Below the pieces are notes generated by a model, which was not told the origin of the DNA, made no database searches, and worked only from the letters and a program-made list of their open reading frames with translations. A stretch of 64,000 nucleotides of DNA from Vairimorpha necatrix. Lineage: Eukaryota. The stretch spans positions 434,001 to 498,000 of the forward strand of contig CP142735.1 of the NCBI GenBank assembly GCA_036630325.1, given 5' to 3'. The first letter of the stretch is position 1, and every line of letters starts with the position of its first letter. The translations under genes and the position numbers were made by a program. Positions 1-64,000 of this stretch are shown piece after piece.

Positions 1-2108
1 AACTTATTTTCGGATATGATTTTATTATCAATGTCATGCTTGTACCGATTAATTTTCAATCTGTAACACATGCCGCAGGTTCTTGTTACCTCGGTTATCA
101 ATTGGAATAAATTCTTTACTTTGACATAGTTCTTTATGTTATTATACATGGTAGTAATTCCTCTGTGTCCGGACAATTTATGTATCTGTTCCAGCAAATA
201 TCTATATTTATTCCGATCAATGACGACTCGTTTGTTTTTGTCGATTATTAATTTTCCATTTCGTGTTTTAATAGCACATTTGTCAATAAGTTCGTCATAC
301 TCTGTCTTAACGTTCAAGTTTTCCATGTATAAGCATCGCGACAAACTGTCGGCGATGATGTTTTTATCTCCATCGATATGAATAATTTTATGATTAAATT
401 CATTCATCAATAAGCGCCACCTTTCAAGCCTGGACGTTTTCTTTTGGTTGCCGTGTACGCAGTTTCTACTATCTGTGTATATCTCAATGTAGCAACCTTG
501 AATAATGGTTTTAAAATGTATTGAGGCCAAAACTATTGCTAAATATTCCTTTTCTACTATGGTATAATTTAATTCAAATCCATTTAATTTCTTGGAATAA
601 TATCCTGTTACCCGATCTTCTTGTTTTAAAACCGCTCCAAGGCCCAGATCTGAAGCATCACACTCTAGTATAAATTTTTTTGAATAATCTGGAAAGGAAA
701 GTTTTGCTCCTTCTGAAATTTCTTTTTTGATTTCGTTAATTACGGATTTTGCCTTTTCACTTAAGCTTAGTTTTTTATTGTTTTGTTTTAACATATTGCT
801 TACTTCGCAAATTCTCGTTGATAGTTTTGGTACAAATTTTCTGTACCAGTTTATTACTCCCATCAATTTTTGTACGTCTTTCCTGGTTGAGATCTCTTTA
901 TTAAATATTTTGTTATCCAAACTCTTAAGGTTAGGATAAATGCCTTCTTTATCAATTTTATATCTCAGTATACTTATTTCTTGATGGAAAAATTTGCACT
1001 TATCAAAATTTATCTTCACGTGTTTATCATGCAAAGTGTCCAAGATAGTTTCAAGGGTTTTAACGTGCTCTTCTTTTGTTAAAGTGAAAATGACTATGTC
1101 ATCTATATAAACAAAACAGTTGGGTATATCAGCCAATATTTCCGCAATGTATCTTTGAAAAACTTTAGGGCCTGGTTTTATACCAAAAGGAATCCTCTTG
1201 TATTGGTACTGCCGCTCTAATAACATAAACGAGGTAAACTTCTTGCTTTCTGGACTTATAGGTATTTGGTTAAAACCATTTTGGAGGTCCAGACTGCTAA
1301 AATATTTGTTTTGGCCAATTGTCCTTAGACAATCGTCTATTTTTGGTAAGATCCATGGGTCATCTTCAAGATGTTCATTCATTTTCTTATAATCCACGAC
1401 CAATCTAAGGTCATTGTTCTTCTTTTTTAAAAAGAATGCGGGGCTGGAAAAGGGGGAGTTACTCACTTCGATTATATCTTCCTTCAATAGTCTCGCGACT
1501 TCTGCTTTCCCTTGTTCATAGTACTTATGGGGGACACTGTACCCGTGTGATTGAATAACTTTCATTGTATTTTTAATAGTAAATGTGGCAGGTTCAACCT
1601 GTATTTTTTTAAAACTTTCATTCATAACCATATACTCCTTAATTTTTTTATTTAAACTTTCCTTAGCAGCTTGCATAGTGAAACAAATCTTCTCACTAAG
1701 ACGGTCGTCCAATATTTCGTCGGTTGTCTTGTCGCAACCAAGTAGTTTGACCAATTTCTCTCTGATAATTAAAATTCTCCTACTGAAATCTATCTTGCAA
1801 TCATTATTCTCAAAAAATTCTAGACCCAAAATAAATTTTACTGGAAGCCTTTTAAGAACGTAAAAGTCGATTTTATAATCTTCACTTCCAAATTTTACAG
1901 TTTCCCTGACAATTTGTGAGGATTCTTCTTCCTCTCCGTTTCCAAATGAGACTCTAATTGGTTTGGTATCTTCCATTTTTAAATTAAGTTTTTTTACCAT
2001 ATCTTCTTGAACGTAGTTTTCATCTGATCCGTTATCTAACATAAAAATCTCAACGGTATTTTGATTTCTGCATTTAGCTGTAGGGCCCTCGATCCGGTCC
2101 GTTTGGTC
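1..2108 (-). CDS. pol: Pol (PR-RT-RH-start of IN) of element A, -1 frame relative to gag, runs off window
   Basis: One frame carries MLDNGSDENYV (PR), CFVYIDDIV (RT), LECDASDLGLGAVL (RH) and HKLSGH...CGMC (IN zinc finger). Frame was checked at 2108, 1100 and 77. Confidence 0.85.
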
Positions 2109-3058
2109 TCATTTATTATGAAACATTTTCTTTCATTCTTAGGCTCCTTGGATTCGCCTTCTAATTTTCGCATGTAGCAGTCTCGCGTATTATGAGACTT
2201 AAGTCGGTGTATGGAGCACCACTTACTGTTTCTAAATGTATTGTTCGCGGGCTTCAATTCTTCATCCTCGCGATTTTTAATAGTACCCGGGGATATGTGT
2301 GTTCGCGCCAACGTCCCCTGTAAAACTATACCCTCTTCTAATTTTTGAAGGTATTTTATTAAATCCGTCATTGAATGAGTGTCTAAGTTTTGTTTCAAAA
2401 TTTCCACCGCAGTAAAATGTCCTAAGCCTCTATTGAAAGCTTCAAATAACCGAGCCTCAGACTCTTTCTTAGACAACCCAAGCATCACTCCATAAATCTC
2501 AATTATTTTTTCTATCTCTTCGAAGTATTCGATAATGTAACGGAATTCTACCTGCCTAATTGTCTCCAGTTTTGTCATGAGCAATCTGATATCGTTTCTA
2601 GAATATAGGGTTCTCAGCAGTTCTCCTCTCAAAGTTTTATAGCTATTACTGGTTAACTTGTTTTCCAGTCTTCTGTCTTCTATCACAGAATGGTATATAA
2701 TTCCCATCTGTTCATCGTTCCAATCATTGGCCAGCGCCAATGATTCAAACCTCTCAAATTGTTTCAAGTCACAATCAAGTTTCACATTTTTATTTTTTTT
2801 TATTTTTTCTTTTATCATAACTGAGGTTCCTTTGATTTTCTTATCAAATAGGATATAGTCCTCGTTCACCAATTCACTTTTCTCGTTATTATTTACTCTC
2901 TCATGAACACTTAATGAGCTCATTGTGGTGTTACCACCAGGGAGGAGGCCGGTTTGTAAGTACCTTTCGATGATACTCCTCCCTGCAATATTATTAAGAA
3001 TATTTTTATTAAAATTGTATTTATTATCTTTCCCCTGTGGGCTAGTTCTGTTCCTCAT
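2036..3058 (-). CDS. gag: Gag-like protein of element A
   Basis: 340 aa ORF with a WCSIHRLKSHNTRDC (CHHC-type) knuckle, directly upstream of the protease. Confidence 0.8.
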   Translation of the reverse strand: MRNRTSPQGKDNKYNFNKNILNNIAGRSIIERYLQTGLLPGGNTTMSSLSVHERVNNNEKSELVNEDYILFDKKIKGTSVMIKEKIKKNKNVKLDCDLKQFERFESLALANDWNDEQMGIIYHSVIEDRRLENKLTSNSYKTLRGELLRTLYSRNDIRLLMTKLETIRQVEFRYIIEYFEEIEKIIEIYGVMLGLSKKESEARLFEAFNRGLGHFTAVEILKQNLDTHSMTDLIKYLQKLEEGIVLQGTLARTHISPGTIKNREDEELKPANNTFRNSKWCSIHRLKSHNTRDCYMRKLEGESKEPKNERKCFIINETKRTGSRALQLNAEIKIPLRFLC

Positions 3059-4990
3059 GTGAGGGGTAAGGCACGAAGGGCCTTCCCGATGTCTCTGTAT
3101 CTGTATGAGTTTTCAGTGCTTCTCATCTTCCAAAAAATTGGGGTAAAGTAAAAAGAAAATATTTATAGCAAAATATTTTCTAGAAAATTCATTTGGAGGG
3201 AAAAATAAACAAAAACAAATAATGTGGTAATTAATACCACAATAATGAAAATATCCTTATAAAAATATCTGTCTTAACTAATTGGTGAGTTGATGGTTCG
3301 GTAAATTTTCCTATAACCAGAAAAAATTATAAACGTAAACTGTATAAATTAAAAAAAAATTTTATTCAAAACAAACAAGTTTCTACGCCTAAAATGATGT
3401 GCAATAATACAAAAAAAAACTATGAATAAATCAATGTCTTGAATGCCCTCTAAGAAAATGTGAACACCGAATTTTTAACATTTTCTTAGAAGAAGAACTA
3501 AAGCATGTTACGAAACCATTGTACAAGAAGAATATGAAATCTTTTTTTAGGAACACTAATTATGTGTTTACATGAAAATTTAAAATGAACGTGTAAAATA
3601 AGAAAGCTGAATTGCGCTTGAAAAAAAAGTATGAGGATGTCGAAATTTATAGTAAATTATTTTTATACTCGATTTTAAAGGCTTAAGTTATGAGTGGTTT
3701 ATACAATAGAAAAAAAATTTATATTAAATGTCAAAAAAACTACAAGACTATTCGTAAGTGTAAAAAATAAGATGACTTCTAAATTATTTTGGTTATTTTT
3801 TAAATATCTATATGATGTTGTGTTGGCGTCACACGAAATCTAAAAAAAAATTCTTTCGCAGTTTTTTTTTATGTAAAATGTTATGAGAACCCTTACACGA
3901 AGACCAGAAGGACATGGTGTAATCTTTATTTAACACATATTATAAGGTTTCAAAACCTAAAACTTCTTTACAAACTACCCACTGCTTCAAGCTTCGCCGT
4001 ATTTATTAGACTTTGGCTTCGGGAGAACATTGATTTTCTATGTCTTAAAAAGCGACAAGGACGATCTAAATGTGCATAAAATGAAGCATGAGTATATAAA
4101 CCAAACCATGCATCATAGTACTAGTTCAAGGTCTCCGAAAATTATCACCTTAACATAAATCGTATTTGCAGAACTCTGTCGCCAAATATTCTCTCATCAG
4201 TTTCGGCCCGTATTACAACATCCTAATGAATAAAATCACGAGACTTTCTTTTATCTACTTCATTTTCGTAGTTTCTTTTATAATCCCTACCCCGAGTACA
4301 CCAGCTACGAACTCGAAACTTGCTACACCCAGAAAATAATTTTTGTGTCAATAAGACATTACTAAGTTATTGTTTTTTATCTGAAATAAACGTTTATAAA
4401 CCTAAACATAATTCTATGCTTGGACAACAAAAGTTTCATTAATTCAAAAAACGATTGTTATTAACATCATAATCTACTGAATTGTTTAAACAAATATCGA
4501 AAAGCGAAACGGTTTGGTTTTCGTGGGCTTCGAACCAACTATGTCCAAAGAAAAATCTACCTAAACTTCGAACTAAGAGCACCTTTTTATTTATGCAATT
4601 TTTGAATGGGGTTTTTAAAAGATGAGCAACTGTATAATCTAAAGATAAATAATTAATATTTTTATCTTTTTGCATGATGAATGAATTATGTGCTTTAGAT
4701 TTAATAAGCGTTTTTAACTTCCGGTTGGTCTCTTTTAAAAAAGTTTTTAATGTTAGAGATTCAATGGGTGCAAAAATTATTTTAACAAGTACAAAATGAT
4801 CAATTTACTTTTCATATTTGAAATTTAAAAATGAAGCGCAACAATTAATGCGCGATATTCTTGTATAAACATCGGATAACATGTTTAATATAATATTTTC
4901 TTAAAACATATTTTTATATTTTTTTTTCAATTGGCAATTATACAACTTTAAGATGCATTTACTTCCATTAGATACGTATTTTTAATTACA

Positions 4991-7900
4991 TTTTGGTTTT
5001 GAATACTCATGAATGAAAAGACTAACATGGCGAACACAAGAATATATGGGGTAAAAAGTGAGACCCGTGGCCAAGAGGAGAGAAACCTTTATAAAGAGCC
5101 CAAAATAATAGGAACAATGACAAGAATGAAAGTAGAGTTTAAAGACGCATATTTAAGGCAGGCACTAGGACAAGCAAGTGCTGAATCGCAGGATCTAATT
5201 ATTGAGGAAATATCAGTAATTAAAAAAATTAAAAATTAAGGAAATCGAAAAGTTGGTTAAAATGAAGAAGGGAAAGAAAAATAAGGAAGAAAGAATTAGA
5301 AGAGTTAGTTATAGGTATTAAACAAAAATTTAAGAAATAAGACTAAAGGGAACTGTGAGAAGAGTGGCAATGCCAGGGAAACATTATCAGCATGAAAGGT
5401 GAAGAGGCGAAGTTTTGTACGTGGAAAAATAGGACATATAGTTAGAAGCTGTATGAATCGTTGAGAAAAACAAGAAGAGGAAAATGAAAAGAAAAATTTC
5501 GAGTTTTCTGGTATTTGTGAAAATAATGTAGCAAATAAACTAAATTATACGAAAAAAATTACTATAAATTGAGAATATCAACAGTGAATATAAGTGAAAA
5601 TAATAGGAGATGTCAAGATATGAGGAATATGAATAACCATTCTACTGACAATAGTAACACGGAATTTAATTATTTACGCAAGATAAATGAGTATGTGATT
5701 AAGGTGTGTAAAGAGTCTTATTAGGGTACATAAAGTGATAAAAAGGGTTTGAAATATGAGGAGTTGTTGATCAGTTTGCAGATGATTAAAACCATTGGAA
5801 ACAAATATATTAATTTGGACAAAGATAATATGTTTTTTAAGGCTACTTAAAGGTGCAAAACATGTGAAAAGATATCACTCAATTTTAAAAGTGCAAAAGA
5901 AGAGACGAGGAGATACTTTCAGAATGCAGAAAACGAAGGCGTGGCAAAGATATTTAATTCTGATTGGATGAGCTGATACGAGAGATTGAGAAGCCTAATG
6001 GCGATGAATCGAATTGTGAGCAAACTATGGGGTTGAATGATTTGGTCGAAAAGACCATCATATGTTAGCTACTATAAGAGACATTATTCAAGCGACTCGA
6101 GGATCGTCGATATTTAGTGTGATTAATCCCAAGGAAGGTTTTAATTACATAGCCATTGAACTGAAGTACGAACAAAAAACAGCTTTTATTTGATGGTAAT
6201 ATGTTAAAGTGAAACAGTATGATGATTAAATTTATGAACTCACCTTAGATAATACAGAAAACGATGCATGGAGATTGTAGAGGAAATTAGAGGAAATGAA
6301 GTAGAAGTATACTGAGTCGATTTGGGTTTCGCGCTAAATATGTTATGCGACAACAATAGGATTTTTAGGTTTAATATAAAAGGTTTCAAAAGTATGTCTA
6401 AATCCTAATCTTAAAAAAAAACAATGCAGGAAAAGTTAAGATATTTATTAAGTGTGTCAATCGATGAAAATAATAAGAATCCACCGTAGATAACGAGAAA
6501 TAAAGCGCTAATATATAAACGAGCGGAGTTCATGAAGGAATTGCTGGGATTTTGGGGCTTAGCAAGCTGGTTTAGAGAATTTATAAAGAACTTGCAACAA
6601 TTACATAAAACTTGTTTGAGGCATTAAAACGAGTACAAAATGAGAGTGAAACGACATTTTGAATTTACCTCATTTTAGAAGTAAGATTTAAGCAATTTTT
6701 TAGCCTCTTAAGGTACCAGGCTAGAACAAATAATTTAGGTTACGTACAGATGCGTCGTATTCATGACTGGGAGAAGTACTTTTACAGAAGAATAAAGCAG
6801 GAAGTAGTAGTAATACAATATGCTCTAAAAATATATTTTTTTAACAGAGAGAATATAAGCTATAAAGGAAAAGAAATGTTAGAGGTTGTATAATGATTAG
6901 AAAGGTTTTCTTACGAATTAAAGGAAGGGAATACGAGTTAATAAAAATCATAAAGCCTTGGATGAGATCAAGAACAAAGCTTCTTTAAAAATAACAGAAT
7001 AAACCGATGAATTGAAAGAATACAGCAGTATGACATTGACGACAATATGTAAAAGGTGAATTATTGCAAATGTGGATGCATTTAATATACAATATCAACA
7101 TGATAAAGATAAAAATGAATCTAAAATTAAAGAAAAAGCTACTGCACAAATTAATGGGAAAATTGAAAAACTTACTTGTTCAGAGATAATGTGAGTATTG
7201 GGAAATTTGATAATGAAGTACAAATGAACATTCTCAATTTGGAAGAGAGATCAAAAATAGTAAAGGACATACATGAGAGGTTAAATCACAGAGAGGCAAA
7301 AGGAACATATTATGAGCCAAAGAAACATTATTATTGGCCTGAGATGAAAGATCAGGTAATTTGTGAAATGAGAGCATGTGTGAAGCGTCAGATAGGCAAT
7401 AGGAAGAATAAGGGGGAGTTGATTTTGTTATATCGAGTTATAATACGAGAAATGTGCGATTGATTACCCTAGAAAATTTGTTTTGATAAGAATTAACTAT
7501 TATACTCGATATTTGTATGCTAGTGTCTTAAAAGACAAAAGTACAAAGATGATTATTAGTGCTTTGAGGTATGGTTTTTAGAAAGAGATTGTTATCTGAA
7601 GGCGAATATGGGGTAGTCTGAGGCTTGGTATTTGAAAAAAAAATCTTTTTAAGAGACACATCATTTATTTATATAATTTCTTTATATTGTTTTATTCTCG
7701 GCCTGAAACAATCATGTTTCAGGTTGAGATGAAACGTTTGAAATATCTTGTTTCAGTCCTTTATTGGTGCCGCAAGTGATGGCGGTAACAGAGATAAATC
7801 CGAAATGATTATAAGCATAAAGCCATTGCGTTTGTAGTCGAAGACTTGGGGAAGTGGTGTTTTCTAAGCAGATCGAACATAAGCAGGTTAGCATGAAAGA

Positions 7901-8396
7901 ACATAGAATCAACGGCCACGTTTAAGGGCGTTAAGAATGATTTGTGAAAGCGTGTTGAACAAAGTTCGGATGACGTTGAAGCTGCAGTGAATAAGATAAC
8001 AGTGATGTATAATGGAACGTTTTATAGCCGACTTAAACGTTTTCCCTTAGATGTTGTTAACGAAATAAATAAAGACGTAGAGGTAAAGTGTTGAAACACG
8101 GTGAATAAAAACTATGTCAAGAAATTTATTAAAAAGATAGAAAAGGGTTTTAGTAGGTTCGGATTGTAAATTTTGCAAAGGGAAAAATTTTTGGTGGGTA
8201 GGAAACAGGATAGTGGGAATAAGAAAGAAAAAGCAATATTCTGAAAATATGAGAGAAAAAATTGTATCTAGTAAAGACCTAGGATGAAAATTTAATAAAA
8301 AAATGACATTAGACCTTAAAGTAATTGTAGAATTAAGACTAACTATCTCGAGGGGGGAATGTTAGGCGTAACCCCTCATGAATAACCAACTCAACA
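4991..8396 (+). mobile_element. Heavily degraded Ty3/Gypsy element B with putative 37-bp LTRs
   Basis: Fragments of zinc knuckle, RT, RH (TDAS) and IN (HERLNHR..YYWP). PPT GAGGGGGGAA precedes TGTT at 8360. 4991-5027 vs 8360-8396 match at 21/37. Flanks TTACA/CTACA. PBS TGGCGAAC. Confidence 0.7.
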
Positions 8397-8751
8397 CTAC
8401 ATCAAATTATATTTTTAATAAATGACACAAATTTTTTCATTCACGTGAATATTTTTTTCTTAAAAAGCTAGTAAATATGTTCAGGGATTTCGTAACGATC
8501 TGTCATTTTTTAATATATAAAAAACTTTAAAGAAAGTAAAAACTTAAACTTTTAATATTTCAGTTCAACTTACAATAAGAAAAACTAATTATATTATGAT
8601 TTAAACAACGCCATACAAGACACCGTTTTATAACTATTCGATCGAGTTTTATATGCAAGCTAATTTTCTTAATCAATACATATAATTTATAAAGAATAGG
8701 TCTTAATACGCTTAAATTAATTTCATATAAATATTATAATTTTTTTACCGT

Positions 8752-10866
8752 ATGAATATTTTTTTCTTTATTATTTTAATACAAGGTTTTAATAATATCT
8801 ATAATACAATCAAAAGTGTAATTATCAATAAAATAGAGAAAAGAGAATTTCTTACGATTGACATCGAAACACATTATTTAAGAGTTGATCTATGGTTCAA
8901 TAAAAATAAAAACGAACTTAATGCAGATTTAGTAAGGAAAATTTATTATTCGGAAATTATATATGAAAGAGGATTTATAAAAGTCCTTTGTACCAACAAG
9001 TCTATTGAAAACATATGTACAGAATTCGAACAAAAATTATCTCAAGAATATTATAAGAATTTGGACGTTTCAATTGTGTTAATCTACGATACAGCATATA
9101 TTGAATCATATCAAATCTACTGTGAAATAGTTAATTTTTTAAAACAAAAAAATCATGAAAAAAAAACAGGGAAATTTAGTTCAGAATTATATTATGAAAA
9201 TATAATTGAAAACAATAGACTATGGAATAGAATGTTCAATGTTAGAAAAGTCGGAAACAATTACTACTATAATTCCGATATTGTTAGTCTCGATTCGCCT
9301 CTCCAATACATAAAAAAGAACAACGATCGGTTTATATCATTTTGTAAAAATTTTGAAAATGTTTATTATTTCTTTGATTTAGATGCCAAAGAATTTTATA
9401 CTGATGATTTTTTTTCTTTGTTTAAAGTAACACTAGAATACGAGAATGAAGACGAAATTCTTATTGTAAAAAATCTGCTAGAATTATATAAACACATACA
9501 TATTGACTTTATGTATATTTATTATAAAAATTTAATTGAAGAGATATCATTAAATAAGATCAAATTTTACGACTTTTCTTTTATGGCAAAAATTGAAAGC
9601 AATACCATAAGATTTATACATAATTCTAAGGAATATGTTTATTATATACAAGAAAGTGCAGATATGAACAATAATTTTACTGTTATTGATTTTGATTGTT
9701 TTTCAAGCTTTCAAAAAATTTTTGGAAAAATATCAATAATAAATAATACTAAAAAATGTCATACAGTGATCGAATTGTTTTATCGATTAATGGAAAGCAA
9801 CTTGAAGGTAGAAGTTATTTTAGAAAGAATTTTAAGCAAATTAGGAACGGGGATTAATATTTTATTTTTACACTTATTATTAAATGAAGAGTTAATAAAT
9901 GAAAGCGAATTGAAGATGCATGTGGTAAGTGGAATTGATAGGTCAATATTCATGCAAAATTTATTGAAAAAGTTATCTGATAACATATTGAGTGCAAGTA
10001 CATATGTAATAAAAATTTGCATATTTATAGAAGGGGAAGATTTTATAAATGAAAACGATATAAATAAAGATATTTTTGGTACTATGAAAAAAATAGAAAA
10101 TCTTAATGCAGCAAAGAAAAATATACAAATCAATAAAAAAGATGAATTTTCGATTATAGATAAGAAAAAAGAAATTGATTTATTAAATATATACAAAACT
10201 GTCGTGGAATTTTATTTAAAGGATATCGAAAATTTTAAAGAGACTGTTTGGAAACATATTTTTAAACTGGTGTCATTGTTTACTGGATTAGATGCAACTA
10301 TTTGTGAAATATATTGTGAACGTCTTTGCATTAAAAAACATGAAGTTATTAGAGACTTGAGGCTTGATATTGGCGATATAGAATATACTAACAAAATAAT
10401 AAGCAAGAATTTATCAAAAGCTGCCCAAGAAGATGTATTAAAGAAAAATGTAAAATATCTAGAAGCCCAAATATATATCATGCAACAAAAAATGAATGAA
10501 AAAACGTTAGATTATGAACATATGAAAAAATATAAAGAAGAAGTAAAAAAGATACTTAATAAAATTAATCAAAAAACATTTAATAAAATAATAAAGGACG
10601 CAATAAACAAAGAAGTTGAAATCTTATACGATGACGATGTAATCACCAAATTAGAAAATAAACTAGAAAAAATTGTTCGAAAAGAAATCAGAAAAGTTTT
10701 TTGTGATACCTCGATGAAATGTCTTGTTAATCAAATCCATGTACTTCTTGGAAATGTTTTAAGCGAATATGAAATTGAAGAAATCGAAAATGTTTGCCGA
10801 GTTTTACGATTTAATATCAAAGAACACATTAAAAAGAATAGTAAAGAATACTTTATACAGATTTGA
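8752..10866 (+). CDS. Uncharacterised predicted secreted protein, paralog of 25487-27889; homology continues past an in-frame TGA to 11070
   Basis: 704 aa ORF with hydrophobic N-terminus MNIFFFIILIQG. Blocks shared with the paralog: YLRV, VLIYD..YIES, RFISFC...YYFF. Confidence 0.85.
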   Translation: MNIFFFIILIQGFNNIYNTIKSVIINKIEKREFLTIDIETHYLRVDLWFNKNKNELNADLVRKIYYSEIIYERGFIKVLCTNKSIENICTEFEQKLSQEYYKNLDVSIVLIYDTAYIESYQIYCEIVNFLKQKNHEKKTGKFSSELYYENIIENNRLWNRMFNVRKVGNNYYYNSDIVSLDSPLQYIKKNNDRFISFCKNFENVYYFFDLDAKEFYTDDFFSLFKVTLEYENEDEILIVKNLLELYKHIHIDFMYIYYKNLIEEISLNKIKFYDFSFMAKIESNTIRFIHNSKEYVYYIQESADMNNNFTVIDFDCFSSFQKIFGKISIINNTKKCHTVIELFYRLMESNLKVEVILERILSKLGTGINILFLHLLLNEELINESELKMHVVSGIDRSIFMQNLLKKLSDNILSASTYVIKICIFIEGEDFINENDINKDIFGTMKKIENLNAAKKNIQINKKDEFSIIDKKKEIDLLNIYKTVVEFYLKDIENFKETVWKHIFKLVSLFTGLDATICEIYCERLCIKKHEVIRDLRLDIGDIEYTNKIISKNLSKAAQEDVLKKNVKYLEAQIYIMQQKMNEKTLDYEHMKKYKEEVKKILNKINQKTFNKIIKDAINKEVEILYDDDVITKLENKLEKIVRKEIRKVFCDTSMKCLVNQIHVLLGNVLSEYEIEEIENVCRVLRFNIKEHIKKNSKEYFIQI

Positions 10867-11434
10867 AAAGTTTTTTTTGAAAGTACTTTATATAATGACG
10901 ACCATATAAAAGCAAAACAAATAAAAAATTACAAGACTTTTACCTCCATGTTGAATGATAAAGACTTTTTAGAAATTACAGATAAGGGGTTGGGAATAAA
11001 ATTACATGATGATTTGTTAGAAATTTTTAAAGAAGTTGAACACGAAACATTAATTAATAAAAGTATCTAAGTTACATATTTAGTACAAACGAAACTAATT
11101 TGCTTTTTTGGAAAAATAACTATGTATTAACAAACAATTAAAACTTAATTTATGTTGTATATCGATAATGCCATTTTAAATAGATTTAGTTTTTAGTATT
11201 TAATATCTAAAAGGCAAGTCATTGCTTAAAATATTTGAGCCCTTGCAACTGCATTATATTAGTCTTTAGATATGCATCGTAACTTCATTGTTTAAACGTG
11301 ATGTAAATAAGCATCTTAACAAAGACCATAGTGCACAATATAGTCATGTTTGGAACAACCTCTTAGTTTATTATGTGCGTATTATTGTAGTCCGATAAGA
11401 CTCCCTGCGCTTACACAAAAAAATATTTAAATAT

Positions 11435-11544
11435 TGTAGGAAGTGCTACACATGTCAAATATATTGTGTCATTGTTTTGATATATTTGACATGTCGTTTC
11501 TTTAAATATTTTATAATAATTAAACCCATGTTTTTATCCCAACA
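11435..11544 (+). repeat. 5' LTR of element C
   Basis: Identical to 15023-15132. Confidence 0.97.
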
Positions 11545-14500
11545 ATTTGGCGACAACGTCAGGAACTTTCTCATTTTCAGAAATGAAGAGAAAGATGATC
11601 CACAGCAGTTCTTGGAGGACTTGCAGGATGTGGGGAGGCTGATGGAGTACAGTGAGAGTAAACTTGTACTCCTTTTCAGAATGTCGTTAAAAGATGAAGC
11701 GAGGGATTGGCTGATAGCGCAGCCAATTGGTCTGTCACTTGAAAGACTGAAATTTTTGTTTCAAGAAAGATTTGTGGGTTTTATGGCGATGAAAGTGAGT
11801 ATAGATAAACTTTCCGCCCTTCAATATCATGGTGGATCGCTAATCAACTATCTAGATAAGATGGCGGGATTGGCGCGCAGGGCGAATGTTCCGGAAGGTG
11901 TATTAATTGCTTTTGTACTAAAAGGAATTCCGAACAATATAGCAAATTCGATCTTAATAAATAACAAAGACTCATTATCCTGGGAGTACCTATATAAAGC
12001 CATAAGGAATGTTTTGGAAGTGAATGATACACGTCATAAAGAAATTTCGCGTGGAGATTATGTGGATGTAAAAGCGATTAGCTGCAAGGACCACGATAGA
12101 AAGATTTGGACTTCTAAAAGGAACAAAGAAAAGAGATGTTTTATTTGCGGAAAGAAAGGCCATACAGTAGCACGGTGTAAATTTAATAGTTACCGTAGAG
12201 ATATTAGCGAAGTCAAGAAACCCCAAGAAGAAGGAGAAAATAAGAAGGTGGATGTAAAGGAATTTATTTATAATTACTCTGTTGCAAAAGTCAAGGATGA
12301 TAGGACTACGCTCAAAGAAGCGTCACTAAATAATTCGGAAGTTAAATTTAAAGCGCTCATCGATACTGGTGCTGATATAAATCTAATTAGACCAGAGATT
12401 TTGCCAAATAAAACCGTTGTTAATCGTTCTAAACAACAGCTTAGGGCAGCCAATGGATCGAAAATAAGGATCATTGGAGAAACAGTAGTTAAAATAAAAA
12501 TTGAGGGAATGATATTTGAAGATAAATTTATTATTACTAGGGATATCACAATTCCCTGCATTATAGGACAGGGGTTACTAGACATGTACAAGATAAATTT
12601 AAAATTTGGAAGTAACAAAATGGAAATTGAATCTGGACTTTTGGCAAAGGGAAAAGCCATAGGATATCATAAAATTATCACAAAGAATGATAACCCAATA
12701 CTATCTCAGTTATACAAATTGGGGGGAGCAAAAGAGGATATTGCGTCCCAAATAGTGAAAGAGTATCTAAAACGTGGAATAGTTAGACCAAGTGTAAGCG
12801 CATGGAGAAGCCCGATAATTATAGTCCCTAAAAAGAATGGAGACCACAGATTATGTGTGGATTATCGAAGATTAAATGATGCGACTATTAGAGATGCGTA
12901 TCCAATGCCTAGAGTAGAAGAGTTCATCAACGCTTTAGAGGGTGCAACATATTTTACTAAATTAGACGCTGAATCGGGCTATCACCAAATAGATATGGCG
13001 CCTTGTGATATTGAGAAGACAGCCTTTGCCTGTAGAGAAGGCTTATTTGAATTTACAAAAATGCCATTTGGACTTGTTAATGGTCCAGCTACATTTCAGC
13101 GGGTGATGAATAACATATTGAGGGAATTTTTGTTTAAGTTTGTGGTAGTATATATGGATGATATACTGATTTATAGTAAAACTGAAGAAGATCATAAGAA
13201 AGATGTTCAGATGGTATTAGAGAAGCTCAAGTCGGTAGGACTGAAACTTAATGAGGATAAATGCGAATTTAATAAGACCGAATTAAAAATTTTAGGTCAT
13301 GTGATATCAAAAGAGGGAATAAGTGTGGACGAAGAAAGGGTTAGGAGCATTCAACAGTTACCAATTCCTAAAAGTAAGAAGAAATTACAATCTTTGTTGG
13401 GGCTGTATAATTATTGCTCTAAATTTATTAAAAACAGCCATAAAGTGGTTAGCCCACTATTCGATATAATAAGACTCAAGAATGAGGACGCTGATATTTT
13501 TTGGAAAAATGCAGAGAATGATGCAAAATACTGCAAGGCAATCGAAGAGGTAAAACAGGCTATGAAGAGAACAGCTTTATTGACAATTCCAAATTTAAAG
13601 GATAAATTTATATTGACTACGGATGCATCGAATGAGGGAAGTGGGGCAACATTGGCTCAGATGGTCGGAGGAAAAGAAAAGATTATTTCTTATTACAGCT
13701 CTTTACACTCCAAGACAGAAAAAAACTATTCTACTACTGAGCAAGAATTGCTAGCAGTTATAAAATCGATCCAAAACTTCAGGGAATATTTATTATTGGG
13801 GAAATTTACGCTAAAAACGGATCATCAGGCTTTAAAATATTTGTTTAAGTCTAGGAATGTAAAAGCTAGGTTGGCTAGATGGTCATTACTGCTACAAGAA
13901 TATGATTTCGACATTGAATATATTACAGGACCATCAAACCATACAGATCACCTAAGCAGAGATTTTAAAAAACAGGAGGAAATAGTTTCAGAAATAAGTT
14001 CAATACAAAGGAAAATAGTTAAAAAAGAAAGGACAATAGTGCTATTAAAGTTTTACCATGATTTATTAGGGCATGGATCAAAACAAAATATGAAATATAA
14101 TATTGGTCGAAAATTTACTTGGAAGAATATGAATAGAGACATAGAAAATTATGTAGATAATTGTGAAATTTGTCAAAAAGAAAAACCTCAGAGAAAATTT
14201 AGAGATATTGTACCATTAGTAACAAAGACAATAGGAGAAATCTGGGAAGTAGACATAGTAGGGCCCTTGAGAGAAAGCGAGCAAGGATATAAATTTTTAT
14301 TGACAATGATTGATCACTTTTCGAAAATTGCAGAGGTGGTGCCGATTTATACAAAAGATATGAATACGGTTATTTATCTGATAGATAAACATATAGTCAG
14401 GAAGTATGGTATTCCAAAGGCCATTTTATCTGATAATGGTAAAGAATTCAGAAATAATATCTGTGAGGAATATGCGAGATCCAAAAAATTCATCTGGAAA

Positions 14501-15016
14501 TATGGTTCCCCTTATAAACCTACAACCACGGGGCTTGTTGAGAGGTTTAACAGAACAATAGCCATAAAATTAAGGAAGGTTACAGAATTTGGGAAATTTG
14601 ATTGGGCGAAATGTGTCCCTAAAGTAGTCCGAGCTTATATGCAATCATTTCATAGGGCTATAGGGTGTGCACCAATAGAACTCTTAACAGGAATAGTTCC
14701 AAATAAGATAGATATACAGGAAGGAATGCATCTAACAAAAGATAAGAAAGAGTTTCAGAAGCAGGCGATTAAGAATTTGGAAGTTTACAGACAAGAATAT
14801 GACACGGGAAATAAAGCTAATGCTGTTGATAAGGATGCCATTAAGGTGGGAGATAGAGTTTGGTATCATTTAATTTTACCGTTTAGAGGAAAACTCGAAC
14901 CAAAATGGGAAGAAAAAGGAGTGGTAGTAGATAAAAAATTTCATTCATATAAAGTTTTATTAGATAATGGAAAGACTGTTACAGCAAGTCGAAATCATGT
15001 TAAGCTTTTAAAGTAG
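11528..15016 (+). CDS. gag-pol: Gag-Pol polyprotein of element C (ATG inside the LTR)
   Basis: CFICGKKGHTVARC, LIDTGAD, YMDD, TDAS, HHCC, and D-SDNG-E integrase motifs in Gypsy order. ATG is preceded by CCC. Confidence 0.95.
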   Translation: MFLSQQFGDNVRNFLIFRNEEKDDPQQFLEDLQDVGRLMEYSESKLVLLFRMSLKDEARDWLIAQPIGLSLERLKFLFQERFVGFMAMKVSIDKLSALQYHGGSLINYLDKMAGLARRANVPEGVLIAFVLKGIPNNIANSILINNKDSLSWEYLYKAIRNVLEVNDTRHKEISRGDYVDVKAISCKDHDRKIWTSKRNKEKRCFICGKKGHTVARCKFNSYRRDISEVKKPQEEGENKKVDVKEFIYNYSVAKVKDDRTTLKEASLNNSEVKFKALIDTGADINLIRPEILPNKTVVNRSKQQLRAANGSKIRIIGETVVKIKIEGMIFEDKFIITRDITIPCIIGQGLLDMYKINLKFGSNKMEIESGLLAKGKAIGYHKIITKNDNPILSQLYKLGGAKEDIASQIVKEYLKRGIVRPSVSAWRSPIIIVPKKNGDHRLCVDYRRLNDATIRDAYPMPRVEEFINALEGATYFTKLDAESGYHQIDMAPCDIEKTAFACREGLFEFTKMPFGLVNGPATFQRVMNNILREFLFKFVVVYMDDILIYSKTEEDHKKDVQMVLEKLKSVGLKLNEDKCEFNKTELKILGHVISKEGISVDEERVRSIQQLPIPKSKKKLQSLLGLYNYCSKFIKNSHKVVSPLFDIIRLKNEDADIFWKNAENDAKYCKAIEEVKQAMKRTALLTIPNLKDKFILTTDASNEGSGATLAQMVGGKEKIISYYSSLHSKTEKNYSTTEQELLAVIKSIQNFREYLLLGKFTLKTDHQALKYLFKSRNVKARLARWSLLLQEYDFDIEYITGPSNHTDHLSRDFKKQEEIVSEISSIQRKIVKKERTIVLLKFYHDLLGHGSKQNMKYNIGRKFTWKNMNRDIENYVDNCEICQKEKPQRKFRDIVPLVTKTIGEIWEVDIVGPLRESEQGYKFLLTMIDHFSKIAEVVPIYTKDMNTVIYLIDKHIVRKYGIPKAILSDNGKEFRNNICEEYARSKKFIWKYGSPYKPTTTGLVERFNRTIAIKLRKVTEFGKFDWAKCVPKVVRAYMQSFHRAIGCAPIELLTGIVPNKIDIQEGMHLTKDKKEFQKQAIKNLEVYRQEYDTGNKANAVDKDAIKVGDRVWYHLILPFRGKLEPKWEEKGVVVDKKFHSYKVLLDNGKTVTASRNHVKLLK

Positions 15017-15022
15017 GGGTAG

Positions 15023-15132
15023 TGTAGGAAGTGCTACACATGTCAAATATATTGTGTCATTGTTTTGATATATTTGACATGTCGTTTCTTTAAATATTTT
15101 ATAATAATTAAACCCATGTTTTTATCCCAACA
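15023..15132 (+). repeat. 3' LTR of element C
   Basis: Identical to 11435-11544. Confidence 0.97.
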
Positions 15133-15246
15133 AATATAACTTTAAATGATTCATCTATTTCTAAATTATAATTTTTAATTTTTTAAAATTAATATATTTA
15201 TAAACCTATAAATAACTAAATAAAAAAGGATGATTTTTTTTATAGT

Positions 15247-18200
15247 TGTTGAGATTTAAAAAATTATATTTTATACACTTAATTTTAGAATAAATATGTT
15301 TATGGTGGACACTAAAAAAAACGAGATAAACAAGACAATATAATTTTAAGAATTAAAAGAGCAGGATTCTGAGTAGTTGGGGGGAAATGACCAATGAGGA
15401 GAAGTTAGATTTTTTATAAGCAGACTTAACTCTCATATTTTAGATTGGCATTGTAGGACTTTTGAAGATAAAAGGAAAGCCGCTTTAACGTAAGAAATCT
15501 GGAAAAAGGAAGTGGAACAAGAATTTGAGAATAAAACATTGCTTTTTGACATTTACAATATGAAGCAGAAGGAAGAACAAAAAGTTGTTGATTTTATTAA
15601 AATAGTTTCTAAATGTAATGAAAATGAAATCTCTAATTTATACAGAAGAAAAATTATTAGATCAGGAGTAGATAAGAAGTTAAAAATGATTAAAATTTTT
15701 CTTACGACCCAATATGAGATCGACCAAGAATTTTACGAAATATTTAATGGAATGGTGATCGAAGCATTATTGAATATCAAGTTGGCTGGTTTGAGACTTA
15801 CTAAACAGAACCAACTTAATACATGCTTTAGATGCAGAAGGCCTGGGGACATTTAGCTAAGGATTGCAGGGTAAATCGAAATAATAAACAGGCCAATGAT
15901 GATCAAAGAATCTTTATGAGATTGAAAAGGATAGTCAGAAAGTAGATCAAAGATTTATTACGAATAAAAATAATTTTTATTATGTTGGAACAGAAAAGTG
16001 CCCGTGGTTTTTGATTCGGGCGCGGCCTACAACTTTATCTCTCTTCAAGCTGTCTATGATTTAAAATTGAAACTCAATAAGAATATGAATGTTTTGAAAT
16101 TTTTCACATGTCTTGAAGAAGAATTTTTAGTTGAAAATCATGTTATTGTGGAATACAAATATGGTGATAGAATATTTAAAAGCAGAATGTATGTTTTACC
16201 TAAAGTTAAAAAATTTAAAATATTAATAGGAAAAGATGATATTTGTAAAGTCTTTCGACAACCGAACAATAGAATTTGTGAGATCAATACAAAACCAGGA
16301 GAGAAGGTAATAGAACACGTTTATAGTTTACAAAAGAAATTGGAGGAAGGAATACAAAACTCTATAAATGAGTTATTAAAAAACGGGTATATAAGGAAAT
16401 CTAATTCAACATGGCTAAATAACCTTAGGCCAGTGATCAAACCGGATGGATCCATAAGAGTTACTACGAATTTAATAGCGCTCAACAGATTGGTAGATCT
16501 AGATAATTTTTTTCTCCCCAATATTGAAAGACTTATATACAGTCTTAGAGACAGTAAATATTTTCCAAAAGTGACTTATAAGATGGATTTTTTCAAATTT
16601 AATTAGCCGAAAAAGACAAAAACAAAACTGCTTTCAGATTTAATCATTTATTGTACGAATGGAACGTAATGCCCATGGGGGTTAAAAAATGCTCCAGCCG
16701 TTTTTCAAAGGTTTATGGAAAACGTTTTCGAAGAAGAAATAGGGAAAAATTGCTTTGTCTATGTTGATGACATCCTAATTGTTGGTAGCAATGAAGAAGA
16801 ACGTGATACAAGCTATACAAAGGTTATTAACAAGCTACAAAAATATGAGCTACGAATTAACGAGTCAACGACTATACATAAAAAAGATAACATAGAATTT
16901 TTAGGGCATGTTATTGAATATAACAAGATAAAGCATAAATTTTCGGCTGAACAAGGAATTGAAAATATAGAAAGACCAAATAATAGAAAATCTTGTAAGA
17001 AAATTTCAGGTTTGATTAATATTATCGTAAATTTATTCCACAATGTTCAATAATTTCCGGGCCATTGAATGATTTACTTAAAAAAATATTGTGATTATGT
17101 GGAAAGAGAATGAAGAAAAAGCTTTTAAGAAATTAAAAAATATATTGAGATCACTCGTGGTTCTTTCCCAACCCGATTATAAAAAACCTTACATTTTGAA
17201 ACAGATGCATGCCAACCAGGTATAGAGCTATCTTTTTACAAGATCATGGAAGTGGTCCAGTGCCAATTGCTTTCGCTTCAGGAAAATTGTTACCTGCTGA
17301 AATAAACTATAGAAACAGCGAAAAGGAATGTTTAGCGATATTATGGGGAATGGAACATTTTATATATTTTCTCTATGGAATTGAATTACTGCAAACACTA
17401 ATCACAAGGACCTAGAAGCACTAAATCGGGGAGAGATAAAATCTTTGCGAATCCAACGATGGTTAGACAAACTTACTGAATAAATTATTGTGTTGTATAT
17501 ATAAAAAGAACAAACATTCCACATGTGGATTGCTTATCCAGATCACCAAGACAAGAAATATTAGAGATTAAAAATCTAGAATTAGAAATGACTGAGGAAG
17601 ACAAAAGAAAAATTATCCGTGATAAACACCAAGAACTTATCCATGGAGGTTATAAAGCATTTCAAAATAAACTTAAAAAGAAACACGATTGGAAAAATAC
17701 GAAAACCCTGACTAAAAACGAGCTAAAGAGGTTTATTCGATGTAAAATGTATAACTGAAAGAGAGAAAAGAATTCTATTTGTAAAGTCACCTGCAATTGG
17801 AGAGAAAGTAGCAATAGATATTATTGGTCCAATTAACAACCAAAATATTGTATCTGGGCTTAATTACTTTAGTCGATTCGGATTTGGAAAGGTACTAAGT
17901 TTACGGAGAGTAAGAAAATTGTAAAGTTTTTAGATATGATAAATCAAAAAATTAAGATACATAAACTGATTTTAGATCAATCGGAAGAAAACCTAAGTAA
18001 AGAAATAAGAAGTTGGGCCAAAAATAATAATGTAGAATTACATTATACTTCACCATTTCCCAACAATCCCAATGGAAGAGTGGAAAGATTTAATAGAACA
18101 ATACAAGAAGGAATACACAAACAATAAGGAAAAGAAAATCCTAAAATTAGACTTTCAAAGGTTTTAGATGTATATAACAATGTATATCATAGTAAATTAG

Positions 18201-18566
18201 ATATGTTCCCGAATAAACCTTTACCCCCTACTAATTTTCAAAAGGTCAAAGAAAAAACAATATGAGGAGATTCTAAAATTCAACGAAAGAAATAAAAACC
18301 GAGAAACTAAACCTCATTTTTCAGAGGGAGATAGGGTTATTATAAAAACGGAAACAGGTATCAAAAAGGGAGAACCCAGGTTTAAGGTTAGAGGTTTAAT
18401 TTATAAAGTTTTAAAAACAACACATATCTAGTGAGGACAGGAAACAAAACTATTAAGCGGCATTCTTCTTAGCTGAAATTGATAATGGACGAATGTTTTT
18501 AAGAGAAGGATGTTAAGATTTAAAAAATTAAATTTTATACCCTTAATTTTAGGATAAATATGTTTA
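15247..18566 (+). mobile_element. Degenerate Ty3/Gypsy element D with 56-bp LTRs
   Basis: Direct repeats 15247-15302 and 18511-18566 (4 mismatches), flanks ATAGT/GTAGT, PBS TGGTGGAC, PPT AAGAGAAGGA. Frameshifted fragments: CFRCRRPG, FDSGA, YVDD, ERFNRT. Confidence 0.9.
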
Positions 18567-18605
18567 GTAGTATAAGGGATATACAGAATTAAGAGAAATG
18601 ATAAA

Positions 18606-19252
18606 TGTCATGTATCCGCGGTACATGGACATTTTTATAGTAATTTTCTAAATAGTTTGTATTAAAAATATTTTTATTGGCGGTTCTATTCTTTCTCTCA
18701 TATTCCATACCCTACGAACACAAGCTTTCTTTTATATTTTATTTTTAATTTATTGTTCTTTGTCAACACTAAACACAAACATTGGCGTACTTACGAATGT
18801 AGTAACGACCATTAAACTTTCTGTCAGGCGAAAAACCTACGCTGACAATAAGGATCCCCAAATGTGACTGATTCTTATTTAATATAAATGTGGAGGATGA
18901 TTTAAGTGACAGGTGGTTAATTAATATTGAATACGAACATTTAGAGAGTTACTTTTATTTTAGCAAGTTACACTTTTCGGAATAGACTGTCGAAATGGTC
19001 TATTTCAAATATTTCCTATTTATTTTCCAGCCCTTACCCTTAATCATGGCTACAACTAATAATCCAAATAAATCTATTATTGATGCTCCGTCCTTGTTTT
19101 TAAAATCAGACCTCGTGTCTGATCACACTTTCGTTTGTTTGTCTATGTGATTCATACTGGCAGTCTCTTTGAAATACTTGACATGCCGTTGAACAAATGA
19201 GACAATGGGTGTTTATGACGTCTGCCCATGTGATGTTGTAATGTACATCACA
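18606..19252. repeat. Solo-LTR-like or MITE-like repeat, copy 1, with ~300 bp extra internal sequence
   Basis: Ends TGTCATGTA..TACATCACA, flanks ATAAA/ATTAA. Homologous in inverted orientation to 27968-28324 (shared CTTAC.AATGTAGTAACGACCAT and ACTTTCGTTTGTTT). Confidence 0.55.
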
Positions 19253-19799
19253 ATTAACATTTATGACATTGTGATTTTAAATTGTTTTATAGAAAACTAA
19301 TATTTTTAGACTGTTGTAAATTATTATAATCTATTTAAAACTGTATTTTACGAAAAAATGAATGCTTTGTAAAAAAAGAAGCAAGTTTAAGATTATTCTT
19401 CTAACAATTTAAAAATTGTTGAATTGTAAAAATTTTGAATTTAAGATGCTGCACAAGCGTAATACTTTAAATTTTAAAGTAGCAGAATCATGCACCCATC
19501 AAGAATTCCAAATTGAGCAATTTCGTTCACAGAGGTTTTATACAAAATAACATTTAGATTTTATACTATATTATATATATTATGTATTTAAAAGTAATAT
19601 AATACAAAAACTTTTAAACAGATAATTTTTTTCCCATTTAGTTCGATTATTATAATATAATTGGTTAAATACGTGGTTTAATAACTTAAAAACACAAAAA
19701 ATTAATAAATTCAGTATGTTGTTTGAAATATAATGAAATATTTTAAATACAGAAAAAAATAAAAATAATAATATTAGGGTATGTTTAGTGTAGTTTATA

Positions 19800-20820
19800 C
19801 TTCTAATTTAACAGGAGTAGGTTCGGCGTTAGCGTCTCCCGCTTGTAGGTGACTTCCGGCTCCATAGTCCTTCCCACGTCGGCTTCGTTTCCTCTCCTTC
19901 AGTAGTCCAGAGAAATGCTTTCTGGCGTCTTCTTTAGCGTAATCATCTGAATGTACGTTTCTTATTTATTAGAGATTTTGATTCTTGTGGTGTTAGATTT
20001 GTGAAACTTAGTCACTATACCGTCCCAAATGATTACGTAGAATATTACCTCTGTTTTAAACCCATATATTAAGCATAATCGTCTGCAACGACATTATACT
20101 TGCTTAAATTATCGTTTTCTACTTGTTGTATATTCTATTGTGATGTGACACCCATTTCGATTATTCTGATCAATTTGTTCTTTTTATCTACTACGACAAT
20201 GCCCAAATATTATATTTGATCTATATTTTGTTTTTACTGTCATGTATATCTTTATTTTAACATCTTTATTGGCAACTGAGTATTGTACTTAGTGGTTTCT
20301 TGATCTCTTCCTAGGAGCACTATATTTTTCACACAGTAATAGGGGGATGCATTAAAAATTTCAATATGCCTTCTCATAACATCGCGTCCTGGCATTTTCC
20401 GCCTCTTTTCGTTAGACGATCCACGGTCTTTGATGATTTATTACAATAAGGGCAATTTCTAATTGATCCATTATATATATTTCGGTCTTGTAGGGCACAT
20501 AACTTACTTTCTGTCCTGATATTGGTGAACCTACTTTGAGCCATAGTGATGAATTTTTAGTGTCGACATTTCATTTTATTTCCCCTAAACAACTTTCTAG
20601 GTTCTGTTTAATTATTTATGTTGTTGTATAGAGTATTTGGCCGAGCGCCGCTAATGATTTCTGTTCCACGTCTATTAGCTTATATTTTCCGGATGTATGC
20701 TTTAATAAGAAAAAAAAGTACGTTTTCTTTTTTTTCCTGGTTTAAATAATAGCTCGTCTTATAGGGTAAATATTGATCGTTGTTCGAAGCCGTCCTTATT
20801 TTGAATAGCATGCTTTCACT
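19800..20820 (-). pseudogene. 3' relic of an RLE-type (R4/Dong/R2-like) non-LTR retrotransposon
   Basis: Degraded CPYCNK..TVD knuckle and IIEMGVTS restriction-like endonuclease motif. Confidence 0.65.
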
Positions 20821-21605
20821 CTAATAGGAATATTCATTATATATATTTAATGAAAAATTTTAATATGTATGGATTAAATATATAATGTATATCATAGTAG
20901 TAAAAATAATAGAATAAATATATTTTATTAGAATTATATATATTTTAATTTTTCGGTGAATTCTCTTAGAACCAAGTATTTTCCTTTTTTTAAAAAAAGT
21001 TACCGTATCAAAATTCTCTCAAATAACAGAGTGAAATGTGAAACGGAAGAAGGTACACATATATAATCTATGTCTAGTCTTAAAACTTTAACATTAAAAA
21101 TCGATTTTAAAATTTATTTGTTTCTTTGATTTCTTGGCGCAACGGTCTGTGCCCGGACTTTCCATAATATTTTACGTACTGAATCCGGGCACAAAACGTA
21201 AAGTGTGGAAATGTTTTTTACGAACCATATCACCAAGAGTCGAAAATTTACAGATTTGTTTAAATTTCATTCGCATTAACATTTCTTGAATTATAAACAT
21301 TTTTGTTTTTTAGATAATTTTTTCAAAAATATTTTACCCTTATGGTATGTATGGAGCCGCTTGACAGTAGGTCGAAAATATTCCAAGACCCACATGAGGC
21401 AATATGTTGGTTAGTGGATGAAAATCTACTAAAAACAACAATGGAATGTACGAAATGTCCTGGTATAATGATATTAACACCGGACGATTCGTACATAGAC
21501 TGCCACCGGTTTAAGTGTAGGGAAAAGACGGGGTGTGGAACATCAATCGGAGTTTTTGATAAAACTGCCCTTTCTAATCCCCTTATACCTATGCATAATT
21601 ATTTG

Positions 21606-21810
21606 TGTTACCGGATATGTCAGATCCGCTTGTTATAAGGCTGAAGTGCCTTCCCTAACATTATTGTTTGTTTGTTACTGTCATCGGTTGTCATGTAAAC
21701 AAACAAACAAAGAAAAGTATTTAAAGAAGACCCCTTAAATACGATGCCAAATAAACAGTTGTTAACTAAAAGCAAGTCTTCTCCCAGCACCAACTCTCCC
21801 GCTGGTAACA
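21606..21810 (+). repeat. Solo LTR of the element G family
   Basis: TGTTACC..GGTAACA, TSD ATTTG, roughly 90% identical by eye to the LTRs at 49026 and 52845. Confidence 0.95.
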
Positions 21811-22262
21811 ATTTGTATATTCTGTATTCGTTCACTGAACCCCCGTCTACACTTAACTTAAACAAAAATTCCCGCGTGTCTGCTTCCAGTGTCTTCAGGG
21901 CTAAAAAAAAAATATACGAAGCACGAAAAGGAAAATTACAAACACCAAAAAAAATTGGTGGATTTGAAGAAGTGACACAGACCGATGAAACTGTTATAGT
22001 AAAGTGTAAAATTGTCAAATCTCCTTCAGAAAGATATGACACAGTCAAGAATTGTACGTGGTTGGTTGGGACGATAGACGAGCGAACATTAGAACTGAGA
22101 ATCGAAATAGTACCTAACCGGACTATACAGACGATGACTCGGTTTTTATAAAAAACATAAAAACGACACGATATGCAAAACTGATGGGCATAAATCTTAT
22201 CCCGCAGCAGTAGAATCTATCAACGAATGATCATCGCGTTGTAATTCATGATGAAGGCTTTA

Positions 22263-23643
22263 CAGGGGTTTGCATTTTTTTAGTCCAACTTTTGCATTTT
22301 TTTAGTCCAACTTTTGCATTTTTTTAGTCCAACTTTTGCATTTTTATAGTCCATTTTTTGCATTTTTATAGTCCAACTTTTGCATTTTTATAGTCCATTT
22401 TTTTTTATTTCAATGGCCTTTTTTTTTGAAAAAAAAACCCCCTAATGCCTAGAAAAGCGAGATCTTCGGTAGCTCCTGATGTCTTAAAGCTCATTGAAAG
22501 ACATATAAAAAACGAAAACTTGACCCTAAAAGATATTGCTACAACATTAGATTTAAGTTATAAAACAATTTGGAGGATCCATAGGAAAATGTGTGAGGGA
22601 GAATCCATTGTTTCTACAGGTACAACAAATCGTTCTAAAGTTTCAGCTCATAGAGTTTTAAAGCCTATCGACATTGTTCTTAAAAACGTCATCGCAAGTA
22701 GTAATGACAAGACTCTAAGTGAAATCAAAGAAGAACTTTATACAATAGCGAATGTTTCAATGTCTTTGTCAACTATTTCGAGAAAGTTGAAATATCTAAA
22801 TATTACAAGAAAAAGACTGTCTCTAATTCCCGAAGAGCGTAATTCGCAGGACAAAATTGATAAAAGAGCAGAATATGCTATGGAAATATCAGGATATTCA
22901 CTAGAAAATTTGATTTTTTGGATGAAATTGGATTTAATGCTCATACCACAAGGCATTATGGGTTTTCATAAAAAAAATAAAAAAGCATTTAAAACAGTCC
23001 CTGCAAATCGAGGCAAAAATTTAAGTTGTCTTTGCGTAATTTCAAAATCGAATATTATAGCATACGAAATGAAAAGGGGCGCATATAATTCTGCTCTATT
23101 CGTCGAATTTATTGAAAGGCATCTTGTAGATTTTTTCTAAACAAATCCTCAAAAGAATTTAATAATGGATAATACTAAATTTCATCATTCAAGAGAAGTT
23201 TTGGATAATCTAAGAGAATTAGGCATATCTTATGTTTTTTTGCCTCCGTATTCCCCACAGCTTAATCCCATTGAAGAGTTTTTTCTATGATAAAATCAAG
23301 GTTTTGTGCTATAAGGAACTCAAATAATGCTGTTATAACGGATTTGTAACAGGTGCTGAACGATGATTTCAGCCTTTCGTGTAATGGATTCTACACTAAT
23401 ATGTTAAGATGGTTAAAAATGGCAAGGCAGAAAAACGAGTTTATCTAATTAAATGAGTTTGTATATATTTTTTGCATAATTCTATTGATTTTTGCTTTTT
23501 TATCAAATCTTGGTTTTTTTTTAAAAAAATGGACTATAAAAATGCAAAAAATGGACTATAAAAATGCAAAAGTTGGACTATAAAAAATGCAAAAGTTGGA
23601 CTAAAAAAATGCAAAAGTTGGACTAAAAAAATGCAAACCCCTG
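22263..23643 (+). mobile_element. Tc1/IS630-like DD34E transposon with tandem-repeat TIRs
   Basis: TA TSD, ends CAGGGGTTTGCA..TGCAAACCCCTG, TIRs built of ~22-bp units. Confidence 0.93.
22445..23447 (+). pseudogene. Tc1-like transposase, with frameshifts and an internal stop
   Basis: HTH-like N-terminus. Frameshifted IFLDE. IMDN..LPPYSPQLNPIEE with 34 residues between D and E. Confidence 0.9.
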
Positions 23644-23959
23644 TAAAAACGAAGCAGGCGAAAACACAAACTTCATAGAGGGAGTCTGGTCACATCTTAA
23701 ATGTGATATAATAGCTAGAAAAGGAATTAAAGAAAGTGGAATCCCGGATTTTTTAGAAGAATTTAAATGGAGAAGAAGGCGTGCCATTTATAAAAACATC
23801 AAAAGTTCAAGAGAGTTCTTTATAGAAATTATCAAAATATTCTTAGAATAAAATCCTTTTTTTATTATTTTTTTTCGTTTCTCTCTAAAGGGGGACCCCT
23901 AGAGAGAAATAAAGTCCGGGCACAGACCGTTGCGGCGATTTCTTATTTTTTTTCCGAGG

Positions 23960-25200
23960 GGGGTCAACGCTCGCACGCCACAATAAATCATCTTTCAGCT
24001 TTTTTACAAGTTTTAGAACTTTAAACGGGTACTTTTAACTGTTCCGTATCACAGTTAAAGTTCTTTTTTATACCATCTAGAAATGGGGCAAATCTATTGG
24101 TATCGATGTTTTTGAGACATTAGCTTTTTTTTCAAAAGCGTTGGGTTCATATCACAATTTTTGATTATGACTGTCCAGTCATTCTCCGTCTTTTCTGTTA
24201 GAAGAATATTTTCCTTCAACAATTTCATTTTCCTTTTACGGCAGCGGTTAACTTCCGTAAAAACACATTAAAGGTATTGGATGATGGATCATTTTACCCG
24301 TCACCTTGATTTGTCTATATCTTGAGATTTAGAGAAGACACCAAACTTTTTCTTTTCCTTTTTTGATCAGTACGATCAGCTCTTATGATGATTGGTTCTG
24401 ACGGAATTCAGAAAAGCTACCTCTGGATTAATAAAGTTCTATAAAATTTAATATTTTATTATTAATTAAATTGGCTCGATGGCCTTCTATATGGGAAGTC
24501 TGGTTCCTGGCTTGACAACTCTTCATAGGTCATATGTTTCAAGAACATTATTCGTTGTTTCTCTTCATGATTCGGTGGGGTCAGAGCAGAAACTAAATAA
24601 ATATTTGATTTTTGGAATAGACAGATTTAAATGGTCTATTTGCAAAAAAAGAACATTGATAAAATAAATATAATCAATTTGATGTTGTAAAAACACCGCA
24701 GGATCTTTACACTATCCTTTTTTTCAGCAAGAATCATGTCAATTCTTTGCTCTAATCTTTCATTTGAAGCCTTAAGGGCATCAATCTTGTGTTGAGTTGA
24801 TTTCTCAGTAAAGAAATCTCAATCTCGTGCTGTTTCTTCAAGTTTTTAAGCTTTAATCTCTGTTAATTAGCTCTTCACAGATGGCATCTAAGTACTTCTG
24901 ATATATACTTGTCACTCCATGTGAACTCTTACAATAGGAAGCAAGGCTAGCCATCAGCCCAGCTCTGCCACAAAACTTTGATCGGCATTTCTGCTTTCTT
25001 CTATCTTTATTTTGTTGAATAAAGTCTCTGTTTGTGATCAGAATTTTATCAATTCTTTGTCTGTGTGAATAGCAGTCCTGCGGAAGCTGCTAACTTCACA
25101 ATCTGGTTTGTAACCTTCCAATACTAGTGAATTAACACTTTCTTGTACTCCAGAGATCGATAAGTCGGCCTCAATCTCTTAAGTTTCTCCCTCCCTTTTT
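23960..25200 (-). pseudogene. Probable N-terminal relic of an RLE-type non-LTR element
   Basis: Weak by-eye similarity to the N-terminal part of the element at 59750-60800 (..KRKRKVW.. segment). Confidence 0.35.
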
Positions 25201-25486
25201 TACGTTTGGTGAACCCCATCACATCATTTTCAAATAAACTTAATTAAAGATGTAAAAATTCAATATAATTATATTTAAAATACTTTATTTTAAAATTTAC
25301 GGGAATTTATTACTTATACCTGTTTATTGATGCAGAAAACAATAATTTCTCATGATTAATTTCATTCTTTCAAAGATAAAAGATATTATAATTTTAAAAA
25401 AAATGTACTTACCCAGAATTGCATACACAAATTATTCATATTAAAATATTTGTTAAAGTATAAAAATAACTTGAAAGAAAATTTAA

Positions 25487-27889
25487 TTAAATATTCTCGA
25501 ACATTTTTATAGTTTCTATCAAGTTTTCGTGTAAATAATTTTTAGAGCAAATATCAATAATCCTTAATATTTCTTTTTTATTCATGAATTTTTTTACTAT
25601 ACTGAAGTTTTCTTCATGCTTGTTTATCAAACCTTTATTTTCACCCAAAGATGCTCGAAATAAACAAGTTAAAATGGAAATTACATATTTTTTACTATTG
25701 ATTTTTATATCATTCTTTAGATTTTCGGCCATATTTTCTTTTAATTTTTGACAAAATTTATTGATTTCAGAATTTTTATATTCATTTATCATATCTTCGT
25801 AGATTTTTTCGTTGACATTCTTTACTTTTTCTTTTACACTTTCATATGATAATAAGGTATCAATATTATTTATTCCTTCATTTAATAATTCATTTTCAAA
25901 ATTATTGCTCATATTTTCATCATATAAATTGTCTACTGATCGATTATTAGCCTCGTATAATGTTTTGTTTAACATTATGTTAAGTGTAGATTTAGTAATA
26001 TTTTGTAAAAAATTTAAAATTTCTTCTTTTTTTTGCTTTATTTCAGCTTCTTTTTTTCGTTTTTTTTCTTCTTCTTCTCTCGCTAGACGTCTAATTTCTT
26101 GTTCTTTACGTTTTTTATCTACTTCCTTGCTTCTAATATCCTCATTAATACGTCTCATTTCTTCTTTTTTACATTTAAATTTATTTTCTTTTTCAATATC
26201 ATTTGAAAAATTTTCATCTAATTTTTTCTTTATTATTTCATTATTATTCTCCACGTCGTTACTATTAATTGAAAATTTAGAAATAACTTCTTCCTTATTA
26301 GTATGAAGTTGATCAAAACATCTTTTCCAAACACTTTCCATCGATACTGTGAAAAGTGAAGTTATTTTAAAAATATTTTCCCAAACAATTTTTTTAAAAT
26401 TTTCAATATTTTCTATGTGACCAGCGATTGCCCCTTGGTAAATTTTATAGAAATCAAATTTAGTTCTGCTATTCATATTAGTAGAGTCGTTAACAAAGTT
26501 ATTTCCTAATTTTTTTAATTCTATCTGATTTTCAATTTCTAATAGAGTACAAAATACAGGGTCATTACTAATATCATTTTCTTTTATAAATTCTTCAGCT
26601 TCAATATATATGCAAATTTTTATTGCATAAATTTCTACATACAAAGTATGATTTGATAATTTGGTCAGTAAAGGTTTTATAAAAGGCATCTTAATTATTT
26701 CGTCTTGTTGTTCATTGCTCAAAATTTTATTTAGCTCACTTTTATTAATTAATCCTGCATTTAACATTAGATATGCAAATATCATATTTAATGCTGTGCC
26801 TCGTTTGTTTATAATTTTATTAACAAAAAAATCAACTTTATTATTACTTTCCAATAATCTATAAAACATTTCTACAGCTCTATGTCTATAATATCCACTA
26901 TTTATTTTATCAAATCTAATAAAAATTTTTTTAAAATCCGTCAAAAATTCCTGGTCAATAATTATTTGGGGCTTGAATTGCCTTAAATCTTTTTTCATAC
27001 AATAATATGTAATGTTATTTTTTAGCGCAACAAATAAACTGTCATTTTTAATTTTCATGTTAAATGTTTTACCTGAAAACGAGATTTTTTTGTCAGAAGA
27101 ATTGAGACTACAAAATCCTAACGTATAGAATTTATCAATATTAGCACATTTATACAAATCATGCAAACATTTTCCTATACTTTCGTCAATTTTATTATTG
27201 TATTCGTTTTCTATCTCAATCATCGAGAAAAACTCTTCTTCATAAAACTCTCTAACATCAATATTAAAAAAATAGTACTTAGTCTCTAAATGAATACAGA
27301 ACGATATAAAGCGACAATCTCCTTTATTGAAATAAATAATTGGAGGATTTATACCATACATTGCTCGTTTATCATTAAAATACGTGTACCAGCATATTTT
27401 AGAAAAAAATTCATGTTCTCTGTAATCATATTCCATTATGGTATCGTAAAACAAATCTGACCAATTTCTAATTTCTTTTCTGGCAACATTTATTTCTTTT
27501 AACTTACTAATTATTTCATGATAATATTCATGAGATTCAATGTAAGGAGAATCATAAATTAAAACAACAAAATCATCATATCTTTTAATGTACTCTTGTA
27601 ACAATATATCTTCAAGTTCCCCAACAGTAGAATCTATGGTTTTATCATTACAATTAATTTCAAAATTTGAATTTTCATTAAGATTTTCTGATTTGTTAGT
27701 ATTTCTTACCAATCTAACATAAAGTACGAGATTATAACTATTAAAACTCAATCTGACTCTCAGATATTTCTTATCGACGTCTATTGTGCGATAATCATTT
27801 TCTCTGATTTTATCTAACAGTAAATTATTAATCTTTTCATATACGCGTTGACAACCTTGTACTAAGAGGATGGTGTATAAGAACTTCAT
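25487..27889 (-). CDS. Uncharacterised predicted secreted protein (800 aa) with a charged coiled-coil insert
   Basis: Intact ORF, N-terminus MKFLYTILLVQG, CCCCC before ATG, collinear similarity to 8752-11070. Confidence 0.88.
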   Translation of the reverse strand: MKFLYTILLVQGCQRVYEKINNLLLDKIRENDYRTIDVDKKYLRVRLSFNSYNLVLYVRLVRNTNKSENLNENSNFEINCNDKTIDSTVGELEDILLQEYIKRYDDFVVLIYDSPYIESHEYYHEIISKLKEINVARKEIRNWSDLFYDTIMEYDYREHEFFSKICWYTYFNDKRAMYGINPPIIYFNKGDCRFISFCIHLETKYYFFNIDVREFYEEEFFSMIEIENEYNNKIDESIGKCLHDLYKCANIDKFYTLGFCSLNSSDKKISFSGKTFNMKIKNDSLFVALKNNITYYCMKKDLRQFKPQIIIDQEFLTDFKKIFIRFDKINSGYYRHRAVEMFYRLLESNNKVDFFVNKIINKRGTALNMIFAYLMLNAGLINKSELNKILSNEQQDEIIKMPFIKPLLTKLSNHTLYVEIYAIKICIYIEAEEFIKENDISNDPVFCTLLEIENQIELKKLGNNFVNDSTNMNSRTKFDFYKIYQGAIAGHIENIENFKKIVWENIFKITSLFTVSMESVWKRCFDQLHTNKEEVISKFSINSNDVENNNEIIKKKLDENFSNDIEKENKFKCKKEEMRRINEDIRSKEVDKKRKEQEIRRLAREEEEKKRKKEAEIKQKKEEILNFLQNITKSTLNIMLNKTLYEANNRSVDNLYDENMSNNFENELLNEGINNIDTLLSYESVKEKVKNVNEKIYEDMINEYKNSEINKFCQKLKENMAENLKNDIKINSKKYVISILTCLFRASLGENKGLINKHEENFSIVKKFMNKKEILRIIDICSKNYLHENLIETIKMFENI

Positions 27890-27925
27890 GGGGGATATTA
27901 AAAAAAAAGTATTTATATTAAAAAA
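27890..27925 (-). promoter_or_regulatory. AT-rich tract plus CCC motif immediately before ATG (microsporidian-type core promoter)
   Basis: TTTTTTAATATCCCCC-ATG. A similar motif precedes the ATGs at 11528, 21342, 22445, 31385 and 47924. Confidence 0.6.
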
Positions 27926-27967
27926 AAATTAATATATTTGTAATTTTGTAGTTATAATATATAGAAC

Positions 27968-28324
27968 TGTAATGTAGGTTACTACACGACTTTATAGCTG
28001 TAAAAAACATCATCTGCCATTCATATCGAGTGACACGTCAAACATTTCCAGCGGTTCAGAAAAGTGGTCATATAAACAAAAAAAACAAACGAAAGTCACA
28101 TGGTCGTTACTACATTTGTAAGTAAGTCAAAGTTGTGTTTATTGTTGACAAGAAATATTAAATTGAAAATAAAATATAAGAAAAAGTTTGGTTTGGAAGA
28201 GTACGAATGATCTAAGAGAAAGAGATAAGTCAAGGCAGGGAAAATGACATAATAAAAATAAGCAATTTTATAGTAAAAACATCTTAGAGAAATATTACAA
28301 AAATAGCAAAGTCCCTAACATACA
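27968..28324. repeat. Solo-LTR-like or MITE-like repeat, copy 2
   Basis: Ends TGTAATGTAGG..CCTAACATACA; inverted homolog of 18606-19252. Confidence 0.55.
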
Positions 28325-29449
28325 GGACAAGAACATAAAAAAAAAGTAAAATTAGAAATGCAATCATTGATGTGTCAAAAACATCATGTTTATTGCCAAA
28401 CTTAAATCTAAAAACATCAAAAATAGTAAATTTTTTATAATAAAAACATAATAACACTAAGGATCAGCGTAAATTGTCTAAAAAAGTACATTATAGCCGT
28501 ATGATTGAAAATACAGTGTGTCGCGTAAGGGACAACATCACATAGACAGAGGCTTTATATATCATCTGTCACAATGTTCAGTTTGAGGCGTCAAAAGTCA
28601 ATTAACAAAAAATTAAAATTAAAAACTGATCTTATTGTAAAAACATAAACTTCTTGATTTTTTCTTGAAAAGTAGTTAATTATAAATAAAATTTTAAAGA
28701 AACATGTAGATGGGCGTTCGGTATTCAATATAAAGAATGCAGTAAAGATAATGAAAGTAATATTAACAAAAACAATATAAATTACATCTTTAAAAACTAT
28801 TATACAAATGATGGAGTCTTATTTATACATGATTTCTTTATGTACCTCTCTCGTGCTATAAGTTAAATTCAAAAAAATCTAAAAAATTTAATTTAAAAAA
28901 TAGAGAAATTGTTTTTAATCCTAATTAAGAATATTGACAAAACTTATACTGGAACGTTAAAACCTCTTCATAAAACATAAAAATGGACTAACATTTACTA
29001 CATAATTTATAGTTCACAAAAATATAAATCAAGAAATTGAAATCACGAAAAATATAAAAATATGGCCAAAGTAAACATTAGAGACATATCCATATCTATA
29101 GTATATTTCTAAAATATTTTTATTTACAATCGTGTTATGAGTGTTTTTTATTATCGGGATCTTCACTGTATTTCTCGCCATATTGTTTTGTCTATTGTTC
29201 ATTTTTTATTTGTTTTTTGTGTAAGGGCTGCAATCGTATTTATAGTTATGTGTGTTTGTTGTGTAAATAAACAAACAATTTTTCTCGTGGATCTGTGCTG
29301 CACAAAGATACCACAATTAGTTTTAAAATTTTCATATGGGGGGGGGGTTTGCCCTTTTATTTCAATGGAGGAAAGAAAAGCATGAAGAAGGAACAAAAAT
29401 AAAAAGTAGAATAAATATTTTGATAAAGGTATAAATACTGGTGTTATGG

Positions 29450-30100
29450 GGGTTCTTTAGACCTTATATCTAAATAATTAAAGTTGGGCGCTATTAGACG
29501 ATCTGTTTCTATTTGTTAAATTTTTTTTTGAAATCTCTAATTACCTTCTATGGTATTGGCTTGTACTTTTGTATCCGCATCTCTAAAATGTATTATGATT
29601 AACCATTTGATGTTATTTAAACATTGTATTTAAGGAATGGATGCTTTCCACATATCGCTATATATATTGATTCTGCTTACCTGTTTAGTAAAAGTCCAGT
29701 AAGTGTTCTTTTATCTATTTTCTTAATATATACTACTAAAATTTACGTTTAATGTTACGTTCAACCATTCCAAAACATCAAATCCTTTTACTAACTTATT
29801 TACATTGTTTTATTCTTCCAGATCTTTGTCTCATTAATTTTCACTATTATATAACCACCGCTTATATTCCCTATACTAGACATATACATATCTAAAATGC
29901 TCATTTTTTAAACTTTTCTAGCACGTTGGTTATAGAAATTTAGTACAACCTAAAACTTGAGAAATAACTTACGTAGATAACTTAAAATCCACATATTAAG
30001 TATTTGCAATATTGATACGTGATTAAGCTTAGAAGCCTAAGAAGGGTTCATTTCAAATTGAAAATGTGTTTTTACATTTAACCATGGTCAACAAAAAAAA
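29450..30100 (-). pseudogene. Merlin transposase relic
   Basis: Degraded motifs VKINETK, (W)CFGMVER, IYSDMW, VNH, ANTIEG. Confidence 0.7.
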
Positions 30101-30387
30101 AACTTTGTCTTTCCTCTTATCTTCATTTTTAAATTACATACTTGGCATGCTACACGGGACTACGACCTGTTCTAAATAGTATTTTAGAAAACTATTGGCT
30201 TTGTCGTCTGTCCTAAGCAGGCTTACATAAGTTTGTAAACTAATATCTATTTGACTGTTCTTCATGTATGGCATTGGAGTAATAAATAGAATATTTTTAA
30301 AATGTGAAGAAAGGAAATTATTTGAAAATTGTAAAATACATCTGATAATAATTAGTGGTGTTTTGTGGTTATATTACTCCAATCCTC

Positions 30388-31445
30388 GGTTAAGTTCTCG
30401 ACTTACAACACCCCCTCCCCCACCCCTAAAAAAACAAAAAAAATTATTCCACAATTGTAAAATCTATTTCAGGAATAATATCATATGCTAAAATTATCTA
30501 TTTCAAAAAAAATCTAACATTTATCTAATAGATTTTCACGATATATTAATTTGAATTTATTAATGTAAATCTTTCTTACAAGATTCATAATAGTACCATG
30601 ACTAGTTCCGCTTTTTCTTTTTTCTCTTTTAAGAACCGACCACATCCCTCTATAGTCTGAGTATGCGCACCAGTTATATTATCAACAAAATTTTGGCTGT
30701 GATTCACAGTCAAATGTAGATACTCATATTCTACACAGATTGTTTGAATATCACTATAGCCGCGCCAACAATCTGTCACAATTGTGGTCCCCGGAGCAAT
30801 TTTTCTTGTGATTAATTTAACAAGAGTAGCTTTTGTTCTATTTTCTACGATTTCAAAGAAAAAAGAATTCGCATCCAATCTCACAACGCCTCCAACTGCC
30901 CATACTTGATATTGAAGAACCCTTCCCGCATGGTTTCTACTTTTTACAAGTAAAGTTTCATCAATTTCAACAATACAACCGACGCCGCCAATCGTTTGAT
31001 TGTTTATATATGTTGAATAGGAGACGTACACGGCGTTATTAAAACGCGTAAACCATCTTGATACCGTATATTTACCTATATCAAGTTCTAACGTGGCGGC
31101 CAAATTACTTGAACCCTTTACCCATTCGCAAAGCAATATTAAAAGATCCTCAATAGGCAATTTTGAGTTCTTAAAAACGCTTTGTTTCATTATGGTTCCT
31201 TTCTTAGAACATTTTGTACCATCTCTTCTTAGATAACAACGATAGTTTTCAGTGTTAGTACGATTTTGAGTCATTGGTATATTGAATTTATTGCACATAG
31301 GGACCCTCAAAATGTTTTTTTGCAATTAAAAATTGCATTAACTCATTTTTTTATAGATGAGTTTTCTGAATTCTTTAATTCTCATTATGGGCCAAACAAT
31401 TTATTTTTTTTTTTATTGGGGGGGGGGTAAGTCGAGAACTTAACC
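30388..31445 (-). mobile_element. Merlin DNA transposon 2 (1058 bp)
   Basis: TIR GGTTAAGTTCTCGACTTAC, TSD CAATCCTC. Frameshifted transposase ~31385-30444 with VEIDET, VTDCW and HTQTIEG. Confidence 0.93.
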
Positions 31446-32374
31446 CAATCCTCTACAATTGTTATTTTGTTTTTCAATTATTAGGTCATTATATATGAAC
31501 TTCAATTCTTCTCTTGATCAAATCCTTTCCTGCATTTTTGCGAAAAAGAGACCAAACCCCATATCAAAATTTTGTAACTATTGTTTACTTGTGCCGAAAA
31601 TATTATATATAATGCTATCAACCTCTGACTGTTTATATTAGATATACCAAACAATGCCGAATACATGGGACCAAGTAAAAAAGAATATAATAAGATTAAT
31701 CGAACTTTCGGGGGATAGTGTGGTATGCTCCAAAGACCTCATGATTTTATAAAACCTGACTAAATATTCTAAAATGTTTTAAATTATTCTTTTTAAATAG
31801 AAAAACAGGACAAAAAAAGAATACTTGTGATTTTTAAATGGGTTGTTTATTGGAATCATACATATATTTTTATTTGTATATCTCCTTTGATCAAAAATAA
31901 TGTAAATATTGTCGTTCATTAAGCTCATGATTTTTTTTATTTATGCACACTTGACTGCAAATTTCAATCTTTTCGGTGTTAATTATAGGTAAATAAACGT
32001 ATATATCTCAATTTTTATCGTACTATGGCTTTAAACTAAATAAAAATACTTAAAGTCGTCACCCTAGAATGCATTTTATACTTTTATTATTTCAAATCCA
32101 TAATCATTCCGGCTATAGGGCCTTAACAACTAAGTTCCAAGCTACATAACAGCACCATGGTTTAATACTGATTAAAACTTTGGACATTTATAAAAATATT
32201 TATTGTCACAATTCGGAGCGAACGCCAGGGGTAAAAAATTAAAAAAATCCTTCAGTGAGGATCGAAGCAAAAAATAAGAACAAATAAATGTTCGTCTTAA
32301 ATGATTGCCCAAATTTTGTCTCGATTTTTTGAGGGGTAAATTTTTGCTATTTTTTTATAATAATGGGTTGGAAT

Positions 32375-35300
32375 TGTCAAATGTTTTATTTGGATCTTCC
32401 ATCCCCTCTTTCGGAAATGTTTTTAAATACTTTTTGTAGCCAATCAAATCTGTCCATTTGTAAGAATATGATTGGTCAGCATTTGATCGGCTACGACACC
32501 CCCTCAATCAGTCTTCGACGTGTCCTTCTTAATATGACTTATGTTAACTCTCAATACGCCTGCTGAATTTTTCCTTTTTACCAGAAATGCGTCTTCACTT
32601 AAAATTTTGACAATAATATAACCAGGTGACCATTTAGCTTCTAACTTTCCACTTCCTGGGTAATCTCTGTAAACTAAAACATCCTCTCCTATTTTAAACT
32701 TTTGCTTTATATCTTTTTTCCCTTTAACGATGTATTTTCTGTATTTTTTAAAGTTTAAGTCCCTCTTGTAAAAGTTCTTGCTTCGTATAGGTCTTAGGGG
32801 TAACTCCTATTCTCTCATCTATGGCTGTTGTTATTTGCTGACCGTATTTTAGAATGTACGGCGATGTTCCTATTGATCGATTAAACGAAAGATTTACTGC
32901 CAATGTAGCTTCTTTGACAACTTTCCTCCAGCCAATTTCGCCATAGTTTGCTAATTTTCTAATTTTGTTCGTCAATGTTTGTATGACCCTCTCAACCGCG
33001 CCTGTAGTCTGGTGATGGTATGGCGAACAAAATTCCCATGATATATTATACTTTGAACCTAATGCTTGTACCACGCTGTTGTCAAACTCTAAGCCGTTGT
33101 CTGTCAAGATTCTTTCGGGTATCCCATGCTTACTAATGATTAATTCTTCGATCGCCTTATATATTTCACAGCTCTTTTTGCTTCGTAAGATCTTGGTTTC
33201 TATCCATTTAGAGTAGTGATCGATCGCTACAAATATGTATCCGCTTCCGCTGTTGTCCGAAAGTTTTCCAAGCAGATCAAATTCCCACAGCTGATTGGGT
33301 CTTTCTGAAAGTATTACTTTGTTCTTTGTCTTCACGCGTTGATATCCCGAACGAAGACATGTTTTGCAATTGCTTACGAATTTCGAAATGTCTTGGTGCA
33401 TTGTTTTCCACTTATGTGCCTGTGAAATCATAAATTTCATGGTATTTGATGTCGTATGCCCTGATATTTTATGGTACTCCTCTAGTATGTCGTTGATGTT
33501 ATTATTCGATAACTGATGTAAATCAATGTTACATGTTTCACACTCTTGGTGAAATCTACTAAAGCCATCAGCATTGTTATGCTCTCCTTTTATATACTCC
33601 AATTCGAAGTCGTATTCCGCCAATTTGAGTGCCCATCTGAGAATCCTACTAGTTGGATCCTTCACTGTCCATAGATAGATTAAGGCTTTGTGGTCCGTTC
33701 TGAGCGTAAATTTGCTTCCCAAAAGGTAATGTCTAAAATGTTCTATTCCTTTAACCAAGCCAAGAAGTTCTTTATCGGTAACTGAATAATTCTTCTGACA
33801 ATTATCTAGTCTTTTGCTAAAGGCGGCTATCATTTTTTCAGCTCCAGTTTTGTTCTTTTGCAGCAGCACTGCTCCTATTCCCGTTTCAGATGCGTCAGTA
33901 ACCAGAATGAATGGAGCTTTAAAATTTGGCTGTGTACGTATTGTATTTTGGCTTAGTACTTTTTTAACGGTTTTAAACGTATCCAGCTGTTTGTCAGTAA
34001 GTTTAATTTTTTTACCAGATGTCTGTTTTTCGCCCTTAAGTACATCATACAAGGGTCCCGTAATTTCTGCCATCTTTGTCACAAAATCCCTGCAATAGTT
34101 GGCCATTCCTAGAAAACTCCTTAATTCCTTTATGGTGGTAGGAATTGGGTACGCTTGTATATCCTTAATGCGCGTTTCGTCTACCTTTATGATTCCGTTT
34201 CCAATGACGTTCCCCAAGATCTTTATTTCCGATCTAAAGAATTTACACTTTTTCTTATTAAGCGATAGATTTGCCGCTCTTATTTTTCCCAATACTATTC
34301 TCACATGTTTCTTATGTTCTTCCTTGTTCCTTGAATATATTATAATATCGTCTAAGTATGGGATCACAAAATTATGGTTTTCTTTCCTGAATATATTGTC
34401 CATTGCCCTTTGAAATGTTGCTGGGGCGTTACATAGTCCGAACGGCATACGATTAAATTCGTATAATTTCCCCCTATACGAAAATGCTGTCTTTTCCTTG
34501 TCTTCTTCTTGTAAAGGAATTTGATGGAATCCACTAGTCGCGTCCAGTATTGTAAAAATAGTTGCAGTTGATAAACTGTCAAAAATCTCGTCGATTCTAG
34601 GTGTCATGTATGCGTCCTTTACTGTTATGCTATTCAGACCTCTATAGTCTACGCACATTCTCCATGTTTTGTCAGGCTTCGGTACCATCAGTATTCTGCT
34701 ACACCAGGGACTTCTGCTTTCCCTTAAAATTCCAAGTTCTAGGAGTTTGTTGATTTCTTCATTTACGGCTTCTTCTTGTGATACTGGTATTCTTCCGTTC
34801 CTTTGGCAAATTATCTTCGTACTGTTCGTCTGTATACGATGACTACCTGCAGTGCAGAGGTTATAGTCGCTTATTTCTGTTTTGAAGACGTCCTCGTACT
34901 CTTTCAAAATTTTGTTCTCTTCTAAATCACATGCGGAATTCGACATTTGGTTGATTCTATATTTTGGTGCATTTAGAATATCTAAAATCAGTTTTTTATT
35001 GTCGCATATTACATTTGCTCCTATTATAACATATTTTATGTCTTTGATTATTAAGGGTGAGAAGATCACACCTTTTCCATTGATTTCGATTATACAGTCT
35101 TTTAAATAGCCTTCTATTTTTAATATTTCATTTCCTATACCTTTTACTACGCCATTATATCTAATAATCTTATTACGTTCTTCTTGTGGAATATCATTGT
35201 AATTTATGACCGAAACATCGGCCCCAGTGTCTAGTAGTACTTTCGTATTTTTATTAAAGAGACGGCTTTCCACAAAAAATGGGTTAAAACTATTTTGTAT

Positions 35301-36227
35301 ATGATGTAAATAGAATTCAATTTCTTTATTGTCATGATCTTTCTCGTCACTTTCGTATTCTTCAACGGCATTTATATTTTTTCTCTTCAAGTTGTTTCTT
35401 TCTCTATTGAGTATTATGGTAAGTGCTTTGCAGTCTCTTGTGGAATGGTTACATTCCCCGTGGAGTGTGCACCGTTTATTAGTATGCCGCGGTAGTTTTT
35501 CATGGGTTATGTTTCTTTTAAATCCTTTTTCTTTGTAAAAATTAGTGTGGGGCCCTCTGCCCGCGTTGTCGTGTAGCTTAGTCCTAGCTAACATCTTATC
35601 GGGATATGGAATCCACGATATCTCCTCCGCCTTTTGTATAAATCCTTGCCACGTCTGGACTGTAGTTGCGGTCTGGTATAACAGAGCTTTTATCTCCATT
35701 GGTGATTTATTAATTACCATTTGGCACAAAGCGTCCAAATTTATAAGAGATCTCTCATATATTACAGTAGCTTCCTGTAGCATCTGCGAGTAATCTTCTC
35801 TCGTTTCCGGGACCATTATTGAGAGGAACCTGCTTAGTGTTATATCGTTGTTCTTATACGATCCAAATCTTTTCTTTATTAAATGAAGTATTTCCTCTAA
35901 GCTGACTGTCTCCATTTTCCCGCCTAATGTCTGGGAAGCCCATGATAATGCTTTCCCCCTGAGCTTGCTCACCAATGCCGTTTTGAATTGATCATTGGTC
36001 CATTTCGAAACTTCCCCTACCAACATTATGTCTCTCAGCCAGACATTTACATCCTCACCTGCTTCTCCTGTGAAGCATCCGACATTGTTTGTCGTTGTCG
36101 CCATGTCAAATGTTTTATTTGGATTTTCCATCCCCTCTTTCGGAAATGTTTTTAAATACTTTTTGTAGCCAATCAAATCTGTCCATTTGTAAGAATATGA
36201 TTGGTCAGCATTTGATCGGCTACGACA
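32375..36227 (-). mobile_element. Near-intact Ty3/Gypsy element E
   Basis: 124-bp LTRs 32375-32498 and 36104-36227 (1 mismatch), TSD GGAAT, PBS TGGCGACGAC, PPT GAGGGGG. Confidence 0.96.
32748..36131 (-). CDS. gag-pol: Gag-Pol of element E; integrase tail frameshifted and continuing to 32504
   Basis: CTLHGECNHSTRDC, LDTGAD, YLDD, TDAS and TDNG motifs. Likely start is GGGG-ATG inside the LTR. Confidence 0.9.
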   Translation of the reverse strand: MENPNKTFDMATTTNNVGCFTGEAGEDVNVWLRDIMLVGEVSKWTNDQFKTALVSKLRGKALSWASQTLGGKMETVSLEEILHLIKKRFGSYKNNDITLSRFLSIMVPETREDYSQMLQEATVIYERSLINLDALCQMVINKSPMEIKALLYQTATTVQTWQGFIQKAEEISWIPYPDKMLARTKLHDNAGRGPHTNFYKEKGFKRNITHEKLPRHTNKRCTLHGECNHSTRDCKALTIILNRERNNLKRKNINAVEEYESDEKDHDNKEIEFYLHHIQNSFNPFFVESRLFNKNTKVLLDTGADVSVINYNDIPQEERNKIIRYNGVVKGIGNEILKIEGYLKDCIIEINGKGVIFSPLIIKDIKYVIIGANVICDNKKLILDILNAPKYRINQMSNSACDLEENKILKEYEDVFKTEISDYNLCTAGSHRIQTNSTKIICQRNGRIPVSQEEAVNEEINKLLELGILRESRSPWCSRILMVPKPDKTWRMCVDYRGLNSITVKDAYMTPRIDEIFDSLSTATIFTILDATSGFHQIPLQEEDKEKTAFSYRGKLYEFNRMPFGLCNAPATFQRAMDNIFRKENHNFVIPYLDDIIIYSRNKEEHKKHVRIVLGKIRAANLSLNKKKCKFFRSEIKILGNVIGNGIIKVDETRIKDIQAYPIPTTIKELRSFLGMANYCRDFVTKMAEITGPLYDVLKGEKQTSGKKIKLTDKQLDTFKTVKKVLSQNTIRTQPNFKAPFILVTDASETGIGAVLLQKNKTGAEKMIAAFSKRLDNCQKNYSVTDKELLGLVKGIEHFRHYLLGSKFTLRTDHKALIYLWTVKDPTSRILRWALKLAEYDFELEYIKGEHNNADGFSRFHQECETCNIDLHQLSNNNINDILEEYHKISGHTTSNTMKFMISQAHKWKTMHQDISKFVSNCKTCLRSGYQRVKTKNKVILSERPNQLWEFDLLGKLSDNSGSGYIFVAIDHYSKWIETKILRSKKSCEIYKAIEELIISKHGIPERILTDNGLEFDNSVVQALGSKYNISWEFCSPYHHQTTGAVERVIQTLTNKIRKLANYGEIGWRKVVKEATLAVNLSFNRSIGTSPYILKYGQQITTAIDERIGVTPKTYTKQELLQEGLKL

Positions 36228-36276
36228 GGAATAATGGAAAAAAGAGAAATATAAAACAAACCAAATTTTTAGTACT

Positions 36277-37669
36277 TTATTCATTACCAAGCAACCTTAG
36301 ATCTTGAGTACTTATTTCTTCTATTTTTATGTCATTATCATCTTCTTTGCATAATTTTACATTATTAAATTGTATTATGTCTGATACAATATAGACCTCA
36401 GCATCTAAATGTTCATATAGAGAATGTTTTCTGGTATTGACGTTGTTGTACAAGTAAGGTCTTATAAGGACTCTATCTCCTATTTTAAATTTTAAGAAAT
36501 CATTTCTCCACATACTTCTTTGTACCATTCTATCTGCAGCAGTTTGTGTATAAATTCTAGCTCCTTCATAATAAATTTCATTTAAAAAAAGGTTTGTGTT
36601 ATTAAGAGCATATAGTTGCTGTATTTCTTCATTGGTGTTGCAATCTAGAACATCTGATGAACTTTCTTCGGCGCGTCCTTCGTTCTTTTTTTCTTGTTCG
36701 TGATTTTCGCTATTAAACGAATCTAGAATACCCGTGATTCCAGACTCGCCCATTATGTCTCTAATGGGTCTACCAAACATTAAAGAGAATGGTGTTTGTC
36801 TCGTAGTAGAGCGTCTTAAATTATTATATGACCAGGTAACTTCTTCACGTACTTTGGTCCATTGACCCAAAATATTTTTTGTCCTGAGAGTAGATGCAAT
36901 CATCCACTTTATTGTTTGATTGTATCGTTCTATTTGTCCTATAATCCATGGACATCTAGCTCTCCCCCTTACATGTCTTATTTCATATTTCTGACATAAA
37001 TCGACGAGTGTTTGATTTACGAATTCTCTACCGTTAATCGTACAAAGTATATAACAAGAACCAAACGTTCTAAACAACATTTCAAGGGCATTCCCTACAC
37101 TAATGCCTATTTTGTCAAGCAGTACTACCGTTCGACAAAACTTGGTAAAAGAATCTACAATATTTAATAACCATTTATATCCTTCATTGAGTTCGTGATA
37201 TAGCCGGCGATCAATCAAGTCGGCAACATATCTTTCCCTTGGATACTTTGCTACAATTGGTCTCATAACTGGTCTAGCTACTAAAATTCTCTTTGGTTGA
37301 CATATATCACAGCTATTCAAGGCCCTCTGGATATCTTTTTGTGTTGCGTCGTAGACTTTTGTTTGCAAAAATGGAAACAATTTGTCCCGTCCCGCATGCC
37401 CATTTAAGATATGGATCAATTTTATATAATCGATTTTGAATCGTTGCTCGTTGGTGGTAAAGAATCTTTATGATCTATATAGATCTACTTTGAATATCAC
37501 CGTGAGCTCTGTGATACCGTCAATTACATCCTCAAAAAGGATAAATTTTTGTGATTTTTTCCTGAAAGCATCTCTTTCTTGTTTTTCTACCAACCTTGTT
37601 GGAACAATACCAGTCTGTAAAAAAGACAACCCCTTCTTGCCTTTCATTGTTATTCAATTTTATTTTCAT
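36277..37669 (-). pseudogene. Ginger-like integrase (HHCC, rve core, SH3-like tail)
   Basis: H..GH..CDICQ, ADLID and GQIERYN motifs. Second catalytic D is altered (TINGREF). 5' part has a frameshift and a stop. Confidence 0.85.
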
Positions 37670-38061
37670 GCCTTTGAAATATAAGAAATTTTAAATACAA
37701 ATTTACAACAATTTTTTTTTACCTTTTTTAATTACGCATTCCCCCTGGCGTCCGCTCCGAAGGGGTATTTTTTTTTTATTTTTTACCCTTCTCAAGTAGG
37801 CATTTCCCCCGGCGTCCGCTTCGAACGGTGACATTTATTTTTTGGATTTAATGAAGGAAATAAAGAACCAAGATGAATATGATCACCTCGAAAAATACTC
37901 AAGAGACAAGATAAATCCTATGTGTTAACGTTTAAAATTCGCCCATAGAGAAAATCCAAAATTTTATTAGTGGATAACATTCTTTTTAATTTGGTAAATG
38001 GTGACACAAATATGTATTAATAGGAACCTGGTTAAATCTATAAAAATATAATACCTTTCAC

Positions 38062-39187
38062 GACGCTCCTGAAATTCAAAATCACGGGCTAAAAAAATTT
38101 GCGAACTTGCTTTATAAATGCTCTACAAAAAAAAAGTCAAAATGACAGGGGGTTGAATTTACGGAATGCGATTTTTTAATTTTATTTTTTTTTACTTCTA
38201 ATGCAAGTACGGAATTTATAAAGCATAATCTTTGTTGGAGAGAAGACTGTCATGAAGTACTTAAAGTCTCTAAACTTCTACAGAAAAACTGTAAAGCGTG
38301 ACTGGGGTTGTTTTATGTACCAGATCAAGTCTAAAAATTACTTAAAAATCTGCCTTTATTGCACATGTTGGGCTAAATAATAATTATTTATAGCCTTTAT
38401 TCTAGAATAAATGTTTAGCACAAATTGCTGCAAAAAATAAAAAGTAACAAAAATGTAATTTTCTCCAAAAGCCCCGAATGGTTAAACATAAACAACTTAG
38501 AGTGTTGTATTGTTTGATATTGAAAATGAACAAACTTGTGGTCTTAGTAACATGTGAGGTCTTTGGGCCACATAGTTTTTTTTAGGGGTTGTCCTTGAAA
38601 AAATAAAAAATGAAATAAATACATTTTTTGCAAAATAGGTGAATAGCGAAAACTATTCAGGCGAAAAAGAGCAATTGTAGAGGTCGTATAATTACTTATC
38701 CTACTATAGAGGAAGATGATATACCCGCAACGACATGGTTGGCGGAGGTATATAAAATGAATGAAATGCTGTTTTCTAAAAATTGTTCCCATCGGGACCG
38801 CAGCTGTAATGCTAGATTTCTTAAGAAGTATGTTCGCGAGTAAACGATAATATAAACTGATGTTTTTGCACCTTACCGTTCTGCTGTTCGCGACTTCGGA
38901 TTTGTTCATTAAGTTGTTGATTAAAGTTTTGGTTTCATTAATGAATATAGACATCATACTAATAAAATTATGAATATTTGGGTTCATTTAAAAACTGAAT
39001 TAATAACAAGAAGAGAACTAAGAAGGAAAATATGGAAGATTTTATATATGAGGTTAAATTTAGAAATTAATATTTAAAAAAAATCGATACGTCTTCAGAA
39101 ACTTTTAAAATTTTTTTTTGTTAAAATATATGGATTGATTTTTTTTAAATATATTTAGCCCCTGTGATTTCAAATTAAAGTAGCGCC
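38062..39187 (+). mobile_element. Degraded Merlin element
   Basis: Imperfect TIRs (..AAATCAC(A)GG(G)GCTAAA) and eroded QIDE/WLVGG/VPNR/TD-like motifs. Confidence 0.6.
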
Positions 39188-39199
39188 CAATTCGCTTTA

Positions 39200-39790
39200 T
39201 GGGCTTTATAATTCTGGTCAGAACCGACTCTACAAGAAGTGAAGAACTATGCTGCTTTATAACCGCAAATGTAATAAAGGGGTTTGCTGTGAAAGCAATT
39301 TATGTATGCAAACACAACACCGTAAAGCAAAAGGAAGTTTAGACCTCGTCACTAAAAAACTCTTTGTTTGATTTATCATGTATTTGTCGATATAAAACTT
39401 TATTGGATAAATGATGTTTCTAATTAATGTTTACATTATATGATTTTTTATAAATATGATTATATCTGATCTTGAAACTAAAGCCGCCGTTGAAGTCGTA
39501 CCACAGTATAAATATAAATTTCAAGCGTTATTTTATCCAGCTATACTTTAATGTGATAACGGCAAAGAGTTTATGAATAAAATATTAAATATGATTTGTA
39601 ATAAAATAATATTTGCGAATTCGTTTTGGATTTTGCAGTTTCCATAGTCCGGATTAAGCCAAGAGATCTAATCAAATTCTTACTCGTTTCTGACAGAAAA
39701 TGCTTTACTAAAGTCATTGTAATAATAGGAACTGGTTAGCAGTTTTAAACGAGTTATTTACGATTATAGCCCTACTGCGCCATTTTACAA
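39200..39790 (+). pseudogene. Integrase relic (Ginger- or Gypsy-type)
   Basis: CDNGKEFMN at ~39552 and K.A.EV upstream. Confidence 0.55.
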
Positions 39791-40012
39791 CGAAATATTT
39801 TGACAATTACTAGCGTGGATGCCTTGGATACAACATATGTTTAAGATATGATGACGATGATTCTATTGACGTGTAAGAAACAATTTTCAAAGACGATGCC
39901 GCGTAAAAATGCATGAAACGATTAAAGATCCTACATAGAATGGACAGGAAAATGTTCATATCCATATCTAATTTATCTATGGAGATTAAGTGGTCGTAAA
40001 AAAAATTGACAC

Positions 40013-43000
40013 TGTCGTTAAATCGTTTATTAATATTTTCCATCCCCTCTTTTCAGCATGAATTTATATATTTTAATTGGCCAATCATCTTGCGACAATT
40101 GTATCATATTTTGTGGCCCCTGTACTGGTCACGACACTCCCTCATCTAATTTGAGAAGTATCCTGTTTTATATGACATTTATTTACCCTTAATTCCACGT
40201 TGTTATCTGTTCTTTTTACCATATATGCATCTTCGCTGATTATTTCGGATATCTTATAACCGTGTGTCCATTTGGAACTTAATTTATCTTTGCCTGGGAT
40301 ATCTCTAAATATGATCACACGTTCCCGATATTAAATTTTGTTTTTACTCTTTATGTCCCTTGACTATGCTTTTTTTGTATTTAATAAAATTTTTATCTCT
40401 CTTTTCTACAAAGTATTGTTTTGAATACATTTTCGGCTTGATATTTACTCTCTCATCTATTTCTGTCATTAGTTGGTGTCCATGTTTCATTATAAATGAA
40501 GATGTTCCTATTGCGCGGTTGAATGACAAATTAACCGCTAGTGTAGCTTCCTTTAAAAAAAACACCAATTTAATTCTCCAAAGCAAGACAACCTTCTTAT
40601 TACGTTTTTAAGAGTCTGGTTTACTCGTTCCACTGCTCCTGTTGTTTGGTGATGGTATGGAGACCCGAATTCCCACTTGATATTATATTTATTTTGAAGT
40701 AATAGCACTTCTTTATTGTTGAACTCTAACCCATTGTCCGTCAAAATTGTATCAGGAATTCCATATTTTTTTATAATTAGTTCTTCTATAGCTTTGTAAA
40801 TTTCGTGCCCTGTTTTATTTTTGATTATTTTGGTTTCTATCCATTTCGTGTAATGATCTATCGCTACGAAAACATATTTTGAACCTGAAGTTTCATACAT
40901 TCTGCCCATTAAATCAATTTCATACACTTCGTTTGGCTTATCTGTGCAGATTACCTTATTTTTTGTTTTGACCTTTGGTCCTCCTGCTCTTAGACAGATA
41001 CTACATTTTGAGCAAAATTTTTCTATATCCTTATACATTCCTTTCCAATTGTAGTTTCGGGAAATCATAAACTTCATTGTGTTAACTGACCCATGTCCGG
41101 AAATCCTATGATATTCTGTTATTATGTCCTCTTTATCTTTGTTGTCCAGTTCTTCGGCGTTAATGTTATTTATTTCTTCACTCTTATAAAACCTACTAAA
41201 TCCATTGGCAATGTTGTTTTCCCCTTTTATATGTTTCAATTCAAAGTTGTATTCTGCGAGTTTTAAGGACCAACTGAGCAGCCTACTAGAAGGGTCTTTT
41301 GTGCTCATTAAGTATATGAGAGCTTTGTGGTCCATTCTAAATTTAAATTTCCTTCCTAATAAGTAATGTCTAAAGTGGTTAATTCCTTTAACCAAGGCTA
41401 GTAATTCTTTATCCGTCACTGAATAATTTTTTTGACAGTTATCTAATCTTTTACTAAACGCGGATATCATTTTCTCTTCTCCATGATCGTTCTCCTGTAG
41501 TAACACTGCTCCAATACCCGAGTCCGAGGCATCTGTCATAAGTATAAAATCCTTTTTAAAGTTCGGTTGAGTTCGTACAGTATTTTTTTCCATTTGGCGT
41601 TTAGTTCTATTAAAAGCAGGCAATTGATCTTCCGTAAGTGTGATTTTTTTACTTGGGTTTTATCTCTTCCCTCTAAGTATGTCATATAATGGACTTGTAA
41701 GCGATTCTATCTCCTTCACAAAGTCTCTACAATAATTAACTGCTCCCAAGAAACCTCTGAGCTCTTTAATAGACGTGGGAATTGGGTAAGTTCGAATGTG
41801 GCTAATTTTATCTGGGTCTACTTTAATGCATCCATTTCCAGTAATATTTCCTAATATTTTGATTTCATTCTTGTAAAATTTACATTTTTTAAGTTTAATG
41901 ATAATCCTGAAGCTCTTATTTTTCCTAATACTATTTTTACGTGTACGTTGTGTTCTGCTTTCGTTCTGGAGTATATTATAATATCATCTAAGTATGGTAT
42001 TACAAATTTTCTGTTTTCCATTCTAAAAATATTGTCCATGGCTCTTTGGAAGGTGGCAGGAGCATTGCATAGACCGAAGGGCATTCTGTTATATTCATAA
42101 AGTCTTCCTTTAAATGAGAACGCTGTCTTCTTTTTATCTTCTTCCTCCATAAGCAATTGTTGGAATCCACACGTAACGTCTAACACAGTGAAAATCGATG
42201 CCCCCGCAACGCGGTCAAAAATCTCGTCGATCCTTGGAGACATATATGAGTCCTTAATAGTGATTGCATTTAATCCTCTGTAATCTATGCACATCCTCCA
42301 AGTTTTGTCTGGCTTCGGGACCATTACTATCCTGCTACACCATGGGCTTTTACTATCCCTTATTATTCCTAACTTTAACAATTTATTTATTTCAATTTCT
42401 ATTATTTCCTCCTGTGCAATAGGGATTCTGCCATTTCTCTGACAGATTATCTTATTACTATTTGTTTGCACGCCATGTTTTCCCGCAGTACAAAGATTAA
42501 TTTAGCTTATCTCTGTTTTAAATAAATCCTTATATTCTTCCTTAAAAAGAGCCCCATTCGCCTCTATAACGGTTACGGCTTGTTTTTCATGTCCTGATTT
42601 AAATGTTCTGATTAATTCAATAATTAACTCTGTGTTTTTTTTGATAACCTCTGACCCTAAAATTATATATTTTGTATTTTTCATTATAAGAGGAGAAAAC
42701 GTAATATCTCTACCATTTATCCTGACAAAACAGTTTTTTTATTTGGCCTATTATGTTTAAGGGTTGACTTCCCGCGCCTTTAACGACTCCCGAGTAATTT
42801 AATATCTGTTTATATAAATGTGATGGTATGTCTTTTTGGTCTATTATCGAGACGTCTGCTCCCGTGTCTAAAAGAATTTTCCTTTTATTATTATATAGAA
42901 TACCTTCAAGAAAAAATGGGTTACTTCGGTCTATGACCCTAAACAAGTAATTAAAACTTTCTTTATTGTCCAAATCGTAATTATCTTTTCCGATTTGTTC

Positions 43001-43888
43001 CTCATTAATATTAACCTTCTTTGTCGAAATTCTTTTACGTTCATTTTCTAACATTTCAGTGAGTCTCAAACATTCTTTTGTGTAATGAGATCCTTCCCCA
43101 TGTTACATGCAATATTTGCGGTTGTTTAGTCCTCTGCCGTAATTTCCGCTGGAATTTGGCCCTCTGCCGTAATTTTCCCTGGAATTTGGCCCTCTGCCAA
43201 AATTTCCATTGTTTTTTATAGTTCTATCTGGTCTTACCTCGACCCTTAATAGAATTTTATCTGGATATGGTATCCATGCCATTTCTTCAGCTCTCTAAAT
43301 GAAATCTTCTCATGTTTCCACATTAGAAGCTGCCTGGGATAGTATGAGCTTTAATTTCTATAGCGATTTGTTTATTACCATCTGGCATAAAGCTGGAAAG
43401 TTAATTAAGTGTCTTTCAAATATAATTGTTGCTTCATACAACATCTTTGAATATTCCTCCCTGGTCTCGGGCGTCGGGTTTTCCAAAAATCTGCTAAGAG
43501 TAATATCATTATTTTTATTAGATCCAAACCTTTTTTTCATCATAGAAATCAGTTCTTGTAGTCCAATGGTGCCAATTTCCCCTCCTAAAACTTGTGAAAC
43601 CCAAGACAAGGCCGTTCCTTTCATCTTCCATACAAAAGCCTTCACCAGATCTTTTTCAGAATATTCTGCCACTTCACCCAAGATCATCATATCTCTTATC
43701 CAGATATTTATATCCTCTTCTGGTTCCCCTGCAAAATAGTTAACGTTGTTGGTCATTGTCGCCATGTCGTTAAATCGTTTATTAATATTTTCCATCCCCT
43801 CTTTCCAGCATGAATTTATATATTTTAATTGGCCAATCATCTTGCGACAATTGTATCATATTTTGTGGCCCCTGTACTGGCCACGACA
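40013..43888 (-). mobile_element. Defective Ty3/Gypsy element F, related to E
   Basis: 124-bp LTRs 40013-40136 and 43765-43888 (2 mismatches), flanks GACAC/GATAC, PBS TGGCGACAATG. Fragmented gag-pol closely similar to E. Confidence 0.94.
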
Positions 43889-44360
43889 GATACTATTATA
43901 AAAAACAAAAAAAAATAAAGTAAAGCTTTTTATTATATGCCTTTTGAAATGGTAGGAATTTAGTCAAATCCTATTAAAATTCGATGTTTTTTGACAATTA
44001 GCAGTTTAAATCAAATTGGTTACAAAAAAAACGAGTTTAGACAATTATCTTTAACAGTTATTTTGATCAATATTTATGTAAAAAATCTTATAGTTCATAC
44101 ATTGGAACTATTATTATGTATTTATTATGGTAATTGTCGTTTATTAAAAAACATTCATTATCTAACAAACTTTTATAATGATGGTGCTTATTTGTAATAA
44201 ACCATTATGGTGCAATAGTCTAAGCCCGACCCTTTTCTTTCTAAGTCCACATTAAAGGAAAACGAAAAAAACAATAAAAGGGTTAATTACAATTAATCCT
44301 TGATGATTTAAAAAAAACATTCTTTACCCCTTTATATTTTTATGAATTGCGCATCCTATT

Positions 44361-45107
44361 TGCTGAGCATAATATTTAATAAATTTAACCCTTCTTAACT
44401 TACAATTATCTTTAACATGGTAGAGAATAAAATCAACCTAAACAAAAAAATAAAAGAAGAGATTGTAAGTTGTCGAGGCATGAGATGTAAAAAAATTAAG
44501 TTTAGGTTAGAATGGGGATGGTTGGTTGTCTAACAGAATAGAAGGTGGTGGCTTGCATCAGTCGAGGACTCGGATAGGTGAAGACGTGGAGGTGCAATGA
44601 AGAGCTATCAAGAATCAGTATTGACTGAAATAAGATCTGGCATAAGATATATGCAGGTTGAGTGTAGTAGTAATCCCAATATTCGCACTTAAAGCTATTG
44701 TGGCAAGATAGCTAAACTACATGTGTTCAAAAATCCAGAGAGATTTAAAAAGAGAAGAAAATCAAAAAGAAGTTGTGTTGTAGTTGAAGAATGAGATAGA
44801 CGGATAACATCCGGTTCCATTGTTCGGAAGACATGTGTAAAGAACCCCCACATGCCCATAGACTTTGAGCACTTTAATAGGGAAAGAAGTACCGTAAAGA
44901 CTAATACAAGAAGGGGTAGTAAGAAGCGAAAGAGTAAAGCGCAGCCCATGGTCAATTAACTTAAAAAAATGCATTTTATTTGAAAGCCAAGTGGTACGCG
45001 TAGGGAGTAGTAAAGATAATTACATCACTCAGTTCTAAATTTAGCGCAGAGATGTTGAGAATATATATTGAATGAAATTAACCCTTAACTTACAATTATC
45101 TTTAACA
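44361..45107 (+). mobile_element. 747-bp TRIM-like non-autonomous LTR element
   Basis: 57/55-bp direct repeats 44361-44417 and 45053-45107, perfect TSD CTATT, PBS TGGTAGAGAAT, no recognisable pol. Confidence 0.8.
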
Positions 45108-46081
45108 CTATTATTTAAAAGCGACTTATAAAAATTCAAAAAACGGAAGGTTTTTATTTTGCTTTCTAAATATTTTATTCCATTTAAGATACGCCGGTCT
45201 CATTCTATATATTTTTGTCGCTTCTGTTTCGTTTTTGGTATCTTCATTGTAAATTACATTTCAATGTTTGTCGTTAATAGATTCGACTGTTTGGATAGGA
45301 ATTTTTCGCATAAGTGTGGTCTTCCACAAGTAATTCATTTTTTTGTTGTTCTTTGTTTGTTTGATCTGAACGAATTGTTTATAAACAAACAAAGAAAACA
45401 ATAAAATAAATGTTGCCCTTAGCCACACCAATAAAATACTTAGCCACAAATGAATATAGAACGAATAGGAACGAGAAACGAACCAACAAGAGGAAAAATT
45501 GTAAATAAAAACATTAGTATAAACGACCACGACAACGTGCTTGGGCATTTTTACCAGTATGGCTACGTCAACCAGGAATTCAAACCTTTTCTCTATGTAA
45601 TTCTATAAAAATTGGATCATCTAAGGCAGGGGTCGGCAACCTTTTTGAAAAAAAAATTCAAAATGGGCAATTTCAAAATCTTAAAACGAAAAACGGGCGC
45701 AAGCTCAAAAAAATATCTAAGAAAAATAAAATAAATGCTCTGGAAATTTTTTTAAAAAAAACATTTCGTAGCGAATAATACAATTATGATTTTTTCCAGT
45801 ATTTACAAAGAATGCAACTTTAAACAAGTTTTAATTTTTTATATTAAAACGAAAATTATAATTAAATATATTTACAAGAGTTTTCTTAAGTGATTAAAAG
45901 AATCGAAAAAAAAAATAAATTTAATGGTTTTATATAGATTTAATAGACATTGTTTTGACAAGAATGCGAAGCAAATTTCATCATAATTACTTTAAAGAGG
46001 TTTAAATTTTGTTTTCGATTAAATCTCGAAGAAATAATAAAAATTAACTACGTGTAGAGAAATACTTAGAAACAATACTTT

Positions 46082-47924
46082 TTAATGAGATACTTGATTT
46101 TGCATGTCATCTGCAATTTAGTCATAATTAATGATATAAGATGAATTGGCAGCTCTTAAACAGATATCTAAATGTTTGTCCGTAAGTTGTGTTCGATATT
46201 CGAATTTAAATACGTCATATTCGAAAAAAGAGCTTCACAATTATATGTGGTAACACAATATTAAATATTTTGAGTGCACATTTTCTTAAAATAGGAAAAC
46301 TATTATCTGAAACCAATTTCCAAAAGTCCTTGTCTAAATAATGATATTTTAAAACTATATCATTCTTCAAATTAACTATTTCAATTTCTAAGTCGTCCAT
46401 GTTAACTATATGAAAAAAATTAGAAATTTTTACTGGTAAATCATAATCAAAACATTAAAAGGTTTGCAAAAAATGGAATTATTTCCTCTAATGATCAAAA
46501 ATCATGAAATCTTTTAGAAAACTCAATCAGTAATAAATCTATTGCGCCTATGTACGATGTATGATCGAATTCATGAATACTTAAACTTATTTTTTCAATT
46601 ATTAACTTAGTATTTTGAAAATGAGATAAGGATTTCTTCATTAAATGTATTTTAAAAAGTTCTAACTTATTTGCAAAAGAATTAATTAAGCTCATCATAT
46701 CTGCAATATGTGAATTCTTTTGTTGTAATTTTAAATTTAGTTCGTTAAATTTCATTGTGATATCCGCTAAAAATCCAAGATCTAATAGCCAACTTTTGTT
46801 TTCTAATTCTATATAAGTTTCATTTCTCATTGCAATAAATTCCTTTAGTTGAGGTAAAAGCTTAATAAAGCGTTCAAGAACTTTGCCTCGGCTAAGCCAT
46901 CTCACTTTTGTATGAAGAACTAAATCTTTAAAATCTGCTTTTTCTTCCTTCATAAGCAGCTTAAATAGCCTATGTTGAGTGGCTTTGGCTCTTATAGAAT
47001 TTATAATTTTAGTAACAATTAATAAAAAATGATTTAAATTAACACTTTTTGAAAATAAATCTTGTTGATGAATTATACAGTGATATGAAATAAACTTTGG
47101 AAACAAAGAATCTTTTCTACATAAATCAATAAATCCGTTTTCTTTTCCGACCATTGCTCGTGCACCATCAGTAGTAATAGAAGAAAGTTTTCGAAGTGGT
47201 ATATTTTTATCGACAATAAATTTTTTAAATAAAGAAAAAATGTCTTTTCCCGTTGTACGAGCAGTTAAAGGTAGAATTTTTAAAAATTCCTCTTTAGTTG
47301 AAAAGTCATTAAATACCATTTTTATAGAAACAATTAGTTGTGCTGTGTCAACTACATCGGTAGATTCATCAAGCTGAAAAGAGAAATACATACAATTATT
47401 TAAGTCTTTATCTAATTTTGATTTTAAATTATTAGCAATTAATTCTATTCTTCTTGATGCAGTTCTAGCTGATAACTGCAACATATTAATAGCTTTTAAA
47501 ATTTCTGTCTTGCTTTCAAAATCTTCAAAAAGAGAATCCGCCGCTGTTATCATAGCCTCTTTTATAATTTCTGCATCAGTAAAGGGTTTTTTTTTTCTTA
47601 GCCAACAGATGTGCAACTTTTAGTGAAGCTTCAGTGGCCGCCTTTGAAAGCTCTTTTGGCTTTGTAAAACATCTCTGCTGTTTTACAATTGCTGATTTTA
47701 AAGATATCAACTTACTTTTTCGCAGTTCGGACTTCAGTGGGCATTCAATATTTATATTTTCATGCAAACTATTGAAGTGTCGTTCTAAGTTACTTTTTTT
47801 GCATATTGCAATGATTTTGTTGCACAATAAACAAATGCACTTACCTTGAAATTCTAAAAAGAAAAAATCTTCATCCCATAAATTATTGAATTGATAATTT
47901 CTTCCTTTTTTTTGAAGGTTCCAT
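46082..47924 (-). pseudogene. hAT transposase, frameshifted
   Basis: BED-like C..C..NLERHF, LDESTD, TDGARAM, HCIIHQ, RWLSRG and terminal QVSH* motifs. Confidence 0.92.
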
Positions 47925-48061
47925 AAAGGGTAAAAAAATTTGTAATAAATTTTTAAAATCTATTGAATGTTGAATTAGCATTTTTTATGGCAAGATTATT
48001 GTCAAAATAATTATTAAAGAACTTTATAATTGAAATATATAAGTTTATTGTTACAATCATC

Positions 48062-51000
48062 GGTTAAATTGCGATGTTACCCCCCGCCCCTAAAAAAAAT
48101 AAAAAAGGAATAAAATTATGCTCCTAAAATGAACATACAAAATTTTAGAAAATTAATATATAAAAAAGAGGAATTATTTTTATTTCTTCTTGAAAAAAAT
48201 ATATTAAAGGTACCAATGTGCAATAAGTGCATGACACCCATGACCAAAATTAGAAATAATTTGGACAAATATCGTTGTTACTTACGACGAATTGGGAGAA
48301 AATGCCCAAACAAAGGTAACATTTACAAAGAAAGCATTTTTAAAAGTTCTAGGTTAGACATCGAAGATCTTTTAATTTTGCTGTGTGAATGGGTTAAAGG
48401 TGTAAGCAATGTTTCGGCTACTATCGAATTGGATATAGATAGTAGTACCGTATCTCGCTGGTTTACGCGTTTTAATAACGCTGTATTCTTATCCTATTTC
48501 GACTACCTTCAAAACAAAACCATAGGAGGTTTAATTGCGTAGTTGAAATAGACGAGACATTGCTTGTTAAAAGTAAAAACCATAACGGTAGAATCCTTCA
48601 ATACCAAGTTTGGGCCGTTATTGGAGTTGTACGAGGAGACAGCAATTCTTTTTTTTTCGAAATTGTTGAAAATCGATCAAGAACTACTCTTGTCGATTTA
48701 ATAAAACGGAAAATCGCACCTGGATCTACAATTATTACTGATTGTTGGCGGGGTCATGAGGGGTTTTCGGAACTATGTCCGGATTATAACTATTTACATT
48801 TAACTGTAAATCATAGCCAAAATTTTGTAAATCCAACAACAGGCGCCCACACCTAACAATTGAGGGAATGTAGTCTGTAATTAAAAGGGAATTGCGCAAA
48901 GAAGGAACAAGCCATGGTTCTTTAATGAATCTCATTCGAAAACTTTATATGGCTCGTTTTAAGTTAATTTATAGAGAATCACTACTTGAAAGAATGTTAT
49001 GCTTTTTTGAGATTAATAATATATCTGTTACCAGCGAAGGAGCTGGTGGTGGGAGAAGACTTGCTTTTAGAAGTAACTTGTTTATTTGGCATGCGTATTT
49101 TAGGGGTCTCCCTTAAATACTTTTCTTTGTTTGTTTGTTTACATGACAAGCGATGACAGTAAACAAACAAACAATAATGTTAGGGAAGGCACTTTAGCCT
49201 TATAACAAGCGGATCTGATATATCCGGTAACACTCTCCCCTCCTTAAGACAAGGCTTCACTTCCAGGGAAGAGGTAGTATCTTCTAACATTTTTCCGTCC
49301 TTTTCATACACTACGAAGTCACATCGATTTATAAGATGTTCTATTCCATTCTCTAGGCTTTTTACTTTATAAGCGCCTTTAGTCTTGTTCTTTGTAACGA
49401 TATACGGTCCTATATATTTCTTGTCTAGTTTACTAGACATGTTCCTGTTTTTGATAAAGACAAGAGACCCTTCTTTTACGTCGTCAGCAATCAGTTTCCC
49501 TTTCATCTGTCCTTTATGCTTCTTAATCTTACTATTATTAATATCACATATAACTTCTTTTATCTCATTAGTTACTGTAGTACGCTCATTAAGGTATTCT
49601 GCTGGATCTATAAATAGCATTTCAAAGTCACTCGGAAGTTCTTTGATTATCTTAGGCAATGCGCCTTTCCTCCCATAAAGCATTTCAAAGGGGGACATCT
49701 TTAGTTCACCGATTGGGGACAGCCTATACTGCATAAGGATCAGTGGTAGTATTCTATCCCACTGATTTTGATAATCTGTTACCGCCTTTGCAAGTTTTAC
49801 AATCAGGCTTTGATTGGTCCTCTCTACAAGTCCATTGGATTGAGGGTGATACGGACTGGAATATCTAAAACGAGCGCCGAAGAGTTCCGAAATCTTCCTA
49901 ACAATCTGATTTGTGAACTCTAGCCCTTGGTCACTTCTTATTACGTCTACCGTTCCATGCCGGCTGAAAATATCCTCAATAATAAATTTTGCTATTTCAA
50001 ACGCAGACTTATGTTTTACCGCCTTGGCTTCTACCCATTTAGTCATGTAGTCCGTTGCTACGATGATAAACCTTTTTCCGGAGGAACAATTGGGCAGGGG
50101 CCCTATACAATCGATTCCAATCATTTTAAAGGCTGACTCGAGTTTTGAGGGAAGGTTACAAAATTTTTCCTAGGTTTCTTGTGCTCTATACGCGCCTGAC
50201 AACCGTTTTTTCTCTCCTGATATCTTTGGGGCTAATATCATTAGCCAGGTTCTGCGATTTTAAGAAGAGATTGTGGCCTCCGTACCTCCATGTCCTATGT
50301 AATGATGATTTTCTCTAATCATATCGTCTTTTGTTAATTTCGTGTCGGAACTTACGATATCCATACTCGACGCGTAAACCCTTGACAAGCAGTCTGGAAG
50401 GGTATGAGATTTCCCCTCCTTATATTCTATTTTGAATCTTAAATCGCTTAAGAACATAAGCCATCGTGCAATTCGTCCCTGGGGGTTCTTAACTTTATAC
50501 AGCCACTGTAGAGGTTTTTGGTCGCTTCTTATCAGGACCTCGTCGTGCAGATACATTTTAAAGGTTTCTACGCAGAATATTATAGCTAGGGCTTCTTTCT
50601 CCAGCGTCGTGTAGTTCTTTTCATGCTTATTAAGCTTTCGGCTAGCACAACGAATCGTTACTTCTTCTCCGTCTTGTACCTGTTTCAAAGCACCTCCTAT
50701 ACATTCTTCTGATGCATTTGCTTCAATGATAAACGTCAGCGTTAAGTCTGGGAGTGCCAGCCATGGCGTGAAATAAGTTCTTTCCTTAATGATTCAACGT
50801 CATTCCGCACTTTCTCTGTAATTTGAAGCTTTTCGTTGATTGTTCGATGTATTTCTAGCGCCTTTTTACTAAAGTTGTTTATAAACATCCGATAGAATCC
50901 CAGAAGTCCGATTATAGAGTGTTATTGTTTTGCATTTTAATTTCAAATTCTTTTTCTAAAGGTCCCATACGAGATTTATCTGAAGTGAGCTATCCGGATT

Positions 51001-53193
51001 TTACACTGTATCCCAAAATATTGATATCCTTTGTCATAAAGTTGCTTTTATCAAAGTTTACCTTAAGCCCGTTCTCTGCTAGAATTTCCAATACTTCTTT
51101 TAAGTGCCCATAATGCTCCTCTAAAGTCTTTGAGTATACAAATATGTCGTCTAAATAAACGACTGTGGTCCTATTTAGCTGTTTCCTGAATATCTTGTAC
51201 ATTAGGCTCTGAAAGGTAGCTGGAGCATTAGTGAGACCAAACGGCATTCTCTTAAATTGGAATTTGCCTGACGGTGTCATAAACGATGTGTACTTCTTAG
51301 ATGTCTCTTCCATTGGTATCTGGTAGTATCCCTTCTCTAGGTCTAGTTGAGAGAATATTCTTGCACCGCTTAGATATGTTAAGCATTCTTCAATCAGCGG
51401 TGGCTGACATACCTCTTTCACTGTATTATCATTAAGCTCTCTAAAGTCTATACATAGCCTATATTCACCATTTCTTTTCGGAGCGACAACCGTTGGGGCA
51501 TTCCAAACGCTTGTGCTTTCTTCTATCACGTTCGACTTTAGTAACCTCTCCACCTCCTCTTGGATAAACTTTCTTTTGTCGAGGCTCAGTGGGTAGTTTC
51601 GCTTGCATATTACCTTCCGTTCACTCAGTTCGATTTTATGTTCCACTAACTTTTTCTTTCCTTTTGCGGTTTCCAGCTTCCTTTTGTAGTCATTAATCAA
51701 TTTATGAACATTATAATTCGAAGATAGATCAGGTTTTGATAACTTTGACGGTGTCTTTTCTAAATTAAAAAGTTTATAGCACGTAATCGTTTTATTATCG
51801 ATTTTAACTGACTGACTTCCATAGTCTATTTGAACATTATGTTTCCTCATAAAGTCTATTCCTAATATTATATCACCTTCAAGGTCTTCCACTACAAATA
51901 ACGCTGTTCTGTAGTCATCATCATTAATTTTTATTTTAGTCTCCACTGAGTTTCTGATCTCAGTGCTAGCAAAGGCAGCTCTTAGGTTCACTCCTTGAAC
52001 GGGTATGAGCTTTTCTCTTCTGACAAGATCATGATTAATGAATGAATTTGATGCTCCCGAATCAAACAGTATCTTCACTCTCTCTCCTCGGAATAACCTA
52101 CTACTATATTAAAGTTATTATCCTCGGACGACGGAACTGCATTCATAGACAACACTTTCTTTCCTTCGTGTTTGCAGTCTCTAAATAGGTGCTCTCCACC
52201 ACACTTGTAACATTCTAACTTTCTCTTAGTGTTATTAGTTTTCTTTTTCATATCAGACTCGGAACTCCTCTCCTTTTGCTTTGAGTTTTCGTTTCTTGTT
52301 CTTACTGTCTCGATTAGTTTTATGTTGTTGCTGTGAATCTTTAATAGATCATTCCACGATGTGGTTTCCTCCACTCTTTCTTTTAATGATAGTGGGAAGT
52401 ACCTAGATAATTCTCCAATTATCTCAGTAACGTCAATTTTAGCCTTTTTGTTTAGCTTGATCAATTCGTAAACAAAGTCTTCTAAGTTCTGCGACTTCGG
52501 TCCAGTATACAGTTTCTTATAGAACGTTTTTACAGAGATGCTCCCTTCTCTGAGCTCTTCATTCCCATACTTGTTAAGAAATCTCTGTTTAAAGTCTGTG
52601 TAGGTTTCTACCTCATCTTCAATCATAGCCTCGTACCATAGTAGAGCCGAATCTCTTAAGTACTTCTTCGTGTACTTCATCAGCTTCTGATCCTTCCACT
52701 CTCCTTCAATGTAACTGAATTGGGTTAGCCATATCAAGGCATCCTTCCCAATTTCTCCTTGAAAATACAACATTCTGCTAGTTGTAACTCCCAGTTTTTC
52801 CATCATCGCTTCTAGTGTGTTGGTTTTGATCCCGTTGTCGCCAATGTTACCAGCGAAGGAGCTGGTGGTGGGAGAAGACTTGCTTTTAGAAGTAACTTGT
52901 TTATTTGGCATGTGTTTTTTATGGGTCTCCCTTAAATACTTTTCTTTGTTTGTTTGTTTACATGACAAGCGATGACAGTAAACAAACAAACAAACAATAA
53001 TGTTAGGGAAGGCACTTCAGCCTTATAACAAGCGGATCTGATATATCCGGTAACAATATCATTTTTAAATTACGATTTAGCGCCCGAATTTGATTTTGAA
53101 TTAATTGAATAAATTTTGTTTCCCCTTTTTTTATTTTTTCCCCTTTTTTTTATTTTTTTGGGGGTGGGGGGGGGGTAACATCGCAATTTAACC
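48062..53193 (+). mobile_element. Merlin transposon 3, relative of element 2, nested in the hAT 5' region
   Basis: TIR GGTTAAATTGCGATGTTACCCC, flanks CAATCATC/TAATCATC. Transposase 48129-53112 is broken by stops and by element G. Confidence 0.92.
49026..53055 (-). mobile_element. Defective Ty3/Gypsy element G
   Basis: LTRs 49026-49232 and 52845-53055, TSD ATATC, PBS TGGCGACAAC. Gag CYKCGGEHLFRDC, FDSGA, YLDD and SDQG motifs. Stops and frameshifts in pol. Confidence 0.95.
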
Positions 53194-53943
53194 TAATCAT
53201 CATATGTAAGAAAATTTTTGTTGAAAGGTCTTTTTGCTTAACGAAAAGTAGCCTAACTCCTTATAATGTACTCCCAATATTTAGCATTAAAAATGTAATT
53301 GATCAAATTTTTTTCAAAAAATTAAAATTATAAATTTTTAAATTTCTTCTCAATATGAAAAATGAAAACGGGCGCTTCGTTGCCGACCTTTGATCTAAGG
53401 CATAGTCGAATTTGAAATATTTCGACTCTCACTTCTAATGCTCGCTCGTTTATTGACCCTACAATCATGTACAGTTTTTAATTGTACTATCTTTCCGATG
53501 ACGATTTGACAAATCGCTGTATATACTATAATCGTATCGTCGCCCTACCTCACTTCTTCAATCCTTTCTTTTCTTATTGGGTTTGATATTTTACTTTTTC
53601 AATACTTCATAATTTTTTAAGCCCTAAAACACTGGAAAATAACACGGGAATTTTTGTAGACTAATTTTCAGTTAATGAAATTGAGGTGCTCCGGAGGAGC
53701 TACCCCTGGATAAAAAAAGCTGTAGTAAATTACAGGGTTGTTTATTATTTTAGGCTCTTGGGGGCTTCTGTCAGGGATATAATCCCTGGCTTTGTAGCTC
53801 TTCTTTGATTGTGGGTTCCAAGGAATTATACATCGTTCCTCTGTTTCGAGATGTCTTTGGGGTTGATAGCCGAAAACGAATAAATAATTAAATTGAAAAT
53901 AGATTGGTCAAAATGGCCTATTTCCAAAAAATGTAATCGATAA

Positions 53944-56900
53944 TGTTAATATGTTTATTGTTATTATCCATAAAAATTAGGGGTTACATATAAAATATTT
54001 AAAAATTATCAACATCTCCCTCTACAAAATTGGCTCATCAACTAAAAGCTTTACCCGAGAAGCGTGTCTTTTTATTTTCTTTTTTCCTATCTTGATTATA
54101 AACGCATTATTTTTTAAAGCTTTATAAACACATCCCCGAACATTAAACTTGGGGCTTACCTTTTCCTATATTTCCTTCTTGTCTGATTAGCACAACCTCC
54201 CCTGGTCTAAACAATGTTCTTGCATACCTTTTCCATTCTTTTTATTGTATGTTATGATATTTTCCCTTTGAATCTGTCTTAGTTTGTCTTGTACATTTAA
54301 TAAGGTTGCATCTTGTAGAGTCATTAAGATTTCTTTATGAAATGTGTTGTTGTAAATCTCTATAGCTCTTTTTAACTTCGTTTTTAAAAAACTGTCTTCC
54401 TTATTCTTAAAAGTTAGATCTTGTAGTGTCCTATTAAATCTCTCTACTCTACCATTAGATTGGTGATGGTAGAGAGACGTATAATGTAACTCAATATTAT
54501 GATGCTTACAAAAATTGACGACCTTTGAACTTAAATTTTCTTTCGACTGATCTAATATAAGTGTTTTTATCTTAACCTTTTCGTTACTTCTTCTATAAAT
54601 CTTACTACCTTTTCATCGTTTTTTGAACTAAGAACTTTTGCAAAACCTTTTATAGTAAAATAATCAATAGCCGATATAATATATTGCTTCCCTATTGGGC
54701 CTATTATATCCACCGCAACCTTTTCTCCTCTTTCAAACGCCGTAACAAAAATAAACTTTTTTCTCTTTTTTGAATTATATTAACAACATATCTCACATTC
54801 ATTTACTACTTCCTTAACTAGTTTTTCTACCTTATTAATTTTGAGTCCTCTTTTTGTAATTTCATACTCTAATGAATGTTTCCCTCTATGTAATAGTTCT
54901 AAATGAATAGCTCGCACAATTTCTTTTTCTTCAACCTCATACTTCTCGATTTCTATATCCTTTCTGTTTTCTTTGTCTTCTTCCTGTTGTTTATTATCCT
55001 ACATTATTTCCTCATCTTCAACGAAATCAAAATTTCTGCTTAGACAATCTACGTGAGGTATGTCTTTGCCTTGTCTGTACGTCGCCTTAAAGCAATATCT
55101 AGACATTCTATCTAACCATCTTTGAATTATTGGGGAATTTATTTCACCTTTAATAAGCACTTCTAATGCTTTATGATCTGTAATTACCTCGAATTTTGCA
55201 CCATATAAAAAGTAATTCTAATTTTCCATGCCCTATAACATGGCTAAACACTCTTTCTCACTAATACCGTAATTAATTTCATGATCTTTTTGTTTTCTAG
55301 AAGCAAATGCAATAGGTATCTCCTCTCCATCAATGATCTGATTAAGCACTGCCGATTCCATACTTAGAAGCGTCAGCTGTCAAAATAAAATCTCAAGTAT
55401 AAATAGGTTGAAATAATTCTATGTTCGTTTGAGAATCTCTTTGATCTCCTTAGAAATTTTCTCTTCTTCCTCTGTTTAAATGAACTGTTTCTTGTCTTTT
55501 AATAATTCATACAGTGGACTACATATACCGGAGCAGTCTTTAATAAATTTTATATAATAGTTATTAGTTTCAAAAATTCCTGTAACTGTTGCTTATCCCT
55601 TGGTGATTTTAGATCTTCTATTCCTTGTAATTTATTAACTAACAGGAGTACCTTATTTTCTTCTATATGGTGTTCTAAAAAGTCGATTTCACGCTGTCTA
55701 AAACTAGATTTGTCTTCATTTATTTTAAGCTTGTTTCTATCCAAAGCTTCTTTAATTCTTTTGTATGTCTCATCATGTTCTTTTTCATCTCTGCCAAAAA
55801 TTAAAATATCATCACATAACAGAAACAGCTCTTTCCTATTTCTTCTTTAAGTGCAAAATCCATGAACCTCTGGAATATTACAGGTGAATTTTTGAATCTC
55901 TTTGGTCACACCTTCCATTCATACAGTCTATGTTTGAATCTAAATACTGTCTTGAATCTATCTCTTTCAATCAACTTAATTTGAAAACCCCCATATTCCA
56001 GATCCAACTTTGAGAAAAATTTTCTTCCACGCAAATTACATAAAATCTCGTCTATTCTGGGGATGGAATACCCTCCAAGTTCAACTATTTTATTTAACGC
56101 AACTAAATTTGTAGTCACTTGAATAGAACCATCTGGTTTTATTACCGGCCGAAGATTATTAAGCCATGTAGACTTAGACTCCTGAATGTATCCCTTGCTT
56201 AAAAGCTTCTGAATCGCCATTCCAACGCCTTCTTCCATGTTCTTTGACAATGTATATAAGCTCTACTACTTTTTTGCCCGCTTCCGTCTTGATTTCACAC
56301 ACATATCCTTCATCTTCTGTTTCCATCGTCTCCCTCATCCCATTTTTCCCGATCAATATTTTTTCAATTCTCACTTTGAGTAAAATAAAAAATTTTAAAC
56401 GATAAACTTGGGATTTATACGTCAATTCAATAAATGTATGTTTGTTTACTATGATAGGCTTTTCAAGGTAGGTCTTAAATACCATTTCTTTAGAATTCCA
56501 TTGAAATGGTAGATTAAACTTTTCAGCTACCGCGTTACTGATAAAGTTGTACGTTGATCCAGTGTCAAAAGTAACAGGAACCTCTTGTCCATAAAAATAA
56601 ACTGAATTTTCTTTATTTTTAATAATGTCTGATAATTCGGTGCTTATTTCATTCACTTTCTTACTTCCCTGTTGATTATAATTGGTTCCCATACGACAGT
56701 TTCTTGCAATATGTCCTAATTTTTGACAGTTGTAACATTTAATGGTTTGTTTAGTAGTTTCGATTTTTAAACTTTCAAGTTTCTTCAGTAAATCTTGCAT
56801 TTCTTGTTTTCTCTTATTTTCTTCTAAACATTCTTCTTCTATGATTGTCAACTTATCAATAATTTTTTCATCCAAAGATCCACTAATTTCCAAAAAATTT

Positions 56901-57374
56901 TTTACTCTTCCAAGTTCATCTCTTATCCCACCTGTAATAATCTCAATTATTTCTTCCTCTTTAAGTTTAAACATCCGTGAGGACGACTTTACATTCTCGA
57001 TGTACTGTTTAATGCTTTCGTATTTGTCTTGCTTCATTCGGTAAAGTTTTGCTAAAGACACTTTTTTACGTCCGAATGTTTCTGAAACCTTCAAGTATTT
57101 CACAAAGTTCATTTTTGTACAACCTAAAATAGTCTCGTAGTGCCAATCGAGTAAATCGTAACTGGCTCTACTCACAATCAATTCAATCTTTCTCTCGTCC
57201 TCCATATTCTTAAAGAAGGACATCAACTCAAGTCTTCGTATCTCATTTACTATATTATCTCTATTAATCTCTTTATTCATGGGTTCTCCCTCATTCTCCA
57301 CCATGTTAATATGTTTATTGTTATTCATTCTAAAATTAGGGGTTACATTTAAAATATTTAAAAATATATCAACA
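53944..57374 (-). mobile_element. Degenerate Ty3/Gypsy element H with 71-bp LTRs, related to D
   Basis: LTRs 53944-54014 and 57304-57374, perfect TSD GATAA, PBS TGGTGGAGAAT, PPT GTAGAGGGAGA. Gag-PR ORF 57328-56174 with CYNCQKLGHIARNC and FDTGS. Confidence 0.93.
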
Positions 57375-57479
57375 GATAAAATAAAATAAAATAAAAAAAT
57401 TTAAGGTAGTTATAATACCTCGAAATAATATAATATTTTTTGGTCTAATATCTTACTTACTAATTACTTAGCACAATAA

Positions 57480-59060
57480 GGACTCACAATCTCTTCTGTT
57501 ATCCATAAATTTCCTTCTGAAGTCCACAAACAGGAGTTCATATATCCCGTGCTGATTAGTATCAAGCCATTGTCTGATTGACATAGTTAGGATTTACAAT
57601 ATCATTTTAAAAGCTCTTTTTCGTATATTTACTTCTGTTCTGTATTTTAATTGGATTTCTTTGACATGGATGTGGAAATTTGTTTACTATTTAATCCCAA
57701 GCCATTAAGTAAGAAATAATTTTCAGTTTGTGTTTGTAGAGAGAAGCCACATGATTTCCAAGCAAGTCGAATTGAGGGTTATTTTCTGTTTCTACAGAAT
57801 GAAGGTTGTTATAGCTTGTCATTGAAACCTCAATAACAATCACTTCCTTAAATCAAATTGTCCACATTTAGTATATCAGGCCCGTTATACATTATTTTAA
57901 TACTTGAATGTATTCTACTGTCGACTCTATCTCGACATACTCGTTAGATACTTATTCTTGGACTATGTGATTCTTGATTCTTTCCGCATGGGATGGCTCA
58001 TAAACCATACAAACTGTTAAAGTATGATCGAGTGCATCATTCAGCTATCTCATCTAAACATGCTAAACATACGATCACATTGTGTGGCATAAGATCTATC
58101 GTCATTGCAAATTCGTGACAGTGGGGGCATTTATCTCTTTCTCAAAGATAACATTTGGTCCTGTAATGGACATAAATCACCTATCTATCTTGGGCTTCGA
58201 TTTCCTAAGCCCCTTTGCGGCCTGTTTTATGTAATAAGTGGATAGTCTCGCGGTCTAAAAAACTTCAAACGTTTTATTTTTGTTTTTATAATTCTATAAA
58301 GAGTTTTGGTTTGTGACTTTATTTAATTTTGACTGTGACATTTTGCTTAAGTCTATATTTATTTTTTATATATCTGTCTTAGTTGGTAGATATGTATAGC
58401 AAGTTTTCTTGGAGTTAAAAATCACTTTGCGCCTTAATACAGATTCTTTTGAGCTTTCAAATTCTTTTGCCAAATTATAATTGATATCTTTCTTTTTTAT
58501 GTTCTATGCATTAAAGACCTCTTCCAAGTTCGGCTCCGAAGAGATATAATCTTTTTTGTTGAAGGCAATTGGTGGACGTGATTGTTAGTCGATAATTTTC
58601 TAACGTTGTCGCCTTTGTTTTTGTATTCTTTTGGTTCGAATCTATTATTCCTAAGTAATAATAAAAAGGATCATTTCATGTATAATAATTGCTTTGAACA
58701 AATGTTTCGCATTTGGCTTTGTTTTACATAACTTTTAAAAAATTATAAGATGGCCGCCCATGGGTTTCTTTGTTCTTCATTATCTTACCGCCGAGGCTTT
58801 CCGCAATGCCTAGATATTTATATTCCTCATCCCACTCTAGCAAATTATCTCTATATTTAACATTATAATTGTCGTAGTTACTTACTCTTTAATCGAGCAT
58901 TTATAATTCTTGGATTTTTTTATATTCTTATAATATTTTAACCTCATCTTATGGAGGAAGATAACCAAATAAACATTTCACTAGCAATAATATTTGCAGC
59001 CGATTTTCTGCATTAATTTCTAGACCTACAGTAATGAAAGAAATATTTAATAAAAAGCAA
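57480..59060 (-). pseudogene. 3' relic of an RLE-type non-LTR retrotransposon
   Basis: YKYLG, CPHC knuckle and PDI..VIVIEV endonuclease remnants. Confidence 0.7.
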
Positions 59061-59749
59061 ATAAAAGATTTATTGAGTTAATTTAAAATTAAGATTAGAT
59101 ATTCATAGCACAGCTTTCCCCAGTATCGCTCATGGAATTCAGGTCTTCACAGACTTTGGTTTCCGTAGAATTATTTTGTTTTTTATGACTTCAAACTTAA
59201 AGCTTCATTCCCTTTTGCCGAAACCACTTCTTTAATAGTTGCCATATTCGCTAGTGCGCTTACATCTCTAGCCACTTCTTCCTCTCCTGCATCCCCCTGA
59301 TCGTATCCTCGTCGTCGTTCCAAAGAGATAAACTCCAGAGTCTTCTTCGTCTTGATAAAAAGCAACAAATATTATTTAAAAAAATTGTTTTCATGATTCT
59401 GACTTTTGACTTTAAATTATATCATTGAAATTTAAAAACGCTTAAAAATTATCTAATCTCGAGCAAAATACACTAAAAACGAGAATTATGATTTTTACTT
59501 TACATACAACAAAATATATTGTACCCAAAAAAATTTAAAGCCTTTATATTTTTATATAAGATTAAATATGTTTAGAACAAGTAGCTAGAGGTGTAACAAA
59601 CTAATTCGAATTTAAACTTTTGAATAAGAAGTGCTATATATAAAGACAGAAGGGCATTTTAACGCTCGTGAATTAAAATACCTAAATGGTAACTTAACTT
59701 ATTACATGTAAATTATATGATCGATGTCGTGATTTATATGATAAAAATT

Positions 59750-62336
59750 GTTATAGTTAAGGTATTTTGAATGAAAAGTAAACAAAACATTCTGTAAAAA
59801 GTACTAAACTTAAACAAAACAAAACCAGATGAGGCTGAAGAAAAATCAACCACAATACAATGTACCCAAGAAGTAAACGCCCCAGAAAGCCGCCCATTGC
59901 TGTGGTCATGGCTTTTGGCAACTAAATTAAGCTGCCCCATTTTTGAGTGGCCAATAAAGATGCTGGAAGGTGTGCTAAGAAGATTTGGACAAATGCCAAG
60001 ATATAGTTGGAAAGCTGTACATGGAATATATTTAGGAAATAATAACGTAGATATAAGTATCACGGATTTAAAGAAGAAATCCTAGTAACAAAGTAACCAA
60101 TGTAAATGGAAATAGTGTTCACAAGCAAAGTTTAAGGAAGATCAGTGTAAAAGCGTAAAGCACTAGATTCGATTTGTAATCACATCTCTTTTATAGAGGC
60201 GAAACAAGATAACATGAATAAAAAAACTCTACTCAACTTTTTTTGAAGTAGTAAATATACAGCCTCTTAGGAATCAGAAAGAACCTATAAGATACCACTT
60301 GTTTTTCTCGATACAGAAGTTATTACATGTATTAATAAACAAATAGGAAACTATCTACAGAGTCATAATCCTGTAACTCTTGTCCCTCATAGCTAAGCTA
60401 TTTCAAGCAGCTCAGCTTACTTATAAAGTTATTGTTATGAAGAAAAGAAGAAAGTTTTGAAAAATTGATAAAATCAGTAAATGGATTAAATTTTAATAAG
60501 AGAAAGTTAATTTTACTAACAAAGAAGAGAATCTCGGGGATTAGAAAGCTTTAAAATCATTTTTCAGCACAAATAAGCTTTCGTTTAAAAGTAAAATAGA
60601 TAAGGTCAAAGTAATCGCAATACTATATAAAAAGAAGACAATATACTGTAAAAGAGAAAATGTTTTACAGGATATGTGAATACAGAAGAAAAAATCACAG
60701 TTTTGAATTGAATAGGAGCAGGTTTTATAGAAGCCTTGGCCAAGAAGAAGTAGAGACTCAACACAATGTGGCGGAAGAAGAGATTAAAGAATTTTGGTCA
60801 ACGATGTGGAATGCAAGCAGCGAAAAAAAAACAGAACAATAGGGCAAGTATCTAAAAGAATTTCTTCCGTTACAAGACCAATCAATAACATATCCATCAT
60901 TTAAAGAATTTGAGAGCATTATTAAAAGACTTCCAAATTAGAAGGCAGAGGTTAAATGGAATGTTCAATTTCTTCAAAAAAAGATTGACTGAATGCATAG
61001 ATGCCTATACGAAAATATTAAGAATTTCAGCCTAGAAGAGATTGAAGAAGAAGAATAGTTTTACCGTGGGCTAACATATTTGATACCCAAGGGAATTCCC
61101 AAGAAAGGTGGCGAATTTAGAACAATAACGTGCATGTCAAATTTTTCAAGCTCACCGCCAAATGCAAAACATAAGTAATGCAATTAGAGATAGATTCAAA
61201 AGACCTTCTTGGAACTGTGAGAGGAGCCCAAGTGCTAAAGAACAAGTTATGCTTAACCTCTGCATCAATAAAGAAAATAGTAATGCATTAAGGACTACAT
61301 GGATCGATGTGAAAAAAAGCTTTTGACTCTATCCACCATGAATCTTGTGAATTGTTCAAAATGTCTCAATTTCCCCGAGTGGATTTACAAGACCCTAAGA
61401 AACGTAACATCGAAATGGTCTGTCAATCGTGGATAAGGAAAAAAAAATCCTAGACAAGAAAATATCCAAGGGAAATTCTGTAAGGAGATAGTCTTTTACC
61501 CCTATACTTCGTATTATGCCTAGATTCGCTCAAAAGATACCTAAATATGAGACATCCAAAAGTCGGGGGTCGCTGGAAGGCGAAGAATAATAAACCAATC
61601 ACCTATGTCGATTGATTGAATCGAAATTATTACAAAAGAAACCGAAACCGCAAAGAATATATCACTAGACGTTGATTAGTTCATTTGTAAAATAGGTCTG
61701 GAAATAAATATAACTTAGTCTGCTGCTAACAGTAAATCATGTAAAAATTTGGCCGATACAATTGATATTGCAAAGAGATATAAGTATCTAGGAATAAAGA
61801 GACCGATCAAAATAGAATAAAGCCCTGGACATTTAGAAAACTAAAAGAAGAAATTTCAAAAAGAGTAAGGACATTGGCACAGATGCCGATGAGCGGAAAG
61901 AATATGTTTAAAGCGATTAATGAATTTGTCATAAGTAAGCTAAACTATTACATTGGGGTTATTAATCTTGAACCAGAGGATTTTATAAAACTAGACACAG
62001 AAATAGGGGACTGCTAACAATCCTTAATGTACACAAACAACCTGTTTGTTAGGAATGGCTTTATTTGGCAAAACCAGATTTAGACAGGTGGCTAGTATGC
62101 AGCGAATTTAAAAGTTAATCGGCACTTTTAAATCTCTTATTAGAACAGAAAGAATAACAAAAGAAGAGCGACCATATTAAAGGTAGAAACTGAAAAAAGT
62201 CACATTTAGCTTTCTTTTTTGCCTTTTTTAAAGAAAAGTACGAATTGAAAGACCAAGTAAGCGATGCGAAAATGTTTAATGACAAGCAAAAAAGCAGACT
62301 GAATAACGATATTGAAAACAAAATATACCATAAAAA
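59750..62336 (+). pseudogene. Degenerate RLE-type (R4/Dong-like) non-LTR retrotransposon, cut by the MULE
   Basis: FELNRSRFYR, EFWSTMW, FRTITCMSN, WIDVKKAFDSIHH, GIL*GDSL and YKYLG motifs. Confidence 0.85.
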
Positions 62337-64000
62337 GGGTTCTAGGATAATTCACCGACTATCAATTCACCATAAACCAATTCACCAAAAAAATTGAAAC
62401 ATATATTTTATGGGATATCGATGATATATATATATATATGTTTAATTTAAAATTTTTTATGTATGGATCATATATATTGTGCAATATAGCATTTAAATAT
62501 TATAATATTTATATCACTGGCGTGTTTACCGGGGAGCTTGCCTGTGGCAAGGAGGCATTCAATGATGCTACGGTTTGGAGTGCCGTGAAAACCGGAGCTT
62601 AGATGGTTTAAAGGAAAAGATTGTTTATTGTTACAGAAAGAGTTTGGCTTATCTGATTATAGAAGGAAGAGTGTTTGTTAGTGTTCGAGTGATGTAACAT
62701 GTCGATAATGGATTTTCTTTATTTATAGTTAGAGTAACCATAGAAGCAAATGTGATATAACTAATCAATAATAACTGCCAATCATTGATCGTTCCGGTGA
62801 AGGATTGGCGTTTTAATTTTCATTGGTTAATTATAGAACATGTGGTATAATCCATTATACCACGATCACTAAATGAATTAAAAAATGTAAAAAGTATAAA
62901 AATGTTGATAAAAATTAATCTGAAAATGATAGATTATGGACAACGCGACTTCAATTCCTCAAAATTAGGCCATACAATGTACTAGTATATTTGTAGCATT
63001 AATGTTTTTACATTGCATTGCGGTGTAATGTTCTATCTAAAGATTTTGTAAAAAAGTCTCATCCAGTTCGATACCAAAGTGCAATGAAGGTATCTAGGCA
63101 CACTTGGTAAGGCGCAGGTTTGAAAAAAAGATGTATGTTTCCATAAAAATTATGCATTGTTTTTAGATTTTTTAACATTTTAATTCTGAACCCCAAATTT
63201 TAATAATGCAGATCGAATATTTACCCTCAGAAAAAGGGAAGAAAAAATTAATTCTAGAAGGTCATCTTTTCTTTAAAGAAAAATAGGGTTGGGAAATAGC
63301 CAAAATATATTGGAAATGTGAATATTATCAAAAGTACAAGTGCAAATGTAGAGTGATTACAATGTGTAATGGGGCAATTAAAGTGTGCGGCGAACACAAT
63401 CATTCTGAAGATGCTGCTATAGTCGAAGCCGATAAAATATAAGCAAATGTTCGAGCCTTGGCAAAAACCTCTAGAGATGCGCCACAATCAATTATATCGG
63501 ATTGTTTGTTCCTATGCAGCCAAGCTGCAGCTCCAAATTGCCTTTGATTGACAATATGAAGCGTAGCGTTCGTTATATTCGACAAATTGCAGAAACCGGC
63601 CCGCACTCCCAAATTCGCGGCAAAAAAATTGAATTTACAGACGAATTTAAGGAAACGGCAAGAGTTGACCTCTTTCTATTGTATAATTCTTGAGCAGATG
63701 AAAACAGAATTTTATTTTGTCGACGAATCACAATTTACGGCTTTGGCAGATAGCCAACACTGGTACGCAGATGGCACCTTAAACCCCGTACCATTATTAT
63801 TTCATCAATTGTGCACATATTACGGTCTAAAACAAAGAGCCTCTATTCCCTTGGTCTTCGCTTTATTGCCAAATAAATTAGAGCAAACCTATCTAAATTT
63901 CTTTGCACTTTAAAAGATTTGAACCATCATTAAATCCGCAATCCATAACTGTAGATTTTGAAAAGGCCATGATGAATGCTATTTCAGTACAGTTTCTAAA
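62337..64000 (+). mobile_element. FLYWCH-MULE (Mutator-like) transposon, truncated by window end
   Basis: Left end GGGTTCTAGG with three AATTCACC repeats. Frameshifted transposase from 63206: YWKC..CKCR..EHNH, WYADGT, PLVFALLPNK, VDFEKA. Confidence 0.85.

Follow-up and report, generated by a model that had tools for sequence, protein, structure and literature searches.

Compact Ty3/gypsy retrotransposons with long terminal repeats well below 100 bp in Vairimorpha necatrix

Introduction

The closest described systems are the gypsy retrotransposons of the microsporidian Anncaliia algerae, for which 50 complete consensuses have been tabulated (Parisot et al. 2014, PMC4202319, Suppl. Table S1). 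Four of the 50, all among the consensuses of 3.1-4.3 kb, have LTRs of 45, 50, 73 and 90 bp, and the short-LTR families are present in 19-45 copies per strain (PMC4202319). By our hand count the ORF starts within the LTR in 43/50 complete consensuses, and in retro L, read by eye, the element begins with TGTT followed by an A/T-rich run, ACCC placed directly before an ATG, and GTTAACA at the LTR end abutting TGGCG (PMC4202319). The phylogeny of microsporidian gypsy polyproteins contains three microsporidia-specific clades (PMC4202319). Given that LTRs of 45-73 bp in microsporidian gypsy elements of 3.1-3.8 kb have thus already been tabulated (PMC4202319), LTRs of this size are not new in kind.

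Short LTRs have also been described in grasses, where the SMART element FRetro129 is given as 292 bp long with 85-bp repeats and its candidate autonomous partner FRetro64 as 5234 bp long with LTRs of 76 and 90 bp (PMC3281118). For microsporidian genes, PMC2803860 describes 5' UTRs shorter than 7 nt and, between an A/T-rich tract and the ATG, a motif resembling CCC or GGG close to the start codon.

Here we analysed a window of 64,000 nucleotides from Vairimorpha necatrix (contig CP142735.1, positions 434,001 to 498,000), in which a preliminary description had noted terminal direct repeats of 37 to 71 bp. The default minimum LTR length in both LTRharvest and LTR_FINDER is 100 bp, and the terminal repeats of TRIMs are typically 100-250 bp long. 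Our literature searches on microsporidian retrotransposons found genome papers, none of them on LTR design by title or abstract, and listed no paper on TRIMs in microsporidia; a phrase search for unusually short LTRs found none either.

Results

Short terminal repeats and their boundaries

The four elements with short terminal repeats are the following (window coordinates).

4991..8396, + strand: B, old gypsy relic, 3406 bp; candidate 37-bp LTRs 4991-5027 and 8360-8396, PBS 5028-5040, PPT 8350-8359
15247..18566, + strand: D, degenerate Ty3/gypsy copy, 3320 bp; 5' LTR 15247-15302, PBS 15303-15312, PPT 18501-18510, 3' LTR 18511-18566
44361..45107, + strand: T, non-coding TRIM-like element, 747 bp; LTRs 44361-44417 (57 bp) and 45053-45107 (55 bp), PBS 44418-44430, weak PPT 45044-45052
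53944..57374, - strand: H, degenerate Ty3/gypsy copy, 3431 bp; 71-bp 5' LTR 57304-57374, PBS 57290-57303, PPT 54015-54025, 71-bp 3' LTR 53944-54014

The lengths and coordinates of the direct repeats given in the preliminary description, 56 bp in D, 71 bp in H and 57/55 bp in T, were all reproduced. The two copies are identical at 52/56 positions in D and at 67 of 73 aligned columns in H (self-BLAST E 8.7e-17 for both), and those of T aligned with 49 matches, 5 mismatches and 4 gap columns and gave a 46-nt BLAST HSP with E 8.6e-6. The LTRs of H and T end in TG..CA and those of D, in both copies, in TG..TA. The TGG PBS and the purine tract that had been reported follow and precede the repeats with zero spacing in all four elements, the sequences being TGGTGGACAC and AAGAGAAGGA in D, TGGTGGAGAATGAG and GTAGAGGGAGA in H, TGGTAGAGAATAA and GCGCAGAGA (a weak tract) in T, and TGGCGAACAC and GAGGGGGGAA in B. 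The reported 5-bp TSDs were likewise found, with agreement at 5/5 positions in H and in T (CTATT/CTATT) and at 4/5 in D (ATAGT/GTAGT) and B; at fixed positions the chance of a 5/5 TSD is 0.0019 and that of 4/5 or better 0.025. Tf1-type self-priming was considered, and no PBS complement was seen in the LTRs by eye.

The 37-bp repeats of B had been described as the weakest case and this is how we found them: 24/38 aligned columns are identical, self-comparison gave no BLAST HSP and the similarity is not significant. TG..CA ends are present in the 3' copy only. Since the two copies have diverged and the 5' copy begins with TT, the LTR length of B is uncertain.

Coding content

B, D and H had been presented as full-length gag-pol elements of ~3.3-3.4 kb. 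Their lengths agree with this figure, and the domain order is complete in D and H, but all three are pseudogenes and only one domain was retained in B. The broken ORF pieces of D (the longest open piece being 210 aa) match RVP_2, RVT_1, RNase H, Integrase_H2C2 and rve_3, and H, with a longest open piece of 399 aa, has zf-CCHC, PR, RVT_1, RT_RNaseH, Integrase_H2C2 and rve_3 in this order, the gag zinc knuckle thus being kept. Both retain the order PR-RT-RNaseH-IN, and their internal DNA is collinear over 824 nt with 67-76% identity (E 8e-29). The domain order, terminal repeats, TGG PBS with PPT and 5-bp TSD place D and H in Ty3/gypsy. The 399-aa gag-PR ORF of H had no match when compared with longer proteins, which is weak evidence. 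In B an Integrase_H2C2 domain was found at 7167-7460 (E 2.9e-8), no further domain was kept, a faint RT similarity was seen by tblastx, in which three HSPs were collinear with the RT of element E (listed below), and the longest open piece is 98 aa. B is probably a dead copy of a compact single-ORF Ty3/gypsy retrotransposon of a microsporidian.

The miniature element

T is shorter than 1 kb and non-coding, and shares with TRIMs the PBS, the PPT, the terminal direct repeats and the 5-bp TSD; its repeats of 57/55 bp lie below the usual TRIM range. We regard T as TRIM-like in function with shorter repeats. The only ATG of its LTR is that formed at the junction with the PBS, and the longest ORF from it has 38 codons. 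T is non-autonomous, a miniature whose ends resemble those of H (TGTTGA...TTAACA, followed by a TGGT PBS), and one copy is present in the window. The internal region showed no similarity to any other element of the window in blastn or tblastx; a derivation of T from H by internal deletion can therefore not be claimed, and this candidate origin was dropped.

Elements with longer LTRs and the host

The window contains four further elements that served for comparison, and a gene that bears on the identity of the host.

11435..15132, + strand: A, intact element, 3698 bp; identical 110-bp LTRs, TSD AATAT
25487..27928, - strand: host gene
32375..36227, - strand: E, element with intact ORF, 3853 bp; 124-bp LTRs (123/124), TSD ATTCC
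40013..43888, - strand: F, relative of E with broken ORF, 3876 bp; 124-bp LTRs (122/124)
49026..53055, - strand: G, 4030 bp; 211/207-bp LTRs, TSD GATAT

Three of the four TSDs of A, E, F and G agree at 5/5 positions and one at 4/5. These elements have in common the PBS TGGCGACAACG, unlike D, H and T. The best named relative of the A polyprotein is from Enteropsectra breve (35% identity), and in the Protein Atlas it fell into generic gypsy clusters with uninformative taxa. The host gene has a single named relative, which is from Vairimorpha necatrix and shares 38% identity with it at the protein level (E 7.6e-129). The relatives of this gene and of polyprotein A identify the host as a microsporidian. 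No tRNA genes were found in the window. Fragments of a Merlin-type DDE_Tnp_IS1595 are also present, as is a truncated element at 3-3112, the 3' LTR of which lies beyond the window.

Age and search for further copies

All short-LTR copies are old and broken, with JC distances between the LTRs of 0.03-0.10 (0.44 in B), unlike the intact young elements A and E with their 110-124-bp LTRs. An nhmmer search with a short-LTR model found no further copies or solo LTRs of the short-LTR families in the window. When models were built leaving out one family at a time, the LTRs of the left-out family were recovered at E <= 10 in 0/4 tests. The homology of the D, H, T and B LTRs therefore rests on short common motifs and layout, and the idea of a demonstrable sequence homology among them was dropped.

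Beyond the window, an alignment-based search found no relatives in viral contigs. From metagenome contigs 80 of 247 loci were kept and scanned for LTRs; repeat pairs were present in 11/80, four of which were contig-end overlaps, and no convincing short LTR was found among the 80 loci. A compact element of 3563 bp is present at one of the loci, its LTRs being ~165 bp long. These contigs may not be microsporidian and contribute little.

Start codons within the LTRs

In A the polyprotein ATG at 11528 lies inside the 5' LTR, immediately 3' of AAACCC, and the stop codon (15014-15016) falls within the PPT. The in-frame ATG of E is at LTR position 97 after GAGGGG, that of G at position 145, 13 nt 3' of GGGAGACCC, and that of H at position 47 following the motif AACCCCT, and in F the ATG is at position 94, again after GAGGGG. 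In D, where the reading frame is broken, the H-type ATG is lost and an ATG lies just 6 nt from the LTR end. The 3' LTR of B has 18 nt ahead of its ATG, without an A/T-rich run. Six elements, A, B, E, F, G and H, have an LTR-internal in-frame ATG, and in all of them (6/6) CCC or GGG lies at most 15 nt upstream of it, compared with 268/2250 ATGs (0.119) across the window; for this pattern, which was observed post hoc, P is ~3e-6, or ~2e-4 if four independent lineages are counted. The host gene has a T-rich run, CCCCC and ATG at its start codon (27889), and the LTRs of D and H resemble host genes in having an A/T-rich run and a CCC-type motif.

The CA/TGG junction between LTR and PBS yields a second in-frame ATG in 6/8 elements. 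E, F, G and H have an AATAAA downstream of the ATG but still within the LTR, and A has none after its ATG; this pattern, also noted post hoc, occurs in 4/7 families where 1-14% would be expected for each.

Discussion

Comparison with described elements

The elements described here are most similar to retro L, S and CK of A. algerae, which also have a microsporidian host, with lengths of 3127-3806 bp as compared with 3320-3431 bp here and LTRs of 45-73 bp as compared with 56-71 bp. D, H and B all lie within the length range of the A. algerae elements (~3.1-4.3 kb). The LTR layout is shared as well, with a TGT.. end, an A/T-rich run, CCC, an ATG within the LTR and a TGG PBS. Inspection by eye also showed a 17-nt stretch around ATACCCTTAATT that retro CK shares with the 3' LTR of D, and both retro CK and H start with MNNN. 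The differences are that A. algerae belongs to another genus, that its PBS is TGGCGTCAG and not the TGGTGG of D and H, and that consensuses are compared with dead single insertions. Kinship was assessed by eye and from the layout.

A, E, F and G resemble the short-LTR elements in the single gag-pol ORF (demonstrated only in A, with 1205 codons stop to stop, and in E, with 1182, and presumed in the much broken D, H and B), the compact size of 3.7-4.0 kb, the 5-bp TSD, the TG..CA ends and the ATG in the LTR after CCC/GGG. They differ in LTRs of 110-211 bp with an additional 50-140 nt of upstream U3, and share no DNA similarity with D and H beyond short RT stretches; we grouped the other 46/50 A. 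algerae consensuses with them as longer-LTR compact gypsy elements. The grass elements FRetro129 and FRetro64 share LTRs below 100 bp, TG..CA ends and the 5-bp TSD, but they are plant Ty1/copia elements with LTRs longer than those seen here and, in the autonomous element, a ~5-kb internal region, and an ORF start inside the LTR is not among the features reported in the accessible part of the source (PMC3281118).

Origin and function of the short repeats

Two-copy short repeats are common and the window has 68% A+T, so chance matches in A/T-rich DNA have to be considered, and the pair in B is indeed not significant by similarity. The self-BLAST values of D, H and T speak against this, and the repeats flank correctly oriented gag-pol remains, with the PBS, the PPT and the TSD each lying exactly where it should. 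We find this explanation barely credible. It could also be argued that the repeats are the remaining cores of longer LTRs, the outer parts of which were deleted or decayed after insertion, as the copies are old and those of B agree in just 24/38 columns, the 5' copy beginning with TT. In D, H and T, however, the PPT and PBS abut the inner and the TSD the outer edges, equal lengths of paired copies are not expected from two independent deletions, and the A. algerae consensuses, which derive from 19-45 copies, show LTRs of 45-73 bp. We regard such cores as very improbable. Given that the inner edges are set by PBS and PPT and the outer edges by the TSD, and that the paired copies are of equal length, these elements appear to have been reverse-transcribed with LTRs this short, and the data support that the repeats of D, H and T are genuine LTRs well below 100 bp.

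The short LTRs could be real and still not be self-sufficient promoters, transcription being provided by read-through from the A/T-rich flank or neighbouring genes, or mobilisation by other elements. Every short-LTR copy in the window is dead, the B 3' LTR has little sequence before its ATG, T must be mobilised in trans since it is non-coding, and transcriptional overrun has been reported in microsporidia (PMC2803860). On the other hand, D and H carry the host-gene-like motifs and once encoded their own gag-pol. Neither their ends (TGTTGA..) nor their PBS (TGGTGG) match those of A, E, F and G, which are thus unlikely helpers. Dependence on outside transcription or helpers is in our view unlikely, although less so than the two explanations above. 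We consider it likely that D, H and probably B are dead compact single-ORF Ty3/gypsy elements whose LTRs were short when they transposed and were built around a gene-start signal.

A possible working of the LTR

From its sequence the LTR may be read as integrase ends, a minimal host-type promoter and the first gag codons. It would open with a TGTTGA-like 5' integrase end, continue with an A/T-rich run, CCC/GGG and the gag ATG, and provide in its 3' portion a few gag codons and the 3' integrase end (..AACA). The A/T-rich run with CCC/GGG would be the usual microsporidian gene-start signal acting as a minimal host-type promoter, and if so transcription would begin a few bases 5' of the ATG, giving a predicted R+U5 of ~70 nt in G, as against ~20-35 nt in A, B, E, F and H. 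The reading frame would continue through the LTR end and then through the PBS, and in E, F, G and H the AATAAA after the ATG may serve as poly(A) signal. Where transcription starts, where poly(A) is added and which start codon is used are likewise predictions. We put forward tentatively, as one possibility, that the microsporidian LTR has been pared down to a host gene-start module, with gag starting in the LTR, U5 and PBS being coding, the poly(A) signal doubling as Asn-Lys codons and R+U5 being only ~20-35 nt.

Implications

What is gained here is that short LTRs are confirmed in a further genus, that a miniature derivative is described and that the LTR is given a mechanistic interpretation; no new class of element is proposed. 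LTR finders with a minimum of 100 bp will overlook whole microsporidian gypsy lineages, and when these are missed, transposon content, insertion dating and gene calls would become biased and start codons inside LTRs would be mis-set. If the 37-bp repeat is the true LTR of B, it would be shorter than the 45-bp minimum tabulated for autonomous elements of A. algerae and would mark a lower limit for what an LTR requires. Compared with the LTRs of 110-211 bp, the short-LTR families would be missing only the additional upstream U3, and the tiny LTR would then be the mobile-element counterpart of microsporidian gene compaction. The layout may also show, in a compact natural example, to what size U3, R and U5 can shrink under minimal host promoters and UTRs.

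Boundaries and coding state of the short-LTR elements

LTR pairs were found by repeat search and self-BLAST, with boundaries set from the junction sequence. The direct repeats of D, H and T given in the preliminary description were recovered in this way and could be fixed at their junctions.

Short-LTR elements of the window
4991-8396, plus strand: B, probable degenerate Ty3/gypsy copy, 3406 bp, candidate 37-bp LTR pair
15247-18566, plus strand: D, degenerate Ty3/gypsy copy, 3320 bp, LTRs 56 bp (identity 52/56, E 8.7e-17)
44361-45107, plus strand: T, non-coding TRIM-like element, 747 bp, LTRs 57 and 55 bp
53944-57374, minus strand: H, degenerate Ty3/gypsy copy, 3431 bp, LTRs 71 bp (67/73 aligned columns identical)

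In D the primer-binding site (PBS) TGGTGGACAC adjoins the 5' LTR and the purine tract (PPT) AAGAGAAGGA adjoins the 3' LTR; the LTR ends are TG..TA and the target duplication (TSD) agrees at 4/5 positions. H has the PBS TGGTGGAGAATGAG, the PPT GTAGAGGGAGA, LTR ends TG..CA and a 5/5 TSD, and T has the PBS TGGTAGAGAATAA, a weak PPT and the TSD CTATT (5/5); the chance of a 5/5 TSD at fixed positions is 0.0019. B has the PBS TGGCGAACAC, a strong PPT (GAGGGGGGAA) and a 4/5 TSD, so that the TGG PBS and purine tract claimed for all four elements, with a weak PPT in T, were present. The 37-bp pair of B was rightly called the weakest case, being identical in just 24/38 aligned columns and giving no HSP in self-BLAST. 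No further copies or solo LTRs were found within the window, where the short-LTR copies are all old and the intact young elements carry 110-124-bp LTRs.

B, D and H are pseudogenes with longest open pieces of 98, 210 and 399 aa, respectively. In a domain scan covering 48 ORF pieces, H gave zf-CCHC, protease, RT, RNase H, integrase zinc finger and integrase core in that order, D the same order without gag, and B the integrase zinc finger only (E 2.9e-8), in addition to three weak collinear tblastx matches to the RT of the intact gypsy element E. Their description as full-length gag-pol elements of about 3.3-3.4 kb held for length but not for coding content, which is broken in all three and incomplete in D and B. 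Between D and H, 824 nt align collinearly (67-76% identity, E 8e-29), and neither has a DNA-level match to any other element in the window; they are two diverged members of one lineage, both with short LTRs.

Short LTRs as the transposed form

During reverse transcription a single RNA serves as the template for both LTRs of a pair. Short LTRs of equal length with PBS and PPT at their inner edges and a TSD at their outer edges therefore indicate that the elements transposed with LTRs of that length, an arrangement that deletion after insertion cannot produce. Deletion is also difficult to reconcile with the amplification of short-LTR families in Anncaliia algerae, where retro L, S and CK reach 19-45 copies per strain (PMC4202319 Table S2). 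The boundaries and this precedent bear out the earlier interpretation of the short repeats as LTRs of real elements.

Supplementary Table S1 of Parisot et al. 2014 (PMC4202319), of which all LTR-element rows were covered and counted by hand, holds 50 complete A. algerae gypsy consensuses, 49 of them 3127-4330 bp and one 2584 bp long. The LTRs are mostly 105-272 bp, with short ones in retro S (45 bp), L (50 bp), CK (73 bp) and BU (90 bp); given the lengths and copy numbers of retro S, L and CK, short LTRs in compact microsporidian gypsy families that amplified are already on record. In 43/50 consensuses the ORF is annotated as starting within the LTR. By eye, the start of retro L (TGTT..A/T-rich..ACCC-ATG..GTTAACA-TGGCG) follows the plan of B and H, and the D/H lineage has a 17-nt stretch and the MNNN start in common with retro CK, also judged by eye only.

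Outside microsporidia, the shortest documented cases found were two grass elements described in PMC3281118, FRetro129 (292 bp, repeats 85 bp) and its candidate autonomous copia partner FRetro64 (5234 bp, LTRs 76 and 90 bp), and animal gypsy LTR training sets have mean lengths of 174-695 bp (PMC3601003, Table 1). Set beside the A. algerae table, these values make LTRs of 56-71 bp unusual among LTR elements generally and ordinary among microsporidia. Among metagenome relatives (80 loci kept of 247), repeat pairs were present in 11/80 loci and none was a convincing short LTR. One 72-kb metagenome contig of 41% G+C contains a compact 3563-bp gypsy element (L047:4914-8476) whose LTRs measure ~165 bp and end in TG..CA and whose PBS is TTGGTGACC; compact gypsy elements occur outside this genome also.

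Longer-LTR elements and other content of the window

The longer-LTR gypsy elements A, E, F and G have the same anatomy as the short-LTR elements.

Longer-LTR elements of the window
11435-15132, plus strand: A, LTRs 110 bp, identical; TSD AATAT 5/5; PBS 11548-11558
minus strand: E, intact gypsy, LTRs 124 bp (123/124); TSD 5/5; PBS 36093-36103
minus strand: F, gypsy, LTRs 124 bp (122/124); TSD 4/5; PBS 43754-43764
minus strand: G, gypsy, LTRs 211/207 bp; TSD 5/5; PBS 52833-52843

A single open frame of 1205 codons spans A, leaving ~6% of its length non-coding, and its stop codon lies within the PPT, six bases ahead of the 3' LTR. Given its identical LTRs, single open frame and perfect TSD, A looks recently active. 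The best named relative of its polyprotein (11399-15013) is from Enteropsectra breve (35% identity) and the best overall is a protein of 1166 aa encoded on a 3512-bp contig. All four elements have the PBS within the coding frame, and its 11-nt sequence TGGCGACAACG is identical in A, E and G with one mismatch in F, although their DNA is otherwise barely alignable; this points to one primer tRNA in common.

The 64-kb window (32% G+C) consists of transposon remains almost throughout. Pfam identifies at least eight Ty3/gypsy copies and fragments of Merlin type (DDE_Tnp_IS1595), along with one hAT-like ORF and one DNA transposon that bears an HTH. The combination of single-ORF gypsy elements with abundant Merlin superfamily elements agrees with the account of microsporidia in Parisot et al. 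2014 (PMC4202319).

Other features of the window
3-3112, minus strand: gypsy element truncated at the window start (gag, PR, RT, RNase H and the beginning of IN)
8740-10866, plus strand: ORF, 708 codons, hydrophobic N-terminus
25487-27928, minus strand: ORF, 813 codons, hydrophobic N-terminus, paralogue of the preceding ORF
30585-31325, minus strand: Merlin-type transposase fragment (DDE_Tnp_IS1595, E 5.9e-10)
36277-37467, minus strand: gypsy fragment with integrase only, next to E on its 5' side
46495-47959, minus strand: hAT-like remnant (BED/Spin-doc-type zinc finger, then weak DUF4371 match)
48114-48853, plus strand: Merlin-type transposase fragment (DDE_Tnp_IS1595, E 9.2e-8)

The two paralogous ORFs matched no Pfam family, and the sole named relative of the 813-codon ORF is a protein from Vairimorpha necatrix that is uncharacterised (38% identity, E 7.6e-129); they look like a lineage-specific gene family amid transposons. 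From this relative and that of polyprotein A, the window was judged to come from a microsporidian. Arrays of the 22-bp unit TTTGCATTTTTTTAGTCCAACT at 22247-22422 and, inverted, at 23516-23649 flank a 236-codon ORF (22430-23140) with weak HTH matches; the arrangement of 22247-23649 resembles that of a DNA transposon carrying repeat arrays near its ends.

In-frame ATG inside the LTR

In every family of the window, the long frame extends without a stop into the 5' LTR, and in A, E, F, G, H and B the first in-frame ATG lies within the LTR, shortly after a CCC/GGG motif that itself follows an A/T-rich run.

Motif and position of the LTR ATG
A: ..TAATTAAACCC, ATG at LTR position 94/110
E: ..AAAGAGGGG, ATG at 97/124
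F: ..AAAGAGGGG, ATG at 94/124
G: GGGAGACCC + 13 nt, ATG at 145/211
H: GTAACCCCT + 9 nt, ATG at 47/71
B (3' copy): GTAACCCCTC, ATG at 19/37

The H-type ATG has been lost from D, and the junction ATG is the only one in T. CCC or GGG occurs at most 15 nt upstream of 268/2250 ATGs in the window; against this background its presence in 6/6 elements, a pattern spotted post hoc, has P ~3e-6, or ~2e-4 on a count of only four independent lineages. CCC/GGG is thus enriched ahead of the LTR ATG. According to PMC2803860, microsporidian 5' UTRs are <7 nt and the start signal is CCC-like, sometimes GGG-like, immediately 5' of the ATG and after an A/T-rich or AAATTT-like tract. A host gene in the window starts with a T-rich run, CCCCC and ATG, which matches this signal.

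The frame continues across the LTR end and the PBS, and CA-TGG at their junction creates a second in-frame ATG in B, D, E, F, H and T. E, F, G and H have an AATAAA downstream of the LTR ATG and before the LTR ends (expected 1-14% per family, seven families); A and B have none there.

Proposed organization of the LTR

Models built from two of the D, H and T families left the third undetected at E <= 10, as did the D + H + T model for B. With 0/4 left-out families recovered, the short LTRs can be called alike only in short motifs and in the order of these. No discussion of short microsporidian LTRs beyond the supplementary table was found in the available text of PMC4202319, and no description of LTR design, or of TRIM, in microsporidia was found in the literature searched; nor did the portions of the literature at hand contain an earlier statement of the mechanistic reading that follows.

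It is plausible from the sequence that the LTR comprises a minimal promoter of host type and the opening codons of gag, set between two integrase ends; R+U5 would then measure ~20-35 nt in most families. The layout and the motif enrichment are seen in the sequence itself, and we infer from them where transcription starts, where poly(A) is added and which ATG is used. Short LTRs bear on annotation settings in practice, and the short-LTR lineage would differ only by missing extra upstream U3.

Follow-up and report, generated by a model that had tools for sequence, protein, structure and literature searches.

In Saccharomyces cerevisiae, GAG of the copia-type retrotransposon Ty1 initiates inside the 5' LTR. 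The primer-binding site (PBS) of Ty1 lies within the GAG ORF, according to the available text of PMC4974528. The same text describes the PBS of S. cerevisiae Ty3 as short and right behind the LTR (8 nt, nt 121-128), and the available portions of PMC5371799 and PMC4974528 place it beside the 5' UTR, with the GAG3 start downstream of the PBS. We have analysed a 64-kb stretch of Vairimorpha necatrix DNA (the window) holding elements that resemble Ty3 in superfamily, by domain order, and in capsid fold (6r24, TM 0.48/0.58), and in having a short putative PBS right behind the LTR. They differ from Ty3, which has two ORFs and longer LTRs, in that their ORFs start 5' of the PBS and read through it. 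With Ty1 they share, as read from sequence, an LTR start codon, a translated primer site and apparently the same working of the 5' end. However, Ty1 has the copia-type order with IN before RT, two ORFs joined by a frameshift, an LTR of ~330 bp and a length of 5.9 kb, whereas the window elements have the order PR-RT-RNaseH-IN, one ORF, LTRs of 52-211 bp and a length of 3.6-3.9 kb. A PBS inside gag is already known from Ty1, and the elements described here are a variant of that arrangement. We know of no report of AATAAA being read as codons in Ty1.

Among microsporidia, Nbr elements of Nosema bombycis were reportedly described by Xu et al. in 2006. The microsporidia-specific Ty3/gypsy groups of Parisot et al. 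2014 have a single gag-pol polyprotein ORF (available text of PMC4202319), and in this the window elements resemble them. That text mentions no LTR length, LTR start codon or coding PBS, although its consensus sequences may show the feature undescribed. The literature searched, in its main texts, describes no gag start in the LTR, coding PBS or sub-100-nt LTR for microsporidian elements, and the available part of PMC7313128 held no text matching the terms sought.

The motif order of the window LTRs (TG..., TATA-like box, AATAAA, ...(A/G)ACA) is that of retroviral LTRs. In HIV-1-type retroviral LTRs, the poly(A) signal lies in R. The hexamer of the window elements would likewise stand 3' of the start site, and must then go unrecognised in the 5' LTR but act in the 3' LTR. 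It differs in its distances, only ~6-30 nt to the inferred cap site and 10-19 nt to the end of the LTR, and in that it would be translated, with no room for a GT-rich U5 behind it. A general LTR plan of TGT...TATA...AATAAA...ACA is given in the available text of PMC3601003. As for host genes, the passages available report 5' UTRs of <7 nt with CCC/GGG adjoining the transcription start in E. cuniculi (PMC2803860, PMC5499648), and CCC/GGG within 30 bp 5' of the start in 77% of V. necatrix genes (PMC10759460).

Results

Compact Ty3/gypsy elements with very short LTRs

Six LTR pairs, of elements C to H, occur in the window as TG...CA direct terminal repeats with short target-site duplications (TSDs), although the D-type LTRs have TA in place of the terminal CA. 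TSDs of 5 bp flank C, E, G, H and the solo LTR at 38366, and 4/5 bases match for D and F. In E, F, H and D, the last A of the LTR and the TG of the PBS form a second in-frame ATG (the junction ATG; position 36104 in E). The features are as follows.

11430-11434 and 15133-15137: TSD of element C, AATAT
11435-11544, forward strand: 5' LTR of element C, 110 nt, TG...CA ends
11528-15016, forward strand: polyprotein ORF of element C, 1162 aa, gag-PR-RT-RNaseH-IN
11548-11558, forward strand: PBS-like motif of C, TGGCGACAACG, 3 nt past the LTR, read in frame as (F)GDN
15023-15132, forward strand: 3' LTR of element C
15247-15302, forward strand: 5' LTR of element D, just 56 nt
18511-18566, forward strand: 3' LTR of element D
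21605-21810, forward strand: solo LTR of the G family, frame open from the ATG to the LTR end, without a PBS behind it
32375-32498, reverse strand: 3' LTR of element E; TGAGGGGG just before it comprises stop codon and polypurine tract
32748-36131, reverse strand: polyprotein ORF of element E, 1127 aa, gag-PR-RT-RNaseH-IN
36093-36103, reverse strand: PBS-like motif of E, TGGCGACAACG, abutting the LTR, read in frame as (M)ATT
36104-36227, reverse strand: 5' LTR of element E, 124 nt, TSD ATTCC
38366-38417, forward strand: solo LTR of a D-like family, 52 nt, TSD GCACA, ending in AATAAATGTTTA
40013-40136, reverse strand: 3' LTR of element F
43765-43888, reverse strand: 5' LTR of element F, 124 nt, with GGGG-ATG at 43795, in-frame AATAAA and junction ATG
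49026-49232, reverse strand: 3' LTR of element G
52843-52833, reverse strand: PBS-like motif of G, TGGCGACAACG, after a 1-nt spacer behind the LTR
52845-53055, reverse strand: 5' LTR of element G, ~211 nt, TSD GATAT
53944-54014, reverse strand: 3' LTR of element H, 92% identical to the 5' copy, with the in-frame ATG here too
57304-57374, reverse strand: 5' LTR of element H, 71 nt, TSD TTATC

LTRs in the window range from 52 to 211 nt, and the shortest, of 52-71 nt, go beyond what the earlier note on this DNA had described. For the 52-nt solo LTR, contigs from sequencing run X1 show the same LTR flanked by a polypurine tract at one end and by TGGTGGAGAAT... at the opposite end. Contigs of this run cover 30/30 window bins, intergenic ones included, which is DNA-like coverage. 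Read directly, the polypurine tract stands immediately 5' of the 3' LTR in C (AAAGTAGGGGTAG), E (TGAGGGGG), G (GGGGAGAG) and H (GTAGAGGGAGA).

Pfam domains in C and E are ordered PR-RT-RNase H-IN, as in Ty3/gypsy; Ty1/copia membership was rejected because IN lies C-terminal to RT-RNaseH. Judged from sequence, the window elements are compact (3.6-3.9 kb) single-ORF microsporidian Ty3/gypsy retrotransposons, and they belong to the microsporidia-specific Ty3/gypsy groups. Among named proteins the nearest match, at 100% identity, comes from Vairimorpha necatrix, which bears on the organism only. Long ORFs are retained only in C and E, with F, G and H degraded downstream and D a degenerate copy. 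The C ORF ends at a TAG in the polypurine tract, 6 nt short of the 3' LTR; the E frame is broken near the integrase C-terminus, ~80 codons short of its polypurine tract. The Retrotrans_gag Pfam match in C fell under the cut-off (22.5 vs 24.1 bits). The capsid modelled from E residues 1-200 (pLDDT 89.6) had the PNMA2 capsid (E 3.3e-4), dArc1 and Ty3 capsids as best structural matches, so that Gag is predicted to adopt the two-lobed retrotransposon capsid fold. The 9-residue leader of E was modelled without secondary structure (residues 1-10, mean pLDDT 66), and the PBS-encoded residues 10-15 were modelled as a confident helix.

Every 5' LTR is followed, after 0-3 nt, by a motif that begins with TGG. 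The PBS-like motif of C, E, F and G is TGGCGACAA, and these are its only four exact matches in the window; that of H is TGGTGGAGAAT. The motif may resemble the 3' end of fungal tRNA-Ser. ARAGORN found no tRNA gene in the 64-kb window, and a pattern search for the acceptor stem in one set of contigs (G001) was empty.

The gag-pol frame opens inside the 5' LTR

It had been claimed that the long ORF opens within the last 17-67 nt of the 5' LTR in C, E, F, G and H and then reads through the LTR end and the PBS. Both claims are borne out with TSD-backed boundaries (4/5 bases in F). The first in-frame ATG lies 17 nt from the 5' LTR end in C (11528, after CCC), 28 in E (36131, after GGGG), 31 in F (43795, after GGGG), 67 in G (52911) and 25 in H (57328), and all five frames cross both the LTR end and a PBS starting with TGG. 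A TATA-like box stands 27 nt 5' of the ATG in C and in E; the C LTR also holds ATTAAA, and its CCC touches the ATG. Within the segment from the LTR ATG to the LTR end, F differs from E by a single 3-nt indel. Behind the H LTR, which holds the ATG, an in-frame AATAAA and the junction ATG, lies the PBS-like TGGTGGAGAATG. In D the order is AATAAA, an ATG 7 nt from the LTR end, the in-frame junction ATG and the PBS-like TGGTGGACAC.

The junction ATG is a new point, and an alternative or even main start could lie there. LTR ATG and junction ATG are a multiple of 3 apart in 6/6 elements with both (E, F, H, D and two relatives on public contigs, L001 and L002), and the stretch from the CCC/GGG motif to the LTR end contains an out-of-frame ATG in 0/8 elements. 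This frame arrangement exceeds chance. Read from the LTR ATG, the N-terminus is MENPNK... / MFLSQQFGDNVR, and from the junction ATG of E it is MATTTNN...; the public V. necatrix annotation (P0003) begins at MENPNK. In C the LTR ATG is the sole ATG 5' of the conserved F-R-N..DDP motif. In G a start in the LTR is not required by the sequence, because the downstream Met at residues 36/37 would still keep the conserved capsid motif. The Ty1-like pair of features, a gag AUG in the 5' LTR and an ORF through the PBS, is thus present at the level of predicted frames. Separately, the gag frame was seen to be open across nearly the whole LTR, which we treat as probable chance.

The claimed in-frame reading of AATAAA as Asn-Lys was likewise recovered in E (AATAAA at 36119-36114; MENPNK), F (MENINK), G (AATAAA 3 nt past the ATG; MPNK) and H (MNNNK). 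This reading is partly forced, since a stop codon, TAA, would arise in one of the three frames. What stays constant is that the hexamer stands 10-19 nt short of the LTR end, and its position relative to the ORF varies. It lies 5' of the ATG in C (ATTAAA) and D (AATAAA), a new observation that amends the earlier note. Among the 88 Met-starting leaders of relatives, described below, NK occurs in 39, against 0/88 control segments, and lies 3-6 residues before the junction in 33 of the 39.

LTR ATGs have a host-like promoter context

A promoter signature was defined as a TATA-like box at -26 to -28 from an ATG plus CCC/GGG within 20 nt. It occurs at 22 of the 2246 ATGs in the window, against 5.2 +/- 2.0 (maximum 10) in shuffles, a ~4-fold enrichment. 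LTR ATGs make up 10 of the 22, including all five named above, and another of the 22 opens an 800-aa host-like ORF. By eye, TATAAATA was recognised at -26 of a second host-like ORF (8752). In L001 and L002 the 27-nt spacing recurs, with GGG/CCC touching the ATG. The motif part of a microsporidian core promoter can therefore be recognised at the LTR ATGs, L001, L002 and ORF 8752, which supports a host-type core-promoter context for the LTR ATGs.

Frame and length of the leader are retained among relatives

We found 115 unique public N-termini with the PBS-encoded junction motif, which are cluster representatives rather than independent lineages and come from gene callers that favour long ORFs. 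At the junction, 107 have M, 6 have L and 2 have I. An upstream leader is present in 94 (88 starting with M, 6 being 5'-partial), and the other 21 begin at the junction M. An in-frame Met leader is thus found in 88/109 complete N-termini (81%), against a null expectation of 12%, and the leaders have a median length of 13 aa (IQR 11-16), against a null median of 6 aa. M10 and A11 are near-invariant in two alignments; the leader sequence itself is not conserved. A conserved motif, F.G..(E/D)D...W(L/I), starts 8-10 residues past the PBS-encoded residues, mostly with no intervening Met. Among the C-type relatives with full N-termini, 7/8 read the PBS as L-A-T/S and therefore have no junction ATG; a Met leader is present in 8/8, and in the 6 checked no Met separates the PBS from the F-R-N..DDP motif. 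Relatives were found in Nosema granulosis, N. bombycis (Q15F60_NOSBO, 41% identity to C), Pseudoloma, Pancytospora and Enteropsectra. These comparisons support retention of the LTR-PBS-capsid frame, as predicted from sequence, in ~100 diverged relatives from several microsporidian genera.

Codon-level conservation of the 3' segment of the LTR, for which the earlier note had proposed an alignment of copies, was not seen; frame and length only are kept. In the G family, the part from the ATG to the LTR end has 12/67 differences between copies, against 6-8/138 in the upstream part, yet 0 gap columns against 2-6, which argues against purifying selection on the leader sequence and for selection on its length only.

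A shared-word search with C gag residues 1-260 gave no match, whereas the whole-protein search did find relatives. Of 80 genome-contig loci, only L001, L002 and L004 matched at the N-terminus, and only L001 and L002 had a 5' LTR; none of 80 metagenome-contig loci matched before residue 291. One of four viral-contig loci (L164) reached the N-terminus and was set aside, being GC-rich with an ORF that extends upstream. Contigs with such elements have already been placed in bacterial MAG bins.

Discussion

We consider it likely that the LTR carries a host-type promoter and that gag-pol is translated from the LTR ATG through the hexamer, the LTR end and the PBS. From the anatomy described above we infer the transcription start, the poly(A) site, the initiation codon used and the identity of the tRNA primer. 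Transcription would most likely start a few nt 5' of the LTR ATG, as in microsporidian mRNAs, so that the gag-pol ORF would open inside the 5' LTR, cross the hexamer, the (G/A)ACA end recognised by integrase and the TGG... PBS, enter the capsid domain and close in the polypurine tract beside the 3' LTR. R, with any U5, would span just the ~10-70 nt between the start site and the end of the LTR, and minus-strand strong-stop DNA would have the same size. Cleavage directed by the hexamer in the 3' LTR, which stands 10-19 nt short of the LTR end, would fall close to that end, and the hexamer in the 5' LTR would be too near the cap for use. The interpretation that all these signals are overprinted stands in part: the promoter context, in-frame leader and conserved PBS frame agree with it, whereas the AATAAA is not always in the ORF (it is upstream in C and D) and the LTR start is not required in G. 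The tiny R+U5 that it implied is supported in silico, because LTRs of only 52-211 nt leave no room for a larger one.

A stronger form of this proposal is possible but rather doubtful. U5 would be essentially absent and the LTR would consist of U3 and R, with R (~10-50 nt) all coding and poly(A) at or a few nt past the terminal CA, which would then double as integrase end and poly(A) site and also supply the first base of the second start codon. If so, R in the D type (LTR 52-56 nt, ATG 7-8 nt from the end) would be ~10 nt or less, and no autonomous LTR element would have a shorter strong-stop DNA or repeat. Such an R is at or below the homology usually deemed needed for first-strand transfer, and would hint at transfer aided by something besides R pairing.

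It is unlikely, in our view, that the working start in the E, F, H and D types is instead the junction ATG, with the LTR ATG outside the mRNA or passed by leaky scanning and the leader mostly untranslated, the PBS still being coding. Elsewhere among eukaryotes, ribosomes often pass over an AUG that lies only a few nt from the cap, which would favour the junction ATG, a possible alternative start in these types. The Met at the junction in 107/115 relatives, the 21/115 proteins that begin exactly there and the near-invariant M10 and A11 fit such a start, as do the unconserved leader, floppy in the model, ahead of the confident helix at residues 10-15, and the 27-nt TATA spacing, which for a start site of metazoan type would mean a position at the LTR ATG or within a few nt of it. 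However, conservation of the junction ATG does not show its use, because a CA-ending LTR abutting a TGG PBS creates it automatically. Moreover, an in-frame upstream Met is present in 88/109 complete N-termini where 12% is expected, the promoter signature surrounds the LTR ATG just as it does the start of a host-like gene, and the junction ATG is lacking in C, G, 7/8 C-type relatives and 8/115 E-type relatives. Transcription from far upstream (the LTR 5' end or flank) with a downstream ATG, which would make the LTR ATGs, in-frame AATAAA and open PBS chance ORF extensions, is already disfavoured and most improbable, for although some extension is expected in AT-rich DNA, the G in-frame Met at 36/37 precedes the conserved capsid motif and F, G and H are degraded copies, such a leader would hold out-of-frame ATGs (C -93/-54, E -108/-83, F -95/-47, G -119, H -46), the in-frame leader is seen in 81% vs 12% by chance, most relatives have no Met between the PBS residues and F.G..(E/D)D...W(L/I), and the signature enriched ~4-fold over shuffles falls on the LTR ATGs.

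Conclusions

On the preferred reading, translation from the LTR ATG, the compaction of microsporidian genes, with near-absent 5' UTRs and signals set against the ATG, has probably reshaped their retrotransposons too. A single stretch of 30-70 nt would serve RNA polymerase II, the ribosome, cleavage/polyadenylation, integrase and tRNA-primed reverse transcriptase. The elements are a natural test of how small R, U5, strong-stop DNA and the whole LTR can be. The PBS-encoded (D/N)-M-A-T/S N-terminus is a clade tag in >100 protein clusters. LTR finders with a ~100-nt minimum LTR will overlook such elements, and gene callers will annotate them as host genes.

Mobile elements and their LTRs

In this AT-rich window (GC 31.6%), mobile elements are densely packed. 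Comparison of its sequence with itself yielded six pairs of LTRs as well as two solo LTRs. The six pairs delimit the Ty3/gypsy retrotransposons designated C to H.

Ty3/gypsy elements in the window
C, + strand: 5' LTR 11435-11544, 3' LTR 15023-15132; LTR 110 nt
D, + strand: 5' LTR 15247-15302, 3' LTR 18511-18566; LTR 56 nt
E, - strand: 5' LTR 36104-36227, 3' LTR 32375-32498; LTR 124 nt
F, - strand: 5' LTR 43765-43888, 3' LTR 40013-40136; LTR 124 nt
G, - strand: 5' LTR 52845-53055, 3' LTR 49026-49232; LTR about 211 nt
H, - strand: 5' LTR 57304-57374, 3' LTR 53944-54014; LTR 71 nt

The LTR ends of C, E, G, H and the solo LTR at 38366-38417 were set by 5-bp target-site duplications (GCACA for the solo LTR); in D and F, four of the five duplicated bases agree. 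The shortest LTRs are those of H (71 nt), D (56 nt) and the 38366-38417 solo (52 nt), the latter two types having the form TGTTG...GTTTA and ending in TA, not CA. In contigs of one sequencing run, LTRs of this 52-nt type are joined to a polypurine tract and to TGGTGGAGAAT..., representing full-length relatives. No autonomous family is known to have shorter LTRs, and the papers searched gave no figure on this point.

C and E encode gag-PR-RT-RNaseH-IN within a single ORF; F, G, H and D are degraded copies. The stop codon of the C ORF is in the polypurine tract and is separated from the 3' LTR by 6 nt; running from the 5' LTR into that tract, the ORF occupies 94% of the element. In E, the ORF breaks off about 80 codons short of the polypurine tract (32740-32770, -), and the coding of the integrase C-terminus carries on in a different frame; one contig of the sequencing run has an indel relative to the window in this stretch, where other copies may be intact.

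Directly upstream of the 5' LTR of E lies an integrase fragment with Integrase_H2C2 and rve domains (36280-37467, -). E is probably nested in this older element, and because the frame of the fragment runs into the LTR, the ORF listing places the start of E at 36284. A DNA transposon is present as two diverged inverted copies that are 71% identical (30588-31325, -, and 48062-48932), the first with an ISXO2/IS1595-like DDE domain, i.e. Merlin-type. Inverted repeats of ~120 nt (22259-22439 and 23512-23647), which contain an internal repeat at spacings of 22 and 44 nt, surround an ORF with weak helix-turn-helix matches (22430-23137, +); this unit is probably a Tc1/mariner-like transposon.

Predicted gag start codons inside the LTR

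The earlier note had placed the gag start codon within the 5' LTR, in a frame that reads through the primer-binding site (PBS), and the coordinates bear this out for C, E, F, G and H. The distance from the first in-frame ATG to the LTR end is 7 nt in D, 17 in C, 25 in H, 28 in E, 31 in F and 67 in G, and in all of C-H the frame remains open through that end and a TGG-starting PBS-like motif 0-3 nt later, with exact TGGCGACAA occurring in the window in C, E, F and G only. Its claim that AATAAA is read in frame as Asn-Lys also proved correct for E, F, G and H; the hexamers of C (ATTAAA) and D (AATAAA) are just upstream of the ATG, outside the ORF.

In E, F, H and D, a second ATG spans the junction of LTR and PBS, made up of the final A of the LTR followed by TG from the PBS; this junction ATG is in frame in 4/4 and likewise in L001 and L002, related elements on public genome contigs; the distance between the LTR ATG and the junction ATG is a multiple of three in all six. 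No out-of-frame ATG was found between the CCC/GGG triplet and the LTR end (0/8 elements), and such ATGs are present farther upstream.

C lacks a junction ATG, has a 3-nt spacer and reads its PBS in another frame. Its closest relatives include the Nosema bombycis polyprotein Q15F60_NOSBO. Among eight C relatives with full N-termini, the PBS is read as L-A-T/S in seven and a Met leader of 9-21 residues is present in all, and none of the six relatives checked has a Met between the PBS-encoded residues and the F-R-N..DDP motif. In C itself, 11528 is the sole ATG upstream of this motif, the next in-frame Met being residue 39, within the conserved block. The C lineage has no AUG option other than a start inside the LTR.

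Promoter context of the LTR ATGs

Each of the 2246 ATGs of the window was scanned for two features in combination, a TATA-like octamer whose first base lies 26-28 nt upstream and CCC/GGG within 20 nt. This signature was found at 22 ATGs versus 5.2 +/- 2.0 (maximum 10) in shuffles, and ten of the 22 are LTR ATGs, namely those in both LTRs of C, E, F and G, in the 5' LTR of H and in the solo LTR of the G family (21605-21810, +). The five ATGs named in the earlier note (C, E, F, G and H) all pass, as does the start of an 800-aa host-like ORF (27889); the host-like ORF at 8752 has TATAAATA at -26 without a C/G triplet, as judged by eye. L001 and L002 also have a 27-nt spacing between TATA-like box and ATG, with GGG or CCC touching the ATG. 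RACE-mapped microsporidian start sites have CCC/GGG nearby and a TATA-like box upstream (PMC5499648), and in V. necatrix CCC/GGG occurs within 30 bp upstream in 77% of genes and 54% of predicted transposons (PMC10759460). In its motifs, the LTR ATG context matches this published gene-start context.

Both host-like ORFs (8752-10866, +, 704 aa; 25487-27889, -, 800 aa) have the TATAAATA box 26-28 nt before the ATG. They match no Pfam family, have short stretches of 84-86% DNA identity in common and are paralogues. In the U3 regions of E (36150-36215, -) and F (43820-43880, -), the TATA-like box is preceded by CCAAT and inverted ATTGG motifs (GACCAATCA, GATTGGCTAC; GATTGGCCAAT). A remnant at 29170-29290 (-), with no element body behind it, has the same layout as the LTR elements: TGTTTG... 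is followed by a TATAAATA box, by AAATAAAAAATG and by an in-frame ATG that is fused to TGGCGAGAA.

N-termini across the E-type lineage

A protein listed under Vairimorpha necatrix matches 86% of the length of the E polyprotein at 100% identity, which suggests that the host is a microsporidian of this species; other relatives are from Nosema granulosis, Pseudoloma, Pancytospora and Enteropsectra. N-termini were collected through a whole-protein search with E and a profile-free search with E gag residues 1-200 against 1.84 billion representatives (215 matches at E <= 0.001, best 150 of 215 used). The window's own translations and four false motif matches were removed, and two duplicate N-termini were collapsed. 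At least 115 unique N-termini, which are cluster representatives rather than independent lineages and come from gene callers biased to long ORFs, contain the PBS-encoded junction motif followed by the capsid motif F.G..(E/D)D...W(L/I). Among the matches listed, Met occupies the junction in 107, Leu in 6 and Ile in 2; upstream leaders are present in 94 (88 Met-starting, 6 5'-partial; median 13 aa, IQR 11-16, range 7-38), and 21 start at the junction Met. Under a null model with LTR-end base composition and the hexamer placed 10-19 nt from the end, an in-frame upstream ATG arises in 12% (median 6 aa), far below the 88/109 complete N-termini with a Met leader among the matches listed.

Within the same listed matches, NK occurs in 39/88 leaders versus 0/88 length-matched control segments, and I-N or I-K, possibly AATAAA read in the other open frame, in 15 further leaders versus 5 controls. 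In 33/39 of the NK leaders, NK lies 3-6 residues before the junction, which leaves 10-19 nt between the end of the hexamer and that of the LTR, as is found at the DNA level in E, F, H, L001 and L002. The pre-junction residue, D in 76/94 and N in 14/94 listed leaders, fits an LTR end of (G/A)ACA, which agrees with the general LTR end consensus (PMC3601003).

Leader sequence is not conserved. Between G-family copies, 12/67 sites differ from the ATG to the LTR end versus 6-8/138 upstream, with 0 gap columns versus 2-6. What is conserved of the leader is its reading frame and its length.

An AlphaFold model of E residues 1-200 (46 relatives in the input, mean pLDDT 89.6) shows no secondary structure for the nine LTR-encoded residues (block mean 66), a confidently predicted short helix for PBS-encoded residues 10-15 and a two-lobed helical capsid for the remainder, with PNMA2, dArc1 and Ty3 capsids as best structural matches. 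The PBS would thus be translated into a modelled part of Gag, and the LTR-encoded residues would form an N-terminal tail.

Such a floppy leader, like the 21 zero-leader proteins among the matches listed, would also fit the junction ATG being the main start in E-type elements. We consider this unlikely, as it leaves unexplained both the in-frame upstream Met kept in 81% and the promoter signature centred on the LTR ATG. A far-upstream transcription start, with the LTR ATG frame a chance ORF extension, is highly improbable given the out-of-frame ATGs farther upstream in the LTRs, the ten LTR ATGs among the 22 passing the scan and the excess of leaders (88/109 listed) over the 12% null.

Discussion

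The start of Ty1 GAG lies in the LTR. The Ty1 PBS is within the GAG ORF (PMC4974528), as in the window elements, which are Ty1-like at the 5' end; by domain order they are not copia elements, and they belong to those Ty3/gypsy groups of microsporidia that encode a single polyprotein (PMC4202319). The literature searched contained no description of this LTR-start, coding-PBS architecture. In contrast, L016, from the same MAG bin as L001, has the canonical order LTR-PBS-ATG: its 1280-aa ORF (342-4184) starts 19 nt after a 268-nt LTR and extends about 10 nt into the repeat of the 3' LTR, so the LTR-start arrangement is not universal among such compact elements. The contigs L001, L002, L004 and L016, each a whole LTR retrotransposon of microsporidian type (3.2-4.4 kb), are assigned to bacterial MAG bins (Clostridium sp., Leadbetterella sp.), with proteins also under Aeromonas sp. 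and Bacteroidales, and are eukaryotic contamination of these bins.

At the level of sequence, a gag start in the LTR that reads through the PBS is confirmed. Sequence logic and comparison largely support the further proposal that the signals would be overprinted in ~30-70 nt, although the leader sequence is unconserved. In Ty3, the PBS is at nt 121-128 of the RNA (PMC4974528). In the window elements, the transcription start would most likely be a few nt ahead of the LTR ATG, and R would begin about there. Being no more than about 30 nt from the cap, the hexamer of the 5' copy would be ignored; that of the 3' LTR would direct cleavage roughly at the LTR end, 10-19 nt farther downstream. R+U5 would then range from about 10 nt in the D type to about 70 nt in G, and strong-stop DNA would be of that size.
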